Shown: positions 1-64,000 of the stretch, piece by piece
Numbering within the stretch: position 1 is the stretch's first letter
Layout: each line of letters starts with the position of its first letter
IMG/VR virus record: IMGVR_UViG_3300031951_000076
Coordinates: 1 to 64,000 of that record
Source of the DNA: a virus
Length of the DNA: 64,000 nucleotides
Direction: 5' to 3' (one strand)
Made by a program: the position numbers and the translations under genes
The notes under the pieces: model-generated
Databases searched by the model: none
The model's input: the letters and a program-made list of their open reading frames with translations, nothing else
Told to the model about the DNA's origin: nothing

Positions 1-110
1 ATATAGATGACTATAGTCCTATTCTTATACAGTATGGTGAAGGTTCTGAAGCACAAGTGTATTTACACGAAATATTAGTTAAAACTAAAAATGAAAAAGA
101 TGGAAGATAA
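1..110 (+). CDS. 3' end of a hypothetical phage protein (partial, begins before the window)
   Basis: Frame from nt 3 reads IDDYSPILIQYGEGSEAQVYLHEILVKTKNEKDGR* without stops and overlaps the next gene start. Confidence 0.5.
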   Translation, partial: IDDYSPILIQYGEGSEAQVYLHEILVKTKNEKDGR

Positions 111-288
111 ACATATGCAGTTATACCAAGAGTTAATTGATGAAGTAATAGCTGAAATACATCTTGGTTTACAAGAAAGAGATTTAGAAGCTATAGAAGA
201 GCTTCTTAGATTTTGTCCTACAGAAAATTTAATAGGATACTTACCAGAAAGATTACATCTTAACTTTAAACCTTTATTAAATGAATAA
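91..288 (+). CDS. small acidic hypothetical protein (65 aa)
   Basis: Member of a chain of overlapping + strand ORFs; start could be 91, 100 or 115. Confidence 0.65.
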   Translation: MKKMEDKHMQLYQELIDEVIAEIHLGLQERDLEAIEELLRFCPTENLIGYLPERLHLNFKPLLNE

Positions 289-493
289 TGAAAAAGTAGA
301 AAAGCATAAAGAGCTTTTGTTACAAATGTTTAAACTAAATAATGACTTAATTGATATACAAGAAGAGAAGTTTAAAATTCTTACAGATTTTTTAGAATAT
401 GAAGAAGCCCTTACAAAAGACAAGGATACAGCATCCAGAATTAAAACACTATTAACAACTATAGGTATATGGCAGACTTCCACAACACAGTAA
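281..493 (+). CDS. small coiled-coil hypothetical protein (70 aa)
   Basis: Overlaps both neighbours; helical heptad-like composition. Confidence 0.65.
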   Translation: MNNEKVEKHKELLLQMFKLNNDLIDIQEEKFKILTDFLEYEEALTKDKDTASRIKTLLTTIGIWQTSTTQ

Positions 494-681
494 TGGGAAA
501 GAAATTCTATCAACATGATGTGCCTGAATTAATTCATCAGCTTACAAGAATAGCTGATGCTTTACAAGCAGGTAAAAAAGATCAAGAAGTGGGTTCAAGT
601 TTTAGTGCAGTAAAAACATATATTCAAAACTTTCCTAATGATGCAGATTTAGGAAAACAAATTAGAGCAATATGGAGTTAG
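469..681 (+). CDS. hypothetical protein (70 aa)
   Basis: Coupled ORF; phage-like FHNTVMGKKFY N-terminus and FPNDADLGKQIR C-terminus. Confidence 0.7.
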   Translation: MADFHNTVMGKKFYQHDVPELIHQLTRIADALQAGKKDQEVGSSFSAVKTYIQNFPNDADLGKQIRAIWS

Positions 682-1703
682 AAACATTGATGACTGAAGA
701 AAATATTAAAAGTTTAGAAAATGATTTTTATTCTAAACCTTTTCAATTTTCTTATAGTAGTTTAAATAAGCTTATGTGGAATCCACAGGCTTTTTATCAA
801 ATGTATGTATTAGGAAATAGAGAGGAGAAAACTGAATCTTATCTCGTTAATGGTAAGGTGATTCATTGTCTTCTTTTAGAACCAGCAAAGTTTGATGAGC
901 AATTTATTGTAAGTCCTACAACATTACCTACAGGTAATACAAAAACTGTAGTTGATGCTGTATTTAGACATGCTGTAGAACTTCAAAAACAAGGTGATCA
1001 AAGAACAGAGTTTGTAGATTTTGCTGACGCTGTATTGGATGTATTAGCTGATATGAATTTACATCAAACACTTAAGACAGATCAACAGCGTATAGATAAA
1101 ATATACACTAGTGACGCAATAAGTTATTGGGATTTTCTCAAATCGAAAGGTGCAAAAACACTTATTGATTATGATACACACCAGTTTTGCAAAACTGCAG
1201 TTGATCTTATTAAAACTGATAACAATATCTGTTCTTTAATTGGATGTAATGTTACAGAATTTGATGGTAAAGATGTTTATAATGAACTACCTTTGTCTGT
1301 AAATATAAATCACAGAGCTTTTGGTTTAAAAGGTATTATTGATAATGTAGTAGTTGATCATAATAGTAAAACTATTTTTGTTAATGATATTAAAACTTCA
1401 AGTAAAGATTTAAAAGATTTTACAGAATCTGTTGATTTCTATAACTATTGGCTTCAAGCTGCAATTTATTCTAGTTTAATTGGAATTAAATTCTTAAATT
1501 TAATTGAAGGAGGATACGAAGTGAAGTTTAACTTTATTGTTATTGATAGAAGTTTTCAAACGTATTCTTTTTATGTTACACCAGATACTATGAATAAATG
1601 GATTACAAAACTAGGAGAAACTTTACATAAAGCAGATTGGCATTATACTAATAAGAACTATACACTTCCATATGAATTTGCAATAGGTAAAGTGACTCTA
1701 TAA
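672..1703 (+). CDS. PD-(D/E)XK exonuclease (exonuclease VIII/DUF3799-like)
   Basis: FSYSSL N-terminus, GKVIHCLLLEP, E..L, KGIIDN, DIKTS, YWLQAAIY motifs. Confidence 0.85.
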   Translation: MELETLMTEENIKSLENDFYSKPFQFSYSSLNKLMWNPQAFYQMYVLGNREEKTESYLVNGKVIHCLLLEPAKFDEQFIVSPTTLPTGNTKTVVDAVFRHAVELQKQGDQRTEFVDFADAVLDVLADMNLHQTLKTDQQRIDKIYTSDAISYWDFLKSKGAKTLIDYDTHQFCKTAVDLIKTDNNICSLIGCNVTEFDGKDVYNELPLSVNINHRAFGLKGIIDNVVVDHNSKTIFVNDIKTSSKDLKDFTESVDFYNYWLQAAIYSSLIGIKFLNLIEGGYEVKFNFIVIDRSFQTYSFYVTPDTMNKWITKLGETLHKADWHYTNKNYTLPYEFAIGKVTL

Positions 1704-1713
1704 ATTAGAGAAC

Positions 1714-2283
1714 ATGATTAAACGCATATACAGTAAATATTTTCAAAAATCAAAGTCTTTTTTGTATCCTATTCTTGGTATAAAAAAGAATGATAAATTT
1801 TCACCTGTAAGTACACATCTTGCAATAGAAGGTATGTATGAACCAGGTGATGTAAAATTTATCTGTGTTTTTGATAATATTGATACAGAAGCATTTAAGT
1901 ACTTTGAAACAAAAATGTTAATAGAAAACCCTCTGTTTCATGAAAAACTAACAGATGGTAGTCGTAACATATATGTGTTTGATTATGAAATATATGCAAA
2001 TGACTGGTTTAATTTTATTCTTGGTAAATACTCAAAACTATCAAATGTGGTCAAAAGAGCTATAAAAGCTTATTATGGTGATAAAACTCCAGAATTTCAA
2101 TATATGGATAGTTATATCAATCCTAATGAGTATTATAGTAAATATGCTGAATTATTGGATGTTAGTATTGATGATTTACGTGCTGGTGTTGAATTGTGCG
2201 ATCCTTGTGATTTAGAAAGAGAAACTTTAAAATTAAATCGAGAAAGTTTAGACGAATTATCAAAAAACTATTTAAGTTTGTAA
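1714..2283 (+). CDS. conserved-looking phage hypothetical protein (189 aa)
   Basis: Long ORF in replication operon; FLYPILG and GKYSK motifs. Confidence 0.75.
   Translation: MIKRIYSKYFQKSKSFLYPILGIKKNDKFSPVSTHLAIEGMYEPGDVKFICVFDNIDTEAFKYFETKMLIENPLFHEKLTDGSRNIYVFDYEIYANDWFNFILGKYSKLSNVVKRAIKAYYGDKTPEFQYMDSYINPNEYYSKYAELLDVSIDDLRAGVELCDPCDLERETLKLNRESLDELSKNYLSL
2273..2280 (+). promoter_or_regulatory. candidate Bacteroidota sigma-A -7 element TAAGTTTG
   Basis: Matches TAnnTTTG 15 nt before ATG 2296 with an A-rich leader; -33 box is imperfect. Confidence 0.4.
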
Positions 2284-2295
2284 AAAATAAAACAT

Positions 2296-2706
2296 ATGTT
2301 AAATTCAATGCTTCTAATTACAGCAAACTGGAACAATAGAAAAAGTTTCAGAATGATTCCTTTCAGCAATGATTGTATTTATAACGAATGTATATTCGAT
2401 TTAGATACAAAAGTTCTTGCTGTTATTGGTAAAGAAAAAAAAGAAAGTTTTCACATGCTTCCTAAGCTCAATGAGTTTGGTGATTTGCAAAGAATGAAAA
2501 TTGGTAAAAGAGAAAATGGGAAAGATTATGCTGAAGAACGCAAATCTTTAGAAACATTTTACGAATATTACATTGAAGATATGAATGAAATTGAAGAATT
2601 TATCAAGTTAGTTGCAAGCAACTCAGATACATTTGATTTTAAAACATATCTTAATGCTGAACTTACTACTAGTACAGCTAGTGGTATTTTTGCACCAACT
2701 TTATAA
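2296..2706 (+). CDS. hypothetical protein (136 aa)
   Basis: ORF with A-rich leader, followed by a terminator. Confidence 0.75.
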   Translation: MLNSMLLITANWNNRKSFRMIPFSNDCIYNECIFDLDTKVLAVIGKEKKESFHMLPKLNEFGDLQRMKIGKRENGKDYAEERKSLETFYEYYIEDMNEIEEFIKLVASNSDTFDFKTYLNAELTTSTASGIFAPTL

Positions 2707-2723
2707 ATAGATACTATAATATT

Positions 2724-2752
2724 AAAAGCGCAGCTTTGTCTGCGCTTTTTTT
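2724..2752 (+). terminator. intrinsic terminator
   Basis: AAAAGCGCAG-ctttgt-CTGCGCTTTT hairpin followed by T tract. Confidence 0.85.
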
Positions 2753-2792
2753 ATCTTTAATGGGGAAACAGCTTAACTGAATACTATTTAAT

Positions 2793-4733
2793 ATGGCAGA
2801 AGAAATAAAAATAGGAAGACATTGGGTTATGGACTATGAAACTATTTGTAATTGTTTCATTGGTGTATTTACTCATTATAAAAAAGATGAAACAAAAGTG
2901 TTTGTTGTTTGCGAACAGCAAAATGACTTTCCTGAACTTGTTTCTTTTCTACAAGACTGTGTTAATAAAAATCAATGGCATATATCTTATAACGGTTTAA
3001 ACTTTGATGCTCAGATATCTCAATATATTCTTGATGTACATACTAAATTAGCTCAACTAGATGGTGAATCTATCGCAAAAGCTATATATAAATTTGCACA
3101 AGAAACTATAGAAAAAACAGATAGAAATGAGTTTGCTACATATCCACCATCTAAACTAAAAATTAGACAAATTGATTTATTTAAAATGAATCACTGGGAT
3201 AATAAAGCAAAGATGTCTAGCTTAAAGTGGATACAATACTCTATGGACTGGAACAATGTAGAAGAGATGCCACATCCACATAACAAAGCTGTGACAGATC
3301 TTCACACTTTGGATTCTGTAATTAAGTATTGTATTAATGATGTGAACTCTACTAAGCAAATTCTAGATCATTCTAAAGAACAAATACAATTGCGCCAAAC
3401 ACTCACTAAAGAGTATGGTATTGATTTGTATTCAGCGTCTGAGCCACGCATTTCTAAAGAATTATTTCTTCATTTTCTTAGTAAAAAGCTTAAGTGGAAT
3501 AAGTCTGAGATTAAAGTATTACGTACAAAACGACAAACTATTTCCTTAAGTGAATGTATTTTGCCTTATGTTAAATTTAGCACGCCTGAATTTAATAGTG
3601 TATTAGATTATTTTAGAACAAAGATTATATCTTCTACAAAAGATGGTTTTAAACACACTATTAAATACAAAGGTGTAAAAACAGACTATGGTTTAGGTGG
3701 TATCCATGGTGCGATTGATTCTGGAGTATATGAAGCTAAACCAGGATGGACAATAATGACATCTGACGTTACTAGTTTCTATCCTAATCTAGCTATTAAA
3801 AATGGATTTCATCCAGCACACTTACCTCAAAGCGAGTTTTGTGAGCTGTATGAGTGGTTCTTTGAAGAGAGAAAGAAAATACCAAAGTCTGATCCTAAAA
3901 ACTATGTATATAAGATTATTCTTAACTCCACATATGGTTTGACTGGCGATGAAAATAGTTTTCTGTATGACCCAAAGATGACAATGCAGATCACTATAAA
4001 TGGTCAGTTATTATTAAGCATGTTATATGAAATGTTGTGTGATAATATCCCAGAGGCTAAACCTTTAATGCAAAATACAGATGGTCTTGAGATGATGATT
4101 CCTGTAGAGAAAATACCTGTATACATGAAAGTGTGTGAGCAATGGGAAAAACTAACACAACTTAGCCTAGAGCATGATGAATATACCAAAATGATTATTG
4201 GTGATGTAAATAATTACATTGCTATACACAAAAATGGTAAAACAAAGTGCAAAGGTAGATTTGAATGGGATGACTTAGAAAAAAAGAAAGTGAGTGTGTT
4301 TCACAAGAATAAAAGCTTTCTAATTATTCCCAAGGCGATTTATGCTTATTTTACACAGGGGATTCTTCCTGAAGACTTTCTAGAGCAAAACCAAAATATC
4401 TATGATTATTGTGGTGCTGTAAAAGCAAAAGGTGGATGGCATTTTGAAGAAAGAAATATTATAGATGGTAACTTATCAAACAAAAGACTTCAGAAGATTG
4501 TTAGATATTATATATCTAATACAGGAGGAAAGCTAGTAAAATGCCATAATGATGGTAGAGAAATACAGGTTGAAGCTGGTCAGTGGCTTCAAACTACTAT
4601 AAATCAAATGACTGACAAACCTTTTAATCAATATGATATAGATCTTAGTTACTATGTTGAGAGTATCTATAAAGAGATAACTCAAATAGAAAAAGTAAGA
4701 CCTAAAGCATATTATCAACTTTCACTTTTTTAA
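2793..4733 (+). CDS. polB: family B DNA polymerase
   Basis: Exo motifs DYET and YNGLNFD, YCIND; Pol motifs SDVTSFYPN, KIILNSTYG, NTDG; KCKG; uninterrupted (no intein). Confidence 0.95.
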   Translation: MAEEIKIGRHWVMDYETICNCFIGVFTHYKKDETKVFVVCEQQNDFPELVSFLQDCVNKNQWHISYNGLNFDAQISQYILDVHTKLAQLDGESIAKAIYKFAQETIEKTDRNEFATYPPSKLKIRQIDLFKMNHWDNKAKMSSLKWIQYSMDWNNVEEMPHPHNKAVTDLHTLDSVIKYCINDVNSTKQILDHSKEQIQLRQTLTKEYGIDLYSASEPRISKELFLHFLSKKLKWNKSEIKVLRTKRQTISLSECILPYVKFSTPEFNSVLDYFRTKIISSTKDGFKHTIKYKGVKTDYGLGGIHGAIDSGVYEAKPGWTIMTSDVTSFYPNLAIKNGFHPAHLPQSEFCELYEWFFEERKKIPKSDPKNYVYKIILNSTYGLTGDENSFLYDPKMTMQITINGQLLLSMLYEMLCDNIPEAKPLMQNTDGLEMMIPVEKIPVYMKVCEQWEKLTQLSLEHDEYTKMIIGDVNNYIAIHKNGKTKCKGRFEWDDLEKKKVSVFHKNKSFLIIPKAIYAYFTQGILPEDFLEQNQNIYDYCGAVKAKGGWHFEERNIIDGNLSNKRLQKIVRYYISNTGGKLVKCHNDGREIQVEAGQWLQTTINQMTDKPFNQYDIDLSYYVESIYKEITQIEKVRPKAYYQLSLF

Positions 4734-4743
4734 AAATTTAAAA

Positions 4744-5550
4744 ATGGCTGCAAATACTCAATTTGTAACAGAAGCAATTGTAAGAAATGCGACTCTACCT
4801 AACCATGGTGGGCGCTATAGTGTTATACCTCACGGTTTTGTTATTGATCAAACTCGTAATCAATTATCAAGTCTTGGTATAGGTATAAAAAATGAATTAT
4901 ATAAGATTAATAAAGATGGGCAAATTGCTCAAGGTATTTATCATTTGGATGTACAAAATGATCCAGAAATGGGTATGATGTTTGCTTGGTCTAACAGCTA
5001 TAATAAAATGATGAAATTTAAGTGTGCTGTTGGTGCTCAAGTGTTTATTTGTATGAATGGTATGGTTGCAGGTGATATGGCTAGCTATGCAAGAAAGCAT
5101 GTAGGTCAAACTGCTATGAACGATGCTATTCAAAATATCCAAACACAGCTTACTTCAGCTAATACATTTTATACAAGGTTAATAGAAGACAAAAATATGC
5201 TTAAAAACATATCTTTGTCTAGAAAAGAGCAGTCATCACTGGTAGGTAGACTCTTCTGTGACGAAGAAATTCTTACACCTACACAAACAAGTATAGTTAA
5301 AAAAGAAATCCACAATCCAAGTTTTAACTATAATTGTTCAAATGATTCTGCGTGGGCATTGTATAATCACGTAACTTTGGCATTGAAGGAGTCTCACCCA
5401 ATTACGTATCTTTCTGACCATCAGAAAGTGCATGATTTCTTTGTAAACGAATTTGGTCAATTGGTTACTCCACAAATTATGGATGAGCAGTTGATTGAGG
5501 AAGTTGCAAATGAAATTGAAGCAGACGTTCTTGGTGTAAATTTCTTATAA
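4744..5550 (+). CDS. DUF932-like protein
   Basis: YSVIPH, NSYNK, GAQVFICMNGM, SAWALYNHVT motifs typical of DUF932/LGT_TIGR03299-like proteins. Confidence 0.7.
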   Translation: MAANTQFVTEAIVRNATLPNHGGRYSVIPHGFVIDQTRNQLSSLGIGIKNELYKINKDGQIAQGIYHLDVQNDPEMGMMFAWSNSYNKMMKFKCAVGAQVFICMNGMVAGDMASYARKHVGQTAMNDAIQNIQTQLTSANTFYTRLIEDKNMLKNISLSRKEQSSLVGRLFCDEEILTPTQTSIVKKEIHNPSFNYNCSNDSAWALYNHVTLALKESHPITYLSDHQKVHDFFVNEFGQLVTPQIMDEQLIEEVANEIEADVLGVNFL

Positions 5551-5571
5551 GAAAAAAACCAACAAAAGAGA

Positions 5572-5603
5572 GGGGGTGTCAATTTTGGCACCCCTAATTT
5601 TTT
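5572..5603 (+). terminator. intrinsic terminator
   Basis: GGGGTGTCAA-tt-TTGGCACCCC hairpin followed by AATTTTTT. Confidence 0.75.
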
Positions 5604-5631
5604 GTATTATTAAAACCTATTTGTAATTTTA
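5601..5631 (+). promoter_or_regulatory. candidate Bacteroidota-type promoter TTTG-N19-TAATTTTA
   Basis: -33 TTTG (5601-5604), 19-nt spacer, -7 box one mismatch from TAnnTTTG; directly after a terminator and before ATG 5646. Confidence 0.45.
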
Positions 5632-5645
5632 TAAAAATAAATTTT

Positions 5646-6365
5646 ATGGCATTAATAGGTATTAATGGATACGCAAATTCAGGCAAAGACGCTGTTGGAA
5701 TTATAATTCAATATTTAAATTGCACTAATGTAGGTAATTTAACAATTGAAGATGTAATAGAAGACTATGAAGCTCATCAGTGGTGGTTAGAAGAACAATC
5801 TGAATGGGAAATTAAAAAGTACGCAGGTAAGCTTAAAGATATAGCTAGTCATTTAACTGGAATACCTATTGAAGATTTTGAAGATCAAGAATTTAAAAAA
5901 CAAAATCTTGGACCACAATGGACTATTCACGGAATGCCTATGACTGTTAGACAATTTTTACAAAGGCTTGGTACAGATGCATTAAGAGATGGTCTTCATA
6001 CAAATGTATGGGTAAATGCTTTGTTTGCTGATTATCTTCCTTTAGAAGAAGAAGAGAATGTATTTAACAATCAATCAAAAACTATATTTGATGATGTAAT
6101 TAAAAAAGTTACCTACCCTAATTGGGTTATTACAGATGTAAGATTTATCAATGAGGCAAAAGCTATTAAAGATAGAGGAGGTATTATTATTAGAATAGAT
6201 AGACCTGGTGTTACAGCAATAAACAATCATCCATCTGAAACTGATTTAGACAATTGGAAATTTGATTATAAAATTGTAAATAATTCTGATTTAATATCTT
6301 TAAAGTTTAATGTAAAAAACATATTAGAGCATGCTACATTATCAAAAAAAGAAAAAGTATTATAA
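5646..6365 (+). CDS. deoxynucleoside monophosphate kinase (T4 gp1-like)
   Basis: P-loop GYANSGKD, AGKLKD, RQFLQRLGTD, ITDVRFINE, HPSE. Confidence 0.9.
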   Translation: MALIGINGYANSGKDAVGIIIQYLNCTNVGNLTIEDVIEDYEAHQWWLEEQSEWEIKKYAGKLKDIASHLTGIPIEDFEDQEFKKQNLGPQWTIHGMPMTVRQFLQRLGTDALRDGLHTNVWVNALFADYLPLEEEENVFNNQSKTIFDDVIKKVTYPNWVITDVRFINEAKAIKDRGGIIIRIDRPGVTAINNHPSETDLDNWKFDYKIVNNSDLISLKFNVKNILEHATLSKKEKVL

Positions 6366-6749
6366 ATGGATTACAGATGTAAATGTCCTTTTTGTAAAAA
6401 ACCAGATTGGATAAGTGTAGAAGATTATATTATTGAACTTTCTAAATTTTTAGGATATCCTAAATGCTGCACTAAACAATATTTAAAAGATAGATTAGAA
6501 AAAAAAGAATATTTTAATTGTTTTAGAACAAAAGCTGCTTTACGAATAAACAAGCTTTGTTCTTTTGATGCAGGATTTGTTCCTTGTAATTATCATGCTA
6601 GTAAAATTCTTTTTGAAAAGAAAAACTATAAAAGAATTTTTCGAAATAGGATATGCAGCACAGCTTTTCCATATGCTAGTACAGAAGAATTAAAAAGATA
6701 TCTAAAAAAAATTAAAAAGAACTATGCAAATAATAAAGCAAAAAACTAA
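6366..6749 (+). CDS. Cys-rich basic hypothetical protein (possible Zn-binding)
   Basis: CKCPFC and KCC motifs; abuts the kinase stop codon. Confidence 0.6.
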   Translation: MDYRCKCPFCKKPDWISVEDYIIELSKFLGYPKCCTKQYLKDRLEKKEYFNCFRTKAALRINKLCSFDAGFVPCNYHASKILFEKKNYKRIFRNRICSTAFPYASTEELKRYLKKIKKNYANNKAKN

Positions 6750-7575
6750 AACTCTTACAACAAGAGATAATGGGAGAAGTTCAGATGCAATTTCTCCCAA
6801 TTTTATCTATGGTTGTTTAGGAGGATGTATGAAATCTTATTGTTATGTAGGTAGATATAATAATGATAAAGTGTATATTAATGAAAACACAAATCATATT
6901 CTTCATTCCATGAAGAACTGGATGGAAAAACAACCATGGCCCAAGGTTCCTAATCAAGTAGATGATAAATATTATACTATAGATATAGGTTGTAGTACAG
7001 ATGTGGCTCTTATGAGTAAACATTATGACTGGCAAAAAGTATTTGATTTTTTTAATTTCTTTCCTAAAGTTAAAAGCACTTTTGCCACTAAGTATCCATC
7101 AATGTTTGATCCTACTAAATATAACCTAGACCCTTGGAAACATAGAATTAGAGTGAGTTTAATGCCTCAGAAGTATAGTAATGTACTAGAACCTAACACT
7201 GATCTTATATCTGATCGCATACAATCTATACCAAGACTGGAGAAATATATGGAAGTGCATATAAATTTCAGTCCTATTATCTTCCATGATGGGTGGTTAT
7301 ATGAATATGACGAATTGTTTAGAGAAATAGCATATTCAGGTATTGATGTAAAGTGTGAGTGTATTTTTCTTACGTATAACGATATACAACGTGAAAGAAA
7401 TGAACCTATTGTAAATCATTTATGTTGGAAGCCAGAAATACAAGAAAAGAAAGATTCACAATATGCGCCAGATAATATTAGATATAAATGGAATCTTAAA
7501 AGAGATATGATTGCAGAGTTTACAGGTTTATATTCTAGATACTTTGATCCAGCAAACATTAGATATATATTTTAA
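6724..7575 (+). CDS. spore photoproduct lyase-like radical SAM protein
   Basis: GCLGGCMKSYCY cluster motif; DIGCSTD (SplB EASCTSD-like), FATKY, RIRVSL, LEPNT, INFSPII. Confidence 0.8.
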   Translation: MQIIKQKTKTLTTRDNGRSSDAISPNFIYGCLGGCMKSYCYVGRYNNDKVYINENTNHILHSMKNWMEKQPWPKVPNQVDDKYYTIDIGCSTDVALMSKHYDWQKVFDFFNFFPKVKSTFATKYPSMFDPTKYNLDPWKHRIRVSLMPQKYSNVLEPNTDLISDRIQSIPRLEKYMEVHINFSPIIFHDGWLYEYDELFREIAYSGIDVKCECIFLTYNDIQRERNEPIVNHLCWKPEIQEKKDSQYAPDNIRYKWNLKRDMIAEFTGLYSRYFDPANIRYIF

Positions 7576-7577
7576 TT

Positions 7578-7919
7578 ATGAAACAAAAACCATTAACAAG
7601 AGATTTTCTATTAAGCAGAGGATTCTGTTGTAATAATGGTTGTAGAAATTGTCCTTATATGATAGCAAGTAAAACAGATACAGAGATTACAGAAGGTGAA
7701 GAAACATTCTGTATGTTTAAATTAGGAATGGAAGGTTCCTATATGACATCTTTAATAAATACAATATTTAAAGGTGATATGAATCATAGATTTAAATTAG
7801 CTAAAGGTTATCCTGAATTAGTAGAAGTATGTAACAAATACAATAATGAGTCAGGATACTGGCAGGAGTTAGTAGAAAGATGGAACAAAAAATATCCAAC
7901 GCATAAATTATATGCATAA
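7578..7919 (+). CDS. DUF5522-like Cys-rich domain fused to a hypothetical domain
   Basis: N-terminal LLSRGFCCNNGCRNCPY. Confidence 0.7.
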   Translation: MKQKPLTRDFLLSRGFCCNNGCRNCPYMIASKTDTEITEGEETFCMFKLGMEGSYMTSLINTIFKGDMNHRFKLAKGYPELVEVCNKYNNESGYWQELVERWNKKYPTHKLYA

Positions 7920-7929
7920 AATTTAAAAA

Positions 7930-8082
7930 ATGAGTATACAATTTGAAATTTTCTCTAGAGATAGAGCATTATTAGGATTTTCTTACAATAGAGGATCTGC
8001 AACTTCTAAAAATAAACGGGTTATTTTTCATGAATTTGGCGTTGGTGTTTTAGTAATAAATTTTTATATAACATTCTTTTAA
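7930..8082 (+). CDS. 50-aa small protein absent from the ORF track
   Basis: ATG 7930 after A-rich leader, MSIQFEIFSRDRALLGFSYNRGSATSKNKRVIFHEFGVGVLVINFYITFF*, fills the gap up to the terminator. Confidence 0.65.
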   Translation: MSIQFEIFSRDRALLGFSYNRGSATSKNKRVIFHEFGVGVLVINFYITFF

Positions 8083-8111
8083 AAAAAAGAGGAGATTTTC
8101 TCCTCTTTTTT
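8083..8111. terminator. bidirectional intrinsic terminator between convergent gene blocks
   Basis: AAAAAAGAGGAGA-ttt-TCTCCTCTTTTTT perfect inverted repeat with A/T tails on both sides. Confidence 0.9.
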
Positions 8112-11100
8112 AATATCCAGTTGCTTTTTTATAATACTCTATTCTATTTAGATTACTCAATATTGGTAATACTTTTGTTACTCTTAATAAAGTTCTTTCA
8201 CCATCATATTCTATTTGACCTTTATCATCTCGTGTCTCTAACATATAATTATACACAGCTTGTACAGCTTTCCCATAGTTTACTGCTGTTCTTATTATTG
8301 GAAAAACATTTGCTTGTAGTTCTGCTGCAGAACTTGGGCTCATGTAATATGTTAAATCTCTTCTTAAATCATGAAGCTGTCTTAATATAAGTAGATTGTA
8401 TAACTTTTTGCTTTTATCGTCATCTGGTACAGCTGCTTTTAATAAAAGATAAGCTGTCCATATTGTAATTATTATTTGAAATTCTTTAGCTGCTTTACGT
8501 ATATTAGCTATTTCCAACTGATCTTCTAAATCAAGCTTATCAGAGCCCATTAATGCTTTAGCCATTAATGGAACCATTTTAAATTTTTTATCTAATAATA
8601 ATCTACCAAAAGTTCTGTAATAACCTTCTTCATCTCTTTGTAAAAGAGCATCTCTATGTCTTGGATCAAACCTCACACCAACTGTTTCTGGAAGCCATGA
8701 TTTAAAAAGCATTAAAACTCTTCCAACAGCATTACCCTTAGCTTTAATATGCACATCCTTACCTGTAGCCCCATGTAGTTTATTTGCAAGCTGTCTATAT
8801 CTTAACAAACTATCTAAATAATACTCTTCAAATGATTTATTACCATTTTTAGAAGCATCCCATTCACCATATTTTTGTACATCATATTCTCTATCTTCTG
8901 TAATTGCATCTATATAGGATACTTCTTTACCATCTTTTGTTTTTATTTTTTCAAATTTCATAGCTGACAAAAGTGTTTCAGCTTTAAAATGATAATCACC
9001 AGATGCTAACCAGGTATAAGCTTTTGGTATCATTTCTCTAAACTTATCAACTGTTGTTTTTTTATTCACCATAGCTTTCAGATACATCCCATCCTCACCT
9101 TCTGCTAAACCTGCATCACTTAATAAACCAAAAATTAATTTTGTCATTTTAGTTTGATAAGTACCCATAGAAAAATACTTACCCGAAGATTCTATAATAG
9201 TTTGATTAGCCCAAATAAGCTCTTTCATAGTATAGTCTCTTCTAGATGCAGCATGTATACGATTGTTAATCTTACCAACAAGTAAGTTTCTTATAGCTGA
9301 AAAAGGAGAAAAACCTAATGCTATTAAACGTGTATTAGCAACAGCACTATCTAAGGTTTTTGTTACAGAAAAGTTTCTTCCACCTAAACTATAATATTCT
9401 CTTTCTTTTTCTTCAACTTTCTGTTCTAGCTCTTCTCTTTCTTTTTCTGAAAGTTTATCATCATCTAGTTTTTTATTTAATTCTTTAATTTCATCTACAA
9501 GAATTTTAGCTTTTTTTGCAGTTTCATTTTTCCAACCACCAAAAGTTGCTAATTCTTTCCAATCATAAAAAAGCTTTTCAGATTTATATATCTCATCTTC
9601 TCCTTGAATACCATAAAAACTTTTCATAACTGTATAGTCAACTAATGACTTAATACTTGTTGCATCTTTATCTCTTTTTTCTAACTTTCCTAATTTTTTA
9701 TTTTTGACATATGTTCCTTCTGTACCTTGTACAATATCAACCATTGTCTCAATTTCAGCTTTAACAGTATTTTTATGTTTATATGCTAAAGCCATATCAC
9801 TAAACATTTTAGCAAGAAGCACCATATCTCGTGATCTTTCATTTATAGGAACACTTTCATTTATAAATCTTGCTTCAAAACCTCTACGTTCTTTTTTAGT
9901 ATAAGCACCTAATTCTGGTTTTCTTTCAAAATTTGCAACTGTAAATGCTTTTGTAAACCAATCACCTAACCCTGCTACTGTTTCTTTCATATTTGTAAAA
10001 GCATATTCTTTTGCTAACCTATCAGCAAGTACAGGAACAAAATTAGGACCTAAATCTTCAATTTCTTCTTGTGGTAGCCAATGTAAACTATCGTTAATAA
10101 ACTTTACCCACCAGTTATAAAAATTATGAAGCTTTGGGTTATTCATTATTCTGCTGAAATTTTCATCATAGTATTCAGTGGGCACACCTTTAATCATTTT
10201 AGCAGCAATCAAATATGAATATTTAGCACCACCATATGCTGTAACTTTTTCATTTTCAGTAAACTTTTGTTCCATATATTTCAATGGATTATTAAGGTCA
10301 TCAAATTCTTTTAATTTCATATCAACATACTCTTCAAAAGTCATTGATTGTGGAACAACACTTGGATTCTTTACAGCTTCGTTTTCAATATCATATCTAA
10401 ATTCTTCCATAGCTTCCTCAAATTTTTCAAATAATTTTTGAGATTCAGCTATAATTTGATCAATTTCTAATTTAGTAAAACCTAAATTTTTAAGTTTAGC
10501 TACTTCATCATTTCTTTGTGCATCAGTATATTCACCTGGCTTTAAAAAATATAAAGAATTAAAAGCAACTGTATTAGCTTCATTCCAAGCATTAAATCTT
10601 TGCCAAGCTTTTTTAATAAGAGCTTTGTCACCGTTTGCTTTTTCAATGTCTTTACGAAGCATTGTATTATTAGACCTTCTAGCATCTATAAACTTTTTAC
10701 TATATCTAGTTGCAAGGTTTAATGTATCATTACCATCTTTGTCCTTTTCCACTTTAAAAAAGATATTAAAGCCATTTTTCTTTATTTCTTCAATATCTTT
10801 TATTTTGTCGTATTCTAAATCTATTTCAACAAAATTCTTATTGTGTTCTATATTTATTTTGGTATTTACTTTCTTAATTGCATAAGCAATCTCATTAGGT
10901 AAAGCAATTCCAGATGTACCAAGTTCACGAAACCATTCTGTTAATAAGTGAGTGTCTTTCATTTTAGTAATCTCATTCTCACTTAATCCTGTTGCAGCTT
11001 TTACAAGTTCAATAGCAATTCTTCTAGATTGATCACTTAAATCATGAAATTTAGCGTCTACTTCTTGAACTTTTTTTCTTATTCTTTCACTCTTAATATC

Positions 11101-11592
11101 TGTAGAACTTTCAATACCTAAAATTGAATATAGACTTGACCATGTTTCAACAATACTATTTGCAAATTGTAAGTCATTAAATGTAATTTGATCACTTTTG
11201 TACATTGCTTCAACAAGATCAGCATCAATCATTGCGGTATCTAATATAAAATCTAATTGTTTATCTACATCGGCTTCATTAAGATCTGAGATGGTCTTAG
11301 AAATATCTTTCATTATTTTTCTATACTCAGTCTTCTTTTGATTTTTTTGTTCTTTAGTTAGTTTTGGATCATTTCTAACAGCATCCATTGAAGCTCTTGC
11401 ATCTCTATATCGCTCTTTTAACATATTATTAGTTTCCATTAAAAGATCAGATACTTTTTTCTTTTTGGTAGTAGCAATAGATTTAAAAATATTATTTATC
11501 CCACCAAACTCTGTAAAACTATTTTCTGAAAGAACTTTAATAAGCTCTTCTTTAGTATACATTCTACCATTATATTCATACTGACAAGCCAT
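8110..11592 (-). CDS. large ejected virion protein (third gene of the crAss-like RNAP/ejection trio, 1160 aa)
   Basis: Directly downstream of the RNAP gene; largely helical; C-terminal LHG..GRVLMLFKSW..EGYYRT region and one hydrophobic segment. Confidence 0.75.
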   Translation of the reverse strand: MACQYEYNGRMYTKEELIKVLSENSFTEFGGINNIFKSIATTKKKKVSDLLMETNNMLKERYRDARASMDAVRNDPKLTKEQKNQKKTEYRKIMKDISKTISDLNEADVDKQLDFILDTAMIDADLVEAMYKSDQITFNDLQFANSIVETWSSLYSILGIESSTDIKSERIRKKVQEVDAKFHDLSDQSRRIAIELVKAATGLSENEITKMKDTHLLTEWFRELGTSGIALPNEIAYAIKKVNTKINIEHNKNFVEIDLEYDKIKDIEEIKKNGFNIFFKVEKDKDGNDTLNLATRYSKKFIDARRSNNTMLRKDIEKANGDKALIKKAWQRFNAWNEANTVAFNSLYFLKPGEYTDAQRNDEVAKLKNLGFTKLEIDQIIAESQKLFEKFEEAMEEFRYDIENEAVKNPSVVPQSMTFEEYVDMKLKEFDDLNNPLKYMEQKFTENEKVTAYGGAKYSYLIAAKMIKGVPTEYYDENFSRIMNNPKLHNFYNWWVKFINDSLHWLPQEEIEDLGPNFVPVLADRLAKEYAFTNMKETVAGLGDWFTKAFTVANFERKPELGAYTKKERRGFEARFINESVPINERSRDMVLLAKMFSDMALAYKHKNTVKAEIETMVDIVQGTEGTYVKNKKLGKLEKRDKDATSIKSLVDYTVMKSFYGIQGEDEIYKSEKLFYDWKELATFGGWKNETAKKAKILVDEIKELNKKLDDDKLSEKEREELEQKVEEKEREYYSLGGRNFSVTKTLDSAVANTRLIALGFSPFSAIRNLLVGKINNRIHAASRRDYTMKELIWANQTIIESSGKYFSMGTYQTKMTKLIFGLLSDAGLAEGEDGMYLKAMVNKKTTVDKFREMIPKAYTWLASGDYHFKAETLLSAMKFEKIKTKDGKEVSYIDAITEDREYDVQKYGEWDASKNGNKSFEEYYLDSLLRYRQLANKLHGATGKDVHIKAKGNAVGRVLMLFKSWLPETVGVRFDPRHRDALLQRDEEGYYRTFGRLLLDKKFKMVPLMAKALMGSDKLDLEDQLEIANIRKAAKEFQIIITIWTAYLLLKAAVPDDDKSKKLYNLLILRQLHDLRRDLTYYMSPSSAAELQANVFPIIRTAVNYGKAVQAVYNYMLETRDDKGQIEYDGERTLLRVTKVLPILSNLNRIEYYKKATGY

Positions 11593-11595
11593 AAT

Positions 11596-14500
11596 TTAGC
11601 ATTTAATTTTAATTGATAAAGCTTTTACAATGTCTGAAAGATTATCTGAAATATTTTTTTCTCTAATCTCTTTTGTAACAATTGATTTTTGTATTGAATT
11701 TTGATCTGTTTTATTACGAGATTGAATAAGTCCTACAATTTTTGTTACACCTTCTTTAAGAACCGAGTCTTCTTTAATATTAATGTTAAGAAGTTTAAGA
11801 AGATCAGCAAGCATGTCCATGATTCTATCAAGAACACTTTTCTTACCATCATATGTAATGTTATTCATAAACTCTTGAAACCCTGAGTCTGTCATCAACA
11901 TACTCACAAAATCATGAATATTAGTTAATCCATAATACAATGATTTGTCTTTTGCTGACAGCATTCCATCTTCTCTATTCACTTGATCCATAGCTCTTTG
12001 TAAAGCAGGACCGTGAACTGGATCTGATAAAAGTTTTTGTTGTACAGCTTTAAAAAGATCATTAAGATCTTCAACCCACTTTCTTTGTTCACTGCTTAAG
12101 GTTTCTGGTCTAGCCATCAACAAATCAGCTGTTAAATGATGCATAAGCTCATGAACAATAACATCATGTAAACTTTTCACTGCACCGTCTAAATCAAATG
12201 AATTATTTTCTTGTAAAATTAATTCAGGATTGATTGATATAGTTTTTGTAAAGCTATTGTATTCTCCAGGATTTTTCAAACTTCTGTTAATAACAATTTT
12301 AAAAGGTGTTACAATCCCTGTTTTACCAATCATCATTAACAAACTCTTATTAAAACTATTTGTTTGCTTATAGAGCCTGTTTAAAAAGTCTTTACTATTA
12401 GTTTCTGTATCCTTACCTTGGAATAAAGCAGTTATTGCGTTATCCATAGCATCATTCATTAATGAATTTAAATTCAATTCAGTAGGATCAACTATGTCAC
12501 GAACAGATGTAGTTTCACCAACAACAGGTGCTACAGATGTAGAAGCAGGTTTTACTGCATTATCAAGTTTAGTTTTAGATTTATTGTCGTCTCTAATTGC
12601 TCCTTGAAACACTTCTTGGTTATGAATTATTCTAGAACCGCGAGGTTTTATGACAATTAATGTACCACTAGTTCTTGTCAAAGAAACATACATAGAACTA
12701 AATATATCATCTTGATTAATTTGAGCATTTTGTCGAGCTTGTTTTACATTATAGTCACCTACAATAACATTTTTAATACTATTACCTTGTGCAGTGTGAG
12801 ATGAACCTACATACGAAGGTGTAAATGGCATTTTTTTACTTGTAAGTCCTCTTAATTCTGCAGATATATTTTTAAACTCACGATAATGCATGCTAAAAGT
12901 TGCCAAAACATTTCCAGTTTTTGCATCTTTTATTTTTATATCTTCTTGTCTAGAAGTTTTAGAATTGTATTTACCCATTTCTACACTCAAACCAAGAGGT
13001 TTTCTATAACCACGTATTTTATTCTGTCTATTGTATAATAAAATATTTTCTGTAGTAACATCAAAGTCAGGTAAATGTCTTCTTAAATCACTAGATACTA
13101 CATCCTTAATTGATTCAACATTACTAACAATATCTATTATTTTATAACGAGACCTAGGTTTTATTATACCTCCAGATACATTAAAAACTTCTCTATCTCG
13201 ATTAAAAGGAACTTTTCTTTCCTTTAGTAATGCCTCTAGTTTTTCATCTGAAGTTTTATATTGAAACTCAGATCCTCTCATTTCTAATGCATCAGTAAAC
13301 TCAACATAGTCTCCATTTGAAAAGTTTCTATGATCTACTTGTTCAATCTGTTTACCAATCTTTAAGAAATATAATTTTCTAATTTTATCAGCTAAATTTA
13401 TTGTATTTGGATTTTCAACTCTATTATAGTGCACCCAAAACATTCCATAAGGATTATTATTTTGAGATAGAAAATCTGTATAATCGTCTATAACACCAAC
13501 TTCATTGTCAACAACAAGCATATTTTCTGTTGACTTATTTGTTAACGCATCATACTTATCAAATGAAAGTTGTCTAGGTTGTTTACCTTCTTTTGTTCTA
13601 TTAATATTATCTATTATCTCATTACCTACAGAGTCATAAATCTGATGTAATAATTTATCACCAGATCTCATTACCTGAGTAAGTTCTTTTGTTTTTTCTT
13701 TATTTAAAAGAAGGGTTGAAGATATAATACCTTTGTTAACAAATGCATTTTGTTGTTCACCAATTGGTCCCAGCTGACGATAGTCACCCATAAAAATAAA
13801 TATAGGCATTTTAAAACTATGTCCATTTTTTAAATCATATGCTGTTCTCTCAAGCATATCTTTAATGTCTTGTGTAGTTACCATTGATGATTCATCTACA
13901 ATAATAACATCAGGTGAGCTAAATGCTGGTTTATATTTTAAACCAAGAGCATAGTCTTCCGTAGAAGCCATTACTAAGTTTCCATTTTGATCAATCTTGT
14001 TTCTTCTTACAGCTGATGGTATTGTATTTACAGTGCCATCATTTGCTTTTTCAGAGTCAAGTCCAAGGGATTCTTGTAATACAGTTGCAGCTGTATGACT
14101 TGGTGTTAAATACATTATACTAACACCTCTATATTTATTACCTGAATCTAAGCTATCCATAATAGCTCTAATAACTGTTGTTTTACCAACACCACCTCTA
14201 CCAGCTAAACCAATCATATTATCCCACATAACTTTAGGAATAACACCACTAAACTTTATAGATAAAGGATCTAAGAAAGAAACTGTATTTTCTAATTCTT
14301 CAACACGAACTCTTTTTGAGTCTTTTAATATTTTTTCTACGTTTGCTTTAATAAAGTTGTAAGCTTCTTGCTGACCATCATTCATTAAGTATTTAGTGTT
14401 CTCATCCTCAAATATCACCATATTGTTAGGATTAGAACCCTCTGGTACATTTATACGTTTACCAGTCTCAGGATCTAAAGATTTTTTAATTATTTCTTTA

Positions 14501-17500
14501 GAACTTTCTACTATTTCTGTATCATTCTCTAATCTACCAGCAAGAGCTTTGTTTACTCTATTATGTATGTCATCACTTGTAATTTGTGTGCCATATGTTG
14601 ATTCTTGTAAAGAATAAATTTCTCCTGCAATATCAACATAGTATTTAGGTTTTGTTGGCATATCTGTCAATGTAACAACATTTTCAGGATATGTCTCAAC
14701 TTGGTAAGCTAATGTAACTTTATTATAAAGCGACATGTCTTCAACTTCTTTTGTTTTTACACCATCTTTATCTGTGTAAAAAACTTTAAAACCTTCTTCA
14801 ATACTTCCTTCAACAATAAAGTTTGAATTTTTATATCCTATCAAAGTAGAAGGTTGTTCATCAATTTCTTCTTCAGATGTAACTATAGATTCACGACTTT
14901 TGTAAGGCTCGTTTGTTCTTACTTCAAAAGCTTTTGGTAATATAATATTATCAGGAATACCAAACTTATCATTCATTCTTCTAAACAAATCTTTCATTTG
15001 TTCTACACTTCTTCCTGCAAGTTTTGTTCCTATTTCTGTTACATAGTATTTATTATCAGGATTATTTAACGCCTCAATTCTTAAAGCATTTAAATCTTCA
15101 ATAGTCATTTTATCCATAGCTTTTTTATTCTCTTCTGTAAGCTTAGGATAAACAGTAAGTTTATCATCCTGGTACATTTTAGTTCTAATAGCAAATGATC
15201 TACCTTGTAAACCACTTGCTTGACCTGTAATAGCACCAAAATCGTCAACAGCTGCTTTAGCAGCACCTAATCCATGAACACCTTTATCATTAGATCCAAA
15301 GACAAAGTATCCATTTTCAGGTAGATTTTCTTTAGTAATTTTATCTAGTGTAGTTTCTCTTTTTAATTCTTCTTTTACAACTTCTTTAGTTTTACCAAGT
15401 GTATTATTATATACATCTCTAATAGCTTGTTTAGCTGCTTCTTCAATTTCAGGTCCTTTGTATTGCTGTCTTTGCTCCCATTGACCTGTTTCTTTATTTT
15501 TAACATTATAAGCTTCAATATCTCTACTACCAACACCAGCAAAATTTCTAGTTAATTTAGGTGTTTCAGTTTGAACAAACTGTTTACCATCATATTTAAA
15601 CCATGCACGGTTGTTTAAATCCCATACATAAACAGGTTTATTTAATTTTATACCTAATTGTACAGCAACATTTGTCCCACCTTTAACTTTATCAAACTTA
15701 TATGATTTAATAGACTTAGTAGGATCAGTTAAATTATCTGGTTTTGATTTATCTATAGATGAATCTAACTCAGCAATAGCATACACAGCATCTGCATTAG
15801 CTACTTGATAATAGTTTCTCACTTTAAGATTACCTTCTGTTGTATCTGGATAATCTTCACCAAGAAGTCTTTTAACCTCAGCTCGTGCTTTATCCATTTC
15901 TTGTTTTGATAAAACAGTTGCTTGAACATTACTATCTCTTAATTTTTTAGAAAGTCCTTTATTACTTTCTTCTCTATAGTGTTTATGATTTTGTACGCCA
16001 AATTCTCTACCTATTACGTCCCAGAATGTATCAGCACCATAAGCGCCTCCAGAATGATTTACATAAACTGCAGGGTTACTTAAATCAAATGCTTCTACTT
16101 CTAAACCTTGTACCAATTCTCTAAGATCACTTTCTTCTTTTGCAAAATCAGCTGCACTTACATCAACTTGATTATTCTTAATAGATGATTCAAGTCTAAG
16201 ATTGTTAAAATCATATTCTTTAACACTTTTATATCCAAGAATATTAATTCTTTCATACTCAGCAATACCATTCTCAGGTATTGCCTCACTTACTCTTTTA
16301 TATAAGTAATTAACTGACCAGTCATTTTGAGGAAAGAAATCACTTGTATAACTATCATTAATTAGTATATAAGCAGGATATTTAAAGTCTACATTTCTTT
16401 CAGCAGCTATTTTTCTTTCTTTGTCATTTAACTTTTCAATTTTCAATGATTTAACAATAGACTGTGTTTTTTCATTAACTTGAAAATCCCCCACTTTAAT
16501 TTTAAAATTTTTGACATCTTTTAATGTCGCTGCATTATTTATTAAAGGTTTAAGAGATTGTTTAAACGCATTGTCTTTATCATTATTAGTTGAATAATTA
16601 AATTTAACACTATACTCTTCAGGATTATTCTGAACAATTTGATCTTTTAAAATATTAACACCAAATTGATTACCTAGAGTAAAGTTAAATTCATTATCAA
16701 AATCAGCAATTGAAGTTTGAAAATCTATATCTCTCATGTAATAATCAACAGGTATAAATCTTTGAATGTTACCAGCATCTCCTGTAGCATATGGATATAA
16801 TGCAAGTTCTCTTGCAATCTCTCTAACTATTTCATTTTCTGAAGTGGCTAGTTCATAAAAACCAGAAAGTATTTCTTTCTCGTTCATGTCTGTACCAAAT
16901 GGTGCTTTAAAAGATATTAAATAAGCATCACCTTTATATTGAGGTTCAACTTCAATATATTTTAAAAAGCCATTTGTAATAAATTCAGGATTTTGCTGAA
17001 GCTCTAATATACTTTTACCTAAAGATGTATCACCATTTAAAAGCCTACTTCTGTCTGTTTTTAAGTCGCCAAATAACTCTAAGTTAGGCATTGTGTACAT
17101 ATATGCTTTTATAGCATTAAAGGCGGTTTCATAAGCACGAATGTATCTTTCTCTTCCCAAGTCTTCTTTGTCAAGTCCCATGTCGTTTAATAAACTAACA
17201 ACTATATTTTCAAGTGTTCTACCTGTACTAACAGGAAACAACTCTTGATATATAGACTGAGCTTTTATAAGAGAATATAAAATTGAATGCCCAATTTCAC
17301 CTTTTGGAACAATTGAAATAAGACCACTATCAGAATCTTTATTTACTGCGCCTGCAACATTTGTAATATCTATAAATACAGATGATTTAGATAGTTTATT
17401 TAACTGATTTATCTTCTGTAGTGTTGTAAATACATCTGCACCTATACCTTTAGTATATGTATAAACAGATCCAAGTATAGTCATAAACTCTTTACCAATC

Positions 17501-20500
17501 TCATCTAATCTTGAGAATAATTCCAATGAGTCATACTGAGTTACATAATAATCAAGCAATAAATCTTTAACTGATTTATATCCTAAATCTTTTGAAAGTG
17601 TTAAAAGTTTTTCTTCTTGTACATCTCTAATGTTTTCACCTTTTGCTAAAGCATCTTCTTGAATTAATGCTCCAAAAACTGCTTGATTATTTGATGATAA
17701 AAGTTTACCAACAATCCACATATTTTCTAATTTCTCAACACTAAGTGGATCTTGTTTTTTCCTTTTTGAATCAGAAAGATATGCTACTAAAGATTCTTCA
17801 TCTTTAAATTTATCTAGACCACCTATTTTTCCAGTTATTTCACTTGCTATTTCTTGTACACTATTAACAAAAGCATTAGATTCAAATCCTTCAAATGAAT
17901 CTTGTTTCTTATTAATACGTCTAAATAAATCGTATATAACCTCTTGTGATGTTAAGTCCATTGAGAACTCAATTGGCAAAGCCACTTTATCTTCTGTTGT
18001 TAGCATATTTAAAATACCAACAGAACTCATTGCTTTTTTATCCCAGTTAAACTCTCTAAGATTAAGATTTTTAGCATTATCTACAGATTCACCAAATGGA
18101 ATATTTATGTTTTCACCTACAGTGTAAGTATTCCCAGCTTGTGATTTAGATTTACCATTTTGACCAATAAAAACAAACTCTTCAACTTTACCATTTACTT
18201 TTATATAAATGGGAAGTTTCACTGCTTCAAATCCTTTACCATCTTCTTTTTCAGTCATATAACCAAGCGTCAAAGGTTTATCTTGAAAGTCAGCTTGTGC
18301 AGAAATATAGTTTGCAAAAACAGATACACCATCTTTACCTGATCTATTATCTTCATGTCTTTTAATACTTGTGTTAAAATCAAGAGGTAAAACAACAGAA
18401 GGATCAGTAGATATATTATATTTCTCAAGAAGTTTACTTCTTTTATCAATTTTTACCTTTACTTCTGGAGAATCGATAGATTTTGTAATTTTTTCAAAAG
18501 CATCAGGATTTGTTAAAACAGTCCAATGAATATCTTTATACAACTCTTTTAACTGATCTTCATCTAAACTATCAATATCTTCAACTTTAGTTAGTTTATA
18601 AGGAATAGATTTATAACCAATAATATTTCCTTTTGAATCTTTTTGTGCAATTGATTTTGACTTGTACGCATAAAGTTTGTCAATATCAAAGTCAGAACCC
18701 ATCTGACCAGTAATACCATCAGGAACTATTATAGTATCTTCCATATATTCTGGGAGAAAACCTACCACTTCAACAGGTAATGTTGAAGGAAGACTTTGGT
18801 TAGGAATACGTGATGCAACAAGTCTTAATAATTTAGGATCAAGTTTAGACGTATCAAGTATTTTAACCTTATTTTCCTCTTTGATAAACTGTTTTAGGTC
18901 TATAAGTTTACCATTTTCATCTTTAATGTATTGTGATACAATTATTTGTGCTGGTTTAACTTCCCCATCTTTTTTTGAAATATAAGCAAGAGATGCTTTT
19001 CCATCTTTAAAAGTAGACGCATATGTATCAGTCCATATAATATCTGATTTAATAGATTCACTTAATGTACCAAACGTAAACTTAGAACCAACACCACTAA
19101 CTTGAATAAAGCTTGATCCATTCATTTTTAACATTACATTCTTGTTAATCATTGAATTTATCAAACCTTGAAGTTTCTTTGCTTTAGGATTTAATTCAAT
19201 TGGAAAAGCAATTTTCTTTGTTAAAGAATCTAACTGAATTGCTCTTAAATCGTTTTCACCATAACTTCCACTTGTATCTTCTAGTATTGTTTTTCTTAAT
19301 AGCTTGTAGAGACCTATATGATTTGCTTTTAAATTACCTAATTCTTGATCAAGCTCTTCTGATTTTAGTTTAAATAATCTAGTACGAACTCTTTCTTTTA
19401 AATTTTTTAATTCAAGTCCAGTTACATCACCCAGACCTTCCATTTTAAATACAGAATCAAGCAAACCATCAAAAAGAGTACGATTCATTTGTGTAATGAA
19501 AGGTATTTCATCTTTTTGATGAGGAATCTCTTGTTGAGTTCTTAAACCATCTCTACTTAAAATTTGCGTTGCTTTTTCTGTATCTTCTTTTGAAGGTTCT
19601 ACAAAGTTTCCATTTTTATCAAATAAAACTACAGACACTGTAGGTCTTCCAAGTTTTTTACCTGAAGCAAAATTTACACTATTAATATCATTTTGCTCCA
19701 TCCATATTCTTAGCTTATCTCTTTCACTACCTGCTTCATGTTGTGGTAACAAAGGATATCTAGATGACTTTACATAGTCAATTCTATTTAAACCAGTGTC
19801 TCCTTCGTTTTGATCACTAACCTGTACTGGTTTTAAAGGAGTAAATATAACTTTAACTTCAAGATCACTTAGTGTATAATAACCACCTTTACCTGCTTTT
19901 CTGATTTTATTTGTAATTGACTCCCATACATCTAAATCTATTTTACCTTCACTTGCTAAAAAGTCAATATGTTCTTGAACTGTTGTAAATTCTTGAGCAT
20001 CTGTAGTATCATTTTTAACTTTATTTACAACTATTGTTAGATCATCAGCTGTTACAGCTTTATAATCTTTACTAAAATATCTTTCACCTTTAGATGTAAC
20101 CCAAGACCAGTTACCTTGTGATCCAGGTGCAATTAAAGCTGCGGCACGCTTTGAAAATTCATCCCATGTGGTAAGAGCAATTTTAACTTTTTCGCCACCT
20201 GTATACTCATTAAAAGCTTTTTTAGTTAAACCTTTTGGCATTTTAAAAGCTACCATTGGATCAAACCTTAAAAACTGAAGTGTTTTAACTTGAGCATTCA
20301 TATAGTTAAGCTTCATATCCATAACCATTGCCCTTGCTAAATCACGTCCTTTTAAGTCAGTACTTTTAAATCTAAATAAATAATCGTTTGCTTTACCAGA
20401 TTTAAATGATGGAAAAGAAAATACTCCTTTATCAACTTTAAAAATACCATCAGCAACATAGTTGTTTATATCATCTTCAACAGACTGTTTAAACTCATTT

Positions 20501-23265
20501 AATACAACATTGCTTATAATCGATCCATGATTTTGCTTTAATTGTTCAATTGTATAATTACCAGAATATAAATCTTTTCTAAAGTTTTCTAAAAATGGGC
20601 TACTATTTAATATAGGTAGAATATAAAATAACTTCGAAGATGTATCAAAATTCTCAAGATTTACTTTGTCAGCATACTTTTGTGCAGCAAGTATTCTACT
20701 GATTTCAGGTTCAACAAAATTGTTATATATCTTATCTTTTAAGAAATCTGTATATACGATTTCATTGTTTTGAATTTTAAAATCAGTCCCTTTACCAACT
20801 GCAACCATTTCATTATCTACAAAAAACTCTTTTGTCATTTTTACTTCCATAGAAGTTGTCTTATCAGACAAAGTAAACAAGACATATGTACCAGTTCTCA
20901 TGTTTTCTTGATGTTTCATGAACATAGCACGTGTCTGTTCGTTATTTGTAAGATTCTTTCGTGTCTTACCATCTTTGCCAGCTTCTTGTTCTCTCACTCC
21001 ATTAAAATAATCAAGAGAAAAAGTAATAGCTTCATTTTTAACCTTAGTCCAAAATTCTTTATTTGGTTGAGCAAAAGGACTATTTAATAAATAACTTGTT
21101 TCACCTAGAGCCCATTGACGTTTTTTAATTTCAACAAAGTTTGTATTTATATTAGAGTACTTTGACTTACCTGCAGCATCTTTACCAGATGGTACATTAA
21201 TCATACCAGGGTTTGCTTCGTAATAAAGTCTAGCTAACTTATTTAAATTTTTTCTTTCATTTTGAATACCGTAGTTACTTAAAAAAGGAGTTTTTAAGTT
21301 TTTTGAATAACCTTGATATATATTATCTAACATACCATTAGGTGTAAAAACTATACTAAGTGATTTTCCTTTTTTAATTTTATCACCAAGTCTTTCACCA
21401 AAATAATTAATTTGTTTATCTGTAAACTTTATACCCAATACATCAAAGAACTCTTTAAGTTTAGTTTTTTGTACTTCAGGTGTTCCAGCTCTACCCTCTT
21501 CAATTATTTTATTAAGTCTTTCAACTTTAGCTTTGTTTGGAAATAAATCTCCATTAGCGGTCCTGTCAAAAAAATCTGAGTTTAATTGTTGTGCAAACCA
21601 ACCTTTAGCGACTTGCTCTTCAACACTTTCTCTATTAATAGCTACAACTTTTACTTCTTTTACACCTTTAACCTCTTTACCAACCTTATTAAGTTTGTAT
21701 AATACAAGAGTTTCATTTGCAAAGGCTTTACTAGCAAATGTTAAAACCTGATTAATTGTAGACCATTGATTGTTTTTTCTAAAGTTTTCAAGTTTGTTTA
21801 TAAACTCAGCTAAATAAGGTCTGGCTTCTACTAGTGATTGTAAACTAGTTACAAATGCTTTATACTTATCAAAGTCTTCTGTGTAACCACTAAGTTTCAT
21901 ATCAACGCCTGCACTTAGTATATCTTGAAATACATCAGCAGGGTTAGCATATAGAGGAATGCCCAGTTCATATTTACCAGGTATTTGGATATTATTAACT
22001 AAAGATTTTACAGTGGCACTGGCTGTATGTAATGGGTTAACTTCATTAATACCTTTATCAAATCTTTCACCAATTTCATTTTGTGCTAAAAGATATTCTT
22101 CAGTTTTATCTTCTTCTTCATTTGTTACATCTTCAGAATTTACTTCCTGAATTTTCCCATTCACTTCACGAATACCCATCTTTAATAACTCTGCTTTCAC
22201 AAAGTCTTTATACTTATCAAACTCATTGACTATTGATGAATACTGGTCTTGAGCTTTGATAACATCACTATAGTTTTTAACTCCCTGTAAATTAAAATTT
22301 TCTAATAAAGCATTAAGTTTAGCCTCATCTTTTTCTTTTAACAAATCATATACTTGTTCTGATTTAACAGTGTTAAGAAAATCATTAACATTTCTTAAAG
22401 ATGCAACAAACTTATATTTTGCTTTATTAAAAGCTGATTCAAAACTTGTATTTAAAATTTTACCTGGACTAATTTCACCAACAGCATCTAAAAATAATGA
22501 TTGAATATAGCTTGTATATTTAATTTCTTTTTGACTAATCATCAATCTTCTATCAATATCTTCAGCTATTTCTTCTGTAGTTTTAGCACGTATTGATCTA
22601 AAAACACCAGCTGATTCTACAAACTTTTTAAATCCTTCTATATCTTGTTTAGAACCTAATATGAGAGCTTGACTTGGTTCAAATATTACAATTTGTTTTT
22701 CTAACCAAACTGTTTCAGCAGATTTAGTAGCATTATATTCTTCAACTTTTTCTGCAATTATAGCATCATAATTTGTTCCAAATACAGTATCACCTTTATA
22801 TATTTTTACTTGTGTATCTAAATCCTCATAATCAATTGGTTTAGTAATTGTTTTAGGATTTTTTATATTTAATAATATAGAATATAATACAGCATTATCT
22901 TTATTTTGAAGTTGTCTTTGAGCATGTTGTAATGCTTCATTTGGATTAACTGCAAAATAATTTCCAGATACTCTAGTAGATTTTTCAAATTTCTGTTTAT
23001 TATCATAAATACTTCCATGATAAACAATATCCTTCACTTTACTATCAGGAAATATAGTATCAAGATATTGAGAGTATTGTTCTGCTGTTCCTATAGAAGC
23101 TAATTCAGGATTCAAATTAAATACTTCTTGCACTCCTGGTTTTAAAGTTACTTCAGTAACAGGTACCACCTCACCATACTTAAAAAAAGTACGCCAAGCT
23201 TCTACTTCACCAACTTCTTTAACTAAACTATTCCATTCAGGGCTGTTAATATTAGGACAATGCAT
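11596..23265 (-). CDS. virion-packaged double-psi-beta-barrel RNA polymerase polyprotein (3889 aa) with ART-like, SLOG, Macro-like, SF1 helicase and zincin domains
   Basis: RIPNQ (~18796-18810) and GSDFDIDKL (DFDID 18679-18693) as in phi14:2 gp66-type RNAPs; TDAQ, PLKP, VDNAK; accessory motifs listed in findings. Confidence 0.92.
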   Translation of the reverse strand: MHCPNINSPEWNSLVKEVGEVEAWRTFFKYGEVVPVTEVTLKPGVQEVFNLNPELASIGTAEQYSQYLDTIFPDSKVKDIVYHGSIYDNKQKFEKSTRVSGNYFAVNPNEALQHAQRQLQNKDNAVLYSILLNIKNPKTITKPIDYEDLDTQVKIYKGDTVFGTNYDAIIAEKVEEYNATKSAETVWLEKQIVIFEPSQALILGSKQDIEGFKKFVESAGVFRSIRAKTTEEIAEDIDRRLMISQKEIKYTSYIQSLFLDAVGEISPGKILNTSFESAFNKAKYKFVASLRNVNDFLNTVKSEQVYDLLKEKDEAKLNALLENFNLQGVKNYSDVIKAQDQYSSIVNEFDKYKDFVKAELLKMGIREVNGKIQEVNSEDVTNEEEDKTEEYLLAQNEIGERFDKGINEVNPLHTASATVKSLVNNIQIPGKYELGIPLYANPADVFQDILSAGVDMKLSGYTEDFDKYKAFVTSLQSLVEARPYLAEFINKLENFRKNNQWSTINQVLTFASKAFANETLVLYKLNKVGKEVKGVKEVKVVAINRESVEEQVAKGWFAQQLNSDFFDRTANGDLFPNKAKVERLNKIIEEGRAGTPEVQKTKLKEFFDVLGIKFTDKQINYFGERLGDKIKKGKSLSIVFTPNGMLDNIYQGYSKNLKTPFLSNYGIQNERKNLNKLARLYYEANPGMINVPSGKDAAGKSKYSNINTNFVEIKKRQWALGETSYLLNSPFAQPNKEFWTKVKNEAITFSLDYFNGVREQEAGKDGKTRKNLTNNEQTRAMFMKHQENMRTGTYVLFTLSDKTTSMEVKMTKEFFVDNEMVAVGKGTDFKIQNNEIVYTDFLKDKIYNNFVEPEISRILAAQKYADKVNLENFDTSSKLFYILPILNSSPFLENFRKDLYSGNYTIEQLKQNHGSIISNVVLNEFKQSVEDDINNYVADGIFKVDKGVFSFPSFKSGKANDYLFRFKSTDLKGRDLARAMVMDMKLNYMNAQVKTLQFLRFDPMVAFKMPKGLTKKAFNEYTGGEKVKIALTTWDEFSKRAAALIAPGSQGNWSWVTSKGERYFSKDYKAVTADDLTIVVNKVKNDTTDAQEFTTVQEHIDFLASEGKIDLDVWESITNKIRKAGKGGYYTLSDLEVKVIFTPLKPVQVSDQNEGDTGLNRIDYVKSSRYPLLPQHEAGSERDKLRIWMEQNDINSVNFASGKKLGRPTVSVVLFDKNGNFVEPSKEDTEKATQILSRDGLRTQQEIPHQKDEIPFITQMNRTLFDGLLDSVFKMEGLGDVTGLELKNLKERVRTRLFKLKSEELDQELGNLKANHIGLYKLLRKTILEDTSGSYGENDLRAIQLDSLTKKIAFPIELNPKAKKLQGLINSMINKNVMLKMNGSSFIQVSGVGSKFTFGTLSESIKSDIIWTDTYASTFKDGKASLAYISKKDGEVKPAQIIVSQYIKDENGKLIDLKQFIKEENKVKILDTSKLDPKLLRLVASRIPNQSLPSTLPVEVVGFLPEYMEDTIIVPDGITGQMGSDFDIDKLYAYKSKSIAQKDSKGNIIGYKSIPYKLTKVEDIDSLDEDQLKELYKDIHWTVLTNPDAFEKITKSIDSPEVKVKIDKRSKLLEKYNISTDPSVVLPLDFNTSIKRHEDNRSGKDGVSVFANYISAQADFQDKPLTLGYMTEKEDGKGFEAVKLPIYIKVNGKVEEFVFIGQNGKSKSQAGNTYTVGENINIPFGESVDNAKNLNLREFNWDKKAMSSVGILNMLTTEDKVALPIEFSMDLTSQEVIYDLFRRINKKQDSFEGFESNAFVNSVQEIASEITGKIGGLDKFKDEESLVAYLSDSKRKKQDPLSVEKLENMWIVGKLLSSNNQAVFGALIQEDALAKGENIRDVQEEKLLTLSKDLGYKSVKDLLLDYYVTQYDSLELFSRLDEIGKEFMTILGSVYTYTKGIGADVFTTLQKINQLNKLSKSSVFIDITNVAGAVNKDSDSGLISIVPKGEIGHSILYSLIKAQSIYQELFPVSTGRTLENIVVSLLNDMGLDKEDLGRERYIRAYETAFNAIKAYMYTMPNLELFGDLKTDRSRLLNGDTSLGKSILELQQNPEFITNGFLKYIEVEPQYKGDAYLISFKAPFGTDMNEKEILSGFYELATSENEIVREIARELALYPYATGDAGNIQRFIPVDYYMRDIDFQTSIADFDNEFNFTLGNQFGVNILKDQIVQNNPEEYSVKFNYSTNNDKDNAFKQSLKPLINNAATLKDVKNFKIKVGDFQVNEKTQSIVKSLKIEKLNDKERKIAAERNVDFKYPAYILINDSYTSDFFPQNDWSVNYLYKRVSEAIPENGIAEYERINILGYKSVKEYDFNNLRLESSIKNNQVDVSAADFAKEESDLRELVQGLEVEAFDLSNPAVYVNHSGGAYGADTFWDVIGREFGVQNHKHYREESNKGLSKKLRDSNVQATVLSKQEMDKARAEVKRLLGEDYPDTTEGNLKVRNYYQVANADAVYAIAELDSSIDKSKPDNLTDPTKSIKSYKFDKVKGGTNVAVQLGIKLNKPVYVWDLNNRAWFKYDGKQFVQTETPKLTRNFAGVGSRDIEAYNVKNKETGQWEQRQQYKGPEIEEAAKQAIRDVYNNTLGKTKEVVKEELKRETTLDKITKENLPENGYFVFGSNDKGVHGLGAAKAAVDDFGAITGQASGLQGRSFAIRTKMYQDDKLTVYPKLTEENKKAMDKMTIEDLNALRIEALNNPDNKYYVTEIGTKLAGRSVEQMKDLFRRMNDKFGIPDNIILPKAFEVRTNEPYKSRESIVTSEEEIDEQPSTLIGYKNSNFIVEGSIEEGFKVFYTDKDGVKTKEVEDMSLYNKVTLAYQVETYPENVVTLTDMPTKPKYYVDIAGEIYSLQESTYGTQITSDDIHNRVNKALAGRLENDTEIVESSKEIIKKSLDPETGKRINVPEGSNPNNMVIFEDENTKYLMNDGQQEAYNFIKANVEKILKDSKRVRVEELENTVSFLDPLSIKFSGVIPKVMWDNMIGLAGRGGVGKTTVIRAIMDSLDSGNKYRGVSIMYLTPSHTAATVLQESLGLDSEKANDGTVNTIPSAVRRNKIDQNGNLVMASTEDYALGLKYKPAFSSPDVIIVDESSMVTTQDIKDMLERTAYDLKNGHSFKMPIFIFMGDYRQLGPIGEQQNAFVNKGIISSTLLLNKEKTKELTQVMRSGDKLLHQIYDSVGNEIIDNINRTKEGKQPRQLSFDKYDALTNKSTENMLVVDNEVGVIDDYTDFLSQNNNPYGMFWVHYNRVENPNTINLADKIRKLYFLKIGKQIEQVDHRNFSNGDYVEFTDALEMRGSEFQYKTSDEKLEALLKERKVPFNRDREVFNVSGGIIKPRSRYKIIDIVSNVESIKDVVSSDLRRHLPDFDVTTENILLYNRQNKIRGYRKPLGLSVEMGKYNSKTSRQEDIKIKDAKTGNVLATFSMHYREFKNISAELRGLTSKKMPFTPSYVGSSHTAQGNSIKNVIVGDYNVKQARQNAQINQDDIFSSMYVSLTRTSGTLIVIKPRGSRIIHNQEVFQGAIRDDNKSKTKLDNAVKPASTSVAPVVGETTSVRDIVDPTELNLNSLMNDAMDNAITALFQGKDTETNSKDFLNRLYKQTNSFNKSLLMMIGKTGIVTPFKIVINRSLKNPGEYNSFTKTISINPELILQENNSFDLDGAVKSLHDVIVHELMHHLTADLLMARPETLSSEQRKWVEDLNDLFKAVQQKLLSDPVHGPALQRAMDQVNREDGMLSAKDKSLYYGLTNIHDFVSMLMTDSGFQEFMNNITYDGKKSVLDRIMDMLADLLKLLNINIKEDSVLKEGVTKIVGLIQSRNKTDQNSIQKSIVTKEIREKNISDNLSDIVKALSIKIKC

Positions 23266-23271
23266 TCTTAT

Positions 23272-26200
23272 TTATTTTTTAGATTTTGGCTTTGTATTAC
23301 ATTTATCTTTTTCTTTCTCTACTTGTTCATCAGTCATTTGATTTGCAATTGCTATACGATCTAGTTGTGCAAAAATATCATCTGGATTTACAGCTGCTTG
23401 TTCACTAGAAACTTCTGGTTTTTCATAATAAAGATCTTCCATTGCAAATGGGTTATCATATGGACCCACTGTTTTTGGATTAATTACTCCTTGTTCTACA
23501 TCATTTTTTTTATATTCTAAACTTCTTCCGTATTTATCTTTTTTAGAAATAACTTCATATTTATTTCCTTTTTCATCATACAATACATCTCCCACCTTTG
23601 CAAATCTTAATTGTGTTTTTGCAGATTTCTTTGTTTGTTTAACGGTAGGTTTTACTTCTGCAGCTGCTAATTCTGCATCAACACTAGCTTTAATTTCACT
23701 AGTAAGTATTGTAGAATCATTAAGTATTTCTTGTTCTTCTTTAGAAAAGCTAGTGATTATTTTACCAGCTTTTAGTTCTTTGTAAAGTTCTCTAGCTAGT
23801 TCTGCATCATATTGAGCATTAATTCTTCTTTTTTGCTTTCCATAATCATCATCATACATACCTCCTTCATCGTCATATTTTTTAAGTGCTGCTTTTCTTC
23901 TTTCTTCTATATTAGCTTTTACATTAGAAACCGAAGCTGTAGCAGGTTTAGCTCCTTCTAAAGCAGCTAGTTCTTTTTCTAGTTTTGCTTCAATAGCTCT
24001 ATGACGTTTACCATCTTCTGTTTCTGGTGCAGCCCAACTTCCTGTAAAAGAATTTTGCCATTCTGTTATAAGATTTCTTACTGACTCAGGTACATATTTA
24101 TTGTATAATTTAACTTTTTGCTCCTGTGATGCTTGTTCACTTTCACCAGGTCTATAAGTAAATGTACCATCTCCCCAATCTTTCTTTTCAGAAAAAAGCT
24201 CAACTCTACCTTTACTATTTCTATCAATAACTAGTAAAAACTCTTTACCACTGTCACCAATTACCTCTACGCTTACTTGTGTACCCTGTTCTCTAATCCC
24301 TGCAGCTACAATAGCTTTCTTATCAGAAACTACAGGAGCTATTGGTTGTGTTAAAGCAGCTAGTTCAGCATCGTATATTTTATCAATTTCTTTTTCTAAA
24401 AGTTCTTTAGTTTCAAAATCAGTTAACTTGTATTGTTTAAAAGTATTAGTATTTTCTTTTTTATGAACTCTTATCACAGTTCCCCATCGCTGACCTTTAG
24501 TTCCTAATACAGAAACAACAATATCTTCTTTTGCATCAGTTCTAAAATCTTCAATTTCTTTTCTTCTTTTTTCTATATCAGAAACAGGAGCTGTAGGAGC
24601 TGGTGTTACAACAGGTGGTTTTTCAAATGTATCACCTACAACAACTTCTTCTTCTTTTGGTTTTACAACAATAGCGTCTGTATTGGATGACATTTTAATC
24701 ACAGGGTTAGCAAAATACACCCAATCACCATCTTTGTTTTTAGAAGGAATACCTTCTTCTACATATGTCATTGCATTCTGCATGATGTATTCATTATACG
24801 TCATGGGTGTAATTTTCACTTCATTGTTTTGTATTGTAACAAAAGGTACTTTTTTAGTGTTATTGATACCAACAAGATTAGGATTTCTTGGATCAGTAAA
24901 TTTAACTGTTGTTAAAAGATTTTGCATCAAAGAAATAACATTACCAGGAAGTTCACTAGATAAAACAATTGGTTTACCATCGTTATTGAACCATTCACCA
25001 TCTGCAGTTTTTACTTGCAAATATAAATGTCCTTGTGCTGTAATATTAAGTCTTGCTAATCCATTAGCTACATCACTACCGTTACCAATTTCAGAAAGCT
25101 GTTCCTTTTTAAGACGTGTAATAAATTGATCAACATATCTTTGTAACACTCCAATATCAGGTTTACCTTCTGACATTTCCATACCTAAAGCTTTGTAAAT
25201 TCCTTCAACAAGCTTAGGATTCATTGTTTCACCTACAAATGCTTTCCAAGCTTCAATTATAAGCTTAGCTTTATTCTCACTCACCTTTGGAAGTTTAACA
25301 TATGTAGGAAAAAATGTACCACGAGGTGTTGGTAATAACAAAACAGATACACCACTTTGGTTATCTATTTCTTCTGTAAATGATTTTGTATTTTCAACTT
25401 TATCAATAACTACACCTGCATCTACTTGTAGCTCACCATTTTTTACAATAGCAAACATTCCATGGCGATTGTCAGTTCCACCATCTGCTATTTTTGGATT
25501 AACTCTATCTTTAATTACACCAGGATCTGTTGTATTTCTTAAGATACCTATTGACTTTCCTTCAACTATTCCATTCATTTCAAAACTTGGATCATTGTTA
25601 AAATTATCCAGTATAAATTTACGAAATTTTTGATTCTTTGCAACTTCTTCTTTTACCACGGTCGGCAAGTCCATATCTAACTGATCTTCAGGAACAACAA
25701 TATTTACATACTTGTTAAATATTTTATGGTTAATCCACTGTGGTTCATGGAATGTTCCAATAAGTTTTTCTTTACCTTCTATTGTAGCATATACACCAAT
25801 TGGAGCATAGTCATACATTTCAGGATTAACTTTTCCATCTGGACCAAAAATGTTTCCAGCATCATAAACATCCCCAGTTATTCTATTTGTTACAGTTGGG
25901 AAATCTTTTGTCATCACTCTATAAGTCAGTGACGAACCTTCAGGAAAGTTTCCTGTCGCAATATCAAAAACATAGTTTGTATTTACACCAGTTCTAACTT
26001 GCGTAACTACATCACCAGTAACTCTAAATTCAGCTATATCAGTTGTATTAGCTAATGAGTTACTTGGAGCAGTTTGTCTTCTTCCTTCTTGATAAGTTAC
26101 ATTAGCTGTATTATTATCAGACCTTGATGATTGTAATCCTGTTGTATCAAAACGATTATTCTGAACAAAGTCTCTAACCGCAGATGGATCATCTTCAATA

Positions 26201-29200
26201 AACTCAGAATATCTAATTTTATATGTACCGTTTTCAAGTTTTCCTAAAAAGTCATCAATCAAAGCTTTATCAAAACTAGTTTCACCTGCATTATTAGTAA
26301 CAATGTAGTTTACTGCTTTACCAGGAATAACAGATGCTATTTTGTATATATTACCTTGATCATCTGTAAACTCATTATTTACTTGTATTTGATCAAAATA
26401 ATTAATTTCAACATCAGGTTTTGGTTCTGCTTTCTTTAAACTACTTGCTTCTACAAATCTTTTAACACCATCAGATGCAACTAGTGGATTACCTTCTAAA
26501 TCTTTTAAATGATAAACCACTCTACCATCTTGTGTTTTAGTTATTTCAGCTACGGTATATTCTTTATCTTCAAAAACAACATTGTCATCTATTTTATATT
26601 CTTCTGTTTTTGGTTTTGGACCACCTTTTAATCTTTCATATCGCTGTCTTTCAAATTTACCGCTTGTTTTTTCCCATATTTCATAAGGCGGTGTTTCTCT
26701 ATCTGCAGCATCATTTGACGCTTTAACCTTATTATATTGTTGTTGTAAATATTCTTCAACAGTATTAGGTATTTCTTGTCCTTCAACGTCTTTTGCACGT
26801 TTAAGTTTACCTGTTTTTAAATTATCTAAAAATTCTTCTTCAGTAAATCCAATATTATCATCAGTTCCATCTAACGCATTTAATAAAATTAAATCACCTA
26901 ATGGAGCTATATCATATTTTTTACCATTAAAAATATAATTTTCTGTAAAATCAATTCCTGAAGTTTCTGTTTGTTGCTGCTGTTGACCTTGTTGACCTTG
27001 CTGTTGTTGACTTTCTAACTCTTTTCTTCTTTTTTCTTCTTCTTCTTTTTTCTTTTCTTGTTCAATTTCTTCTAAAAACTTTGCTCTCATTACAACAAGA
27101 TCATCAGTTATTAATTTTTCATTAATAGCCATATCAATAATCTCGCGCTTAGAGTAATTTTCAATTTCTTCTTCTGTTAATCCATTTTCTTTTAAAAGTC
27201 TAGCAGCAGATGTATAAATGTTATCACTTAGATATTCATCCACTTTATAAAATATATCATCTAAAACAGATGGTTTAAGCTCAAGATTAAATACTCTTTT
27301 AAAGAAATCACTAAGTGCATCTACAAATTCAACCCAAAGTGATTTTTTTCCTGTTAATCCAGGTACTGATGTTAGCTCTTTCTGAAACTCTGGATTAGAA
27401 TAAGCCTCAGCTAAAAATTCTTGAATGTTTGTAAAACCATAATAACTAGTATCAATACCTCTATCTTCTAAGGTTTTCTTAGCGTAGTTGTAAAGTTTTT
27501 CTATATCTCTTGTAAACTTGCTGTTATAAGCAAGCTCATCACTAGTTAAAAGGTGAATAATCTCATGAAGCATAACGCCCTCAAATGACATTTTACCTTC
27601 ATGTAAATCAGGATCAATCGTTATTGTATTACTACCTAATGTGTAAAAAGCTGGAGCTATAGTTTGATTTCTATCAAATTTTACTTTTGCGTCATCTTTT
27701 ATACTATCATACAAGCGAGCTAAAGCCATTCTTAGATAAGGATCTATATATGGATTTGCTGCCATTTTTTGTATCATCGGTTTAAGAGCAACAGTCTCGC
27801 CATCTTGTACATCATAGTATTCCATTATATCTTCTGCAATCCTATCATCATCTTTCATTCTATACAAGAAAGTGGCGTTTGTTCCTTTTTTTACCCAAGA
27901 TGTACCTTCTTCATATTTTTTACCTTTTCTTTCTTCTCTTCTTTTTTTTCTTTCTTCATCTGTAAACCTTTGACTCTTACCTCTTTCTGCACGATCAGCT
28001 ATTTCATTAAAAGGTTTTACAATTACATTATCAATATATTCTTTAAAGTTAGCAGCACCGTTTTTAGTATCAGCATACTTTGCCCATTCTAATCCAAGTT
28101 GTCTAATTTGATTTTGTAACTGACTTGATCTTTGTTGTCTACTATATAATTTGTTCCTTAAAATAACATTTTGTACTTGATTTCTATTTGCTTTTTCATA
28201 CTGATACAAACCATCTGGACCTTTTTTAATTGTCTTTAATGCTTCTGGATTATCTTTCTTTAAGGTGTCTAATTCTTTTTGAAGTTCGTTTAATACTGTT
28301 TTAGCTAAAGCTTTTTCAATAGGTTTTTTATCACTAATCTCCATTCCTTCAATATAATCCTTTTGAGAATCAATTCTTAATTGTAAATCATTTAATTGAT
28401 CTGCAAGATCATCTGATAAACCTATATCTTCTTTAGCTATTTGATTAAGCATTTCATTTTTAAACTCATTATTATCAGCTGTTGTTTCATTTACAAGATT
28501 TCTATATATTGCAAGTCTAGTTGCAAGCTCAGTCATTTTGTTTTTTCTAGCCTCTTCTTCAGGAAGCATTCTTCCACGCCAGTCTTTTTTAAATATAATA
28601 TCATCGTTCAAAATTTTATTTTGAGCGATCATTTGTTTAGTTAAATTTTTATATTTTTCAATTTGTTGTGGTGTAGTTTCATCAGGAGTAAAACCTAATT
28701 TAGCAAGCTCACCTGCATCAGTTCTTCCAACAGCATCAAGTTTACCAAGTAGTGTATTTTCTAAACCTAATTGAATATGTGCATTTACAAATTGAGCAAA
28801 GGCACTATCTCTTAATAAATCTCTATGAAATTTATTTTCTACAGTGTTTGCAGCTTCAATAGCGCTATTTACATTATTAAAATTGTTAGCAACATTAAAA
28901 AGCTTACTTTGATTAATTGTTGGTTTACCTTTTTCGTCCAAAATAATTTGCTCTTCTGATACCTCATTACCATCTTTGTCTTTAGTTGTTACCATTTTTG
29001 TTTCAAAAATGTTACCAAACTTTAACCAGTTTTGTTGGGCTTCATTATAAAACTTTACAGCTGCTTTAGTAAACTCATCATTTCTTTTTGCTTGTTTAAG
29101 TTCACTATAAACACTCATCCCTCCACCTAAAATACCACCTAAACCAATACTTATAGATGCTTCAGGATCTTTACCTGTAACAGCATTTAATGTTTGATTC

Positions 29201-30600
29201 CAGTATTGATTAGCTAAAGATTTAACATCTTTAAGTTCAGCCATCTTACCTTCAACGCCAAATTTTTCATTAACTCTTTGAATAGCTAACTGAGCATTTT
29301 CTTCTACAAAACCTTCCATCAAAGTACCTTTACCTAAAGCAGTAAGAAAAATTCCTGGTTTACTATTTAAAAGTTTACCTATACCTGTATTAGATAATTC
29401 ATATGCTAATTCATCACCTAACCTAGTACCTCCCATTAAACCTTTTGAAATAGGTTTAGTAGCAGCTTTACCCCACATGCTATTCAGCAACTTTAATTCC
29501 CATAAATTTGTCGCAGATAGTATAGCCGCATTTGCCATGAATGTTTCTTTCATGTGACTAGCAGCTATTAACTTTTTTTCTTCTTTTGTATAAGGTAATC
29601 CAGTGTTTGGGTTAATTCTTAAAAAACCTCTTTCATCTGTAGTTAAACCTTTTTCAATATTTTTACCTACTTCAGTGGTTTCAAACATAGATTCACCACC
29701 TACAGAAAGAGCCCATTGTGAAACTCTATCTAAACGATTAGCCCAAATAGATTGTGCCTTTGTTAAATAATTTTGTACAGACGCTGCTCCTTCAATTGCA
29801 TTATTAGCTGCACCTGCCCCTAATTTATAACCTGATAAACCTCTTGCTATTTTTTCTCCAACACCTAATCTAGAAAATGCCATACCAGGAGCAAAAGCTG
29901 ACACCATAAAAGCAACACCATCTGTAAAATCATTTGTCCAAAAATTTAAATCATGTGTTGCTCTCCACCAAAAGCCTGCACCTTGTGCTTCAGCTTTTTC
30001 ATACACAGGAAGCCAATCATTTTTTAGTTGTTCATCTAAATGACCAAAAACTTGAGCCATTGCATTTTGAGATGCATTTTGGATGTAATTATCTCCCCAG
30101 TTAGTTGGGTCTATCAGCCCTAAAAGAAAACCTGTATTTTGACCTATTTTAAATCCAGTAGACAAAGGAAGTCTAAGTAAACCTTTACCTAAATTAGCCC
30201 ATACACTTTCATTTTGAGCCATCCAATCTTCATTATTTCTATCATATTGAAAGTTAGGACCTATTCTTTTACCTGGCTCAAAACCACTATCATCATATCT
30301 ACGTACTTCTGATAATGGTGTTTTAAAAGGTTCTGTACTAATACCAGATCTTGCAAATTGATCTGTGCGTTCTACGTATTGTCTTGCAGCAACAAAAGCA
30401 GCACTCATATTAATAGTGGTACTATCTGTAGTGAGATCAGGAATTTTACCAAACTTACTCTCACTAGTTAATGCTTCAAGATTTAGTATTCTTTTAGAAG
30501 AATCATCAAATTTGTCTAAATTTGATAAATCGTCAAGTGTTAAATCAAGATTTAAATCTTTAACCGATGTATTTGATACATAGTCGTTAAATGCTGACAT
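23272..30600 (-). CDS. large ejected virion protein (2442 aa) with Gly-rich membrane-like segments, zincin domain and C-terminal repeats
   Basis: GVAFMVSAFAPG and IGLGGILGGG hydrophobic segments, EGFVEE..Q, HEIIH..YGFTNIQEFLAEA, DAELAAL repeats. Confidence 0.8.
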   Translation of the reverse strand: MSAFNDYVSNTSVKDLNLDLTLDDLSNLDKFDDSSKRILNLEALTSESKFGKIPDLTTDSTTINMSAAFVAARQYVERTDQFARSGISTEPFKTPLSEVRRYDDSGFEPGKRIGPNFQYDRNNEDWMAQNESVWANLGKGLLRLPLSTGFKIGQNTGFLLGLIDPTNWGDNYIQNASQNAMAQVFGHLDEQLKNDWLPVYEKAEAQGAGFWWRATHDLNFWTNDFTDGVAFMVSAFAPGMAFSRLGVGEKIARGLSGYKLGAGAANNAIEGAASVQNYLTKAQSIWANRLDRVSQWALSVGGESMFETTEVGKNIEKGLTTDERGFLRINPNTGLPYTKEEKKLIAASHMKETFMANAAILSATNLWELKLLNSMWGKAATKPISKGLMGGTRLGDELAYELSNTGIGKLLNSKPGIFLTALGKGTLMEGFVEENAQLAIQRVNEKFGVEGKMAELKDVKSLANQYWNQTLNAVTGKDPEASISIGLGGILGGGMSVYSELKQAKRNDEFTKAAVKFYNEAQQNWLKFGNIFETKMVTTKDKDGNEVSEEQIILDEKGKPTINQSKLFNVANNFNNVNSAIEAANTVENKFHRDLLRDSAFAQFVNAHIQLGLENTLLGKLDAVGRTDAGELAKLGFTPDETTPQQIEKYKNLTKQMIAQNKILNDDIIFKKDWRGRMLPEEEARKNKMTELATRLAIYRNLVNETTADNNEFKNEMLNQIAKEDIGLSDDLADQLNDLQLRIDSQKDYIEGMEISDKKPIEKALAKTVLNELQKELDTLKKDNPEALKTIKKGPDGLYQYEKANRNQVQNVILRNKLYSRQQRSSQLQNQIRQLGLEWAKYADTKNGAANFKEYIDNVIVKPFNEIADRAERGKSQRFTDEERKKRREERKGKKYEEGTSWVKKGTNATFLYRMKDDDRIAEDIMEYYDVQDGETVALKPMIQKMAANPYIDPYLRMALARLYDSIKDDAKVKFDRNQTIAPAFYTLGSNTITIDPDLHEGKMSFEGVMLHEIIHLLTSDELAYNSKFTRDIEKLYNYAKKTLEDRGIDTSYYGFTNIQEFLAEAYSNPEFQKELTSVPGLTGKKSLWVEFVDALSDFFKRVFNLELKPSVLDDIFYKVDEYLSDNIYTSAARLLKENGLTEEEIENYSKREIIDMAINEKLITDDLVVMRAKFLEEIEQEKKKEEEEKRRKELESQQQQGQQGQQQQQTETSGIDFTENYIFNGKKYDIAPLGDLILLNALDGTDDNIGFTEEEFLDNLKTGKLKRAKDVEGQEIPNTVEEYLQQQYNKVKASNDAADRETPPYEIWEKTSGKFERQRYERLKGGPKPKTEEYKIDDNVVFEDKEYTVAEITKTQDGRVVYHLKDLEGNPLVASDGVKRFVEASSLKKAEPKPDVEINYFDQIQVNNEFTDDQGNIYKIASVIPGKAVNYIVTNNAGETSFDKALIDDFLGKLENGTYKIRYSEFIEDDPSAVRDFVQNNRFDTTGLQSSRSDNNTANVTYQEGRRQTAPSNSLANTTDIAEFRVTGDVVTQVRTGVNTNYVFDIATGNFPEGSSLTYRVMTKDFPTVTNRITGDVYDAGNIFGPDGKVNPEMYDYAPIGVYATIEGKEKLIGTFHEPQWINHKIFNKYVNIVVPEDQLDMDLPTVVKEEVAKNQKFRKFILDNFNNDPSFEMNGIVEGKSIGILRNTTDPGVIKDRVNPKIADGGTDNRHGMFAIVKNGELQVDAGVVIDKVENTKSFTEEIDNQSGVSVLLLPTPRGTFFPTYVKLPKVSENKAKLIIEAWKAFVGETMNPKLVEGIYKALGMEMSEGKPDIGVLQRYVDQFITRLKKEQLSEIGNGSDVANGLARLNITAQGHLYLQVKTADGEWFNNDGKPIVLSSELPGNVISLMQNLLTTVKFTDPRNPNLVGINNTKKVPFVTIQNNEVKITPMTYNEYIMQNAMTYVEEGIPSKNKDGDWVYFANPVIKMSSNTDAIVVKPKEEEVVVGDTFEKPPVVTPAPTAPVSDIEKRRKEIEDFRTDAKEDIVVSVLGTKGQRWGTVIRVHKKENTNTFKQYKLTDFETKELLEKEIDKIYDAELAALTQPIAPVVSDKKAIVAAGIREQGTQVSVEVIGDSGKEFLLVIDRNSKGRVELFSEKKDWGDGTFTYRPGESEQASQEQKVKLYNKYVPESVRNLITEWQNSFTGSWAAPETEDGKRHRAIEAKLEKELAALEGAKPATASVSNVKANIEERRKAALKKYDDEGGMYDDDYGKQKRRINAQYDAELARELYKELKAGKIITSFSKEEQEILNDSTILTSEIKASVDAELAAAEVKPTVKQTKKSAKTQLRFAKVGDVLYDEKGNKYEVISKKDKYGRSLEYKKNDVEQGVINPKTVGPYDNPFAMEDLYYEKPEVSSEQAAVNPDDIFAQLDRIAIANQMTDEQVEKEKDKCNTKPKSKK
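23660..24595 (-). repeat. 3-4 imperfect cassette repeats (S)DIE(K/E)RR...I(N/D)AxYDAELAAL with unrelated cores
   Basis: IDKIYDAELAALT, IEAKLEKELAALEG, INAQYDAELA, SVDAELAAAE; DNA repeat TAAAGCAGCTAGTTC near 23959 and 24352. Confidence 0.75.
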
Positions 30601-30637
30601 TAGTTTTGCAATTTATTAGTATTTTAATTTACAGTTT

Positions 30638-32890
30638 TTATTTTTGTACTGGTGGATTCATTAATACTTGAAGTTCTTTAAAGGTGTAATTTTCACAAAG
30701 AAATTTAACAGTGCGACCAAAGTCTTCAACTGACTTAAGTGGTTCAAACCCAGGACCACCTGATGTTATCATCTCTCCTTTATTATTTTTTAAATAGTAT
30801 AAGTTTTCACCAGCTTTAACACCACTGAATTTTATATTATAACCATCTTTTGTTCTATCAAGGTATAAAAATTCTTCAGGTTGACCTTTATATACTTTAG
30901 ATCCAATTCTATGTAGCAGTCTTCTTTGATCATAATCAAATCCATAAAAAGGATCAAACTTCTGTAAAGACTGAGCACCTGCGTTAAGAATTTTTACCTC
31001 ACCTGTTTTATCATTATATTGATAATTACCTTTACCAACTCTAGCCTCAAGAGAAGCTTTTAATTGTGTTACACTAATTGTTGATTTGTTTGGATCTAAT
31101 TGAACATTGAATGAAACATCTACACCGTTAGCTGTTGGACTAAAAATAAGCCCTCCTCCAATTTGTGAAGCATCAATACCACTCATAGTTGCAGCAGCAC
31201 TAACTGCTTCAGCATATCTTTTATCTGCTGGGTTCAAACCATACGATTGATATGTTGTCGCAACTTTTGTATAATTTGGATCTTGATATTTACCTAAATA
31301 TGTATTATATGCAGTATTAAGTTGATTATATAGTTGTGTTTCCTGATCAGTTAATTTCATCCCTTTATTAAGTCTTGTTTGTAAAATTGTCAATGCGTCA
31401 AATTGTTTACGACCCATATTATTTACAATAAAACTTTGAGCGTTTGTTTTAAAATTTTTCAAATTTTCTACACTTACATTATATAACGCTGATTTTTTTG
31501 TAAATTTTAAAACAAGCTCATCTTGTGGATGTTCTCTTACATATTTAGAAAATGCTTTTTGTGTTAAAACAGTTCCTGCAGGTAGTGATAATTTTATATG
31601 ATTTTCTAATTCAGTTTGAGCAGTTGTTACCTCATTTACCATTCGATAAACATCATTTTTAGCACCTTGAAAGTTATTAAGTTCAGGTGTAGATGACCCA
31701 CCTTTTATAGGTATATATGGTAAACTACCTTCATTATTTTTAAGACCCAGTTTATATAATTCATGCTCCCAGTCTTCCTTACGATCTTCTAATTCCCAAT
31801 TTCTTTTGGTGTACATTCTACTAGTTTCCTGTGCTTCTCTATAAAACATCATAGCAACTTGGTTAAAATCAACATCTTGTTCAACATCAAAATGAGCATA
31901 ACCTTTAGCTAATCTTTGTATTTCTTCATTATAAAAAATACCAAAAGATAAATTTTCTGCATTTCTTCTTACAAACGTCATATCACCAGTTCCAGAAAAA
32001 TTATTATCCATCTGGGTTTTCTGGTTAGCATAAGCATCTCTTTCTTTAATAAGCTGATCTTTTTTTGTAGGATCTTTTTCATTACGAATATCTACATCAA
32101 GTTCAAGTATTTTCATCTGTAAAGGTGCTTGAACAGGAGCTAATGCATCTGAATAAGCTTTACCTAATACATCTAAGTTATTACCATATTTTACAGCACC
32201 ATCAATTCTCATTTGTGTTTTAGCCTGATCAGAAAGAACAGCATCTAAATAATTTGAGATTTCTCCTGGCAAATAACTTTTATCATCCACCTTTTCTACA
32301 TAAAAACCATTTATTTTAACTGTTTTTGTATGAGACGGTTTAAATTCTTTCATACGTTCTGCCACCTCTTTCTTGTAATCATAATAAGGTGTATAGGATC
32401 TCTTCATACCATAATATTCTTTCCAAGACTCTGGACCATCATTAGCAAAATAATTCTTTTGTTGATTTATATAATCAATATTATTTTGATGAAAAAATTT
32501 ACCTCCCTCCTGTAGACGGTAACTATTACCAATAGAGACCTGTCTGTTCCAATGCTCAGTTAATGACTGATCACCAACAACATCAAAGTTGTTGTAAAAT
32601 GGAGCAAATACATTTTTAGCAGCATTAACATTTTGAACTTGAGACAAATCCATTTTAGACAAGTTCTTAAGATTATCTTTTGCTTGCTTTAAAAATTGCT
32701 CTTTTACTTTTGCATTATATGGGTTAGTTGTTTCCCTATTAACAAAATTGTAAGTGGAGTTTATTTGTGCAAAGCCCTGGTCATACAATGCTTTTCTTCT
32801 CTGAAGCATTTTGTCCATGAACGAAAAGTCAGGCGTAAATAACGCTGGTTCAGGAAAGACGTCAGTGACATTTGGTAAATAAGTAGCCAT
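30638..32890 (-). CDS. putative ejected/cargo virion protein (750 aa)
   Basis: MATYLPNVTD..FTPDFSF..YDQG N-terminus; position just upstream of the ejection trio as in crAss-like phages. Confidence 0.7.
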   Translation of the reverse strand: MATYLPNVTDVFPEPALFTPDFSFMDKMLQRRKALYDQGFAQINSTYNFVNRETTNPYNAKVKEQFLKQAKDNLKNLSKMDLSQVQNVNAAKNVFAPFYNNFDVVGDQSLTEHWNRQVSIGNSYRLQEGGKFFHQNNIDYINQQKNYFANDGPESWKEYYGMKRSYTPYYDYKKEVAERMKEFKPSHTKTVKINGFYVEKVDDKSYLPGEISNYLDAVLSDQAKTQMRIDGAVKYGNNLDVLGKAYSDALAPVQAPLQMKILELDVDIRNEKDPTKKDQLIKERDAYANQKTQMDNNFSGTGDMTFVRRNAENLSFGIFYNEEIQRLAKGYAHFDVEQDVDFNQVAMMFYREAQETSRMYTKRNWELEDRKEDWEHELYKLGLKNNEGSLPYIPIKGGSSTPELNNFQGAKNDVYRMVNEVTTAQTELENHIKLSLPAGTVLTQKAFSKYVREHPQDELVLKFTKKSALYNVSVENLKNFKTNAQSFIVNNMGRKQFDALTILQTRLNKGMKLTDQETQLYNQLNTAYNTYLGKYQDPNYTKVATTYQSYGLNPADKRYAEAVSAAATMSGIDASQIGGGLIFSPTANGVDVSFNVQLDPNKSTISVTQLKASLEARVGKGNYQYNDKTGEVKILNAGAQSLQKFDPFYGFDYDQRRLLHRIGSKVYKGQPEEFLYLDRTKDGYNIKFSGVKAGENLYYLKNNKGEMITSGGPGFEPLKSVEDFGRTVKFLCENYTFKELQVLMNPPVQK

Positions 32891-32920
32891 ATTATATATA
32901 TAAGATAATTAAAAATATTT

Positions 32921-32940
32921 AAAGTTTAAAATTAAACTTT
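32921..32940. promoter_or_regulatory. palindrome AAAGTTT-N6-AAACTTT upstream of the 750-aa gene
   Basis: Inverted repeat ~31 nt upstream of the start; similar element at 52772-52790. Confidence 0.4.
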
Positions 32941-32946
32941 TAAAGT

Positions 32947-35900
32947 TTAACCCATTAGACCTTGGTAATCTGATAGTATTTGTCTCCTTCTTGAATCTTT
33001 ATCTTTTTTATCAGAATTATTAATCATATTCCAAGCTTCTTCTTCAGCTTTTTTATCAGAAAGACCTCTTTCCATTAAGTCTCCTTTTAATTTAGAAAAA
33101 CCTTCTAAAGTATAACTACCTGAACTCGCACCAAAATCATCCCAATCTTGACCAGCATACTCATTGTAGTAGGATCTTCCTGTTAAAGGATCTACAGGAT
33201 ACATTTGGTTTACATTATTTAGTAAGCCAAGATACATTCTATTTTTCCAAGCTTGTCCAAACGCTTTTGCATTTGTATTTAAATAAGCACGTCTTGCATT
33301 ATCGTAGTTTTGATTTAACAAGACATTCTTATCCCAAAGCTCTTGTGATCTTCCTATATTAGCTGCTGTATTTCTTTCTCTTCTTTGAGCTTCATTTTGA
33401 GCAAATTCTTTTGCAATAGCAACATTTTTTGAATCTATTTCTGCAATATCACTAACTACACCTTCTGCTTGCTGAGCTTGCAAGTTAGCTAAATTTGCGC
33501 CAACAGCTGAACTTGGAGAATATGTATTTAATATTTCCCACATCTTATTCATTTGACTTTGTCTTTGATGGGCTCTTGCTTTCCAATCTTCTAAAACAAG
33601 ATCAGCAGGTTCAAATGGTAATTGCTGAGACCATGGGAAATATTTTCTTGGTGGTACAGCAGCAGCTGCAGCCATTGTTACTAAATCAGGTGTCATATAC
33701 TGAAATGGCATTTGAATATTTTTGCCATCAAATGTACCTGCTCCTTTATAACAAGCTTTCTGTGCTTCAGCATAAGATGAATATACAGTTAGACCTGTAT
33801 GTGTTGCTGCATTATAAACAGCAGGTCCTTGATCAGTACATACATATTGTTTTGCTTGAGTGTTTGTAGTGATAGCAGGAGGTTGATATTTAAATTGATC
33901 AAGATGTTCAAGACCAATTTTCTTATCATCTTTCATTTCTTTTCTATAATCACTTGCTTCAAATGTTTTAGCAAAAGCAGGATAGAATACATTATTAAAA
34001 AAGTCAGGATCTGTATATAGCTTTTTAACATCTTTTAATTGTTCATCTGTATATTTAGTATGATCAATTAAAAGATTCTTAAAGAATATTCTTCTTTTTT
34101 GAATATCACTCATACCCTTTAATGTATTTGGATCAGGATAGAGTGCTCTTAACACTTTATTCTCAAACATTTGTGGAGTTACACCACCAAAAAATCCAAC
34201 TTTCTCATCTTGACCTTTTGCATCTTTTTGAACCCATGTAAGACCTTCTGTAGAGTTTTGCGTAATTTGATAACCTTTGATTGGTGTACCTTTATCATCT
34301 GTTTCATCATCATGTTGTAAACCAAAATAAGTAATTAACGCTGCTAATTCATTTGCTTCATCTTCTGTAAGATTTGATACATAATATTTACCACCTTCAG
34401 CTTTTGCTTTTTTAGCAAGAAGTTCTTGCATTTTTGCATATTTAGGATCTTTTAAGCTTGCTTTTTTATCAGGTGTTTTTGATTGATCATAGTAACCAGG
34501 AGCTTGTGTTGTAGTTGGATCAACAACAGTTAGACCACCTCTTATATACATACCCAATCTAGAAACAGATCCACCTCTACGCATTGGAGGTTCTTGACCC
34601 ATTTGTTGTTCTTGAGAAGGTGCCATAGGTGCTTGTTGATTATCTTCTTGATTAACAACTTCTTTTGAAGGTCCTTCCATTTCTGCAAGTTCAGGCATAA
34701 TGTTTTTAACAACATCAGGTATACCTTGTGGGAAACCTTTCATTTGTTCTTGTATCAAAGCAAGCTGAGCAAGTTTCTTTTGATATGTTTTAACCATTAA
34801 TTGAGCTGTAGATTTTTTAAGCTCATCTGCATTTTTATCTTCAATTACTGCTTTATATTTATTTATATCATACTTTTTAGCAATCTCAGCTGGTGTGTAT
34901 CCTTTTTTACTAGGAGGCATTCCAAACATCTTAAGAATCTTTTCATCTTTGATTCTTAATTTTTCTGTATCAGAAAATATAAAACTACCTTCTGGAACAT
35001 TTAATGGTGTACCACCTTCAGTGTGTCTTTTACCACCAATAAGCATATGTTCCAAAGCACCATCACCATCTACATCACCAAAAATTGTTTCATCTTTTTC
35101 AGCTTCAATATTGGCTTTTGATCTAGGTACAGGTTTTAAAGTTTTAGACAATGTCTCGGATTTCTCAGGTGGCATGTCTGTATAAATTCTTTTTTGACCA
35201 AGATTCAATCCATAACCTAGCTGCCCACTGTACGTCATAGGTTGACCACCTGTAGCAAAAAACCAACCTTGTTTTTTATTACCAGGCTGTTGGGTCATAC
35301 CATATGGATTATATTTTTTTCTATAATAATCCTCAAACATACCATACCCAGGTTTATTTATATTTCTCATTAAATCATATGCATTTAATAAATTTGTTCT
35401 AAGTCCTTCGTTAGGATCTCTTGGTCTAAATTGTTCTAAATTTTTATTATACTCTTCTAATTGAGAAATATCATCTACGGAATTAATACCACCAAAATTC
35501 ATTTGGTTTAAACCATCATCAATAATTCTAATTTTTATTTTTTTCATATTACTAGTTATAGGTGTACCACCATGTTTAACTACATTACTTGGTTGAAAAA
35601 TAGGATTTGTATACATACCTTTACTTTTAAAACCTCGTTTGTCTGGTTTATATTCTCCTGTTAATCCAAAAACATCTCCTTTATCTGGCTCTTTAGCAGT
35701 TAAAGAATTATCAAGCAATTTAGTTTCGGCCCACCATTTGTTAAATTTTTTTTGTTGCTTTCTATCTGTAAAATAATCTATAATAGGTTGTGCAATAAGT
35801 GCAGTACCTAATATATTTTTAGATGTTCTTTCCATCCATGTACCTGGCTTATCTTTTTTTTGCTTTTTTTGTTTAGGTTGTATATCTTGACATTCTCCTG

Positions 35901-36324
35901 TAACTAGATTTTTTTCTTTACCATCAGGGCAACCACCTATTGCTTGTTTAAAATCAGAGCCTGGTTTAGGAATTGTAAAGTTTCCATCAGCTTGTAAATT
36001 ACCATCTACAAGTTTAGTTTTTGGAAGAGTTATTGTTTTATCTGGATCTGGAACACATTTACCTAATATAAAGTCATATTTATATGTAGGATCATCACAT
36101 TGTGTTTGAGCAAAAAATCCATTTTTATTTATACCAAATGGATTTTTGTTCTCTCCAGTTATTGTAAAAGGATCTTTTTTATTATATAATGAATAATCAT
36201 TCTCTGGTAAACTAATTTTATCAGGAATACATTTATCACCAACAGGTATATAACCTGGATCACAATTAGGAGGGGTACCCCCTATAACCATTTTAGGCAA
36301 ACCTGTTATTCTAATTCTAGGCAT
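32947..36324 (-). CDS. crAss-like cargo/structural protein (1125 aa)
   Basis: NIEAEKDE..GGKRHTEGGTPL..FIFSD core, several xxxGG motifs, three N-terminal Cys-pair mini-repeats. Confidence 0.75.
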   Translation of the reverse strand: MPRIRITGLPKMVIGGTPPNCDPGYIPVGDKCIPDKISLPENDYSLYNKKDPFTITGENKNPFGINKNGFFAQTQCDDPTYKYDFILGKCVPDPDKTITLPKTKLVDGNLQADGNFTIPKPGSDFKQAIGGCPDGKEKNLVTGECQDIQPKQKKQKKDKPGTWMERTSKNILGTALIAQPIIDYFTDRKQQKKFNKWWAETKLLDNSLTAKEPDKGDVFGLTGEYKPDKRGFKSKGMYTNPIFQPSNVVKHGGTPITSNMKKIKIRIIDDGLNQMNFGGINSVDDISQLEEYNKNLEQFRPRDPNEGLRTNLLNAYDLMRNINKPGYGMFEDYYRKKYNPYGMTQQPGNKKQGWFFATGGQPMTYSGQLGYGLNLGQKRIYTDMPPEKSETLSKTLKPVPRSKANIEAEKDETIFGDVDGDGALEHMLIGGKRHTEGGTPLNVPEGSFIFSDTEKLRIKDEKILKMFGMPPSKKGYTPAEIAKKYDINKYKAVIEDKNADELKKSTAQLMVKTYQKKLAQLALIQEQMKGFPQGIPDVVKNIMPELAEMEGPSKEVVNQEDNQQAPMAPSQEQQMGQEPPMRRGGSVSRLGMYIRGGLTVVDPTTTQAPGYYDQSKTPDKKASLKDPKYAKMQELLAKKAKAEGGKYYVSNLTEDEANELAALITYFGLQHDDETDDKGTPIKGYQITQNSTEGLTWVQKDAKGQDEKVGFFGGVTPQMFENKVLRALYPDPNTLKGMSDIQKRRIFFKNLLIDHTKYTDEQLKDVKKLYTDPDFFNNVFYPAFAKTFEASDYRKEMKDDKKIGLEHLDQFKYQPPAITTNTQAKQYVCTDQGPAVYNAATHTGLTVYSSYAEAQKACYKGAGTFDGKNIQMPFQYMTPDLVTMAAAAAVPPRKYFPWSQQLPFEPADLVLEDWKARAHQRQSQMNKMWEILNTYSPSSAVGANLANLQAQQAEGVVSDIAEIDSKNVAIAKEFAQNEAQRRERNTAANIGRSQELWDKNVLLNQNYDNARRAYLNTNAKAFGQAWKNRMYLGLLNNVNQMYPVDPLTGRSYYNEYAGQDWDDFGASSGSYTLEGFSKLKGDLMERGLSDKKAEEEAWNMINNSDKKDKDSRRRQILSDYQGLMG

Positions 36325-36334
36325 AATGTATAAT

Positions 36335-39300
36335 TTAAATTATTTCAAATTTAATTCCTTTTCTTCTAAGTTCTTTTAATTCTTCTTCTGTAACTTCCAT
36401 TTCTTGACCAACCATTCCACCTTGAGCATACATGCCCCCACCATACATACCCATTGGCATTTGTTGAGGTGGAGCTTGTTGTTGAGGTTGTGCAGGTCCA
36501 GCACCTTGTTGTGATGCTTGTATCTGTTGCATAACCATTTCAACAGCTTGTTGTGCAAGTTCTTCAGGAACACCTTGTTGAACTAAGTTTTGCATAATTT
36601 GTTCAGGAGGCATTTGTTGTTGCATCATTTGTATAACCATTTGAACAACTTGTTGCATTTGTTCTTCAGATATTTGTGAAGCTTGTTCACCTTGTTGTGG
36701 TGGCATTCCTTGTTCAGGTGCTGCTGCACCTTGTTGTTGCATCATCATAGCTTCTTCAGGTGTCATACCACCTTCAGCATATACAAATCTACTTAATGGA
36801 TTTACTGGTTGAAAAGGATTATAAAATCCACCATCTTCAAAACCTTGATTACCATTCCATGTACCTGTATATGCACCACCATCTTCACTCATAGTCATTT
36901 CTGAATTTTCATAACAATTACCCCCCCAACAGTCACCTTGACGCTTTATACCTCTTTGTATTTGTCTATCCATTTTTCTTTGCATGCGATTAAGTTTTCT
37001 ATTACTTGGAAAGGGATCATCACTTCTTCTTTCTTTTTTAGGTATTGGTTTAACATATTGATCAGGATACCAAGTATGTTCTCTTCCAAAAATATTATAA
37101 GTGTAAGGAGTTTGACCATAAGGGTTTTGATTACTATATGCAACATCTTCAGGTATATTATGTCTTTTTCTAAACCATACTTCAGGATGTGCTAATGTAG
37201 CACCAACAGATCCTGCTAATGCTCTAAAAGGACTAACGGTTCCATCAGATCTTACACCTTTATTTACATACCCAAATAAATCATTATAAAAAGGTGTCAT
37301 ATGTTCTGTATAACCTTGACTAACTAAATCAGCTGCAGCTTTTTCTCTACCTTTTCTAACATTATATCCTGGAGGACATTTACAATCATATTCTGGGCAA
37401 AGACAATTATCTACCTGACCTGCTGTTTCATAAACATCTCCACCATAAGCATAATTTACAGAATAATCAGAACCAAGTCCATATTTAGGTAAGTTAGCAC
37501 CATAAGATATATCACCATATTGTGGTATAAATGGTCCAGCTTCACCACCTTCTTCTTTTCTACGACCTTTTTTACCTTTATTTTTACCAGCTTGCTGTCT
37601 TTTTTGATAGTTAGCTGCATTCTCTCTTCTTTTCTGATCTTTCTTTTCTTGCTCTATTTGTTCTTTAGTTTTATTTTCAGTAGCTTGTTTTTCATTTTCT
37701 GCTCTTACTCTTTCTTCTTCTATTCTTTGTGCCTCTTGTTGATTATTAAAAACTTCAAACTGACCTGTAGCACCTTTTTGTTTTGCTTCAGCTATTAATT
37801 CAGCTACTGTTTTTTGATTTTGAGCAACAGGTCCTTTACTTTTTTCTTTCGGTGTTGTTTCTGTAGATCCAGTTGTCTCAGTACCTGTTGTCTCTGCACC
37901 TGCTGTTTCTGCACCACCTGTTTGTGTACTTGTTCCTGCGTCTGAAGTAAATAATGAAAGTCTATCTTTTCTGTCTTTAATAGCTCTTTCAACTATTTTT
38001 TGATTATTTTTGTTTAAGTTAGCACGTCTTTCATTTTCTGGAGTATTGTCCCATTTATCCCATATTTCTTTACGTTCTTTCATTTCCTCTTCAGTGAGAG
38101 GTATTTCATACTGATCATTGTCAATTTCAAATTTTAGAGCATTAGTATCCCAGTTTGTAGTAAAATAATAGTTTTTGCCTGCATCACTCTCTAAAAAAGA
38201 CAATTGTTTTTCTAATGTTTCTTTGTCTTTAGGTAATCTTAAGTTTTCCTGTTCTGCAGATGTAGAAGATGTTGGTGTTTCTGTACTTGTTGAAGAAGTA
38301 GGTGTTCCTTCGTTAATAGGTACAATTTCAAAGTCTGATTCTGATTCATTAGTTGATGAAGATGATGCAGGACGTCTTCTTGTTTTATTCATTTCTTGCC
38401 ATCTTTCTTTAGTAGGTATATCCTTTAACATTTCTTTTGCTTCTTCAAGTGTAGCACCATTTTCCAAAAGACGATTGATATCATATTTACCACGTGTATA
38501 ACCTCTAGCAAGCACTTCATTCATATATGCTGTCTGACTTGCTTTAAAATTTTTTAATTCAGCTTCAGATAATTTAGATCTATCTATTTCTCCAACATTA
38601 CCCCATCTTCTTTGTATAGGTACTTTAGACTTATTGTATCCATATCCTATTGCTTTGTTTCCTAGATATGCACCAAGTAGATATCCAGGACCTGTAACAT
38701 ACCATGGATAATCTGTTTTGTTTTGATCATTTAATATTATTTGTTCACCCTGATTAATTTGATTATCTGTAGGTATACCTATACTATCTTTTGTACCTTG
38801 AGTAGGCATTGGTATGTCTAAAGTATCTGAAAAAGGATTAACAATTACAGCATTACCCTGTTTAATTACTTTATTTGTCTCTTCATTACCAGCACCTGCA
38901 GTTGTATCAGGTTCAGCAATAACTTGATCCATTAACTGCTCCATACTCATTGTAGTAGTGTTTGTCAAAACAGAATTTAAATAATTATCATAACTCTGTT
39001 TAAATGCATCATAACTAGGATAGTTTTCTACATTAGGCAATGTTTCTAAACTTCCAGTACCAAACATTGGTACTTGCATACCAAGATCAGCTCTTGGCAC
39101 TCTACCACCCCAAGCCATCATACCTTGTTGCATTCCTGGCTGTTGCATACCTTGTTGTTGCATACCAGCTGGCTTCTTCATTTGCATTTGTCTCTGAAGC
39201 TGATTGTTAAATGCTGTAACAATACCAGGTGCTTGGTCATCAGGTATACCCATACCAATTAACTCTTCAACAATTTGAACATCAGTGAAACCTTGTTGTT

Positions 39301-39415
39301 TCATCTGCATCATAAACTGAAGAATTTGTTGTTGAGATGTTTCAGAATCTTGAGATGGTTGGTCCATTTCCATTCCATACATTGCTTTACGTAAATTGTA
39401 GTTGTTGTAATACAT
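36335..39415 (-). CDS. low-complexity Gln/Met/Glu-rich virion cargo protein (1026 aa)
   Basis: Q/M-rich helical modules at both ends, ~8 xxxGG motifs, C-terminal GQEMEVTEEELKELRRKGIKFEII. Confidence 0.7.
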   Translation of the reverse strand: MYYNNYNLRKAMYGMEMDQPSQDSETSQQQILQFMMQMKQQGFTDVQIVEELIGMGIPDDQAPGIVTAFNNQLQRQMQMKKPAGMQQQGMQQPGMQQGMMAWGGRVPRADLGMQVPMFGTGSLETLPNVENYPSYDAFKQSYDNYLNSVLTNTTTMSMEQLMDQVIAEPDTTAGAGNEETNKVIKQGNAVIVNPFSDTLDIPMPTQGTKDSIGIPTDNQINQGEQIILNDQNKTDYPWYVTGPGYLLGAYLGNKAIGYGYNKSKVPIQRRWGNVGEIDRSKLSEAELKNFKASQTAYMNEVLARGYTRGKYDINRLLENGATLEEAKEMLKDIPTKERWQEMNKTRRRPASSSSTNESESDFEIVPINEGTPTSSTSTETPTSSTSAEQENLRLPKDKETLEKQLSFLESDAGKNYYFTTNWDTNALKFEIDNDQYEIPLTEEEMKERKEIWDKWDNTPENERRANLNKNNQKIVERAIKDRKDRLSLFTSDAGTSTQTGGAETAGAETTGTETTGSTETTPKEKSKGPVAQNQKTVAELIAEAKQKGATGQFEVFNNQQEAQRIEEERVRAENEKQATENKTKEQIEQEKKDQKRRENAANYQKRQQAGKNKGKKGRRKEEGGEAGPFIPQYGDISYGANLPKYGLGSDYSVNYAYGGDVYETAGQVDNCLCPEYDCKCPPGYNVRKGREKAAADLVSQGYTEHMTPFYNDLFGYVNKGVRSDGTVSPFRALAGSVGATLAHPEVWFRKRHNIPEDVAYSNQNPYGQTPYTYNIFGREHTWYPDQYVKPIPKKERRSDDPFPSNRKLNRMQRKMDRQIQRGIKRQGDCWGGNCYENSEMTMSEDGGAYTGTWNGNQGFEDGGFYNPFQPVNPLSRFVYAEGGMTPEEAMMMQQQGAAAPEQGMPPQQGEQASQISEEQMQQVVQMVIQMMQQQMPPEQIMQNLVQQGVPEELAQQAVEMVMQQIQASQQGAGPAQPQQQAPPQQMPMGMYGGGMYAQGGMVGQEMEVTEEELKELRRKGIKFEII

Positions 39416-39425
39416 ATAATTTTAT

Positions 39426-42400
39426 TTATTGTTTCTTTGAACTATTTAAAATTTGTTCTAAAATACTTTGATATTCTGGATTTGTTTTTAAAACAAAAGC
39501 ATTATTTTTAAAATCGTATAATTGTCTATTTTTTTTGTTTAAGTTAAAATCACTTTTTAAATAATCATCAACTAATTTTCCATCAGAAGTTCTTGTATCA
39601 ATAGTAAATATTTTACCATTAAGATTAAGATTATAACTAGTATCTCTACCCTGCGCATACGCAGTTGGAAATTCTATTTTCTTTGGAACTACAACAGGTT
39701 TATATTCTGGAGTTGATTTTGTTTCTGTACTTGTTGTATTGGCTCCTGTACCTGTAGTACTTATTGTACTTGTATTAGTTGGCGTAACTGTAGTTGGTTT
39801 AGTAGATGGTGATCTATGTATACTTGGATCATAAAATTTTTCACTTATAGGATCCCACATAAATTCAAAAGGAGCTGTTCCAGTTGCTTCCTGCCAACCA
39901 TAATCACCTATTCTAAAAGCAGGTGCACCTGATCTACCAAAACCTGTCATTGCTGTAGCTGGTCCCCAATAAGCGTTATGTACAAATCTAACAGGTGTAC
40001 CTGCGAATGTCATACCTTTACCCAAGAGATTTTTTCCACTATAATTTCCTAGAATATCTCTACTAGCATTTATAATTGATGTTCCAGGTGCTTTAGCAAA
40101 TTGTCTAATACCAGCTGTTGAACCAACACCTCCCACTGGTGTACTCAAAAATCCTTGAAACCCTACGTTAGCTGCATTTAAAAAAACATTACCAGCTCCA
40201 TATAAACTAGGATCTTTATAAAAATTTTTTCCAGAAGTTACAAGATCTCTGCCTGCTTGTTCTACAACTGGTAAATTTTGAAATCCTAAAAGACCTGGAT
40301 TTTGTTTTCTATCACTTCTCTCATACATCATCGCCTCCTGTGAATTTATATCTTCACCATAATTATTATAAACAGGATTAGGTTCTCCAACTTTATTTGC
40401 AAGATATCTAGTTCCTTTTGCAACATCCATTAGTGTACCTGTTGCAATATCACCTACAAAATTTGTTACAGGTGAATACCAGGCATTTGATTTACCTGCT
40501 CCAGTAGCATTTCTATAATTATTTCCAAACTCACTTGTATTAAAGAAATTTTTTACAAAGTCATTACTATTATATAGCTTTTGTAAATTTGGTGCATATT
40601 GTTTCCAATCTTGTTCTGATGTATAACCTGCACTTCTTTGTGTAATACCTTGAACAGCATTTCTTAATCTGTCATCTGTCCAGTCACTATATTGACCTGG
40701 TTTAATTAACCAACCATCACCATAACCAGTCGCACGCAATCCGTTTTTATGAATATATTGCAAAGTTTCATTTAACTTTTGTTCTACTGGATCTCCTGTT
40801 TCTGGATTAGTTTGACTATACATTCCATATCCACGACTTGGATCGCTTTCAGGACGTTTTTTCTCAAGATCTACATTTTTATAATATGGACTATTTTTAT
40901 AAAACTCTTCAGCACCCTGTGGAATAACTACACTTGGACCAACAACTAACGGCAATTTATTTTTATCTGCAAAATTACCAGCCATTCTTTTAGAATCTGT
41001 AGTGAAAGCACCTTTTTTATTTGTTTGAAAAACATTTACATCTAATTCATCATAGTATACACAGTTTCCATCTACATTAATTCTTAATCTACCGTTTTCA
41101 TCTGGAGGACATTGAAACTCTTTTTCTTTTCTATTATACTTAGGTAATTCATCTTTACCACCATACATATATACTTCATCAAAATATTTCCCAAGTTCTT
41201 CTTCTGTTGGTTGAACATATTCAATTTCAACACCTTGTGGCGTATACTTAGGTTTACCTGTAGGAGCCATTGGATCTTCAAAATTCCATTCAAGATTACT
41301 TGGTGTTTGATAAAACGAAGGCCACGGTTTATTCATGCGCTGCTTTATCCACAATGCTTTTCTTTCTTCATAAGGAAGGTCATCAGCAGAAATAACAATT
41401 TCTTGTAATTGTTTAATGTCTTTATAATCTGGAGGTAATGTAGTTGTTGAAGTTAATTCAAAGCCATTAAATGCTTTTGGTAAAAACTTTTTTAACTGCC
41501 CACCTTGTTTCTTTTGTTCTATTGCTCCTGCTGTTTTCATTCCCAATCCTAATGTTGTTGCACCAAGCCCTATTTGATTTAAAGATTTTATTAATGCAGG
41601 CATATTAAAATCTTTTACATTAACTCCAAAAAGATAACTATGACCTTCTTTTATCATATCTTGTAATCCTTTTTCAATTTCTGGAATATCTTTTTCTGTA
41701 TAAACTCTATCTCCTTTAATATCTTTTAATTTATCAATTCTTAGTTCATTTTGTACAGCAAATACTTCTTCTTCTGGCATTCCAAAATTATTCTTTTTTA
41801 TCATTGGGCTCCAAGCTTCACCAGCAATTTCTTTTTCAGCATCTGTAGCTTCAAGTCTAATAGATCTACTGTGGGTTGTTTCATGCAGAGCATCTGTGTA
41901 TGCAGATGTTGAAGGAATATTACTAGTATATGGTGCATTTTTATTTACTAGTACAACATCATTTAAATCTCCATAACCTCTTGCTCCATATTGACCAGGT
42001 TGTTCTCCTAAATACTGTTCTATTGAAAGACTTGGATTATGTTTTAATCTATAAGCTTCATATAATTTAAGTGCTTCTGGATCATCAATAAATCTTGCTT
42101 GTTGATTAGTTACTGAAAAATCTGGAAGTTTTACAGCTCCTACTTGTCTAGGTCTAAACGCTTCAAGTTTTGCTCTATTTGCTGGAGACTGAGAAAAAAT
42201 TGTAGCATCTTGATTTGCTCTAGCAATATCTGCATCTAGTAAAGCATTTGATTCTATTTTAATAGGTTTAAATGTTGAAGGATTAAACTTATAAGCATTT
42301 TTTACAGCCCCTTGTGTAAGATATTCACCTACTCTTGGAGCAGCTTTTGCAATACCTTTAATTCCTGCACTAATAGCGGCTTCTAATAATGTACCTACCT

Positions 42401-45251
42401 CAATAGCTTTTAAAATTTTATCAGCTTCTGCTCTTTTCTTATCTATGTATTCTTGACTGTGTCCAGCACCCTCCATAAACCCTAAATCCTTTCTACGTTT
42501 GTTTACTTGTTCTGTGAACTCTCTAGCTTTTTGTTTTTCTTTTTCTGTTCTTGTATCTGGACCAATTGTTGTTCTTGTTCTTGCTGCTTGTTCCTTTTTT
42601 TGTTTTAATCTAGCAGCACCAACTATTTCAGCCATTATTCGCTCATTACTCTTAATACCTGTTTGTTGAGCAATATCACCCTGACGCATGGCTTTTTCTT
42701 GAGCAGCAATAGACATTTTTAGATCAGCAAGAGTGCCACATTGACCATTAGGTAGCTGAATTTGTGGTTCACCATTTGGACCAGGAGGACATTTGACTTC
42801 ACCTCTTGTTTGAAACTTAGGTAGTGACCCACCTTTATCATATATATTACCACCAAAAGCTTTATTTTGTTTTTCATTAATATATTGACCAACTTGTGCA
42901 GGTGTTATTTCATAATCAGATTGTATATCATAATCACTTGGCGCATATTCAGTTCTTAGTCTTCCACCAGCTGACGTATATTTGTCGTATTGATCGCTTC
43001 TTATTAATTGATTTGTTCCAGGTATACGCTTATAATAAATTCTTCCTTCTATTTCAAATGGTTTATTAAATTTATCAGCTATATCACCAACTACAACATT
43101 TTTATCCATAGCTTTTAAAATATTTTCACCAACATGCTTATTATTTATTTTAAAATCTTTAATCTTTTGGTAATTTTTTGGAGACATGTGCTTAAATGCA
43201 AATTCATTTGCATTTAATTTATAAGTATCTAAATCCCAAATATCATTATACTGAAAATACTGACCTTTATCATCTTCTCCTTTTGTTACAGTGTGCTTAC
43301 CCATGATCAAGTCTCCAAAAGGCTTAATAAAACTTTCTTCACCACCAACATGTTTTTCTTTTTCATCTTCAGGTTCAGGTGCTCCATATATTTTTACAAG
43401 TTCATCAAAATCTTCTTGTGTTATGATTATAGGAAATGCTTCTTTATAATCATTTATTTCAAAAGCACCTTTTTTATATCTAGAAGGACTAAAAGAATTA
43501 CGTGTTTGAGGTAATCCTAAATAAAGTCTAAAAGCATCATGTTCTGCAGTAGCAACTCTATCATCATAATCATTAAAAATTATTTTACCATTTTCTTTAC
43601 TATCTTTTCCAGTTAAAGCAAGCGATGCAACTCGCACTGGATCAATAGCATACCCAGCAGTTGTATTTAATTTTCCTAAGTTCAATCTTGTTTCATTAGG
43701 ATTATAAACACGTTGATCGCTAGTTATACCATATTGTTGCATTTCTTGAGCATCAGTTCCACCCCATCCTGTTGTGTATCTTTTATTACCCCACATAAAT
43801 TCTTTTTCACCTGCTCTCTTAGCTCTTTCATAAGCTCCTTCAAACGTATATTTTGAATAGTCATCAACACCCCAGTTAAAAGGATTTACATAACTAAGCC
43901 AATTTCTATCTTGTCGTTTTGGTCCTGTAACAACTACATCTTCTTCATTTTTTACAAAATCATCACCCATCTTTTCATAGTTCCCTTGCTGAAGTTGACT
44001 TTCTGTAGGAACATAGTATTGACTTGGACTAATTGTTGTTGTTTGTGTTGTTTGAAAACCAGTATATCCACCTGGTGCAAATTTTTGTTTTTGACCTCCT
44101 TTTTCTTTAAAGAAGTCAAATATATTAGATGCTTGAGGATTATTTTGTTGTTCTTGTAATTTTTCAATTTCTTTTTTAGATAAAACAAAATTCATCCTAA
44201 ACATGTCGTTCTTAGTAGGATCACCTTCAGGATTAGCTACTTCAGTTGATCTAACTTTATTTCTTAAATTTTGATATAAATTATCACCTTTAAAGTTTTT
44301 TTCACCTGTATTCCAATCGTATACATCTGTATAATAAACATCACCTGTTTGTGGATCTGTCCAGTATCTTCCTCTACCAATCGTACTTGCTAATGTAAAA
44401 CCTGGATTAGACAAACTTTTCCAAACTAATTCACCTTTACCGATTTTTCCTTTATTAAACCAATTTGTAAAATCATCTGCTGAACCATATCCTAATCCAC
44501 CATAATCTGTATATTCTGTACCTGAATTATCTAAACCAGTTCTTTTTTTAGAGTTTTGAATAACATTCCAAAGAATTAATTTTTGCTCATCTGTCAAAGA
44601 TTCATTGTTCATTCTAGCATCACCAAATACTTGTTTAGCTAACATTTGAGAAACATTCGCTGGTACAGGCATCAAATTTCTAAATGTATTTGCGCCACTT
44701 GCATCTACGTTTGTATAAGTATTATCTTTAAAACTTACTCTTTTATTTTTTGATTTAGTTTGTTTTTTATTTAGTCCTGCAGAATTTTGAATTTGTGTAT
44801 TTGTAAGTACAACAGGTTTTTGAATATTTGGTCTTGTACTTTCTGCAACAATTCTACTTTCTGGAAACTTCTTTCTTTTTTCTTCTTCTCTTTTTCGCAT
44901 TTCCATTAAAATAGAAGAAGCTGTTTGAGGTTTCATTGTGGTTGTAAATGTTGTTTTAAAACCACCTGGTTCAAAATTAGTTAATACATCTTTCTTGTAA
45001 TTTCTCTTACCATATATACCAGCAAAGGATTCGCCACCTTGTTTAGCAGGCATTAAAAAACCACCATTAAAAAATCTAAGTTTAGGATCTACACGCTGTT
45101 CAGGTTCAGAACTTTCAAAAATTCTTTTACGAAAAGCATATCCATTATCACCACCTAATTCTAAATTTGGCAATAAACTTCTTTCAGCTGTTTTTTGTTT
45201 TGTTAGCTTCTGATGATAATAGTTAGATAATATTGAATCATTTTTTTTCAT
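39426..45251 (-). CDS. modular virion cargo polyprotein (1941 aa) with an HExxH domain
   Basis: Modules delimited by xxxGG motifs; TFEGAYERAKRAGEKEFMWGNKRYTT; YNDIWDL..PFEIEGRIYY; LHETTH..EEEVFA. Confidence 0.7.
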   Translation of the reverse strand: MKKNDSILSNYYHQKLTKQKTAERSLLPNLELGGDNGYAFRKRIFESSEPEQRVDPKLRFFNGGFLMPAKQGGESFAGIYGKRNYKKDVLTNFEPGGFKTTFTTTMKPQTASSILMEMRKREEEKRKKFPESRIVAESTRPNIQKPVVLTNTQIQNSAGLNKKQTKSKNKRVSFKDNTYTNVDASGANTFRNLMPVPANVSQMLAKQVFGDARMNNESLTDEQKLILWNVIQNSKKRTGLDNSGTEYTDYGGLGYGSADDFTNWFNKGKIGKGELVWKSLSNPGFTLASTIGRGRYWTDPQTGDVYYTDVYDWNTGEKNFKGDNLYQNLRNKVRSTEVANPEGDPTKNDMFRMNFVLSKKEIEKLQEQQNNPQASNIFDFFKEKGGQKQKFAPGGYTGFQTTQTTTISPSQYYVPTESQLQQGNYEKMGDDFVKNEEDVVVTGPKRQDRNWLSYVNPFNWGVDDYSKYTFEGAYERAKRAGEKEFMWGNKRYTTGWGGTDAQEMQQYGITSDQRVYNPNETRLNLGKLNTTAGYAIDPVRVASLALTGKDSKENGKIIFNDYDDRVATAEHDAFRLYLGLPQTRNSFSPSRYKKGAFEINDYKEAFPIIITQEDFDELVKIYGAPEPEDEKEKHVGGEESFIKPFGDLIMGKHTVTKGEDDKGQYFQYNDIWDLDTYKLNANEFAFKHMSPKNYQKIKDFKINNKHVGENILKAMDKNVVVGDIADKFNKPFEIEGRIYYKRIPGTNQLIRSDQYDKYTSAGGRLRTEYAPSDYDIQSDYEITPAQVGQYINEKQNKAFGGNIYDKGGSLPKFQTRGEVKCPPGPNGEPQIQLPNGQCGTLADLKMSIAAQEKAMRQGDIAQQTGIKSNERIMAEIVGAARLKQKKEQAARTRTTIGPDTRTEKEKQKAREFTEQVNKRRKDLGFMEGAGHSQEYIDKKRAEADKILKAIEVGTLLEAAISAGIKGIAKAAPRVGEYLTQGAVKNAYKFNPSTFKPIKIESNALLDADIARANQDATIFSQSPANRAKLEAFRPRQVGAVKLPDFSVTNQQARFIDDPEALKLYEAYRLKHNPSLSIEQYLGEQPGQYGARGYGDLNDVVLVNKNAPYTSNIPSTSAYTDALHETTHSRSIRLEATDAEKEIAGEAWSPMIKKNNFGMPEEEVFAVQNELRIDKLKDIKGDRVYTEKDIPEIEKGLQDMIKEGHSYLFGVNVKDFNMPALIKSLNQIGLGATTLGLGMKTAGAIEQKKQGGQLKKFLPKAFNGFELTSTTTLPPDYKDIKQLQEIVISADDLPYEERKALWIKQRMNKPWPSFYQTPSNLEWNFEDPMAPTGKPKYTPQGVEIEYVQPTEEELGKYFDEVYMYGGKDELPKYNRKEKEFQCPPDENGRLRINVDGNCVYYDELDVNVFQTNKKGAFTTDSKRMAGNFADKNKLPLVVGPSVVIPQGAEEFYKNSPYYKNVDLEKKRPESDPSRGYGMYSQTNPETGDPVEQKLNETLQYIHKNGLRATGYGDGWLIKPGQYSDWTDDRLRNAVQGITQRSAGYTSEQDWKQYAPNLQKLYNSNDFVKNFFNTSEFGNNYRNATGAGKSNAWYSPVTNFVGDIATGTLMDVAKGTRYLANKVGEPNPVYNNYGEDINSQEAMMYERSDRKQNPGLLGFQNLPVVEQAGRDLVTSGKNFYKDPSLYGAGNVFLNAANVGFQGFLSTPVGGVGSTAGIRQFAKAPGTSIINASRDILGNYSGKNLLGKGMTFAGTPVRFVHNAYWGPATAMTGFGRSGAPAFRIGDYGWQEATGTAPFEFMWDPISEKFYDPSIHRSPSTKPTTVTPTNTSTISTTGTGANTTSTETKSTPEYKPVVVPKKIEFPTAYAQGRDTSYNLNLNGKIFTIDTRTSDGKLVDDYLKSDFNLNKKNRQLYDFKNNAFVLKTNPEYQSILEQILNSSKKQ

Positions 45252-48200
45252 TACCTTGGAGATTTCAAAAGTTTTTGATTCGATAACTTTAATATATATT
45301 TTACATCGCCACTATTAAACTTTCTCATAAACACTCTATTCACATGATGTCTAAATTTCTTACGTTCAATTACTGATTTATTATAATTAACATATAATGG
45401 ATTAATTGTATATACATAGCCATTAGCTGATGTATTAAACATAGGGATGTTTACAGGATTATACTCACCTCTATTATTTGTTATATCCCAAAATTGATTA
45501 AATCTATATTTATTTTCTTCTTTAGAAAATTGAATAGATATTGAATTAGGTGATGTATTAATCCTTGGATATGTAAGCATACCTAACGGATCGTTTTTTG
45601 ATTTTAAAAAAAGCTGTAGCAATCCTGAAATTTGTTCTGAATTATAAACAACAGCTTGATCAAAATTATCATCTAAAACATGAAATTTATCTTTACAATT
45701 ATTATGATATTTATACGCCTCAAGTAAATATTCAACACTTCTTACTGTGTTCACTTGTTGACCTGTCGCTGATATAAATTCAACTTCAAATGGATACGAT
45801 ACACCATAAAAATTACAATAGCTATTACATGTAGTATTATGATACCAAAGCGTATTATTCTTAGCTGTTAAAAAATGATTTTTTGTTGGTATTACAAAAG
45901 TAGGTACCCAATCATGAAAACTTATCCACGCTTCAGCTTTTGTATCATAACTAGCCGTCCAACTTGCATCTTCAAAATACGTTGTATTTGTAAGTGCAAT
46001 TTGCGTAGTGGCATTTAAATAAAAATTACCATCTAAATCATATGGTTCACCTGTATCAGGATGTTGGTATGTTAAAGTAACTTTAGGTCTAAAGTCTCTT
46101 TTGGAAAGATACAAAACTTCTGTGACATTATCATATATCATTGTAATACCAACACCTCTTACTATATTATCATACAATGGATAATTAGGGAACTGTAGTA
46201 ACAACTGAGATGGTAAGTACATAGAAAACCACCAACGCATACCTGTTGCTGATATTTCTTTCATTCTACCTGTATATTGAAAAACCTTACCTTGATTTTG
46301 ACTTACCCAAAATACACCTTTTGTTGTATTCACTGAAGCATATCTACTTTGATTTGATCCGTATTCAAAAGGTGCATCTGTGTTTACAATTGATTGTAAT
46401 TGGTTTTGACCAGTTTCAAAAAGCTTACCATCACCAACAGTTATCTTTGCATTTGAACCATCAAGTTGTAACTCTTCCACACCCATAAATGACAAAGGAC
46501 TTTCAGTTTGCATCATAAATAATGCACCTGTTTTATTTATAGGTTTTATAGATGTAACACGAGCTATAAATTCTTTATAGTTGTTTACCAAAAAAGCTCT
46601 CCAATTATCTTTCTTACTATCTATTTGTTGAGGTAATGAATATATAACTTTATTTGCACTATACTTATAGCAATTTGCTGAAATAAAAGGATCATAATCT
46701 CTAGGTAAAACATTACCCCATGAGATATTACTATTGAATAGTTTTGAAACACTTAATGAGTAATCATATTTATAATAGTTTCCATTCTTTATAACATCAC
46801 TTCTAAACATTCCATTATAATCAGTAAATCTGTAAAGATCATAATGTCTCTTAGAAACCTCTATTTCCCAATCTCTATATGCAGTATTTACTTCTGATTC
46901 ACAATAAAAAACTCTAACACCTGAATTAAACAAATAAAAATAACCTCTTGCAACATAAAAAGTACCCATAAATATATCGTCCAATCTTCTAAAACTACCT
47001 GCTGTTTGCCAAAGTTGCCCATGAAGAAATTGTGTGTTTGCCCAGAATCTAGGCCATGGTACATTTGCATATTTTGTGTAATCAATATCTGAACCAGCTC
47101 CTTCAAATTCACCCATTAACCATGTATTAAAAAAGAACATTGTATTCTTTTCAGAGAAAGGATTTATGTATGTATCCCCACCAAATACTGTTTCAGTTGT
47201 TCTATATTTAATAATTGTTGCATTAGGTTGAGTTATATCTAATGTAAAAATACAATTAGAAATAGGTAGTTGTTTTACTGTTTCTAACTGACCATACTGA
47301 CTTGGTAAAGCATACTTTAATGCACCATACCATGACGATATATTACTTTTAATTTGTGTTTCTAATTCTGAACGACCTGCACCATTTACTTCTGATTTAA
47401 GAAAACGACTGTTATCTGAAATTGTAGGATCAGCTATATCTGCAGCAGCAGTACCATTAGTTACATCAAGTACAACATATCTACTTCTAAATAAATTATT
47501 TATTTGATATTGTGTATTAAATTGTTGTATACCATTCCCTACATAATATGCTGAATTGATTCTTCGTCTTTGATTACCAGCAATATTATTAGGTTTTATT
47601 TGATCATAAATACCGTATGAATCATACTGACAAGAATATTGTCTATATGGTATTAAACCAATTATAAGTTTATAAAATTGCTCTTGAAGTGTCATTTGTT
47701 GATAAACAAATAAAATAAGTTGTAGAGCAACATTATAACCATTGATAGCATCATTTGCAAGATTTCTTTCTTTTGTTGTAATAGATGAGCTTGTAGCATT
47801 ATCATCACCATCAATGTTCCAAAAACCTTCACCTGTTTGTGGTGTACTAATTGCACCTCCACCTATTTGATTACTAAACGTAGTAAAAGATCCATATACT
47901 TGTGCTTGCAATCCAAAATTACCACCACTAAGAGCATCACCTTTAATTTCTAAAGGTTTTTGATGACCATAATTTACATCATAACGCTTCTTTAAAAATA
48001 TATTTTGATTAATATTTACTTCATTATCATTAGCAAAATTCCAATCAAAATCAGGACCATGTTTACCAGCTAATGCAGTAAATAAACTAGTAACTCCTAC
48101 AAAACGTGATAATAGTGTAATAAAATCACTTAAAAAATCAGAAATAAATTTAAACTTAGGATGCTTGTACGGTATCTTAAATTGACCATAAGCATTACCA

Positions 48201-50194
48201 TGATGTTCTGAATATATTTTTAAATCATAAAGTGAAAGATATGGATTACTAAAACTTACATCAGGACTATGAAATGAAAATATATTTCTTCTATATTCAC
48301 TTAAAAGAGGTGTTGTTGCAGTTCTTATAACACCTAATGATGCTGATCCTGTAAGAGCACCTAAAGCAAATCTATTATATGTTTCAGCATCCTCATACGT
48401 AGGTGTTAAATATGGATCTGGTCTAAGATCGTTATATGGATAATTTTGATATAAACCTTTTAATGGATTTCCTGGTATTGGGTATTCTCTCATGTTGTTA
48501 AGAAGACCCTTTGCTAAAATAGTTTTATTACCTTCTCTAGATCCACGTAATATTTGATATCCAACAATTGATTCTATTGGTTGACCATTCTCATCTAAGG
48601 GCCATGAAATATTTTCAAACTCTACACCAAGTAAAACAATTTTTGAAGCATTTGTATTATGAATATTTAATAAAGGACCTCTTGTTTCATCAGGCATTTT
48701 ATGATGTCTGATTGGTTTACCACAAAGATTTAAAGGATTACCTGGTGTTGCAGGAAAACTATTCCATATGTTTGGTTTATCTGCTGGATAGTTTTCTGTT
48801 GATTGCCAATAAGCCATATCACCTCTTGCTACTTCTACTCCACCGTCTGTACGAATTACAGTTGGTACAGTTGGTGTGTATGTTGCTGTATTTTCTACAC
48901 TCCATCTTGGACATAAACCTTCAAAACAAGAAACATTTTGTGTATCACTCACTGTTGATGGACGTCCAGGTATATGGTATGAATCACTAAACTCACCTGT
49001 ATTATATACAAATCGTATAAAGAAAGCATACTGCTCATCTCTCATATAACCAACATTGTTATTACCTTGAAAGTAATAATCTGCTGGATATTCAATTGCA
49101 ACCCATTTAGCTCTAATTTGATTAGCTAAAGGTTGATAATTAAATTTAAACTTACTATACACTCCTGTACGTAATAAATAATCACCTACAGCATATAGTG
49201 CATCAGATTTTTCAACAGGTTCTGTTCTCAATACCACTTGAGAAATTGGAACATCTACAAACTCTGGATTCCATCTATCAACATAAATTGTACCTTGAGA
49301 TGTAGAATAGTAACCTATTCTTTTTGCTACTGTTTGCTGATTTATGTTAGCTAATATAACTAACTCAAATTCATCAAAATCTTTATCAATGTTTGTAATA
49401 TTAATTGTTAAAGAACAAGCCGTATTTTGGTTATCAAACAAACCTTGAACTTGAGTCAATCCAATATAATCTGTAAACCTCACTTGATTAACAGTATATC
49501 CTATACAAGCTTGATAAGATCCATTTGGAAGAGTACCAGCTAGCCTTCCTTTTGATATTCTAATACAAGGGTGTGTTAATAAAGGGGCAATTCTAATTGC
49601 CTCACAGTCTAAAATTCTTAGACCTGGGTTTAAACTTGTTGGAGATGTATCAAATGTTCTAACTCTACATCCATTAGGAAAGGTGTCTACATATTTCCAT
49701 GGTACATCATCAATATTCATTGTTCTTGTAGGATTTAAACCATCATCCCAATAAATAATTGTACCACAATCATACCTAATGCGATTCGCTGCTGTAATTA
49801 AATTTGTTGTTTTAAAATTTAAACAATCATCATTAACTATTTTTTCATATTTACAAAGAGATTCTGTAAACTTTCCTATCTCTGATTTTGTGTTATTTGT
49901 CATAAATAACACCCATTCATCACCAGCAATATGTGTTGCACCTATCAGTGTATAAGGAAGATCAACGCATTTTATATTAGAAGGTTCATTTCCAATAACC
50001 CCCATTTGACCATCATGTGAATTATTTACAGCATTGCGCGCATGCGTGTATAACCCATCACCTACAAATAATTCATTGTAGTCTTTGAGCATACCTTTGT
50101 TGAAAGTGTTTGTAGTAATGTCGCTTGTACTACTACTACTACTATCTACACTTTCATCATCGTCATCAGTCTTACGTTTTTTGCTTTTAGCCAT
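45251..50194 (-). CDS. tail stabilisation/muzzle protein (crAss-like, P22 gp10-like; 1647 aa)
   Basis: NTFNKGMLKD N-terminus, IRHHKMPD, FSFHSPD, FGGDTYI, WISFHDW; adjacent to ring protein genes. Confidence 0.8.
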   Translation of the reverse strand: MAKSKKRKTDDDDESVDSSSSSTSDITTNTFNKGMLKDYNELFVGDGLYTHARNAVNNSHDGQMGVIGNEPSNIKCVDLPYTLIGATHIAGDEWVLFMTNNTKSEIGKFTESLCKYEKIVNDDCLNFKTTNLITAANRIRYDCGTIIYWDDGLNPTRTMNIDDVPWKYVDTFPNGCRVRTFDTSPTSLNPGLRILDCEAIRIAPLLTHPCIRISKGRLAGTLPNGSYQACIGYTVNQVRFTDYIGLTQVQGLFDNQNTACSLTINITNIDKDFDEFELVILANINQQTVAKRIGYYSTSQGTIYVDRWNPEFVDVPISQVVLRTEPVEKSDALYAVGDYLLRTGVYSKFKFNYQPLANQIRAKWVAIEYPADYYFQGNNNVGYMRDEQYAFFIRFVYNTGEFSDSYHIPGRPSTVSDTQNVSCFEGLCPRWSVENTATYTPTVPTVIRTDGGVEVARGDMAYWQSTENYPADKPNIWNSFPATPGNPLNLCGKPIRHHKMPDETRGPLLNIHNTNASKIVLLGVEFENISWPLDENGQPIESIVGYQILRGSREGNKTILAKGLLNNMREYPIPGNPLKGLYQNYPYNDLRPDPYLTPTYEDAETYNRFALGALTGSASLGVIRTATTPLLSEYRRNIFSFHSPDVSFSNPYLSLYDLKIYSEHHGNAYGQFKIPYKHPKFKFISDFLSDFITLLSRFVGVTSLFTALAGKHGPDFDWNFANDNEVNINQNIFLKKRYDVNYGHQKPLEIKGDALSGGNFGLQAQVYGSFTTFSNQIGGGAISTPQTGEGFWNIDGDDNATSSSITTKERNLANDAINGYNVALQLILFVYQQMTLQEQFYKLIIGLIPYRQYSCQYDSYGIYDQIKPNNIAGNQRRRINSAYYVGNGIQQFNTQYQINNLFRSRYVVLDVTNGTAAADIADPTISDNSRFLKSEVNGAGRSELETQIKSNISSWYGALKYALPSQYGQLETVKQLPISNCIFTLDITQPNATIIKYRTTETVFGGDTYINPFSEKNTMFFFNTWLMGEFEGAGSDIDYTKYANVPWPRFWANTQFLHGQLWQTAGSFRRLDDIFMGTFYVARGYFYLFNSGVRVFYCESEVNTAYRDWEIEVSKRHYDLYRFTDYNGMFRSDVIKNGNYYKYDYSLSVSKLFNSNISWGNVLPRDYDPFISANCYKYSANKVIYSLPQQIDSKKDNWRAFLVNNYKEFIARVTSIKPINKTGALFMMQTESPLSFMGVEELQLDGSNAKITVGDGKLFETGQNQLQSIVNTDAPFEYGSNQSRYASVNTTKGVFWVSQNQGKVFQYTGRMKEISATGMRWWFSMYLPSQLLLQFPNYPLYDNIVRGVGITMIYDNVTEVLYLSKRDFRPKVTLTYQHPDTGEPYDLDGNFYLNATTQIALTNTTYFEDASWTASYDTKAEAWISFHDWVPTFVIPTKNHFLTAKNNTLWYHNTTCNSYCNFYGVSYPFEVEFISATGQQVNTVRSVEYLLEAYKYHNNCKDKFHVLDDNFDQAVVYNSEQISGLLQLFLKSKNDPLGMLTYPRINTSPNSISIQFSKEENKYRFNQFWDITNNRGEYNPVNIPMFNTSANGYVYTINPLYVNYNKSVIERKKFRHHVNRVFMRKFNSGDVKYILKLSNQKLLKSPR

Positions 50195-50549
50195 GTTTTA
50201 CTTGTAATTTCTTCTTATCAAGAAACTTATATATTCTACCTGTTATATGCCCTGCTAACCAAGCCTGAGCTTCTTCATCGTTTATAGATCTGTCTCTAGT
50301 TACAGCTTTAACAGCATGATAAACTTCGTGACCAATTGTGTTATGACTTAGATATTTAACATCAACCAATAGATAGTATTTATCTATGTCAATCGATAAC
50401 ATCATTCCTTCACTTTCACCTGCATCTCTTGGACCTCTTAAACCATGTTTTTTATACACCTTCTTTGTCTCCACTTTTAATTGATCTGTTACAATTAAAG
50501 TGAGGCTACAACTATAAGTTTCTAACTTAATAGTGTGCGAAGTTTTCAT
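50187..50549 (-). CDS. small zincin-like HExxH protein (120 aa)
   Basis: TIGHEVYHAV..NDEEAQAWL. Confidence 0.7.
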   Translation of the reverse strand: MKTSHTIKLETYSCSLTLIVTDQLKVETKKVYKKHGLRGPRDAGESEGMMLSIDIDKYYLLVDVKYLSHNTIGHEVYHAVKAVTRDRSINDEEAQAWLAGHITGRIYKFLDKKKLQVKHG

Positions 50550-50551
50550 AA

Positions 50552-51478
50552 TTAAAATGGTTCAACTGACTTAAACATATCGTAATACTTAGAATACATT
50601 GCTTTTCTATTAGTTTTCCAAAGTGTATACATCTCTGAAAAATTTGGTGTATTTACAATAGTTAATGCGTTGTTTCTTGCAGCTCTTACTCTTGGTTCAA
50701 GCAATTGTATTTTTTGAGCAACATCTTCTCCATTAATAAATAAGTTTTCAAGAATGCGCTGTTTAATAGCATATTCATAGTATTCATTAATCATTGGGTG
50801 ATCAACAACTAAAAGATTACCATCATCATCCTCAAGTGTACCCTCGTATGAAATAAATACTTTACGATCAGTTTTTAAATTTACTACACCATAATCTGGG
50901 TAATCTTGATATCTTGGAACATCCATATACTTTTCACCAAGATCTATATATATAAAACCATTCTTTATAAAAGCTGATTTATATGTGTTATCTGTTGCAT
51001 CTTTTTTACCAGAGGATGGTGAAACACCTATTCTTTCAACAAGATTATATGTTCTTGTTTCAAATTTTCTTTTTTCTACAACTTGTACAAATATTCTTTC
51101 TCCTGTTTTGCATTCTACAGTGTATGTATGCTCACACCCACAAACACTCTCCTGTGAACCACATCTACCACATCTAGGTAAAACAACATTTTCAGTTTGT
51201 CTTCCAGAAAGAACTTCTCTTGTAACGGTGGTGTCACTACATAAGTAGGCATAATTTAATACATAGAAATCATCAGGAAGTCTAGATTTACCATGGCTCA
51301 GATCTAATACAACTTCTTTTGTACCATGAATACGCAATCCTAAATCATAATTAACCCGTTGTACAACTTTGATTAACTGACTTGGTTCAATAAAACCTTC
51401 CAAACTATACGTAGTAAAGTCAGCGGCAACTTCATTTAGTAACTGATCGAGTGTTCTATATTTTAATTCGGTGTTCAT
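50552..51478 (-). CDS. tail ring/tubular protein (308 aa)
   Basis: LPDDFYVL, IKNGFIY, VFISYEG..DDDGNLLVVDHP..YYEY; crAss-like synteny. Confidence 0.7.
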   Translation of the reverse strand: MNTELKYRTLDQLLNEVAADFTTYSLEGFIEPSQLIKVVQRVNYDLGLRIHGTKEVVLDLSHGKSRLPDDFYVLNYAYLCSDTTVTREVLSGRQTENVVLPRCGRCGSQESVCGCEHTYTVECKTGERIFVQVVEKRKFETRTYNLVERIGVSPSSGKKDATDNTYKSAFIKNGFIYIDLGEKYMDVPRYQDYPDYGVVNLKTDRKVFISYEGTLEDDDGNLLVVDHPMINEYYEYAIKQRILENLFINGEDVAQKIQLLEPRVRAARNNALTIVNTPNFSEMYTLWKTNRKAMYSKYYDMFKSVEPF

Positions 51479-52152
51479 GTTGTTGCACTATTTTGTTTAT
51501 CAATAGCTGTATCAGGTGGTATTTGATAAGTCATCATCAAATCTTTCATTACTTGAGCTTCTAACTCACCAAACAAGTAGTCTGGAATGTTAAAAGATTG
51601 ATCTTGTCTAGTTATGCAATCATCTTCTTTACATGTCCATAAACTAATATCATCTTCAAAAATTCCTTCTATTCTAACAGCATCCCATTCTAAGTTTGGA
51701 AAGTATAAGTAATCATCTAAAAACCAATAGTATTTAGCTTTATTATATTTAAATGTAGATCCATTAGATAACCTAACATAGTTTGTAGATGTAGTAGGTT
51801 GTAAAATATCAGAGTTGTCAATAGATGTAACAGCTCTAATAAGAGGACCAAAATATCCTTGCATAAAAACAGGAAGTTTGTCTTTTGTACGTTTAATTGT
51901 ACAATCTGCTTTTATACCTGCACAACAACCTTCCACTTTATCTACTTCTACAAGTTCTACACAATCAAGAGTTTGCATAGCTGAAGAAAAAACCATTAGT
52001 TTATTCTTGCTATCTTCACGTTTCATTAACCATTTTGCATGCTTTATTACAAATGAATAAAGCATACGATCAGTCATAAACGCATCTTGTTTGTTCGTTT
52101 TTAACTGATTACGCAAACGTGATAGAACATCTCCAATTGTAACTCTAGCCAT
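51475..52152 (-). CDS. tail ring/adaptor protein (225 aa)
   Basis: QTLDCVELVEVD..CC, YYWFLDDYLY, VRIEGIFED, C-terminal PPD; synteny. Confidence 0.7.
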   Translation of the reverse strand: MARVTIGDVLSRLRNQLKTNKQDAFMTDRMLYSFVIKHAKWLMKREDSKNKLMVFSSAMQTLDCVELVEVDKVEGCCAGIKADCTIKRTKDKLPVFMQGYFGPLIRAVTSIDNSDILQPTTSTNYVRLSNGSTFKYNKAKYYWFLDDYLYFPNLEWDAVRIEGIFEDDISLWTCKEDDCITRQDQSFNIPDYLFGELEAQVMKDLMMTYQIPPDTAIDKQNSATT

Positions 52153-52153
52153 T

Positions 52154-52738
52154 TTAATCTAAATTAAATTCGTCATAATTTTGAAGTAAATCTTCAATTT
52201 CTATTTTTCTTTCAGAAGCTATTTTATCTTTTCTAAAAATCTTACTCACCCTAACCATATTATCTACAAGAACATATTTTTTCCAATCTTCTCTGTAAGC
52301 TTTTCCAAGACTTCTAGTAAAATCTCTCACTCCTTTAAAACCCCACAAATCATGATTTTTAAATCTATATTTAGTTTCATAATTTGTATAAAATATCTTT
52401 GCTAAATGTTGATCTGATTCCCAATTTTGATTCTGAAGTACAAAACCGTATTTCTCACTTTTCTTAAAATCAACATTACTTTTCTTTTTAGGACAGCTAC
52501 CAATAAATATATAACCTAGTTGTTCAGGAAGTTGTATACCATTTCTATCATTTAACGCAGTTTCCCAGATAAGACCATTAAAAGTTGATATTATATTTTT
52601 AAAACTATTTACAGATAGATTATTATACTTTGGGTTTTCTTCCAAAAATTTATTATAAAAATCTGTATTAGTTAAATTTAACTTTTTAGGTCTGTAGCGA
52701 GGCGCTGTTAAGTCTGGCTTTTTATATTTTTTTGGCAC
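52154..52738 (-). CDS. IHF/HU-like protein of the crAss-like tail module (GTG start, 194 aa)
   Basis: Two helices then GIQLPEQLGYIFI beta-arm, VDFKKS, WGFKGVRDFTR; basic. Confidence 0.6.
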   Translation of the reverse strand: MPKKYKKPDLTAPRYRPKKLNLTNTDFYNKFLEENPKYNNLSVNSFKNIISTFNGLIWETALNDRNGIQLPEQLGYIFIGSCPKKKSNVDFKKSEKYGFVLQNQNWESDQHLAKIFYTNYETKYRFKNHDLWGFKGVRDFTRSLGKAYREDWKKYVLVDNMVRVSKIFRKDKIASERKIEIEDLLQNYDEFNLD

Positions 52739-52771
52739 AATCTTACATTATTAATTTACAAAAAATCTACG

Positions 52772-52790
52772 AAGTTTCCTAAGTAAACTT
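52772..52790. promoter_or_regulatory. palindrome AAGTTT-N7-AAACTT upstream of the IHF-like gene
   Basis: Inverted repeat ~33 nt upstream of GTG 52738. Confidence 0.35.
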
Positions 52791-54007
52791 TAATTGTTTA
52801 CATTATACGTAAATTCAGATATTTTTCCTTTTTCAATATCATGCACTTCCATAACTGCTTGGCGTTTAGAACCAGTATATTTGTTGTGGTAATGCCAGTA
52901 GTCAGTAGAACAAAGGCTAGGAAGATGTTTAACAGCAAAACCATTGGTTTCATTTTCACTGACATATTCTGTTGTTTTTTTAGAATGAAAGTGTCCTGTG
53001 TAGCATGTACGATACTTTGTTTTGCCCCAAGAAATTGGAAACTCAGTTGCATAAATAAGTGGCGTGTTCTTTTTATTAACATCACCGTGTTCAAAAGCAA
53101 AAAAGTTGTGACCATACACCACAACTTTTCTTTCTGAATATTCTACATCAAAATAGATTGAGTAGTCTTCCTTATCAAAACACTTAGATAGTGCGTGAGC
53201 CAAATGGTAAGAACTAAGTCGATCGTGATTACCAGGAACATAAACTACATGAAGATTTTCACAAAACTGTTTAAGATAGCATATAGACCAATATAAAGAA
53301 TCAAATGCTTTTGTATATGCTTCATGAGCACGCAATTCATTGTTTACTGGAGTACCTGATGTTGTTGTACCATTAAAAGTATCCATATTTAAAAGATCGC
53401 CACCAATTACGTAAACAATTTTGTTTAGTTTATGAGACATATATGCTCTATGTACAAGATCTTTTATAGCTACTTTAAAGTTTTCTACTATATCATCATT
53501 ATGCTCTTTACCAAAGTGCAAGTCTTGTATTGATAAAATACTAACAGTGTCGTTTTCAAACTTATTATTTAGGTATATTTCACCTGTAACTGGTTGATAA
53601 TCAGGCTGAAAATTAGCTATTACATCAGCTAATATATCTTTTTGATCCTTTTTTATAGCTGTGACAAAAGCTGATATATGCCAACCATCATGCTTTTGCT
53701 TATTCCAATAGTTACTTAGTTTCCATTTAGTTGTATCTATTTTAAGGAGTTCTATTATTTCTTCTGCAGTCTTTGGCTCTACAGAAAATACTCCTTTTAT
53801 CTCAGCCTCACCTTTGTTTAAATCTTCTTTAACTTCTGTAATTCTATCTTTAATTACTGGTTGCAAATCAATATCAACCCACCTTGTTCTTAAAATTTCT
53901 TTTTTGATTTCTTTGTACTTTTGTATAGAAATACCTAATTTTACAGAACAGTAGTAGTCTGATTTTTTCCACTTAAGTGAGTTTTTAACTTGCTCGTGAA
54001 GATTCAT
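52790..54007 (-). CDS. calcineurin-like metallophosphoesterase (405 aa)
   Basis: DLHFG, GGDLLNMD, VPGNHD, FEHGD, TGHFH motifs in order. Confidence 0.9.
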   Translation of the reverse strand: MNLHEQVKNSLKWKKSDYYCSVKLGISIQKYKEIKKEILRTRWVDIDLQPVIKDRITEVKEDLNKGEAEIKGVFSVEPKTAEEIIELLKIDTTKWKLSNYWNKQKHDGWHISAFVTAIKKDQKDILADVIANFQPDYQPVTGEIYLNNKFENDTVSILSIQDLHFGKEHNDDIVENFKVAIKDLVHRAYMSHKLNKIVYVIGGDLLNMDTFNGTTTSGTPVNNELRAHEAYTKAFDSLYWSICYLKQFCENLHVVYVPGNHDRLSSYHLAHALSKCFDKEDYSIYFDVEYSERKVVVYGHNFFAFEHGDVNKKNTPLIYATEFPISWGKTKYRTCYTGHFHSKKTTEYVSENETNGFAVKHLPSLCSTDYWHYHNKYTGSKRQAVMEVHDIEKGKISEFTYNVNN

Positions 54008-54027
54008 ATGTTAATGGGTTTGTTTAA

Positions 54028-54035
54028 TAAAATTA
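54028..54035 (-). promoter_or_regulatory. candidate -7-like element TAATTTTA
   Basis: Same octamer as at 5624-5631, again between a terminator and a start codon. Confidence 0.35.
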
Positions 54036-54051
54036 ACATTTGTTTTTTAAA

Positions 54052-54090
54052 TAAAAAAATATAGCCCCAACGTAGACACGCCAGGGCTGT
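54052..54090 (-). terminator. intrinsic terminator of the glycosyltransferase operon
   Basis: Minus strand AGCCCTGGCGT-GTCT-ACGTTGGGGCT (three G-U pairs that fit only on this strand) then ATATTTTTTT. Confidence 0.8.
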
Positions 54091-54123
54091 TTGTCAGGAT
54101 GAAACCAACAAAACCTGACTTTT

Positions 54124-55443
54124 TTATTCAAAAGATATATCAAAAAAGTTACCTCTTTGTTTTATATCATCTGTGTTAATTCCTTTGTAATTTAAAAAAG
54201 GAATAACATCTATATAAAACTGTTCTTGATCTTCTTTCCAACCTGGGTGAAAAGAAATATGCATTGGTACATTTAAATCCCAAAGAACTGATTTTTCTTT
54301 CAGCAGTTCTTGTTCATGACCTTCAACATCTATTTTTATAACAGAGATATTACTTTCAGATAGGTTATATTTTTCTAAAATTTCTTTAATTGAAATACAA
54401 TCAACTGATATTAAATTTTCTGTAGCTGAATCTCTTGTAATACTTTCCCCTAAAACAGCAGAACCTAATTGTAATTTAGTTTTTGTAGAAACAGCTTTGT
54501 CTTCTAAAATAATATTTGATATATTATTTAATTTAATATTTTCTACAAACTCTGCATGAGCAACTGGATCAGGTTCAAAACATATACAGTTCTTTGAATA
54601 TTTTGAAGCTACTAATGATATAGGACCTATCCACGATCCTATATCTATAAATGTTTTATTTTTATCAAGTTTTGGAACAATAAAATCAAAGGTTGATTGT
54701 TCCCACCAAGAATAATGATCTAACCAAAATTTTGTTGTAACTGGTGTATTTTGTACATTAAATTCCAAACCACCTTTATTTACCTTATGACTCATATTAA
54801 TAGTTGATTTTAATTTGGTTCCCCAACATGATATACTTGATGCTGCAGTGTTTAAATAATATTTCCATTCATCTGTAATATTTTCATCTGTTAAATACCA
54901 CGGTGTGTGTTTTATACAATATGGTTTATCTAATCTTAAGGCATCATATGCAAAACCAGAAAATGGTCTATATAAAGCAAATGTTGTATCAATATGAGCA
55001 TCCCATCCAATATCTTTTCTGTTTATCCAATACTTACTTTCCCATTCTCTTGCTTGCCTTCCTATTTCTGTTTCAGGTAAATCACTTATATCTAATGAAA
55101 ATCCAACTTTAAAAACATCAGTGTTTTCTAAAACATTAATCATTTTATCAAGCCAATCATTTGGAACGTCATCATACAAGCAATCTGAATCAGCTATTAT
55201 AAAATAGTTATCGTTAAAGTAAGGTCTTAATTGATCACCCCATACAGAATGGGGACCATTATTTTGACTAGAATAAACAACAGTTACACCTGAGTTATTA
55301 TAATATTCTAATAATGGAGGATATGTAGATTGCTGATCAAAAATTACAATCTCAATTCTTGGTTCTTTTAAAAGAAAGTTAACAGCGTTTTTTAAAGAAC
55401 TAATGAGATTTCTATTGACAATAAATGCTTTAATCTTTTTCAA
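54124..55443 (-). CDS. GT-A/GT2-like glycosyltransferase fused to an FkbM-family SAM methyltransferase (TTG start)
   Basis: N-half FDQQSTYPPLLEYY, IADSD, IDTTFALY; C-half FIDIGSWIG, FEPDP, KIDVEGHE. Confidence 0.85.
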   Translation of the reverse strand: MKKIKAFIVNRNLISSLKNAVNFLLKEPRIEIVIFDQQSTYPPLLEYYNNSGVTVVYSSQNNGPHSVWGDQLRPYFNDNYFIIADSDCLYDDVPNDWLDKMINVLENTDVFKVGFSLDISDLPETEIGRQAREWESKYWINRKDIGWDAHIDTTFALYRPFSGFAYDALRLDKPYCIKHTPWYLTDENITDEWKYYLNTAASSISCWGTKLKSTINMSHKVNKGGLEFNVQNTPVTTKFWLDHYSWWEQSTFDFIVPKLDKNKTFIDIGSWIGPISLVASKYSKNCICFEPDPVAHAEFVENIKLNNISNIILEDKAVSTKTKLQLGSAVLGESITRDSATENLISVDCISIKEILEKYNLSESNISVIKIDVEGHEQELLKEKSVLWDLNVPMHISFHPGWKEDQEQFYIDVIPFLNYKGINTDDIKQRGNFFDISFE

Positions 55444-56179
55444 GAAAATCTTTTAAAAGTTGTTTATAATCTTGTTCCCAATGTGGGTTCAAATATACAT
55501 CACCTGTAGGAACATAACCTAACTTACGCATGTATTCAACATGTTCACTATGTCTTTGTATCACATTTGGTCTGTCACTAGTATCTGTACCTGCACCACT
55601 CATATGATAACTTCTACCTCCCCACATATAAAACCAACTCACTTCATTGTCTGGTGGAGCAGCAAATACAACATTTTGTGAATTATATCGAATATTCATT
55701 ACAAATGTCATATCATATCCTGCATTCTCATGTGGATGTTTTCCAAGATTTTCCCAAATTCTTTTACTATAAACAATGCCTGAATTACCTAATCCTGTAA
55801 TATCAGTAATTGCTTTATTGTTAAAGAAAACTCCACGATGCCAGTGTAAAAGATCTGTATCTTCTTTAAAATACTTTGCAATATTTGTTAGATGATTTGG
55901 AAGTGCAACATCGTCATCGTCCCAAACTGCAATTATATTAGATGAACATTGACTTACAGCAAAGTTTTCTTTTTCACCAATTGTTTGAAATGTGTAATCT
56001 AAATTATAAATTTTTATTTCAGGATGGTCAAAGATTAATTTTTGTAAAGGGTAATCGTTTACAATAATCATTTCTTTTTTACCAGGATAGTCTTGATTAA
56101 TAAAAGAATAAATACTTTCTTCTAATAAATCCACTCTACCATACGTTATACATTTTGCAGATATAAAAGGATAATTCAT
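55430..56179 (-). CDS. GT2-family glycosyltransferase (249 aa)
   Basis: ISAKCITYGR, IIVND, IGEKEN, AVWDDDD, GYD. Confidence 0.85.
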   Translation of the reverse strand: MNYPFISAKCITYGRVDLLEESIYSFINQDYPGKKEMIIVNDYPLQKLIFDHPEIKIYNLDYTFQTIGEKENFAVSQCSSNIIAVWDDDDVALPNHLTNIAKYFKEDTDLLHWHRGVFFNNKAITDITGLGNSGIVYSKRIWENLGKHPHENAGYDMTFVMNIRYNSQNVVFAAPPDNEVSWFYMWGGRSYHMSGAGTDTSDRPNVIQRHSEHVEYMRKLGYVPTGDVYLNPHWEQDYKQLLKDFLEKD

Positions 56180-57102
56180 ATAAGCGCTGATGTTTTAGAA
56201 GTGTTAATAATTTCTTCAGCATACTTATATGAACAAAAATCTTTATTAAGATTTTGAATTTCTATATCATATGGTAATACTAATTGATACTTGCCTTTAA
56301 AAAATAAATCAGTTCTGTCAGAAGTTACACCTGCATTATGAAATATAGGATGTTTATCCCATTCACTAACTGGAGATGTAGCCCAAGAAAAAGAAAGTTT
56401 ATTAGTTACTAATACTTGCTTATCCCAAAACCAAAGATTCCAAAGAACTGCCCACATATCAGCACACCAAATTTGTAGTTCATGATATGAAGGATCTAAT
56501 GCTTTATCTTTATCAATTTCATGTGTAATTAATCTAAAAAGATTTTCAGCATCATAATATACTTTTTTCCAAAACTCTGCAGGAATTCCTTTTAAAATAT
56601 ATTGTGCTCCACCACTATTTTTTTCTTGCTCAATAATGTATTGTTTATTAACATTAACTATATCAGCCATAAAATCAAGATACTTTTCACCTTTAGATCT
56701 AACATAGTTTGCACCAATATAACTTACAGTATCGCTTACATAACAATTATCATCTTCAAGAAGTCCTTTAAAATCTAATGGTTTTGCAAAAATAATATCG
56801 CAGTCATGATAGAAAATAGTTTCATGTTCTAATTCAGGATGCTGCAACCAATGCTTGTACAAAACATGGGGACGTATACTGGATATATAACAAGGTTTTT
56901 GCCTGTTATCTGGATAAAAATAAAATCTCGTATCAGTGTATTTTGCTGCAAGTTTTTGCCATTTTTCAGAAACATGTCCATGGTGCCCACATACAATTTG
57001 AATATCTTTTGGATCTACACCATTTCTAACAAAGTTATTAATCATAACTTCTACTTGCCATGTATAATAATCTATGGCAGGTTGTACGCATAAAAATTTC
57101 AT
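56176..57102 (-). CDS. GT-A fold glycosyltransferase resembling peptide O-glycosyltransferases (HPAT/SGT-like)
   Basis: YHDCDIIF (DxD), GGAQYIL, WCADMWA (cf. W..EMY), IFHNAG. Confidence 0.7.
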   Translation of the reverse strand: MKFLCVQPAIDYYTWQVEVMINNFVRNGVDPKDIQIVCGHHGHVSEKWQKLAAKYTDTRFYFYPDNRQKPCYISSIRPHVLYKHWLQHPELEHETIFYHDCDIIFAKPLDFKGLLEDDNCYVSDTVSYIGANYVRSKGEKYLDFMADIVNVNKQYIIEQEKNSGGAQYILKGIPAEFWKKVYYDAENLFRLITHEIDKDKALDPSYHELQIWCADMWAVLWNLWFWDKQVLVTNKLSFSWATSPVSEWDKHPIFHNAGVTSDRTDLFFKGKYQLVLPYDIEIQNLNKDFCSYKYAEEIINTSKTSALI

Positions 57103-57119
57103 AAATGTTGGTTTTTTTA

Positions 57120-57127
57120 CAAATATA
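57120..57127 (-). promoter_or_regulatory. TATATTTG -7 element upstream of the glycosyltransferase operon
   Basis: Exact TAnnTTTG match 17 nt before ATG 57102; same TATATTTGTA at 60288-60297. Confidence 0.5.
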
Positions 57128-57136
57128 TTAAATAAA

Positions 57137-59605
57137 TTAACAATATCCTATTGCTTGTACAAATGATGTTCCTCCAAAAATACCACCTTGAAAACATACA
57201 GTATTACCAGGCGCAAGTGAAAAGTTATTTGACCAGTTAACACAATAATCTGACCAACCACTTACACTTACAAAAAAAGTAGATGTATTTAAATATTCAA
57301 CAGATGGTGCAACTACATATGTAGGAGAAGTGCTAGTAGAACCATCTGTAAAAAATACTCTTAATCTGATTTCAAAAAATGTTGCAACTGGAGGAGTAGC
57401 ATAAAGACTAAGTATATTACATATATTTAAAAAACCAGATTGTACATTAGTTGCAGCAGGACTGCTTTGTGTCCAACTTAACCAATTTTGTTGTCTATGA
57501 TCTAGAAATACAGCGCTAACACATTTACAATTATCACCTAAAAGACCCCATAGAATTGTTTGATTACAACCACTTCCCCCAAAAGGTGCTGATGTAACAG
57601 TTGCTATTGTAGCGCCTGGATAACAAGTTCCACCTGGATTTCCTGAAATAAAAGGTGTGCAAGTATTTGTACCTGAAACACATGCGGGTGCAATTGTTGT
57701 AGTGCTGGTAGAAGTAGTTGTTGGTGGACCTGTCACCACAAAACTATTAGATGCAGGACAAATTCCACTTACACTCACAATTCTTAACTGAACAAGAGAT
57801 CCTATTGGTATTTGAAAAGGTAACACAGTTGATGAAGATAAACAACCTGTACCTCCTACCACATTATTCCAAGGAGTCCAAGATGTACCTGTACCACTTG
57901 TATCAGCTCTAAATTGAACTTGAGAACATGTGTTACAACCTACTGTTGGAATTGTGTAATTTATTTGAACAGTTTGACTACCCGTGCCACCACCTGATAT
58001 TGAACGAGCATCAGTAATTGTTGGAGAACAGCATATTGGAGGAGCTAACGTAGTAGTTGTACTAGTTGATGTTGTGCTAGTAGTCGAAGTGGTAGTCGAA
58101 GTGGTTGTAGTAGATGTAGAAGTTGTTGTTGTAGTTGGATTACATACCCCTCGATTTAATGCTTTAAAACCATAAGGATCAGGAAGATTGCTATTAGGTA
58201 CATTTACCCATAAATTAGATACACAACTTAAAATACAACTAGCTGGGTAAGGACCAGCTAAGGGACTATAAGCTACAATAGCTGATGGTGCAAATGGAGG
58301 TGTTAAAGATGTGTTAGTTGCATAAGCAACAACCCACGCACCTCCTGGCAGATAAGTAGAACTATTATCCCAATATATGTATAGTACTTCAGGATCTGGT
58401 GGATCAACAATAAATTTATACCACACCTTACCATTTACGAGTGTTGTCTCAGGGAATAAACTTTGTTCAATATTACCAAAGTTTTCTGAAAATGCATAAA
58501 AACAAATATTTTCTGGACATTTTCCTAACGCACTACTGCATACTGCAGGTGTTAATGCATTATTACAATCAGGAGTCCATTGATTAGTTGAACTACTTAT
58601 AGGTAAAGCGTTACCACCATTATCAAGTGTTTGAAAAATTGAACCTGCTCCTAAACCATCTATATCCCAAACCCATTTATTAATAGAAGGTAGCCAATAA
58701 ACAGCTAAACTAGTTGCATAACCATACCACACTTTACCATTATATAAAACTGGTGATGTACCGATTGGTAAATCTTCATAACCTAGACCACCTTGTTCTG
58801 CTGCAACTATAAAACACATTGTTGGATCAATAGTAGTTGTAGTTGTTGTGGAACTAGTTGTTGTGGAGCTTGTTGTAGTGCTTGTGCTACTTGTTGTTGA
58901 TGTTGATGTAGTAGTACTTGTTGTTGAAGTACTAGTAGATGTAGTAGTACTAGTTGTTGAAGTAGTAGTTGTAGTGGGGCAATTTTCTAAAAGTGAAGAA
59001 TCTATAAACCCTACACTTGTTCCACCAACTACTTGTGGTGTCCATAATGGAGGATTTATACCATTAGTAACTGGATATTGTGCTGTTGATGGAAGTGTTT
59101 GAATTATTCCACCAAATGATGAATCTTCATGAACCCACTGTGTACCATCATAATACACTCTTCTTAATGGAGAATTGTCAAAAACATATTGAGGTTTACC
59201 ATTTATTTGAGAAGCATTACCGCCTGATGATAATTGTATATTATAAAAACAAGCATTACCTACACATTCTATATATAAATTAAAACATATATTAGGAAAT
59301 ACAGTAGTTGTGGTCGTAGTAGAAGATGTTGTAGTTGTTGAAGAAGTTGTACTACTTGTGGTGGTGCTAGTTGATGTACTGGTAGTAGTAGTTGGTAAAA
59401 TAATTGGTATATTACAACTACTAGTATTTGACGTAGCTATTAAAGCTATTACACCTGGTGATACATCAACTAGCATGCCTGCTAACAAATCTGCTGTATT
59501 TACAACAGATGGGTTAACAGTACCGCCAGCAGGTATTGTAGATAAAGTCATCGTTGGACCAAATCCAGAACCAAGAGGACCATTTATTTGTACAAATACA
59601 AACAT
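57137..59605 (-). CDS. Thr/Ser-rich mucin-like structural/fibre protein (822 aa)
   Basis: Four poly-T/S tracts; three ~100-aa repeats (CF..NGK(P/V)xY..W..W); two FN3-like C-terminal domains; Cys-rich. Confidence 0.8.
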   Translation of the reverse strand: MFVFVQINGPLGSGFGPTMTLSTIPAGGTVNPSVVNTADLLAGMLVDVSPGVIALIATSNTSSCNIPIILPTTTTSTSTSTTTSSTTSSTTTTSSTTTTTTVFPNICFNLYIECVGNACFYNIQLSSGGNASQINGKPQYVFDNSPLRRVYYDGTQWVHEDSSFGGIIQTLPSTAQYPVTNGINPPLWTPQVVGGTSVGFIDSSLLENCPTTTTTSTTSTTTSTSTSTTSTTTSTSTTSSTSTTTSSTTTSSTTTTTTIDPTMCFIVAAEQGGLGYEDLPIGTSPVLYNGKVWYGYATSLAVYWLPSINKWVWDIDGLGAGSIFQTLDNGGNALPISSSTNQWTPDCNNALTPAVCSSALGKCPENICFYAFSENFGNIEQSLFPETTLVNGKVWYKFIVDPPDPEVLYIYWDNSSTYLPGGAWVVAYATNTSLTPPFAPSAIVAYSPLAGPYPASCILSCVSNLWVNVPNSNLPDPYGFKALNRGVCNPTTTTTSTSTTTTSTTTSTTSTTSTSTTTTLAPPICCSPTITDARSISGGGTGSQTVQINYTIPTVGCNTCSQVQFRADTSGTGTSWTPWNNVVGGTGCLSSSTVLPFQIPIGSLVQLRIVSVSGICPASNSFVVTGPPTTTSTSTTTIAPACVSGTNTCTPFISGNPGGTCYPGATIATVTSAPFGGSGCNQTILWGLLGDNCKCVSAVFLDHRQQNWLSWTQSSPAATNVQSGFLNICNILSLYATPPVATFFEIRLRVFFTDGSTSTSPTYVVAPSVEYLNTSTFFVSVSGWSDYCVNWSNNFSLAPGNTVCFQGGIFGGTSFVQAIGYC

Positions 59606-59617
59606 ACTTTATATAAA

Positions 59618-60250
59618 TTAAGAAATCTTCTTAACAAAAATTCTAGTTGGTGTATTATTAGCATCTGAAGGGAATGGTGACTGTGCACTTGGGTTCATAC
59701 AAACACTATAATAACCAGCAGCTGTTACTTCAAGTATAAGTGTAGCATTAATTATCTGATCAGCAGCTGCAGCTTCAACTGATTTATAATCATTCAAAAG
59801 AGTAATTGAACTCATTGCTCCACCTGATGTAGTAGAAGAAGATACTCTTACAAGGATATCAACATTACTAGTAAAATCAAAAAAGTGAATTTGAGTAGTT
59901 ATCTCATAAATACCAGGTTGCTTAAAATGAATACGAGCTCCTTGGTTAGCATTAGTTCCAGCTACAGATCCAGAATTAACAAGCTCAAACACATCTGTAT
60001 TTGTGTTAAATAGTACACTGTTCCATGGAATGTAGTTATCTATTCCATTTGTCATATTACCATATTGAGCACTTGTAGGATAAGCTCCTCCTGATCCAGG
60101 GTTAACCCAGCTAAATCCAGCTGAAGGAGTTGTGAAGTTCTCTTTTTTCACCCTGTAGGTGGTTGCTCCTGTACTGTCATTCATTACAATTTCAGCACCC
60201 TGCGTGTTCCCAGTAAATAAAGGAAGAGCAGAAATTTTTACGTTAGGCAT
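59618..60250 (-). CDS. C1q/TNF-like jelly-roll fibre-tip protein (210 aa)
   Basis: KISALP N-terminus typical of fibre proteins; IPWNSVLFN, HFKQPGIYEITTQI, LEVTAAGYYSV strands. Confidence 0.65.
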   Translation of the reverse strand: MPNVKISALPLFTGNTQGAEIVMNDSTGATTYRVKKENFTTPSAGFSWVNPGSGGAYPTSAQYGNMTNGIDNYIPWNSVLFNTNTDVFELVNSGSVAGTNANQGARIHFKQPGIYEITTQIHFFDFTSNVDILVRVSSSTTSGGAMSSITLLNDYKSVEAAAADQIINATLILEVTAAGYYSVCMNPSAQSPFPSDANNTPTRIFVKKIS

Positions 60251-60289
60251 AGTTTTTAAAATTTAAAAGTTAAAATATTTAGGGTTATA

Positions 60290-60297
60290 CAAATATA
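60290..60297 (-). promoter_or_regulatory. TATATTTG -7 element upstream of the C1q-like gene
   Basis: Exact TAnnTTTG match in the intergenic region. Confidence 0.45.
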
Positions 60298-60304
60298 ATA
60301 TAAT

Positions 60305-63300
60305 CTATTGTTCTGTTATTAACAAATCATTGTTTTCAGCTTGAAGCTCATCATTTAATTCAGTTGATATAAAGTTACTAGGATCTGCAGTGGTAGTAGT
60401 TGTAGTACTAGTAGAAGTTGTACTTGTTGTAGTTGGAGTCGTACAAGTACCATCAATATATTCAATTTCAACAGCATCTGTACTTGAAATTGTTAAAGAT
60501 GATGTTGTATAATTTCCAGTACCTATAACATCTATACACTCAACTATAACACTGTTAATTTTAATATTAAGTTTTGATGTAGGTGCAGCTGTTCCTATAT
60601 TAATAGTCAAAGCACCAACATAACCACCATGAACACCTTCTGCAGTTTGACCATTTGTAACAGGTAAACTACCTACTGTTATAATATACCAAGAAGGTGT
60701 AATATTATCTAAACTAGATCCTGCAGATGTATTATTAGTTACAAACAAACTTCCAGAAGGTAATGTTGTTGTGGTTGTAGTACTAGTTGTTGTGGTCGTA
60801 CTAGTTGAGGTAGTCGTTGTTGTAGTAGGTTCCTCTGTAGTAGTTGTTGTTGTACTAGTTGTAGACGTTGTTGATGTCGTAGTAGTAGTAGGCTCTTCTG
60901 TAGTCGTAGTTGTAGTACTTGTTGTGGTCGGTTCTTCAGTTGTCGTAGTAGTTGTTGAAGTAGTTGTAGTTGTGCTTGTGGTAGTTGTAGGACATATTGA
61001 TTGCTCTATAACTAAATCTTCATCATTCTCAGCAGTTATGGAATCATCTCCTTCACTTGCTAACAAACATAAAGTAGCAGGATCTATTGTAGTAGTTGTA
61101 GTTGTACTGGTTGTAGAAGTAGTGGTAGTGGTTGGCTCCTCTGTAGTAGTAGTGGTCGTACTAGTTGAAGTAGTCGTAGTTGTAGGTTCCTCTGTGGTTG
61201 TAGTAGTTGTAGAAGTTGTACTAGTAGTAGGTTCTTCCGTAGTCGTAGTTGTAGTACTGCTACTAGTAGTAGTTGTGGTAGGTTCTTCTGTTGTAGTTGT
61301 TGTAGTAGAAGATGTTGTTGTACTGCTAGTAGTAGTAGTTGTTGGTGCACAAGACTGACAATCGTTAGGGAAACCTGATAGCAAACATCCAACTTCACAT
61401 GGGGTAGTTGTTATATCCCCAGTTATATTAATTGGTGTTCCAGCAAGAACACAAGCTGTTATAGTGATGTTTGTTCCTATTATACCAATAGTATCTGGAG
61501 TTCCGTTACATTGTATATAATCTATATTTCCTCCTACTGTAGGGCCTGAAGTAAAGCTATAGCAGAAGCAACAAGACTCAGCTACAATATTATCATCATT
61601 CTCAGCTGTTATAGGATCATCACTTTCAGTAGATATGAAACACAATGTAGCTGGATCTAACGTGGTAGTAGTCGTAGTGCTTGACGTTGTGGTAGTACTA
61701 GTTGAAGTTGTAGTAGTGGTGGGTTCTTCAGTTGTTGTAGTTGTAGTTGTCGGCTCCTCAGTAGTAGTAGTAGTGGTTGTAGGTTCCTCAGTAGTAGTAG
61801 TAGTGGTAGTACTTGTACTTGTTGTAGTAGTCGAAGTAGTAGTTGTACAAGTTGTTACAAAACTTTTTGCTCTTACATTTCCTAAAGAATCTGTAAATGC
61901 TATCCAATAAGTTCCTACAGCAACACCTCCTTGTGAATATACTACAGATGTACCAACTGTCCAACTAGTATTAGATAATGCTGCAGCTTCACTTGTAAAC
62001 CAAAAATTACCAAAAGCATAACCTGTGCCTGAACCTCCTGTTGGGTTATTTGCTGTAACCTCAATTGATTGAGTTGCAGCATTTACGCATACTACAGATA
62101 CTATATCAAAGTCTAATGGACAAGGTGATTGTTCTATAGCTAAATTATCATCATTTTCCCCTGTTATAGGATCATTCCCTTCTGTAGCTATCAAACAAAA
62201 TGTAGCAGGATCTAATGTTGTACTAGTTGTTGTCGTTGTTGTGCTAGTGGTACTAGTTGTAGTAGTAGACGTTGTAGGTTCTTCAGTTGTTGTGGTCGTT
62301 GTAGTACTTGATGTTGTTGTTGTCGTAGGTTCTTCTGTGGTTGTCGTAGTTGTACTAGTACTTGTTGTAGTAGACGTTGTAGTGGTGCTTGTGCTACTTG
62401 TAGTTGTAGTTGTACTAGTAGTAGTTGTCCCAGGACTATCACATAATAAACCAAATGCAAAGTTAGTTCTGTATTCACTATATGTAGCCTGAATCTGAAT
62501 TTGTGTATGTGTTCCGGGAAACTGTACAATACCATAACCTTCATTACCAGATATAGTGTAACTATTAGATCCAAATACTACACCGCTGTCTCCCACTGTA
62601 AGGTCTGTTGGTGTAACAGCACAAGGTCCAGCAGCATTAAATCCACATCCAGGAAGTTCAATAAATGGTACATTAGGTTTAAACAACTGCTGTGTTACAG
62701 GGCTACCCAAAGACCATATACCAAGAATAGGATCAGCAATTGGTGATGAGAAATTAAAGGTGATTGTCACTATTCCAGCAATATTACCTTTAATATAGTA
62801 TGAATTACCACTTGGTGCAACATTACCATAACTTGTACAAGTAATACCATTAGTACATTGTACAGGTTCAACACCTGTGGGATTAAGAGGATCAAATCCA
62901 TCACCAGGACCTGCAGGACCATTGGTAGACATTGTGATACCAATTATACCTTGTTTAGCAGTATTTATAGATCCTTCAGTATAATTATCACCAACATTCT
63001 GCCATACAATTTGACAAAGTGTAGTAGTAGTTGTTGTTACAGGACATTCTTCAGTTCTAAGTTGATCATCATTTTCTGCTGTAATTGGTTCATCAGCTTC
63101 AGTAGCAAGTAAACAAATATTGTTTGGATCTTCAGTAGTAGTAGTTGTAGTAGAAGATGTAGTAGAAGATGTTGTAGAAGATGTTGTAGGGATTGTACCT
63201 GTACCACCACCATTGCTACAAGGATCTTCTGTAGTTGTAGTTGTAGTGGATGTTGTTGTAGTAGTAGACGTAGTTGTTGTAGGACAAGCACTTGCATCAC

Positions 63301-64000
63301 CACTTCCTGGAACAGTACAAGGTGGTTCATATATACATAAATCAAATGTACCAATTTGACCACTCGATGGTCCACCATACCCCCAAAATCTTACATAAAT
63401 TGTATCGCCAGATGTTAATCCTGTTAAATGTATAAACGGCATTGATGAACCTGATACATCGTCAACACAATAAGTTTGTGTAAGAGATTGACAATCTGAA
63501 CCTTCGTAAATTGCTAAAGCACCATCTGTAATTTGATTTGCTCTTGTACTTACAAGCACATTACCGCTGGCAGGAACTATAAATCTTAACCATAAATCAT
63601 GACCTAAATAATTTCCACAAGTTGGAATTGGTAAAGATGCACCTATACTAGGAGTTGTATATGTTGTATAAACACAATTACACTGAACTGGAACTAATGT
63701 TGAAACACAAGCATTTGTTCCTGGTTGAGCTGTTGTAGTAGTTGTAGTTGAAGTAGTACTTGTTGTTGATGATGTAGTACTAGTACTTGTTGATGTAGAT
63801 GTAGTTGTCGTTGAAGTAGATGTGCTAGTAGTTGATGTGGTAGTGGTTGTTGTGGATGTAGTTGTAGTGGTACATCTTAGATTTAGTTTATCTAATATAA
63901 TATCTACAACTTCTTGAACATTCATTCCTTTTTTTACACCAGCGCAATCGTAGTCACTTCCATTATAAACAATACACTCTGACTCAACAATAATATCACA
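60305..64000 (-). CDS. mucin-like Thr-rich modular fibre/spike protein (5'-partial, >1231 aa)
   Basis: Frame stays open past ATG 63925 to the window end (CDIIVESECIVYNGSDYDCAGVKKG); poly-Thr tracts, ~12 EEP(T)n units, 5 acidic repeats, interspersed beta domains. Confidence 0.85.
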   Translation of the reverse strand, partial: CDIIVESECIVYNGSDYDCAGVKKGMNVQEVVDIILDKLNLRCTTTTTSTTTTTTSTTSTSTSTTTTSTSTSTSTTSSTTSTTSTTTTTTAQPGTNACVSTLVPVQCNCVYTTYTTPSIGASLPIPTCGNYLGHDLWLRFIVPASGNVLVSTRANQITDGALAIYEGSDCQSLTQTYCVDDVSGSSMPFIHLTGLTSGDTIYVRFWGYGGPSSGQIGTFDLCIYEPPCTVPGSGDASACPTTTTSTTTTTSTTTTTTEDPCSNGGGTGTIPTTSSTTSSTTSSTTTTTTEDPNNICLLATEADEPITAENDDQLRTEECPVTTTTTTLCQIVWQNVGDNYTEGSINTAKQGIIGITMSTNGPAGPGDGFDPLNPTGVEPVQCTNGITCTSYGNVAPSGNSYYIKGNIAGIVTITFNFSSPIADPILGIWSLGSPVTQQLFKPNVPFIELPGCGFNAAGPCAVTPTDLTVGDSGVVFGSNSYTISGNEGYGIVQFPGTHTQIQIQATYSEYRTNFAFGLLCDSPGTTTTSTTTTTSSTSTTTTSTTTSTSTTTTTTEEPTTTTTSSTTTTTTTEEPTTSTTTTSTTSTTTTTTSTTLDPATFCLIATEGNDPITGENDDNLAIEQSPCPLDFDIVSVVCVNAATQSIEVTANNPTGGSGTGYAFGNFWFTSEAAALSNTSWTVGTSVVYSQGGVAVGTYWIAFTDSLGNVRAKSFVTTCTTTTSTTTTSTSTTTTTTTEEPTTTTTTTEEPTTTTTTTEEPTTTTTSTSTTTTSSTTTTTTLDPATLCFISTESDDPITAENDDNIVAESCCFCYSFTSGPTVGGNIDYIQCNGTPDTIGIIGTNITITACVLAGTPINITGDITTTPCEVGCLLSGFPNDCQSCAPTTTTTSSTTTSSTTTTTTEEPTTTTTSSSTTTTTTEEPTTSTTSTTTTTTEEPTTTTTSTSTTTTTTEEPTTTTTSTTSTTTTTTIDPATLCLLASEGDDSITAENDEDLVIEQSICPTTTTSTTTTTSTTTTTTEEPTTTSTTTTTTEEPTTTTTSTTSTTSTTTTTTEEPTTTTTTSTSTTTTTSTTTTTTLPSGSLFVTNNTSAGSSLDNITPSWYIITVGSLPVTNGQTAEGVHGGYVGALTINIGTAAPTSKLNIKINSVIVECIDVIGTGNYTTSSLTISSTDAVEIEYIDGTCTTPTTTSTTSTSTTTTTTADPSNFISTELNDELQAENNDLLITEQ
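60310..63125 (-). repeat. five copies of acidic repeat (L/I)x(T/S)ExxDxIxAENxDxLxxE, each following a poly-Thr tract
   Basis: LLATEADEPITAENDDQLRTE, LIATEGNDPITGENDDNLAIE, FISTESDDPITAENDDNIVAE, LLASEGDDSITAENDEDLVIE, FISTELNDELQAENNDLLITE. Confidence 0.85.

Follow-up and report, generated by a model that had tools for sequence, protein, structure and literature searches.

Paired terminal cysteines between giant cargo proteins of a crAss-like phage and its relatives, and a proposed disulfide-linked cargo chain

A trio of giant ORFs and its four cysteines

The window analysed here, a whole stretch of 64,000 nucleotides of viral DNA (positions 1 to 64,000 of IMG/VR record IMGVR_UViG_3300031951_000076), has no near-identical DNA relatives among deposited phages. 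Scans of viral contigs with a single protein query returned nothing, but alignment-based scans did find relatives. The minus strand encodes three successive giant proteins, A, B and C, with the features listed below.

23272..30600, minus strand: protein A, first member of the putative chain, 2442 aa; no N-terminal cysteine, single cysteine C2434
27553-27567, minus strand: HExxH motif of A, residues 1012-1016
23299..23301, minus strand: Cys2434 codon of A, C-terminal donor of junction A|B; invariant column, alignment A2
11596..23265, minus strand: protein B, middle member, 3889 aa, polyvalent; contains a crAss-type virion RNA polymerase core; only cysteines C3 and C3889
23257..23259, minus strand: Cys3 codon of B, N-terminal acceptor of junction A|B; invariant column C3, alignment A3
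18619..20199, minus strand: RNA polymerase core of B, residues 1023-1549; phrog_16227, E 1.4e-44
18679-18693, minus strand: catalytic DFDID motif of B, residues 1525-1529
13576..14217, minus strand: SF1 helicase-like P-loop domain of B, residues 3017-3230; Pfam AAA_30, 9e-15, also AAA_19 and PIF1
12139..12153, minus strand: HExxH (zincin-like) motif of B, residues 3705-3709; H3705, E3706 and H3709 invariant
11599..11601, minus strand: Cys3889 codon, last residue of B, C-terminal donor of junction B|C; invariant column, alignment A3
8110..11592, minus strand: protein C, last member, 1160 aa; only cysteine C3, no C-terminal cysteine
11584..11586, minus strand: Cys3 codon of C, N-terminal acceptor of junction B|C; invariant, alignment A1

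The three ORFs share one reading frame in the window, and the gaps between them consist of TAA plus one or two codons. Across their 7,491 residues there are only four cysteines, all at the two inner junctions, and the ORFs, coordinates and cysteine codons from which a sequence-only reading of this DNA had made that claim were exact on recount. The outer ends of the trio (A at its N-terminus, C at its C-terminus) hold none, as the same reading had it. Cysteine makes up 0.05% of A, B and C combined, compared with roughly 1-3.5% in most other window ORFs. The binomial probability of this depletion is 5e-43 at 1.5% cysteine and 4e-24 at 0.9%, and four randomly placed cysteines would all lie no more than 9 residues from the four inner termini with a probability of ~5e-10. 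Cysteine depletion and terminal placement in the trio are both far beyond chance. An upstream 750-aa protein was considered as a further chain member and rejected: its single cysteine (C732) is not kept in homologues, whose 0-2 cysteines are never terminal.

The RNA polymerase core of B matches phi14:2 g066, p-crAssphage gp44 and FpV4 gp32 (tblastn) and aligns to PDB 6VR4 (phi14:2 gp66, E 4e-25) with the catalytic motif in register; B thus has the two-barrel core with DFDxD motif by which the Crassvirales virion RNA-polymerase cargo block is recognized. The HExxH motif of B lies ~180 residues ahead of the terminal cysteine. The sequence-only reading had also remarked on a Macro-like motif that lacks its cysteine. 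The string IGTKLAG is present (B 2745-2751, window 15013-15033), but the Macro interpretation is unsupported and was dropped, as Pfam gives no Macro-domain match and this stretch matches only phrog_2072, of unknown function. A C-family HMM matches phi14:2 g065 (959-1406) and PhicrAss001 gp49 (913-1258), and on these matches the C-terminal region of C appears to be related to both proteins. By tblastn, C also matches the crassvirus genomes cr55_1 and cr1_1 (hypothetical proteins) and cr111_1 (annotated as 'RNA-polymerase subunit'). The A-family HMM does not reach phi14:2 g067 or PhicrAss001 gp47, so the equivalence of A to these proteins would follow from position and cysteine pattern. A search of solved structures gave no relative of either A or C. 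An AlphaFold2 model of C, of moderate confidence (mean pLDDT 67) and used only to place these elements, has Cys3 in a coil just ahead of a predicted beta-hairpin (residues 5-12). Homologous cargo proteins are known from proteomics to be present in virions of phi14:2 and PhicrAss001 and to reach the host (PMC10172136; 10.1101/2020.03.07.982082), and, judging by homology, A, B and C are probably packed in the virion and injected into the host as well.

Terminal cysteines are conserved in pairs and follow gene splits

The terminal-cysteine pattern, in which a cysteine near the C-terminus of one cargo protein faces a cysteine near the N-terminus of the next, is followed in every Crassvirales family sampled and in FpV4, including phi14:2, PhicrAss001 and p-crAssphage. 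It is obeyed by phi14:2 g067/g066/g065, FpV4 gp32/gp33, p-crAssphage gp45/gp44 and crAss002 gp32/gp33, and also in cr109_1, cr125_1, cr52_1, cr271_1, cr6_1 and cr111_1. The rule can serve for annotation: it puts the predicted start of crAss002 gp33 at an internal 'MSC' that lies 32 codons inside the annotated ORF. Cys3 of C is kept in 31/31 full-length homologues, at identities down to 23%. The 19 closest B orthologues have an N-terminal cysteine in 18 cases and a cysteine no more than 1 residue from the C-terminus in all 19, and B homologues retain 'MxCPN..S.EW' at the N-terminus and 'LNIKTxC' at the C-terminus. Homologues of A (n = 64) typically have one cysteine, 0 to 16 residues from the C-terminus, and in PhicrAss001 gp50 the C-terminal-side cysteine is at -8, so the joints are not always strictly terminal. 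Of 48 distinct junctions between cysteine-poor giant ORFs, both cysteines are present at 28, a single one at 3 and none at 17. Apparent junctions without the pair occur in L044, where the open frames overlap the stops that come before them, which points to frameshifts or errors in sequencing.

The pair does not depend on gene adjacency. PhicrAss001 gp47 is encoded on the opposite strand and is not adjacent to gp50, yet it has a single cysteine at -2 (C2339), and gp50 has C5; the second pair of this phage is C2404 of gp50 and C5 of gp49. In L039 a cysteine-rich 261-aa gene is inserted between two chain members and the pair persists. Junction frame and spacing differ among relatives, from -1 to +30 nt and larger, and both TGT and TGC occur at the terminal sites. 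The inverted gp47, the L039 insertion and the variable spacing and frame indicate that the pair is not an effect of the junction at the DNA level; what is conserved here is a rule of the proteins themselves. These data bear directly on the idea that the pattern is incidental, arising from relaxed selection against cysteine at disordered termini or from a nucleotide-level role of TGT/TGC in translational coupling or stop-codon read-through. The common frame and short TAA-containing gaps of the window ORFs would suit such a role, but the other frames and spacings of relatives led us to reject read-through and coupling. The pair outlasts strand inversion and gene insertion, and its positions are fixed at near 100% conservation while 17 junctions of neighbouring cysteine-poor virion proteins have no terminal cysteine. 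We regard an incidental origin as scarcely credible.

The pair instead tracks the places where the cargo is divided into separate genes. A cysteine stands in the last 5 residues of 53/57 RNA polymerase-core proteins that lack a fused C domain, compared with 0/11 of those that have one. The fused forms L040 (7,100 aa), P0062 (4,903 aa) and P0067 (6,224 aa) have no cysteine at all; in P0062 the motif 'NLNIKS' is kept and the chain continues without a cysteine. Between lineages the split point shifts relative to the HExxH domain, and the cysteine pair shifts along with it. Fisher's test is inflated here by kinship, and phylogenetically independent contrasts, underpowered with only 5 supported pairs, gave 4 as predicted and 0 opposite (sign test P = 0.125). 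Pairwise conservation of the terminal cysteines in relatives was one point on which the sequence-only reading had said it should stand or fall, and on this it stands: pairs are kept, follow split points, vanish in fusions and outlast the loss of adjacency.

Fused and split forms also bear on a possible 'cysteine switch', in which a terminal cysteine would cap the zinc of the adjacent HExxH domain and keep a protease latent in the particle. An HExxH motif does lie 180-245 residues from one junction cysteine in window B, PhicrAss001 gp47, p-crAssphage gp45, crAss002 gp32, FpV4 gp32 and phi14:2 g065. Such a switch would account for at most one cysteine of one junction per phage, no HExxH lies near the window A|B or phi14:2 g067|g066 junctions, and the fused forms retain the zincin-like region with no cysteine whatever, making this explanation very improbable.

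A proposed disulfide-linked cargo chain

How megadalton protein loads, including an RNA polymerase, pass through a narrow podophage-like tail is the question that these cysteines address; the PhicrAss001 structural atlas does not settle how, or in what order, the cargo is ejected (PMC10172136). The explanation that we favour, and hold to be somewhat probable, is that intermolecular disulfides, formed head to tail, turn the split cargo into the equivalent of a single chain that is packed, extruded and reductively released. A, B and C would form the injected cargo block of a crAss-like phage, with a two-barrel RNA polymerase in B. Their bodies would be kept cysteine-free, as in other ejected phage proteins, leaving one cysteine on each terminus next to a neighbouring protein. 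A-C2434 would be joined to B-C3 in the particle, and B-C3889 to C-C3, most likely by intermolecular disulfides; with cysteines only a few residues from the chain ends, these joints would be nearly linear. The joined A-B-C would then behave as a continuous chain, equivalent to the single cysteine-free polyprotein of related phages, to be packed in fixed stoichiometry and order and extruded through the tail. Reduction of the bonds in the cytoplasm would separate the proteins again.

We infer disulfide chemistry in crassviruses by analogy with cyanophage A4 (Anabaena phage A-4L), in which a Cys1715(gp27)-Cys5(gp26) disulfide is seen by cryo-EM (PNAS 2025, PMC12002296). In the A-4L record each of these is the sole cysteine of its protein, at -2 in the 1717-aa gp27 and at residue 5 in the 1114-aa gp26. 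The window trio has the same arrangement of a lone C-terminal cysteine upstream and a lone N-terminal cysteine downstream. Structural disulfides are also present in PhicrAss001 virions, in the tail (PMC10172136); the atlas study analysed virions of this phage by LC-MS/MS in both reduced and untreated form. Neither a thioredoxin nor an Erv1-type sulfhydryl oxidase was found in the window's record, which is ~74% complete, and the Erv1 search was positive in no control genome, which leaves this negative uninformative. It counts against a disulfide chain that the anaerobic gut is home to many crassviruses, whose particles form in a reducing cytoplasm. The little oxygen met by gut crassviruses would suit another cysteine chemistry at the joined termini, such as a shared metal ion or a different covalent bridge, for example Lys-Cys in lysine-rich ends; the termini are rich in Lys, Glu and Asp, and the pairing rule demands only that two thiols act jointly. 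However, one cysteine per terminus with no conserved histidine or second cysteine close by makes a poor metal site, A4 has a plain disulfide with an identical signature, and crassvirus tails already contain disulfides. Chemistry other than a disulfide is accordingly improbable, though less so than a cysteine switch.

The bond may be real and serve a different purpose, namely as an assembly clasp that locks folded cargo, or a pre-ejectosome, at fixed stoichiometry rather than as a device for pulling a thread. Folded gp26 of A4 has a cleft that takes up the C-terminal helix of gp27, a contact stabilised by the disulfide (PMC12002296), and because that disulfide clasps a folded pre-ejectosome it is by itself no evidence for a threading role. 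Conserved motifs flank the crassvirus junctions; 'LNIKTxC' is paired with 'MACxYxYxG', for example, and downstream proteins that differ from one another share a 'CPN..PEW' module. Motifs on both sides suggest specific docking. As fusion also fixes stoichiometry, the fusion/split rule fits a clasp equally well. Yet a clasp needs no placement 0-5 residues from the chain ends, as seen at most junctions, while a thin linear joint does, and PhicrAss001 cargo must partly unfold for constrictions <50 Å (PMC10172136), which means that covalently linked cargo would pass as a thread anyway. We consider a pure assembly role rather unlikely, and infer that the chain would be pulled through the tail in order and released by reduction. 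If so, ejection would have a simple physical explanation in conserved covalent joints from one cargo protein to the next; such joints would also account for the free fusing and splitting of cargo genes in evolution and would make a redox step part of infection by the most abundant human gut phages.

Comparison with known systems

Among the closest counterparts of the window trio are phi14:2 g067-g066-g065 (g066 is PDB 6VR4) and PhicrAss001 gp47, gp50 and gp49, which have a homologous DFDxD RNA polymerase core, a probably homologous C-terminal region of the last protein, an apparently shared gene order after the tail genes and the terminal-cysteine pattern. Unlike theirs, the polymerase-bearing protein of the window is far longer (3889 aa), with added helicase, DprA-like and zincin-like modules, and because of these extra modules the B|C split falls after the HExxH domain and not before it. 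Cysteines go unmentioned in the literature found on the phi14:2 and PhicrAss001 cargo block, and no paper was found on a terminal-cysteine pattern in crassviruses. In some crAss-like phages, giant polyproteins carry the same RNA polymerase core followed by a C-type domain in one chain; a preprint describes fusion of the trio into one polyprotein, probably cleaved later (10.1101/2020.03.07.982082). These polyproteins are joined by peptide bonds and have no cysteine, whereas the window phage is split twice, with a cysteine pair at each break.

N4-like phages likewise have a giant virion RNA polymerase and companions that are almost cysteine-free. The N4-like polymerase probably belongs to a different RNA polymerase family from the crAss type. 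The ejected proteins N4 gp50 and DEV gp71, gp72 and gp73 are cysteine-free, a trait explained by passage through the oxidising periplasm in a study that also gives values for Schitoviridae (PMC11445570). The near-absence of cysteine in A, B and C relative to the rest of the proteome is what marks the cysteine-suppressed ejected proteins of the N4-like genome-ejection operon; unlike the window proteins, N4-like proteins reportedly lack any cysteine, have no conserved terminal pair and have a polymerase that is a single polypeptide.

On a broader view, crassviruses and, convergently, at least one cyanophage would deliver their injected proteins as one redox-stitched polymer, in which every break in an ancestral cargo polyprotein is mended post-translationally by a terminal disulfide, gene order sets order, stoichiometry and entry, and the reducing cytoplasm of the host frees the RNA polymerase and its partners; we put this forward tentatively, as something that could be true but on which we would not quite wager. 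As in the window, A4 has two consecutive large virion-internal ejection proteins with lone cysteines on facing termini, and in the A4 particle these are bonded. Unlike the window trio, A4 has one link, no multi-link chain and no RNA polymerase, the published account treats its bond as the clasp of a folded, pentameric pre-ejectosome (PMC12002296), and no rule linking cysteine pairs to gene splits or fusions is stated for it. Comparison of A and C with A4 gp27 and gp26 gave no homology (hhalign probability 0.2% in both comparisons), and the likeness of the trio to the A4 pair appears to lie in mechanism rather than in family.

Cysteine content and identity of the trio

Three consecutive giant ORFs take up positions 8110-30600 of this crAss-like phage DNA:

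23272-30600, minus strand: A, 2442 aa
11596-23265, minus strand: B, 3889 aa, with the RNA polymerase (RNAP) core
8110-11592, minus strand: C, 1160 aa

On re-translation, the cysteine counts and codon coordinates that the sequence-only reading had given for these proteins proved exact. A has a single cysteine (C2434, eight residues before the C-terminus), B has two (C3 and C3889, the latter being the final residue), C3 is the sole cysteine of C, and neither outer end of the trio has one. Cysteine content is ~1-3.5% in the window's remaining ORFs. Four cysteines in 7,491 residues correspond to binomial P values of 5e-43 (for 1.5% cysteine) and 4e-24 (for 0.9%), and the probability that four randomly placed cysteines would all land at the four inner termini is ~5e-10; an incidental origin of the terminal pattern ranks lower as an explanation than selection. 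The 750-aa protein encoded upstream of A (30638-32890) also has one cysteine, 19 residues from its end, and was left out of the pattern because its homologues ('MATYLPN.TD' start) have 0-2 cysteines, none conserved near the C-terminus. A divergent plus-strand block (5646-7919) encodes dNMP kinase-like, cysteine-rich DUF483, spore-photoproduct-lyase-like (radical SAM type) and DUF5522 proteins.

Residues ~950-1550 of B are a crAss-type virion RNA polymerase (phrog_16227 match) that matches phi14:2 g066, p-crAssphage gp44 and FpV4 gp32 by tblastn, and B aligns with the phi14:2 g066 crystal structure (6VR4) such that its catalytic DFDID motif falls in register. B is polyvalent: besides the polymerase it has a DprA-like stretch, an SF1 helicase domain, an HExxH region towards the C-terminus and a match to ART-PolyVal that stays below threshold. 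C is akin in its C-terminal region to phi14:2 g065 and PhicrAss001 gp49, and domain and family profile searches assigned no family to A. The polymerase in B and the kinship of C to g065 and gp49 mark the trio as the probable crassvirus RNAP cargo block, in which A is placed by its position and cysteine pattern; the proteins of this block occur in phi14:2 and PhicrAss001 virions and are thought to be extruded via the tail, partly unfolded. The HExxH at B residue 3705 (12139-12153) is invariant in orthologues, a second lies at A residue 1012 (27553-27567), and several crassviruses have an HExxH 180-245 residues away from a junction cysteine.

Conservation of terminal cysteines across Crassvirales

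Cysteine is present at position 3 in 31/31 full-length C homologues, at identities as low as 23%, within a conserved N-terminal motif and with 0-2 cysteines elsewhere. The 83 giant B relatives (2,100-6,200 residues) have 0-7 cysteines, mostly 0-4, and most have one at position 3-6 and another at the last, -1 or -2 position (counted back from the last residue). A relatives (n = 64) typically have one cysteine, 0-16 residues before the C-terminus in an invariant alignment column, and lack an N-terminal one. IMG/VR contigs of the same lineage have the pair at the A|B and B|C junctions alike. All reference phages examined, spanning Steigviridae, Intestiviridae, Suoliviridae and the unassigned genus Fipvunavirus, obey the same rule: phi14:2 (g067, last residue only; g066, C3 and C2179; g065, C3 only), FpV4, p-crAssphage, crAss002, cr109_1, cr125_1, cr52_1, cr271_1, cr6_1 and cr111_1. 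The head-to-tail matching noted from the window is thus kept pairwise in relatives, with homologue counts, same-lineage contigs and reference phages in agreement.

As annotated, crAss002 gp33 violates the rule, which predicts that this annotation is over-extended. A methionine 32 codons downstream gives 'MSCTPSN' (NC_055828, 16806-16910) and restores an N-terminal cysteine facing the gp32 cysteine at -1; the gp33 start is probably annotated 32 codons too far upstream. Two upstream cargo-like proteins, p-crAssphage gp47 (5792-8365; single cysteine at -1) and crAss002 gp30 (6111-7784; single cysteine at -7), are each followed by a protein without an N-terminal cysteine, and an 'RCGG' ending is common to crAss002 gp30 and p-crAssphage gp48. 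Small thioredoxins are encoded by p-crAssphage (31182-31460) and cr111_1 (31241-31510), and none was found in the window's own 88.7-kb source record, which is ~74% complete.

Cysteine pairs at splits and fusions

The split site moves relative to domains: HExxH precedes the B|C break in the window and follows the g066|g065 break in phi14:2, and at the other lineage's break position each protein is continuous and cysteine-free. The alternative that the terminal cysteine is a cysteine switch for the neighbouring zincin-like domain ranks lower. By HMM mapping, 53/57 RNAP-core proteins that lack a fused C domain carry a cysteine among their last five residues (two of the four exceptions carry one at -8 or -10), compared with 0/11 of those with a fused C domain (Fisher P = 9e-10), counts that are inflated by shared ancestry. 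Fused proteins P0062 (4,903 aa) and P0067 (6,224 aa) have no cysteine; P0062 keeps the end-of-B motif 'NLNIKS', then continues reading. A single cysteine-free 7,100-aa ORF on a relative's contig (L040, 569-21871), related to an RNAP-core protein, looks like a cargo polyprotein fused for the most part or completely. A quick maximum-likelihood tree built from the RNAP core has at least seven changes each in fusion state and in C-terminal cysteine. No more than five independent pairs are well supported, four as predicted and none opposite (sign test P = 0.125); the direction is consistent, yet the test is underpowered.

Of 48 distinct junctions between cysteine-poor ORFs (600 aa or longer), both cysteines are present at 28, neither at 17 and only one at 3, counts that shared ancestry inflates as well; the terminal cysteines are encoded by both TGT and TGC. 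All 17 cysteine-less junctions involve upstream virion proteins that are not chain members; among the one-cysteine junctions, one is the probable crAss002 start error and another is probably a frameshifted contig. On contig L044, open frames of giant ORFs overlap the preceding stop codons (6182-6204 and 14547-14593), with the first ATG ~300-420 nt into each, which suggests frameshifts or sequencing errors, and these apparent exceptions carry no weight for or against the rule.

In the window, A, B and C share one reading frame, with junctions at 23263-23274 (A|B; gap of TAA plus two codons) and 11590-11601 (B|C; TAA plus one codon). Junction spacing and frame differ from relative to relative, some junctions overlapping, so the common frame looks like chance, and this variation excludes stop-codon read-through. 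PhicrAss001 gp47 lies on the strand opposite gp50 and gp49, not adjoining the gp50 start, and still has its sole cysteine at -2, with C5 in gp50. On contig L039, a cysteine-rich 261-aa ORF (16697-17482; 6 cysteines), which may be a mobile endonuclease-like insert, separates a 700-aa chain member with only C4 and a cysteine at -1 from the last member, with C3 only. Taken together, the sequence comparisons indicate that the terminal cysteines come in pairs and are kept by selection at the protein level.

Proposed linkage and comparison with known systems

On this evidence, a terminal cysteine pair would replace the peptide bond at every break in the cargo polyprotein. One intermolecular disulfide per junction is the most economical chemistry and the likeliest; metal bridging by the paired cysteines ranks lower. 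With disulfides, cysteines placed only a few residues from the ends would leave a joint thin enough to move with the extended chain. The main benefit may lie in threading the proteins in order, in fixing their stoichiometry at packing, or in both, and release may occur via host thioredoxin-type reduction.

A full-text literature search found no description of this cysteine rule for crassviruses. According to the PhicrAss001 atlas, the tail and the gp57 dimer contain disulfides, and gp47, gp49 and gp50 occupy the cargo zone of the capsid, with no mention of their cysteines; on this point the phi14:2 RNAP preprint notes only fusion of the trio in some phages. In N4-like phages, ejected proteins are cysteine-suppressed, which was ascribed to transit of the oxidising periplasm (PMC11445570). 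Cryo-EM of cyanopodophage A4 resolved a disulfide joining gp27 (Cys1715) to gp26 (Cys5) (PMC12002296). Consecutive genes of the A-4L genome record encode the two proteins, 1717 aa and 1114 aa long, and neither has any other cysteine. A4 gp27 and gp26 have no detectable homology with A or C; the likeness to the linkage proposed for the window trio is one of mechanism, not family.

Follow-up and report, generated by a model that had tools for sequence, protein, structure and literature searches.

A candidate protein O-glycosylation module encoded beside Thr/Ser-tract proteins in a freshwater crAss-like phage

Virion O-glycosylation has been described for the mycobacteriophages Che8, Corndog and Myrna (Freeman et al., 2023, Cell Host Microbe 31:1216, as related in PMC12363180, PMC12619734 and PMC13313380). 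According to these papers, the phages modify structural proteins with glycosyltransferases of their own, sometimes together with a methyltransferase, and capsid and tail-tube subunits carry the glycans in their C-terminal regions (PMC12363180, PMC12619734, PMC13313380). Glycosylation was reported there to shield particles from antibody binding (PMC12363180). This is the closest precedent for the locus described here, a cassette of three enzyme genes next to genes for proteins with long Thr/Ser tracts. The two systems are alike in that the glycosyltransferases are phage-encoded (here, one GT-A fold enzyme and two GT2-type domains), and in that relatives of the first enzyme in phages of Gram-positive hosts adjoin tail or capsid proteins with C-terminal tags. 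They differ in the phage, which is crAss-like with a host presumed to belong to the Bacteroidota, and in the enzyme family, as the first enzyme, run by tblastn against 50,697 phage records (E up to 1e-5), retrieved 77 of them, none from a mycobacteriophage. They also differ in the presumed acceptors, which in contrast to the short mycobacteriophage tails are long, nearly pure Thr/Ser tracts in large multi-domain proteins.

Serine-rich repeat adhesins of Gram-positive bacteria are primed by GtfA/GtfB, followed by GT8-type enzymes such as GlyE. The system proposed here would resemble this pathway in the stepwise, cytoplasmic O-glycosylation of very long Ser/Thr tracts, and resembles it in having soluble enzymes, variable elongating transferases among them, encoded beside the presumed substrate genes. 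The fold matches of the first enzyme include GlyE (Z = 13.0). The adhesin priming enzyme is a GT-B (GT4) pair, whereas the first enzyme has a GT-A fold, and the adhesin substrates are exported bacterial proteins rather than phage proteins. No sequence homology to the adhesin glycosylation enzymes was detected.

Two further systems invite comparison. As in eukaryotic mucin-type (GT27) and plant (HPAT, GT95; SGT1, GT96) O-glycosylation, chains on Pro-flanked tracts rich in hydroxy amino acids would be initiated by a DxD-containing GT-A enzyme, and the product would be bottle-brush stalks. Unlike those enzymes, the first enzyme stays below every Pfam threshold and has its solved fold neighbours in GT8, GT24 and GT77; since it carries no signal peptide or membrane anchor, its reaction would be cytoplasmic and not placed in a secretory compartment. 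The general protein O-glycosylation of Bacteroidota is periplasmic, using a lipid-linked glycan and the motif D-(S/T)-(A/I/L/V/M/T). The presumed host phylum thus also O-glycosylates many Ser/Thr sites, but it does so after export, from a lipid-linked donor and at a three-residue motif, whereas the enzymes here are soluble and phage-encoded and the tracts homopolymeric.

The window that we analyzed comprises 64,000 nucleotides of a freshwater crAss-like phage record of 88,670 bases, estimated to be 74% complete. The profile CrAss_Ring_2 (PF25702) matched at 51475-52152 with 83.5 bits against a cut-off of 27, and minus-strand ORFs of 1,026-3,889 aa come after this ring protein gene. Portal, terminase and head protein were recognized by matches to PHROG families that may not be specific to crAss-like phages. 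The late structural array has the order terminase, portal, head protein, tract genes, enzymes and tail ring protein, which places the enzyme cassette (Table 1) inside this array and outside the plus-strand replication block. Among the genes scanned in the record (about 74% complete), none was assigned to nucleotide-sugar synthesis, in agreement with an earlier reading of the sequence alone, and none was of the hydroxymethylase type; a deoxynucleotide monophosphate kinase gene is present.

Table 1. Positions of the enzyme genes, the adjoining genes and the candidate signals
Feature	Position	Strand	Details
Thr/Ser-tract protein	60305-64105 (full ORF, crosses window edge at 64000)	-	1266 aa
Tract-free protein between two tract genes	59618-60250	-	210 aa, no family match
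Thr/Ser-tract protein	57137-59605	-	822 aa; 4 tracts, 124 residues, longest 50
Candidate promoter element TATATTTG	57120-57127	-	34-nt gap before first enzyme
First enzyme, presumed priming glycosyltransferase	56176-57102	-	308 aa; phrog_4417 match, E 1e-75
GT2 glycosyltransferase	55430-56179	-	249 aa; PF00535 43.8 bits vs cut-off 23.3; DDD at 87-89
GT2::FkbM fusion	54124-55443	-	439 aa; GT2-like domain ~12-139, FkbM SAM methyltransferase ~260-420
Terminator-like hairpin	54063-54088	-	11 pairs, 6 G-C, then T-run; just past last enzyme gene

These gene contents bear on the idea that, as T4-like and other phages do, this phage glycosylates its DNA with these enzymes and thereby evades restriction. 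DNA modification is the best-known role of phage glycosyltransferases (PMC12619734), and the kinase gene would be in keeping with such a role. Against it stand the lack of a hydroxymethylase-type gene among the genes scanned, the position of the cassette in the structural array instead of the replication block, and the strict pairing with Thr tracts described below, for which DNA modification offers no explanation. We regard this role as very improbable.

The three minus-strand enzyme genes lie directly downstream of the tract genes and overlap by 4 nt (first and second) and 14 nt (second and third). The sequence-only reading had described them as three overlapping genes right after the tract genes, encoding a DxD GT-A enzyme, a GT2 and a GT-like/FkbM fusion, and gene coordinates, overlaps, fold model and profile matches bear this description out. 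It had also given the cassette a sequence element and a terminator of its own. Both sites are in place, and TATATTTG fits the Bacteroidota -7 promoter element, TAnnTTTG. With 100 copies in the window against 112 expected, this motif shows no enrichment, which makes TATATTTG weak evidence for a promoter. Over the whole region, sigma-70-like and terminator-like sites occur at the level of shuffled sequence, and what is suggestive of function in the promoter-like and terminator-like sites is only their position. Used as a nucleotide query against isolate phages, the cassette had a single match, of 140 nt, in Enterococcus phage nattely.

Across the entire 88,670-base record, 36 Thr/Ser tracts with 877 residues were found (longest 50), all of them confined to seven adjacent minus-strand genes at 57140-72638. 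Tracts are far above chance here, and the enzyme-free related loci (n = 56) contain one 10-residue tract in all. Tract codons are mixed (ACA 266, ACT 256, ACC 57, ACG 42), which points to maintenance of the tracts at the level of the protein and not to simple repeats in the DNA. Long tracts had already been noticed in the two tract genes of Table 1; their coordinates agree, and the set has grown to seven genes, whose products have their globular domains spaced by long tracts. The 1266-aa protein contains 18 tracts with 379 residues, many of the form (T)n-E-E/D-P, which space small Cys-containing globular domains. The gene of the 822-aa protein is the final presumed acceptor gene ahead of the cassette, and the tract-free 210-aa protein has an orthologue with 70% identity in the closest relative.

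Pfam and PHROG searches gave no family match for the tract proteins, and none matched a solved virion protein. The 210-aa protein and a conserved 524-aa protein of the structural block had no meaningful match among PDB sequences. The model of the 524-aa protein (pLDDT 69) retrieved only generic FN3 domains, and solved crAss phage virion proteins were absent from its structural matches. In one model, long helices, possibly a coiled coil, were predicted together with an FN3-like domain. Gene position and the examples from isolate phages given below suggest that the tract proteins are parts of the virion.

Across phages, the first-enzyme family and Thr tracts appear and disappear together. A Thr-tract ORF on the same strand was present in 72 of 80 viral loci with a first-enzyme homologue, nearly always less than 100 bp upstream of the homologue and downstream in only three cases. 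Eight loci were exceptions, and in at least three of them (L017, L050, L054) less than 1 kb of upstream sequence is available. Among crAss-like relatives, fetched via the neighboring exonuclease-like gene, enzyme and tracts occurred together in 15/15 loci (the window included) and were both missing in 56/56. The earlier reading had called for a test of co-occurrence between the whole glycosyltransferase trio and Thr-tract genes; the association is very strong for the first enzyme and does not extend to the trio, as the downstream genes vary.

On the exonuclease-gene tree, enzyme and tracts switch at the same four places, two of them on well-supported branches. The formal correlated-evolution (sign) test gave p = 0.5, a test that cannot reach significance with only four changes on the tree. 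In the crAss-like lineage, tract genes and enzyme share one hypervariable block upstream of the exonuclease-like gene that is exchanged whole, so that linkage alone could explain part of the co-occurrence among crAss-like phages. Linkage does not account for the tract of the 524-aa protein or for the C-terminal tags of siphoviruses.

The 524-aa protein carries a Thr tract only in enzyme-bearing genomes. In most enzyme-free relatives it ends 15-21 residues past the conserved core, with no Thr tract and no S/T run longer than 6 residues in any of 37 distinct tails. The core is followed by a 35-residue Thr tract in the present phage, and by a Thr run of at least 5 residues in 4 of 6 enzyme-bearing relatives. 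Siphoviruses that infect Gram-positive hosts have the homologue among head and tail genes, in several cases right beside the major tail protein or capsid gene, and their tract is a short tag at the C-terminus of a conserved protein. In every one of the eight isolate phages examined, proteins of the structural module near the homologue gene bear poly-Thr tags; the tagged proteins include annotated major tail, capsid or portal proteins as well as small unnamed ones. The hosts of these isolates are Enterococcus (two phages), Lactobacillus, Lactococcus, Chryseobacterium, Arcanobacterium, Clostridium and Mammaliicoccus.

These observations also help to judge whether the tracts could be unmodified spacers between fibre domains, with the enzymes acting elsewhere, such as on host envelope polysaccharide or lipopolysaccharide, for instance to block superinfection or change receptors. 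The adjacency would then stem from the shared hypervariable block. GT2 and FkbM enzymes are indeed typical of polysaccharide pathways, and in crAss-like phages the block is replaced at once. Membrane association is common among enzymes for lipid-linked envelope glycans, whereas a sequence scan found no membrane-like segments in any of the three cassette enzymes. Moreover, the siphovirus tags sit on conserved proteins and not on swapped fibre genes, the 524-aa protein has its tract only where the enzyme is present, and the pairing, with its strict upstream adjacency, recurs in 72 of 80 diverse loci. We therefore consider an envelope target unlikely.

The first enzyme had no match in Pfam, NCBIfam or PDB sequence searches. 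Its AlphaFold model (pLDDT 97) has a GT-A fold (Foldseek probability 1.00), and the sequence contains a DxD-type motif, D100-C-D102 (DCD). Among 43 relatives, D102 and H255 are invariant and D100 is nearly so; these residues may correspond to the metal ligands of LgtC or glycogenin. The top structural matches were 6mw8, 1zcu, 1g9r, 6fsn and 5gvv, the last of which is the GlyE structure (Z 13-14.6 over 211-246 residues, with sequence identities of 7-13%). The best matches are retaining GT-A enzymes, namely Skp1 galactosyltransferase, glycogenin, LgtC, UGGT and GlyE of the pneumococcal serine-rich-repeat pathway. Several of them use proteins or protein-bound glycans as substrates; the main acceptors of the fold neighbors are sugars or Tyr, not Thr.

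We also considered assignment of the first enzyme to the plant families GT95/GT96 and rejected it. The HPAT profile (PF23452, cut-off 23.9 bits) did not match anywhere in the record at E up to 10, and was touched by 2 of 43 first-enzyme relatives, with a best E of 0.09. HPAT is nevertheless the sole Pfam family touched by more than one member of the first-enzyme family, and it is found on 10% of the members of a nearby Atlas cluster (score 0.97). Judged from such sequence traces, a very distant kinship to GT95/GT96 may exist.

The structural matches further bear on a reading in which the first enzyme does modify the tracts, but the products are not stable parts of the particle (assembly aids, or binders of particles or polysaccharide released upon lysis), or the tracts receive something other than a sugar chain, such as a single sugar phosphate. 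Weaker fold matches (Z about 9.3-10.2) include phosphosugar transferases (Stealth, GlcNAc-1-phosphotransferase), and the tract proteins of the present phage lack a match to known virion proteins. The best fold matches, however, are sugar transferases with the DxD...H arrangement, and the partner genes encode further glycosyltransferases. The tract genes lie between head and tail-ring genes, and in the isolate phages, annotated major tail, capsid and portal proteins carry such tags. Such a reading thus appears doubtful.

The remaining enzymes fit glycan extension and decoration. The GT2 enzyme is presumed to elongate. In the fusion protein, the N-terminal domain is GT2-like (32.1 bits, DSD at 85), and the FkbM part, at about residues 264-417, matched TIGR01444 (78.7 bits, cut-off 37.7) and PF05050 (34.6 bits, cut-off 22.7); from these profile matches, the protein would presumably both add a sugar and methylate. 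In relatives, the genes after the first enzyme encode GT2 (22 cases), GT32-like, GT6, GT25 and GT29 enzymes, FkbM or other methyltransferases, and radical SAM proteins. Homologues of the first enzyme are also found fused to a GT6, GT2, methyltransferase or radical SAM domain. Such variability is as expected for one priming enzyme with changeable elongating and decorating enzymes, and the GT2 and GT2::FkbM genes are one among many interchangeable downstream sets.

Taken as a whole, the locus probably encodes a protein O-glycosylation module that acts on the Thr/Ser-tract proteins. The solubility of the enzymes and their position in the late structural array argue against DNA or the host envelope as targets. 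Late in infection, the first enzyme would place a sugar on hydroxyl groups of the tracts in the host cytoplasm, using a nucleotide sugar made by the host. The GT2 enzyme and the GT2 half of the fusion would extend the glycan, and the FkbM half would O-methylate a sugar. Coated in this manner, the tracts could give fibre-like appendages of the particle hydrophilic stalks that are stiff and resist proteases. The order of initiation, elongation and methyl capping, the sugars involved, and benefits such as stiffening, shielding or adhesion are inferred. As downstream enzymes differ even among close relatives, the glycan is probably phage-specific.

With moderate confidence, we further propose that a two-part system is common to many tailed phages, which range from crAss-like phages of Bacteroidota to siphoviruses of Enterococcus, Lactococcus, Lactobacillus, Clostridium and staphylococci. 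It would consist of a poly-Thr tag that any particle protein can bear and a dedicated soluble priming glycosyltransferase, always from one family, that recognizes the tag, with interchangeable elongating and methylating enzymes giving each phage a glycan type of its own. The present phage would be the largest-scale example seen here, with about 880 acceptor residues in seven fibre-like proteins forming a mucin-like coat.

We found no relevant paper on the first-enzyme family, on poly-Thr phage proteins or on glycosylation in crAss-like phages. To our knowledge, experimental proof that phages glycosylate their own particles exists only for mycobacteriophages. The idea is directly testable, since isolate phages with a first-enzyme gene exist. 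If the pairing is real, particle glycosylation would be widespread and modular, in crAss-like phages as well as in well-studied, culturable phages that infect enterococci and lactic acid bacteria. A poly-Thr run in a phage protein could then be read as a glycosylation tag, and the first-enzyme family, which numbers about 2,650 unannotated proteins when clustered at 90% identity, would be given a function. Variable phage "glycan types" would in turn have a bearing on adsorption, on particle stability, on adhesion to mucus or particles, and on immune recognition in phage therapy.

Comparative genomics supports the interpretation that the cassette O-glycosylates the Thr/Ser tracts of neighbouring phage proteins, and we consider this role probable. 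The sequence-only reading had described Thr/Ser-tract genes and three overlapping enzyme genes with a preceding element and a terminator, and all of these were present at the locus. The identities proposed for the enzymes were also borne out: a GT-A enzyme (according to the structural model), a GT2, and a GT2-like domain fused to an FkbM-family methyltransferase. The enzyme genes overlap by 4 and 14 bases, TATATTTG sits in the 34-nt gap preceding the cassette, and a terminator-like hairpin (11 pairs and a T-run) lies 3' of it. The promoter motif was not enriched within the window, so a promoter reading of TATATTTG is given little weight. None of the three enzymes contains a membrane-spanning hydrophobic stretch (maximum 19-residue hydropathy below 0.85).

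The tract genes noted previously were real, but proved to be only the end of a larger block. We scanned the whole record with a rule requiring at least 9 of 10 residues to be S or T and at least 6 to be T. Tracts were confined to seven consecutive genes, with 36 tracts, 877 residues in total and a longest tract of 50 residues; none was found elsewhere in the record, giant proteins included. Every Thr codon and several different Ser codons contribute to them, so it is the composition of the protein that is maintained.

The window covers positions 1-64,000 of a virus record of 88,670 bases with an estimated completeness of 74%, and the G+C content of the window is about 30%. Terminase, portal and major head protein are coded beyond the window, on the same strand as the cassette. 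Along the direction of transcription, the order is terminase, portal, head genes, Thr-tract genes, cassette, "exonuclease", ring protein 2 and a run of giant ORFs of 1,026 to 3,889 aa. The exonuclease-like gene falls within the structural array, with the cassette on one side and the ring protein on the other, and it occupied the same place in 80/80 fetched relatives. Nearly all of this DNA stretch is present in runs that several studies obtained from freshwater and lake metagenomes. Runs of four samples, none of them flagged as a possible source of this DNA, covered positions 54124-58000 almost completely (share 0.79-0.94), indicating that the phage recurs across samples; the labels were freshwater for one sample, lake water for another and "fungus metagenome" for the other two.

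Features of the cassette, the tract block and flanking genes, in record coordinates (L002 is the part of the record around and beyond the window end)
Feature	Coordinates	Strand	Match or motif
Replication genes (PD-(D/E)XK nuclease, DNA polymerase, dNMP kinase), short block	672-7919	plus	
Spore-photoproduct-lyase-like protein, in the replication block	6724-7575	plus	PF20903, E 5e-10
crAss-like phage tail ring protein (ring protein 2)	51475-52152	minus	PF25702, 83.5 bits
Metallophosphatase-type "DNA repair exonuclease"	52790-54007	minus	phrog_704, E 3e-51
Third enzyme, GT2-like::FkbM fusion	54124-55443	minus	DSD
Second enzyme, GT2	55430-56179	minus	DDD
First enzyme	56176-57102	minus	phrog_4417, E 1e-75
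Seven Thr/Ser-tract genes	57140-72638	minus	
Tract-block protein, very Cys-rich N-terminal segment	60305-64105 (L002 305-4105)	minus	
Tract-block protein, very Cys-rich N-terminal segment	64113-64430 (L002 4113-4430)	minus	
Tract-block protein, very Cys-rich N-terminal segment	71055-72629 (L002 11055-12629)	minus	

The first enzyme (308 aa) had no match in Pfam, NCBIfam or PDB sequences. It belongs to a large unnamed family that forms 2,652 clusters when grouped at 90% identity and has 852 representatives at 50%. An AlphaFold model built on an alignment of 42 relatives reached pLDDT 97.4, and both structure searches with it gave a GT-A fold, the nearest structures being retaining enzymes of the GT8/GT24/GT77 kind. 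The matches of the predicted fold included Skp1 alpha-galactosyltransferase (Z 14.6), glycogenin (14.5), LgtC (14.4), the UGGT catalytic domain (14.1), WbbM, LARGE1 and GlyE of the pneumococcal serine-rich-repeat pathway (13.0). In the alignment of relatives, D102 and H255 were invariant and D100 nearly so, a conservation that would fit the DxD...His metal site of such enzymes.

Membership of the first enzyme in the plant HPAT (GT95) or SGT1 (GT96) families was considered and rejected, because the HPAT profile matched nothing in the record (E up to 10) and reached only 2/43 relatives, at E 0.09. A language-model search pointed to a nearby viral cluster (score 0.97) with the HPAT family on 10% of its members. 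A very distant relation to GT95/GT96 may exist.

In order to assess co-occurrence, we used two sets of loci. The first comprised 80 viral loci coding a homologue of the first enzyme (46-84% identity). A same-strand Thr-tract ORF was present in 72 of them, in most cases ending no more than 100 bases upstream of the enzyme gene, and just 3 of some 120 tract ORFs were located downstream. Eight loci were exceptions, at least three of them (L017, L050, L054) with less than 1 kb of upstream sequence. The second set consisted of 80 loci fetched via the conserved exonuclease-like gene 3' of the cassette, of which the 70 with at least 6 kb of upstream sequence were counted. Enzyme and tracts occurred together in 14 and were both missing in 55, no locus had the enzyme without tracts, and one had a single minimal 10-residue tract and no enzyme. 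When the tract rule was tightened slightly and the window was included, tracts were found in 15/15 enzyme-bearing loci and were missing in 56/56 enzyme-less loci. The expected co-occurrence of the enzyme trio with Thr-tract genes hence held for the first enzyme and failed for the full trio, since only the first enzyme is conserved across relatives.

On a tree of the exonuclease-like protein, each trait changed four times, at the same places (p 0.5). Four changes are too few for a formal test, and the crAss-like lineage alone is therefore suggestive, not conclusive. Furthermore, the sister pair L098 (both traits) and L100 (neither) reveals exchange of the whole upstream block, so linkage alone could yield part of the lineage pattern. 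Tracts serving as unmodified linkers next to enzymes with another target might show such linkage as well, a reading that we regard as rather unlikely; glycosylation of DNA by the cassette appears very improbable.

The 524-aa protein coded by the first gene of the tract block exists in two states across relatives; orthologues of its conserved 400-residue core occur in 76 loci. Among enzyme-less relatives, none of 37 distinct tails had an S/T run longer than 6, and most orthologues end 15-21 residues past the core. In this phage, the core is followed by a 35-residue tract and a further domain. A Thr run of at least 5 follows the core in 4/6 enzyme-bearing relatives, two with S/T runs of 23 and 18 residues and the others with Thr runs of 6 and 5. 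Judging from these tails, whole-gene swapping does not account for the gain of tracts on the conserved core.

A translated search of isolate phage genomes with the first enzyme returned 77 records, mostly siphoviruses of Gram-positive hosts, eight of which were inspected in detail. The Enterococcus phiFL1A homologue is flanked by the major tail protein gene on one side and by gp52 and gp53 on the other; these two precede the gene for a tape-measure-like tail protein. The major tail protein carries a 23-residue Thr/Ser stretch at its C-terminus. Pure Thr runs were found in Enterococcus VPE25, Lactobacillus iLp84, Lactococcus bIL285, Arcanobacterium TPWB06, Clostridium FA88 and a Mammaliicoccus phage. 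They form the C-terminal end of a tail, capsid or portal protein, or belong to a small protein coded just upstream of the gene. Of these phages, bIL285 is a prophage of IL1403; Lacticaseibacillus phage PLE3 is a further carrier of the family. In Chryseobacterium phage MA9V-3, two tract proteins immediately precede the gene. This pairing of enzyme and tracts across unrelated virion architectures is the strongest evidence for the tracts as the probable substrate. The gap immediately 5' of the VPE25 homologue contains an unannotated 52-codon open frame with a pure Thr run (L006 5725-5880), perhaps a small tagged protein that annotation missed or a frameshifted continuation of the gene before it.

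The tract proteins had no family matches. Four of the seven share a similar domain of about 70 residues at the N-terminus, and relatives have it too. Three start with Cys-rich segments, the cysteines of which do not vary among orthologues. For the 524-aa protein, C13, C20, C30, C34, C51, C192, C217, C294 and C391 were invariant across 34 orthologues. Cys-rich starts are odd for proteins assembled in the cytoplasm and suggest metal sites, or disulfides formed after lysis. The model of the 524-aa protein (pLDDT 69, moderate confidence) predicts long helices, possibly a coiled coil, an FN3-like sandwich at residues ~290-400 (pLDDT ~95) and a disordered tract. The modelled protein looks like a fibre or decoration protein; a structure search with it matched no solved virion protein. 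The 60305-64000 protein contains at least four acidic repeats, (A/S)(T/S)E..D(P/S)IT(A/G)END.., at residues ~274, 580, 765 and 956 of the 1206-aa reading, most of them preceded by both a Thr tract and one short motif, (L/I)DPA..C or EDP..C; the repeats could be calcium-binding or docking sites. From gene position and the isolate phage examples, we infer that the tract proteins are virion proteins. That the modified proteins are non-virion, or that the modification is not a glycan, is unlikely.

Homologues of the GT2 and the GT2::FkbM fusion follow the first enzyme in few relatives. Among these are L012/L013, with identities of 80% and 59% to the two proteins of the window, against only 61% for the first enzyme. 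The closest relative (first enzyme 84% identical) has a GT6, a 447-aa protein of unknown function and a free-standing FkbM enzyme instead. A Pfam census of 76 downstream ORFs gave GT2 (22), DXD-type sugar-binding transferases (7), capsule-synthesis type (5), FkbM, GT6 and TcdA/TcdB-type (4 each), several SAM methyltransferases, and one each of GT25, GT29 and a radical SAM/SPASM enzyme. Long homologues of the first enzyme are fusions to a GT6, GT2, methyltransferase or radical SAM domain. Variable partners after a conserved first enzyme are the pattern expected of one priming enzyme with changeable elongating or decorating enzymes, and suggest that glycan structure differs between close relatives. 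The recurrence of methyltransferases would fit the proposed sugar methylation. In L090, the exonuclease-like gene is 84% identical to that of the window and the priming enzyme only 46%, indicating exchange of the glycosylation module between close relatives. The GT29 (sialyltransferase-family) gene follows the priming enzyme in one related phage (E 6e-19) and the radical SAM/SPASM gene in another, which hints that some phages use unusual sugars or modify the tracts in further ways.

In the scenario that we envisage, a cell at a late stage of infection would produce the seven tract proteins along with the three enzymes in its cytoplasm. There, the first enzyme would place the first sugar, from a host nucleotide sugar, on tract Thr/Ser hydroxyls. 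Chain extension would fall to the GT2 and to the GT2 half of the fusion, methylation of the chain to the FkbM half, and the glycosylated proteins would be incorporated into the particle. This specific order (prime, extend, methylate) is tentative.

The closest precedent is mycobacteriophage virion glycosylation (Freeman et al., 2023). According to PMC12363180, PMC12619734 and PMC13313380, the glycans there decorate the C-terminal ends of capsid and tail-tube subunits, and genes for glycosyltransferases and methyltransferases are involved; the glycans are reported to shield from antibodies (PMC12363180). The enzyme family here is different, since none of the 77 isolate records was a mycobacteriophage, and acceptor type and scale also differ. 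By analogy, the cassette would work like Gram-positive serine-rich-repeat adhesin pathways and like mucin-type glycosylation, without being a member of those families. Full-text literature searches found no paper on the first-enzyme family or on poly-Thr tags in phages. The glycosylation idea is directly testable in the culturable phages that carry the family.
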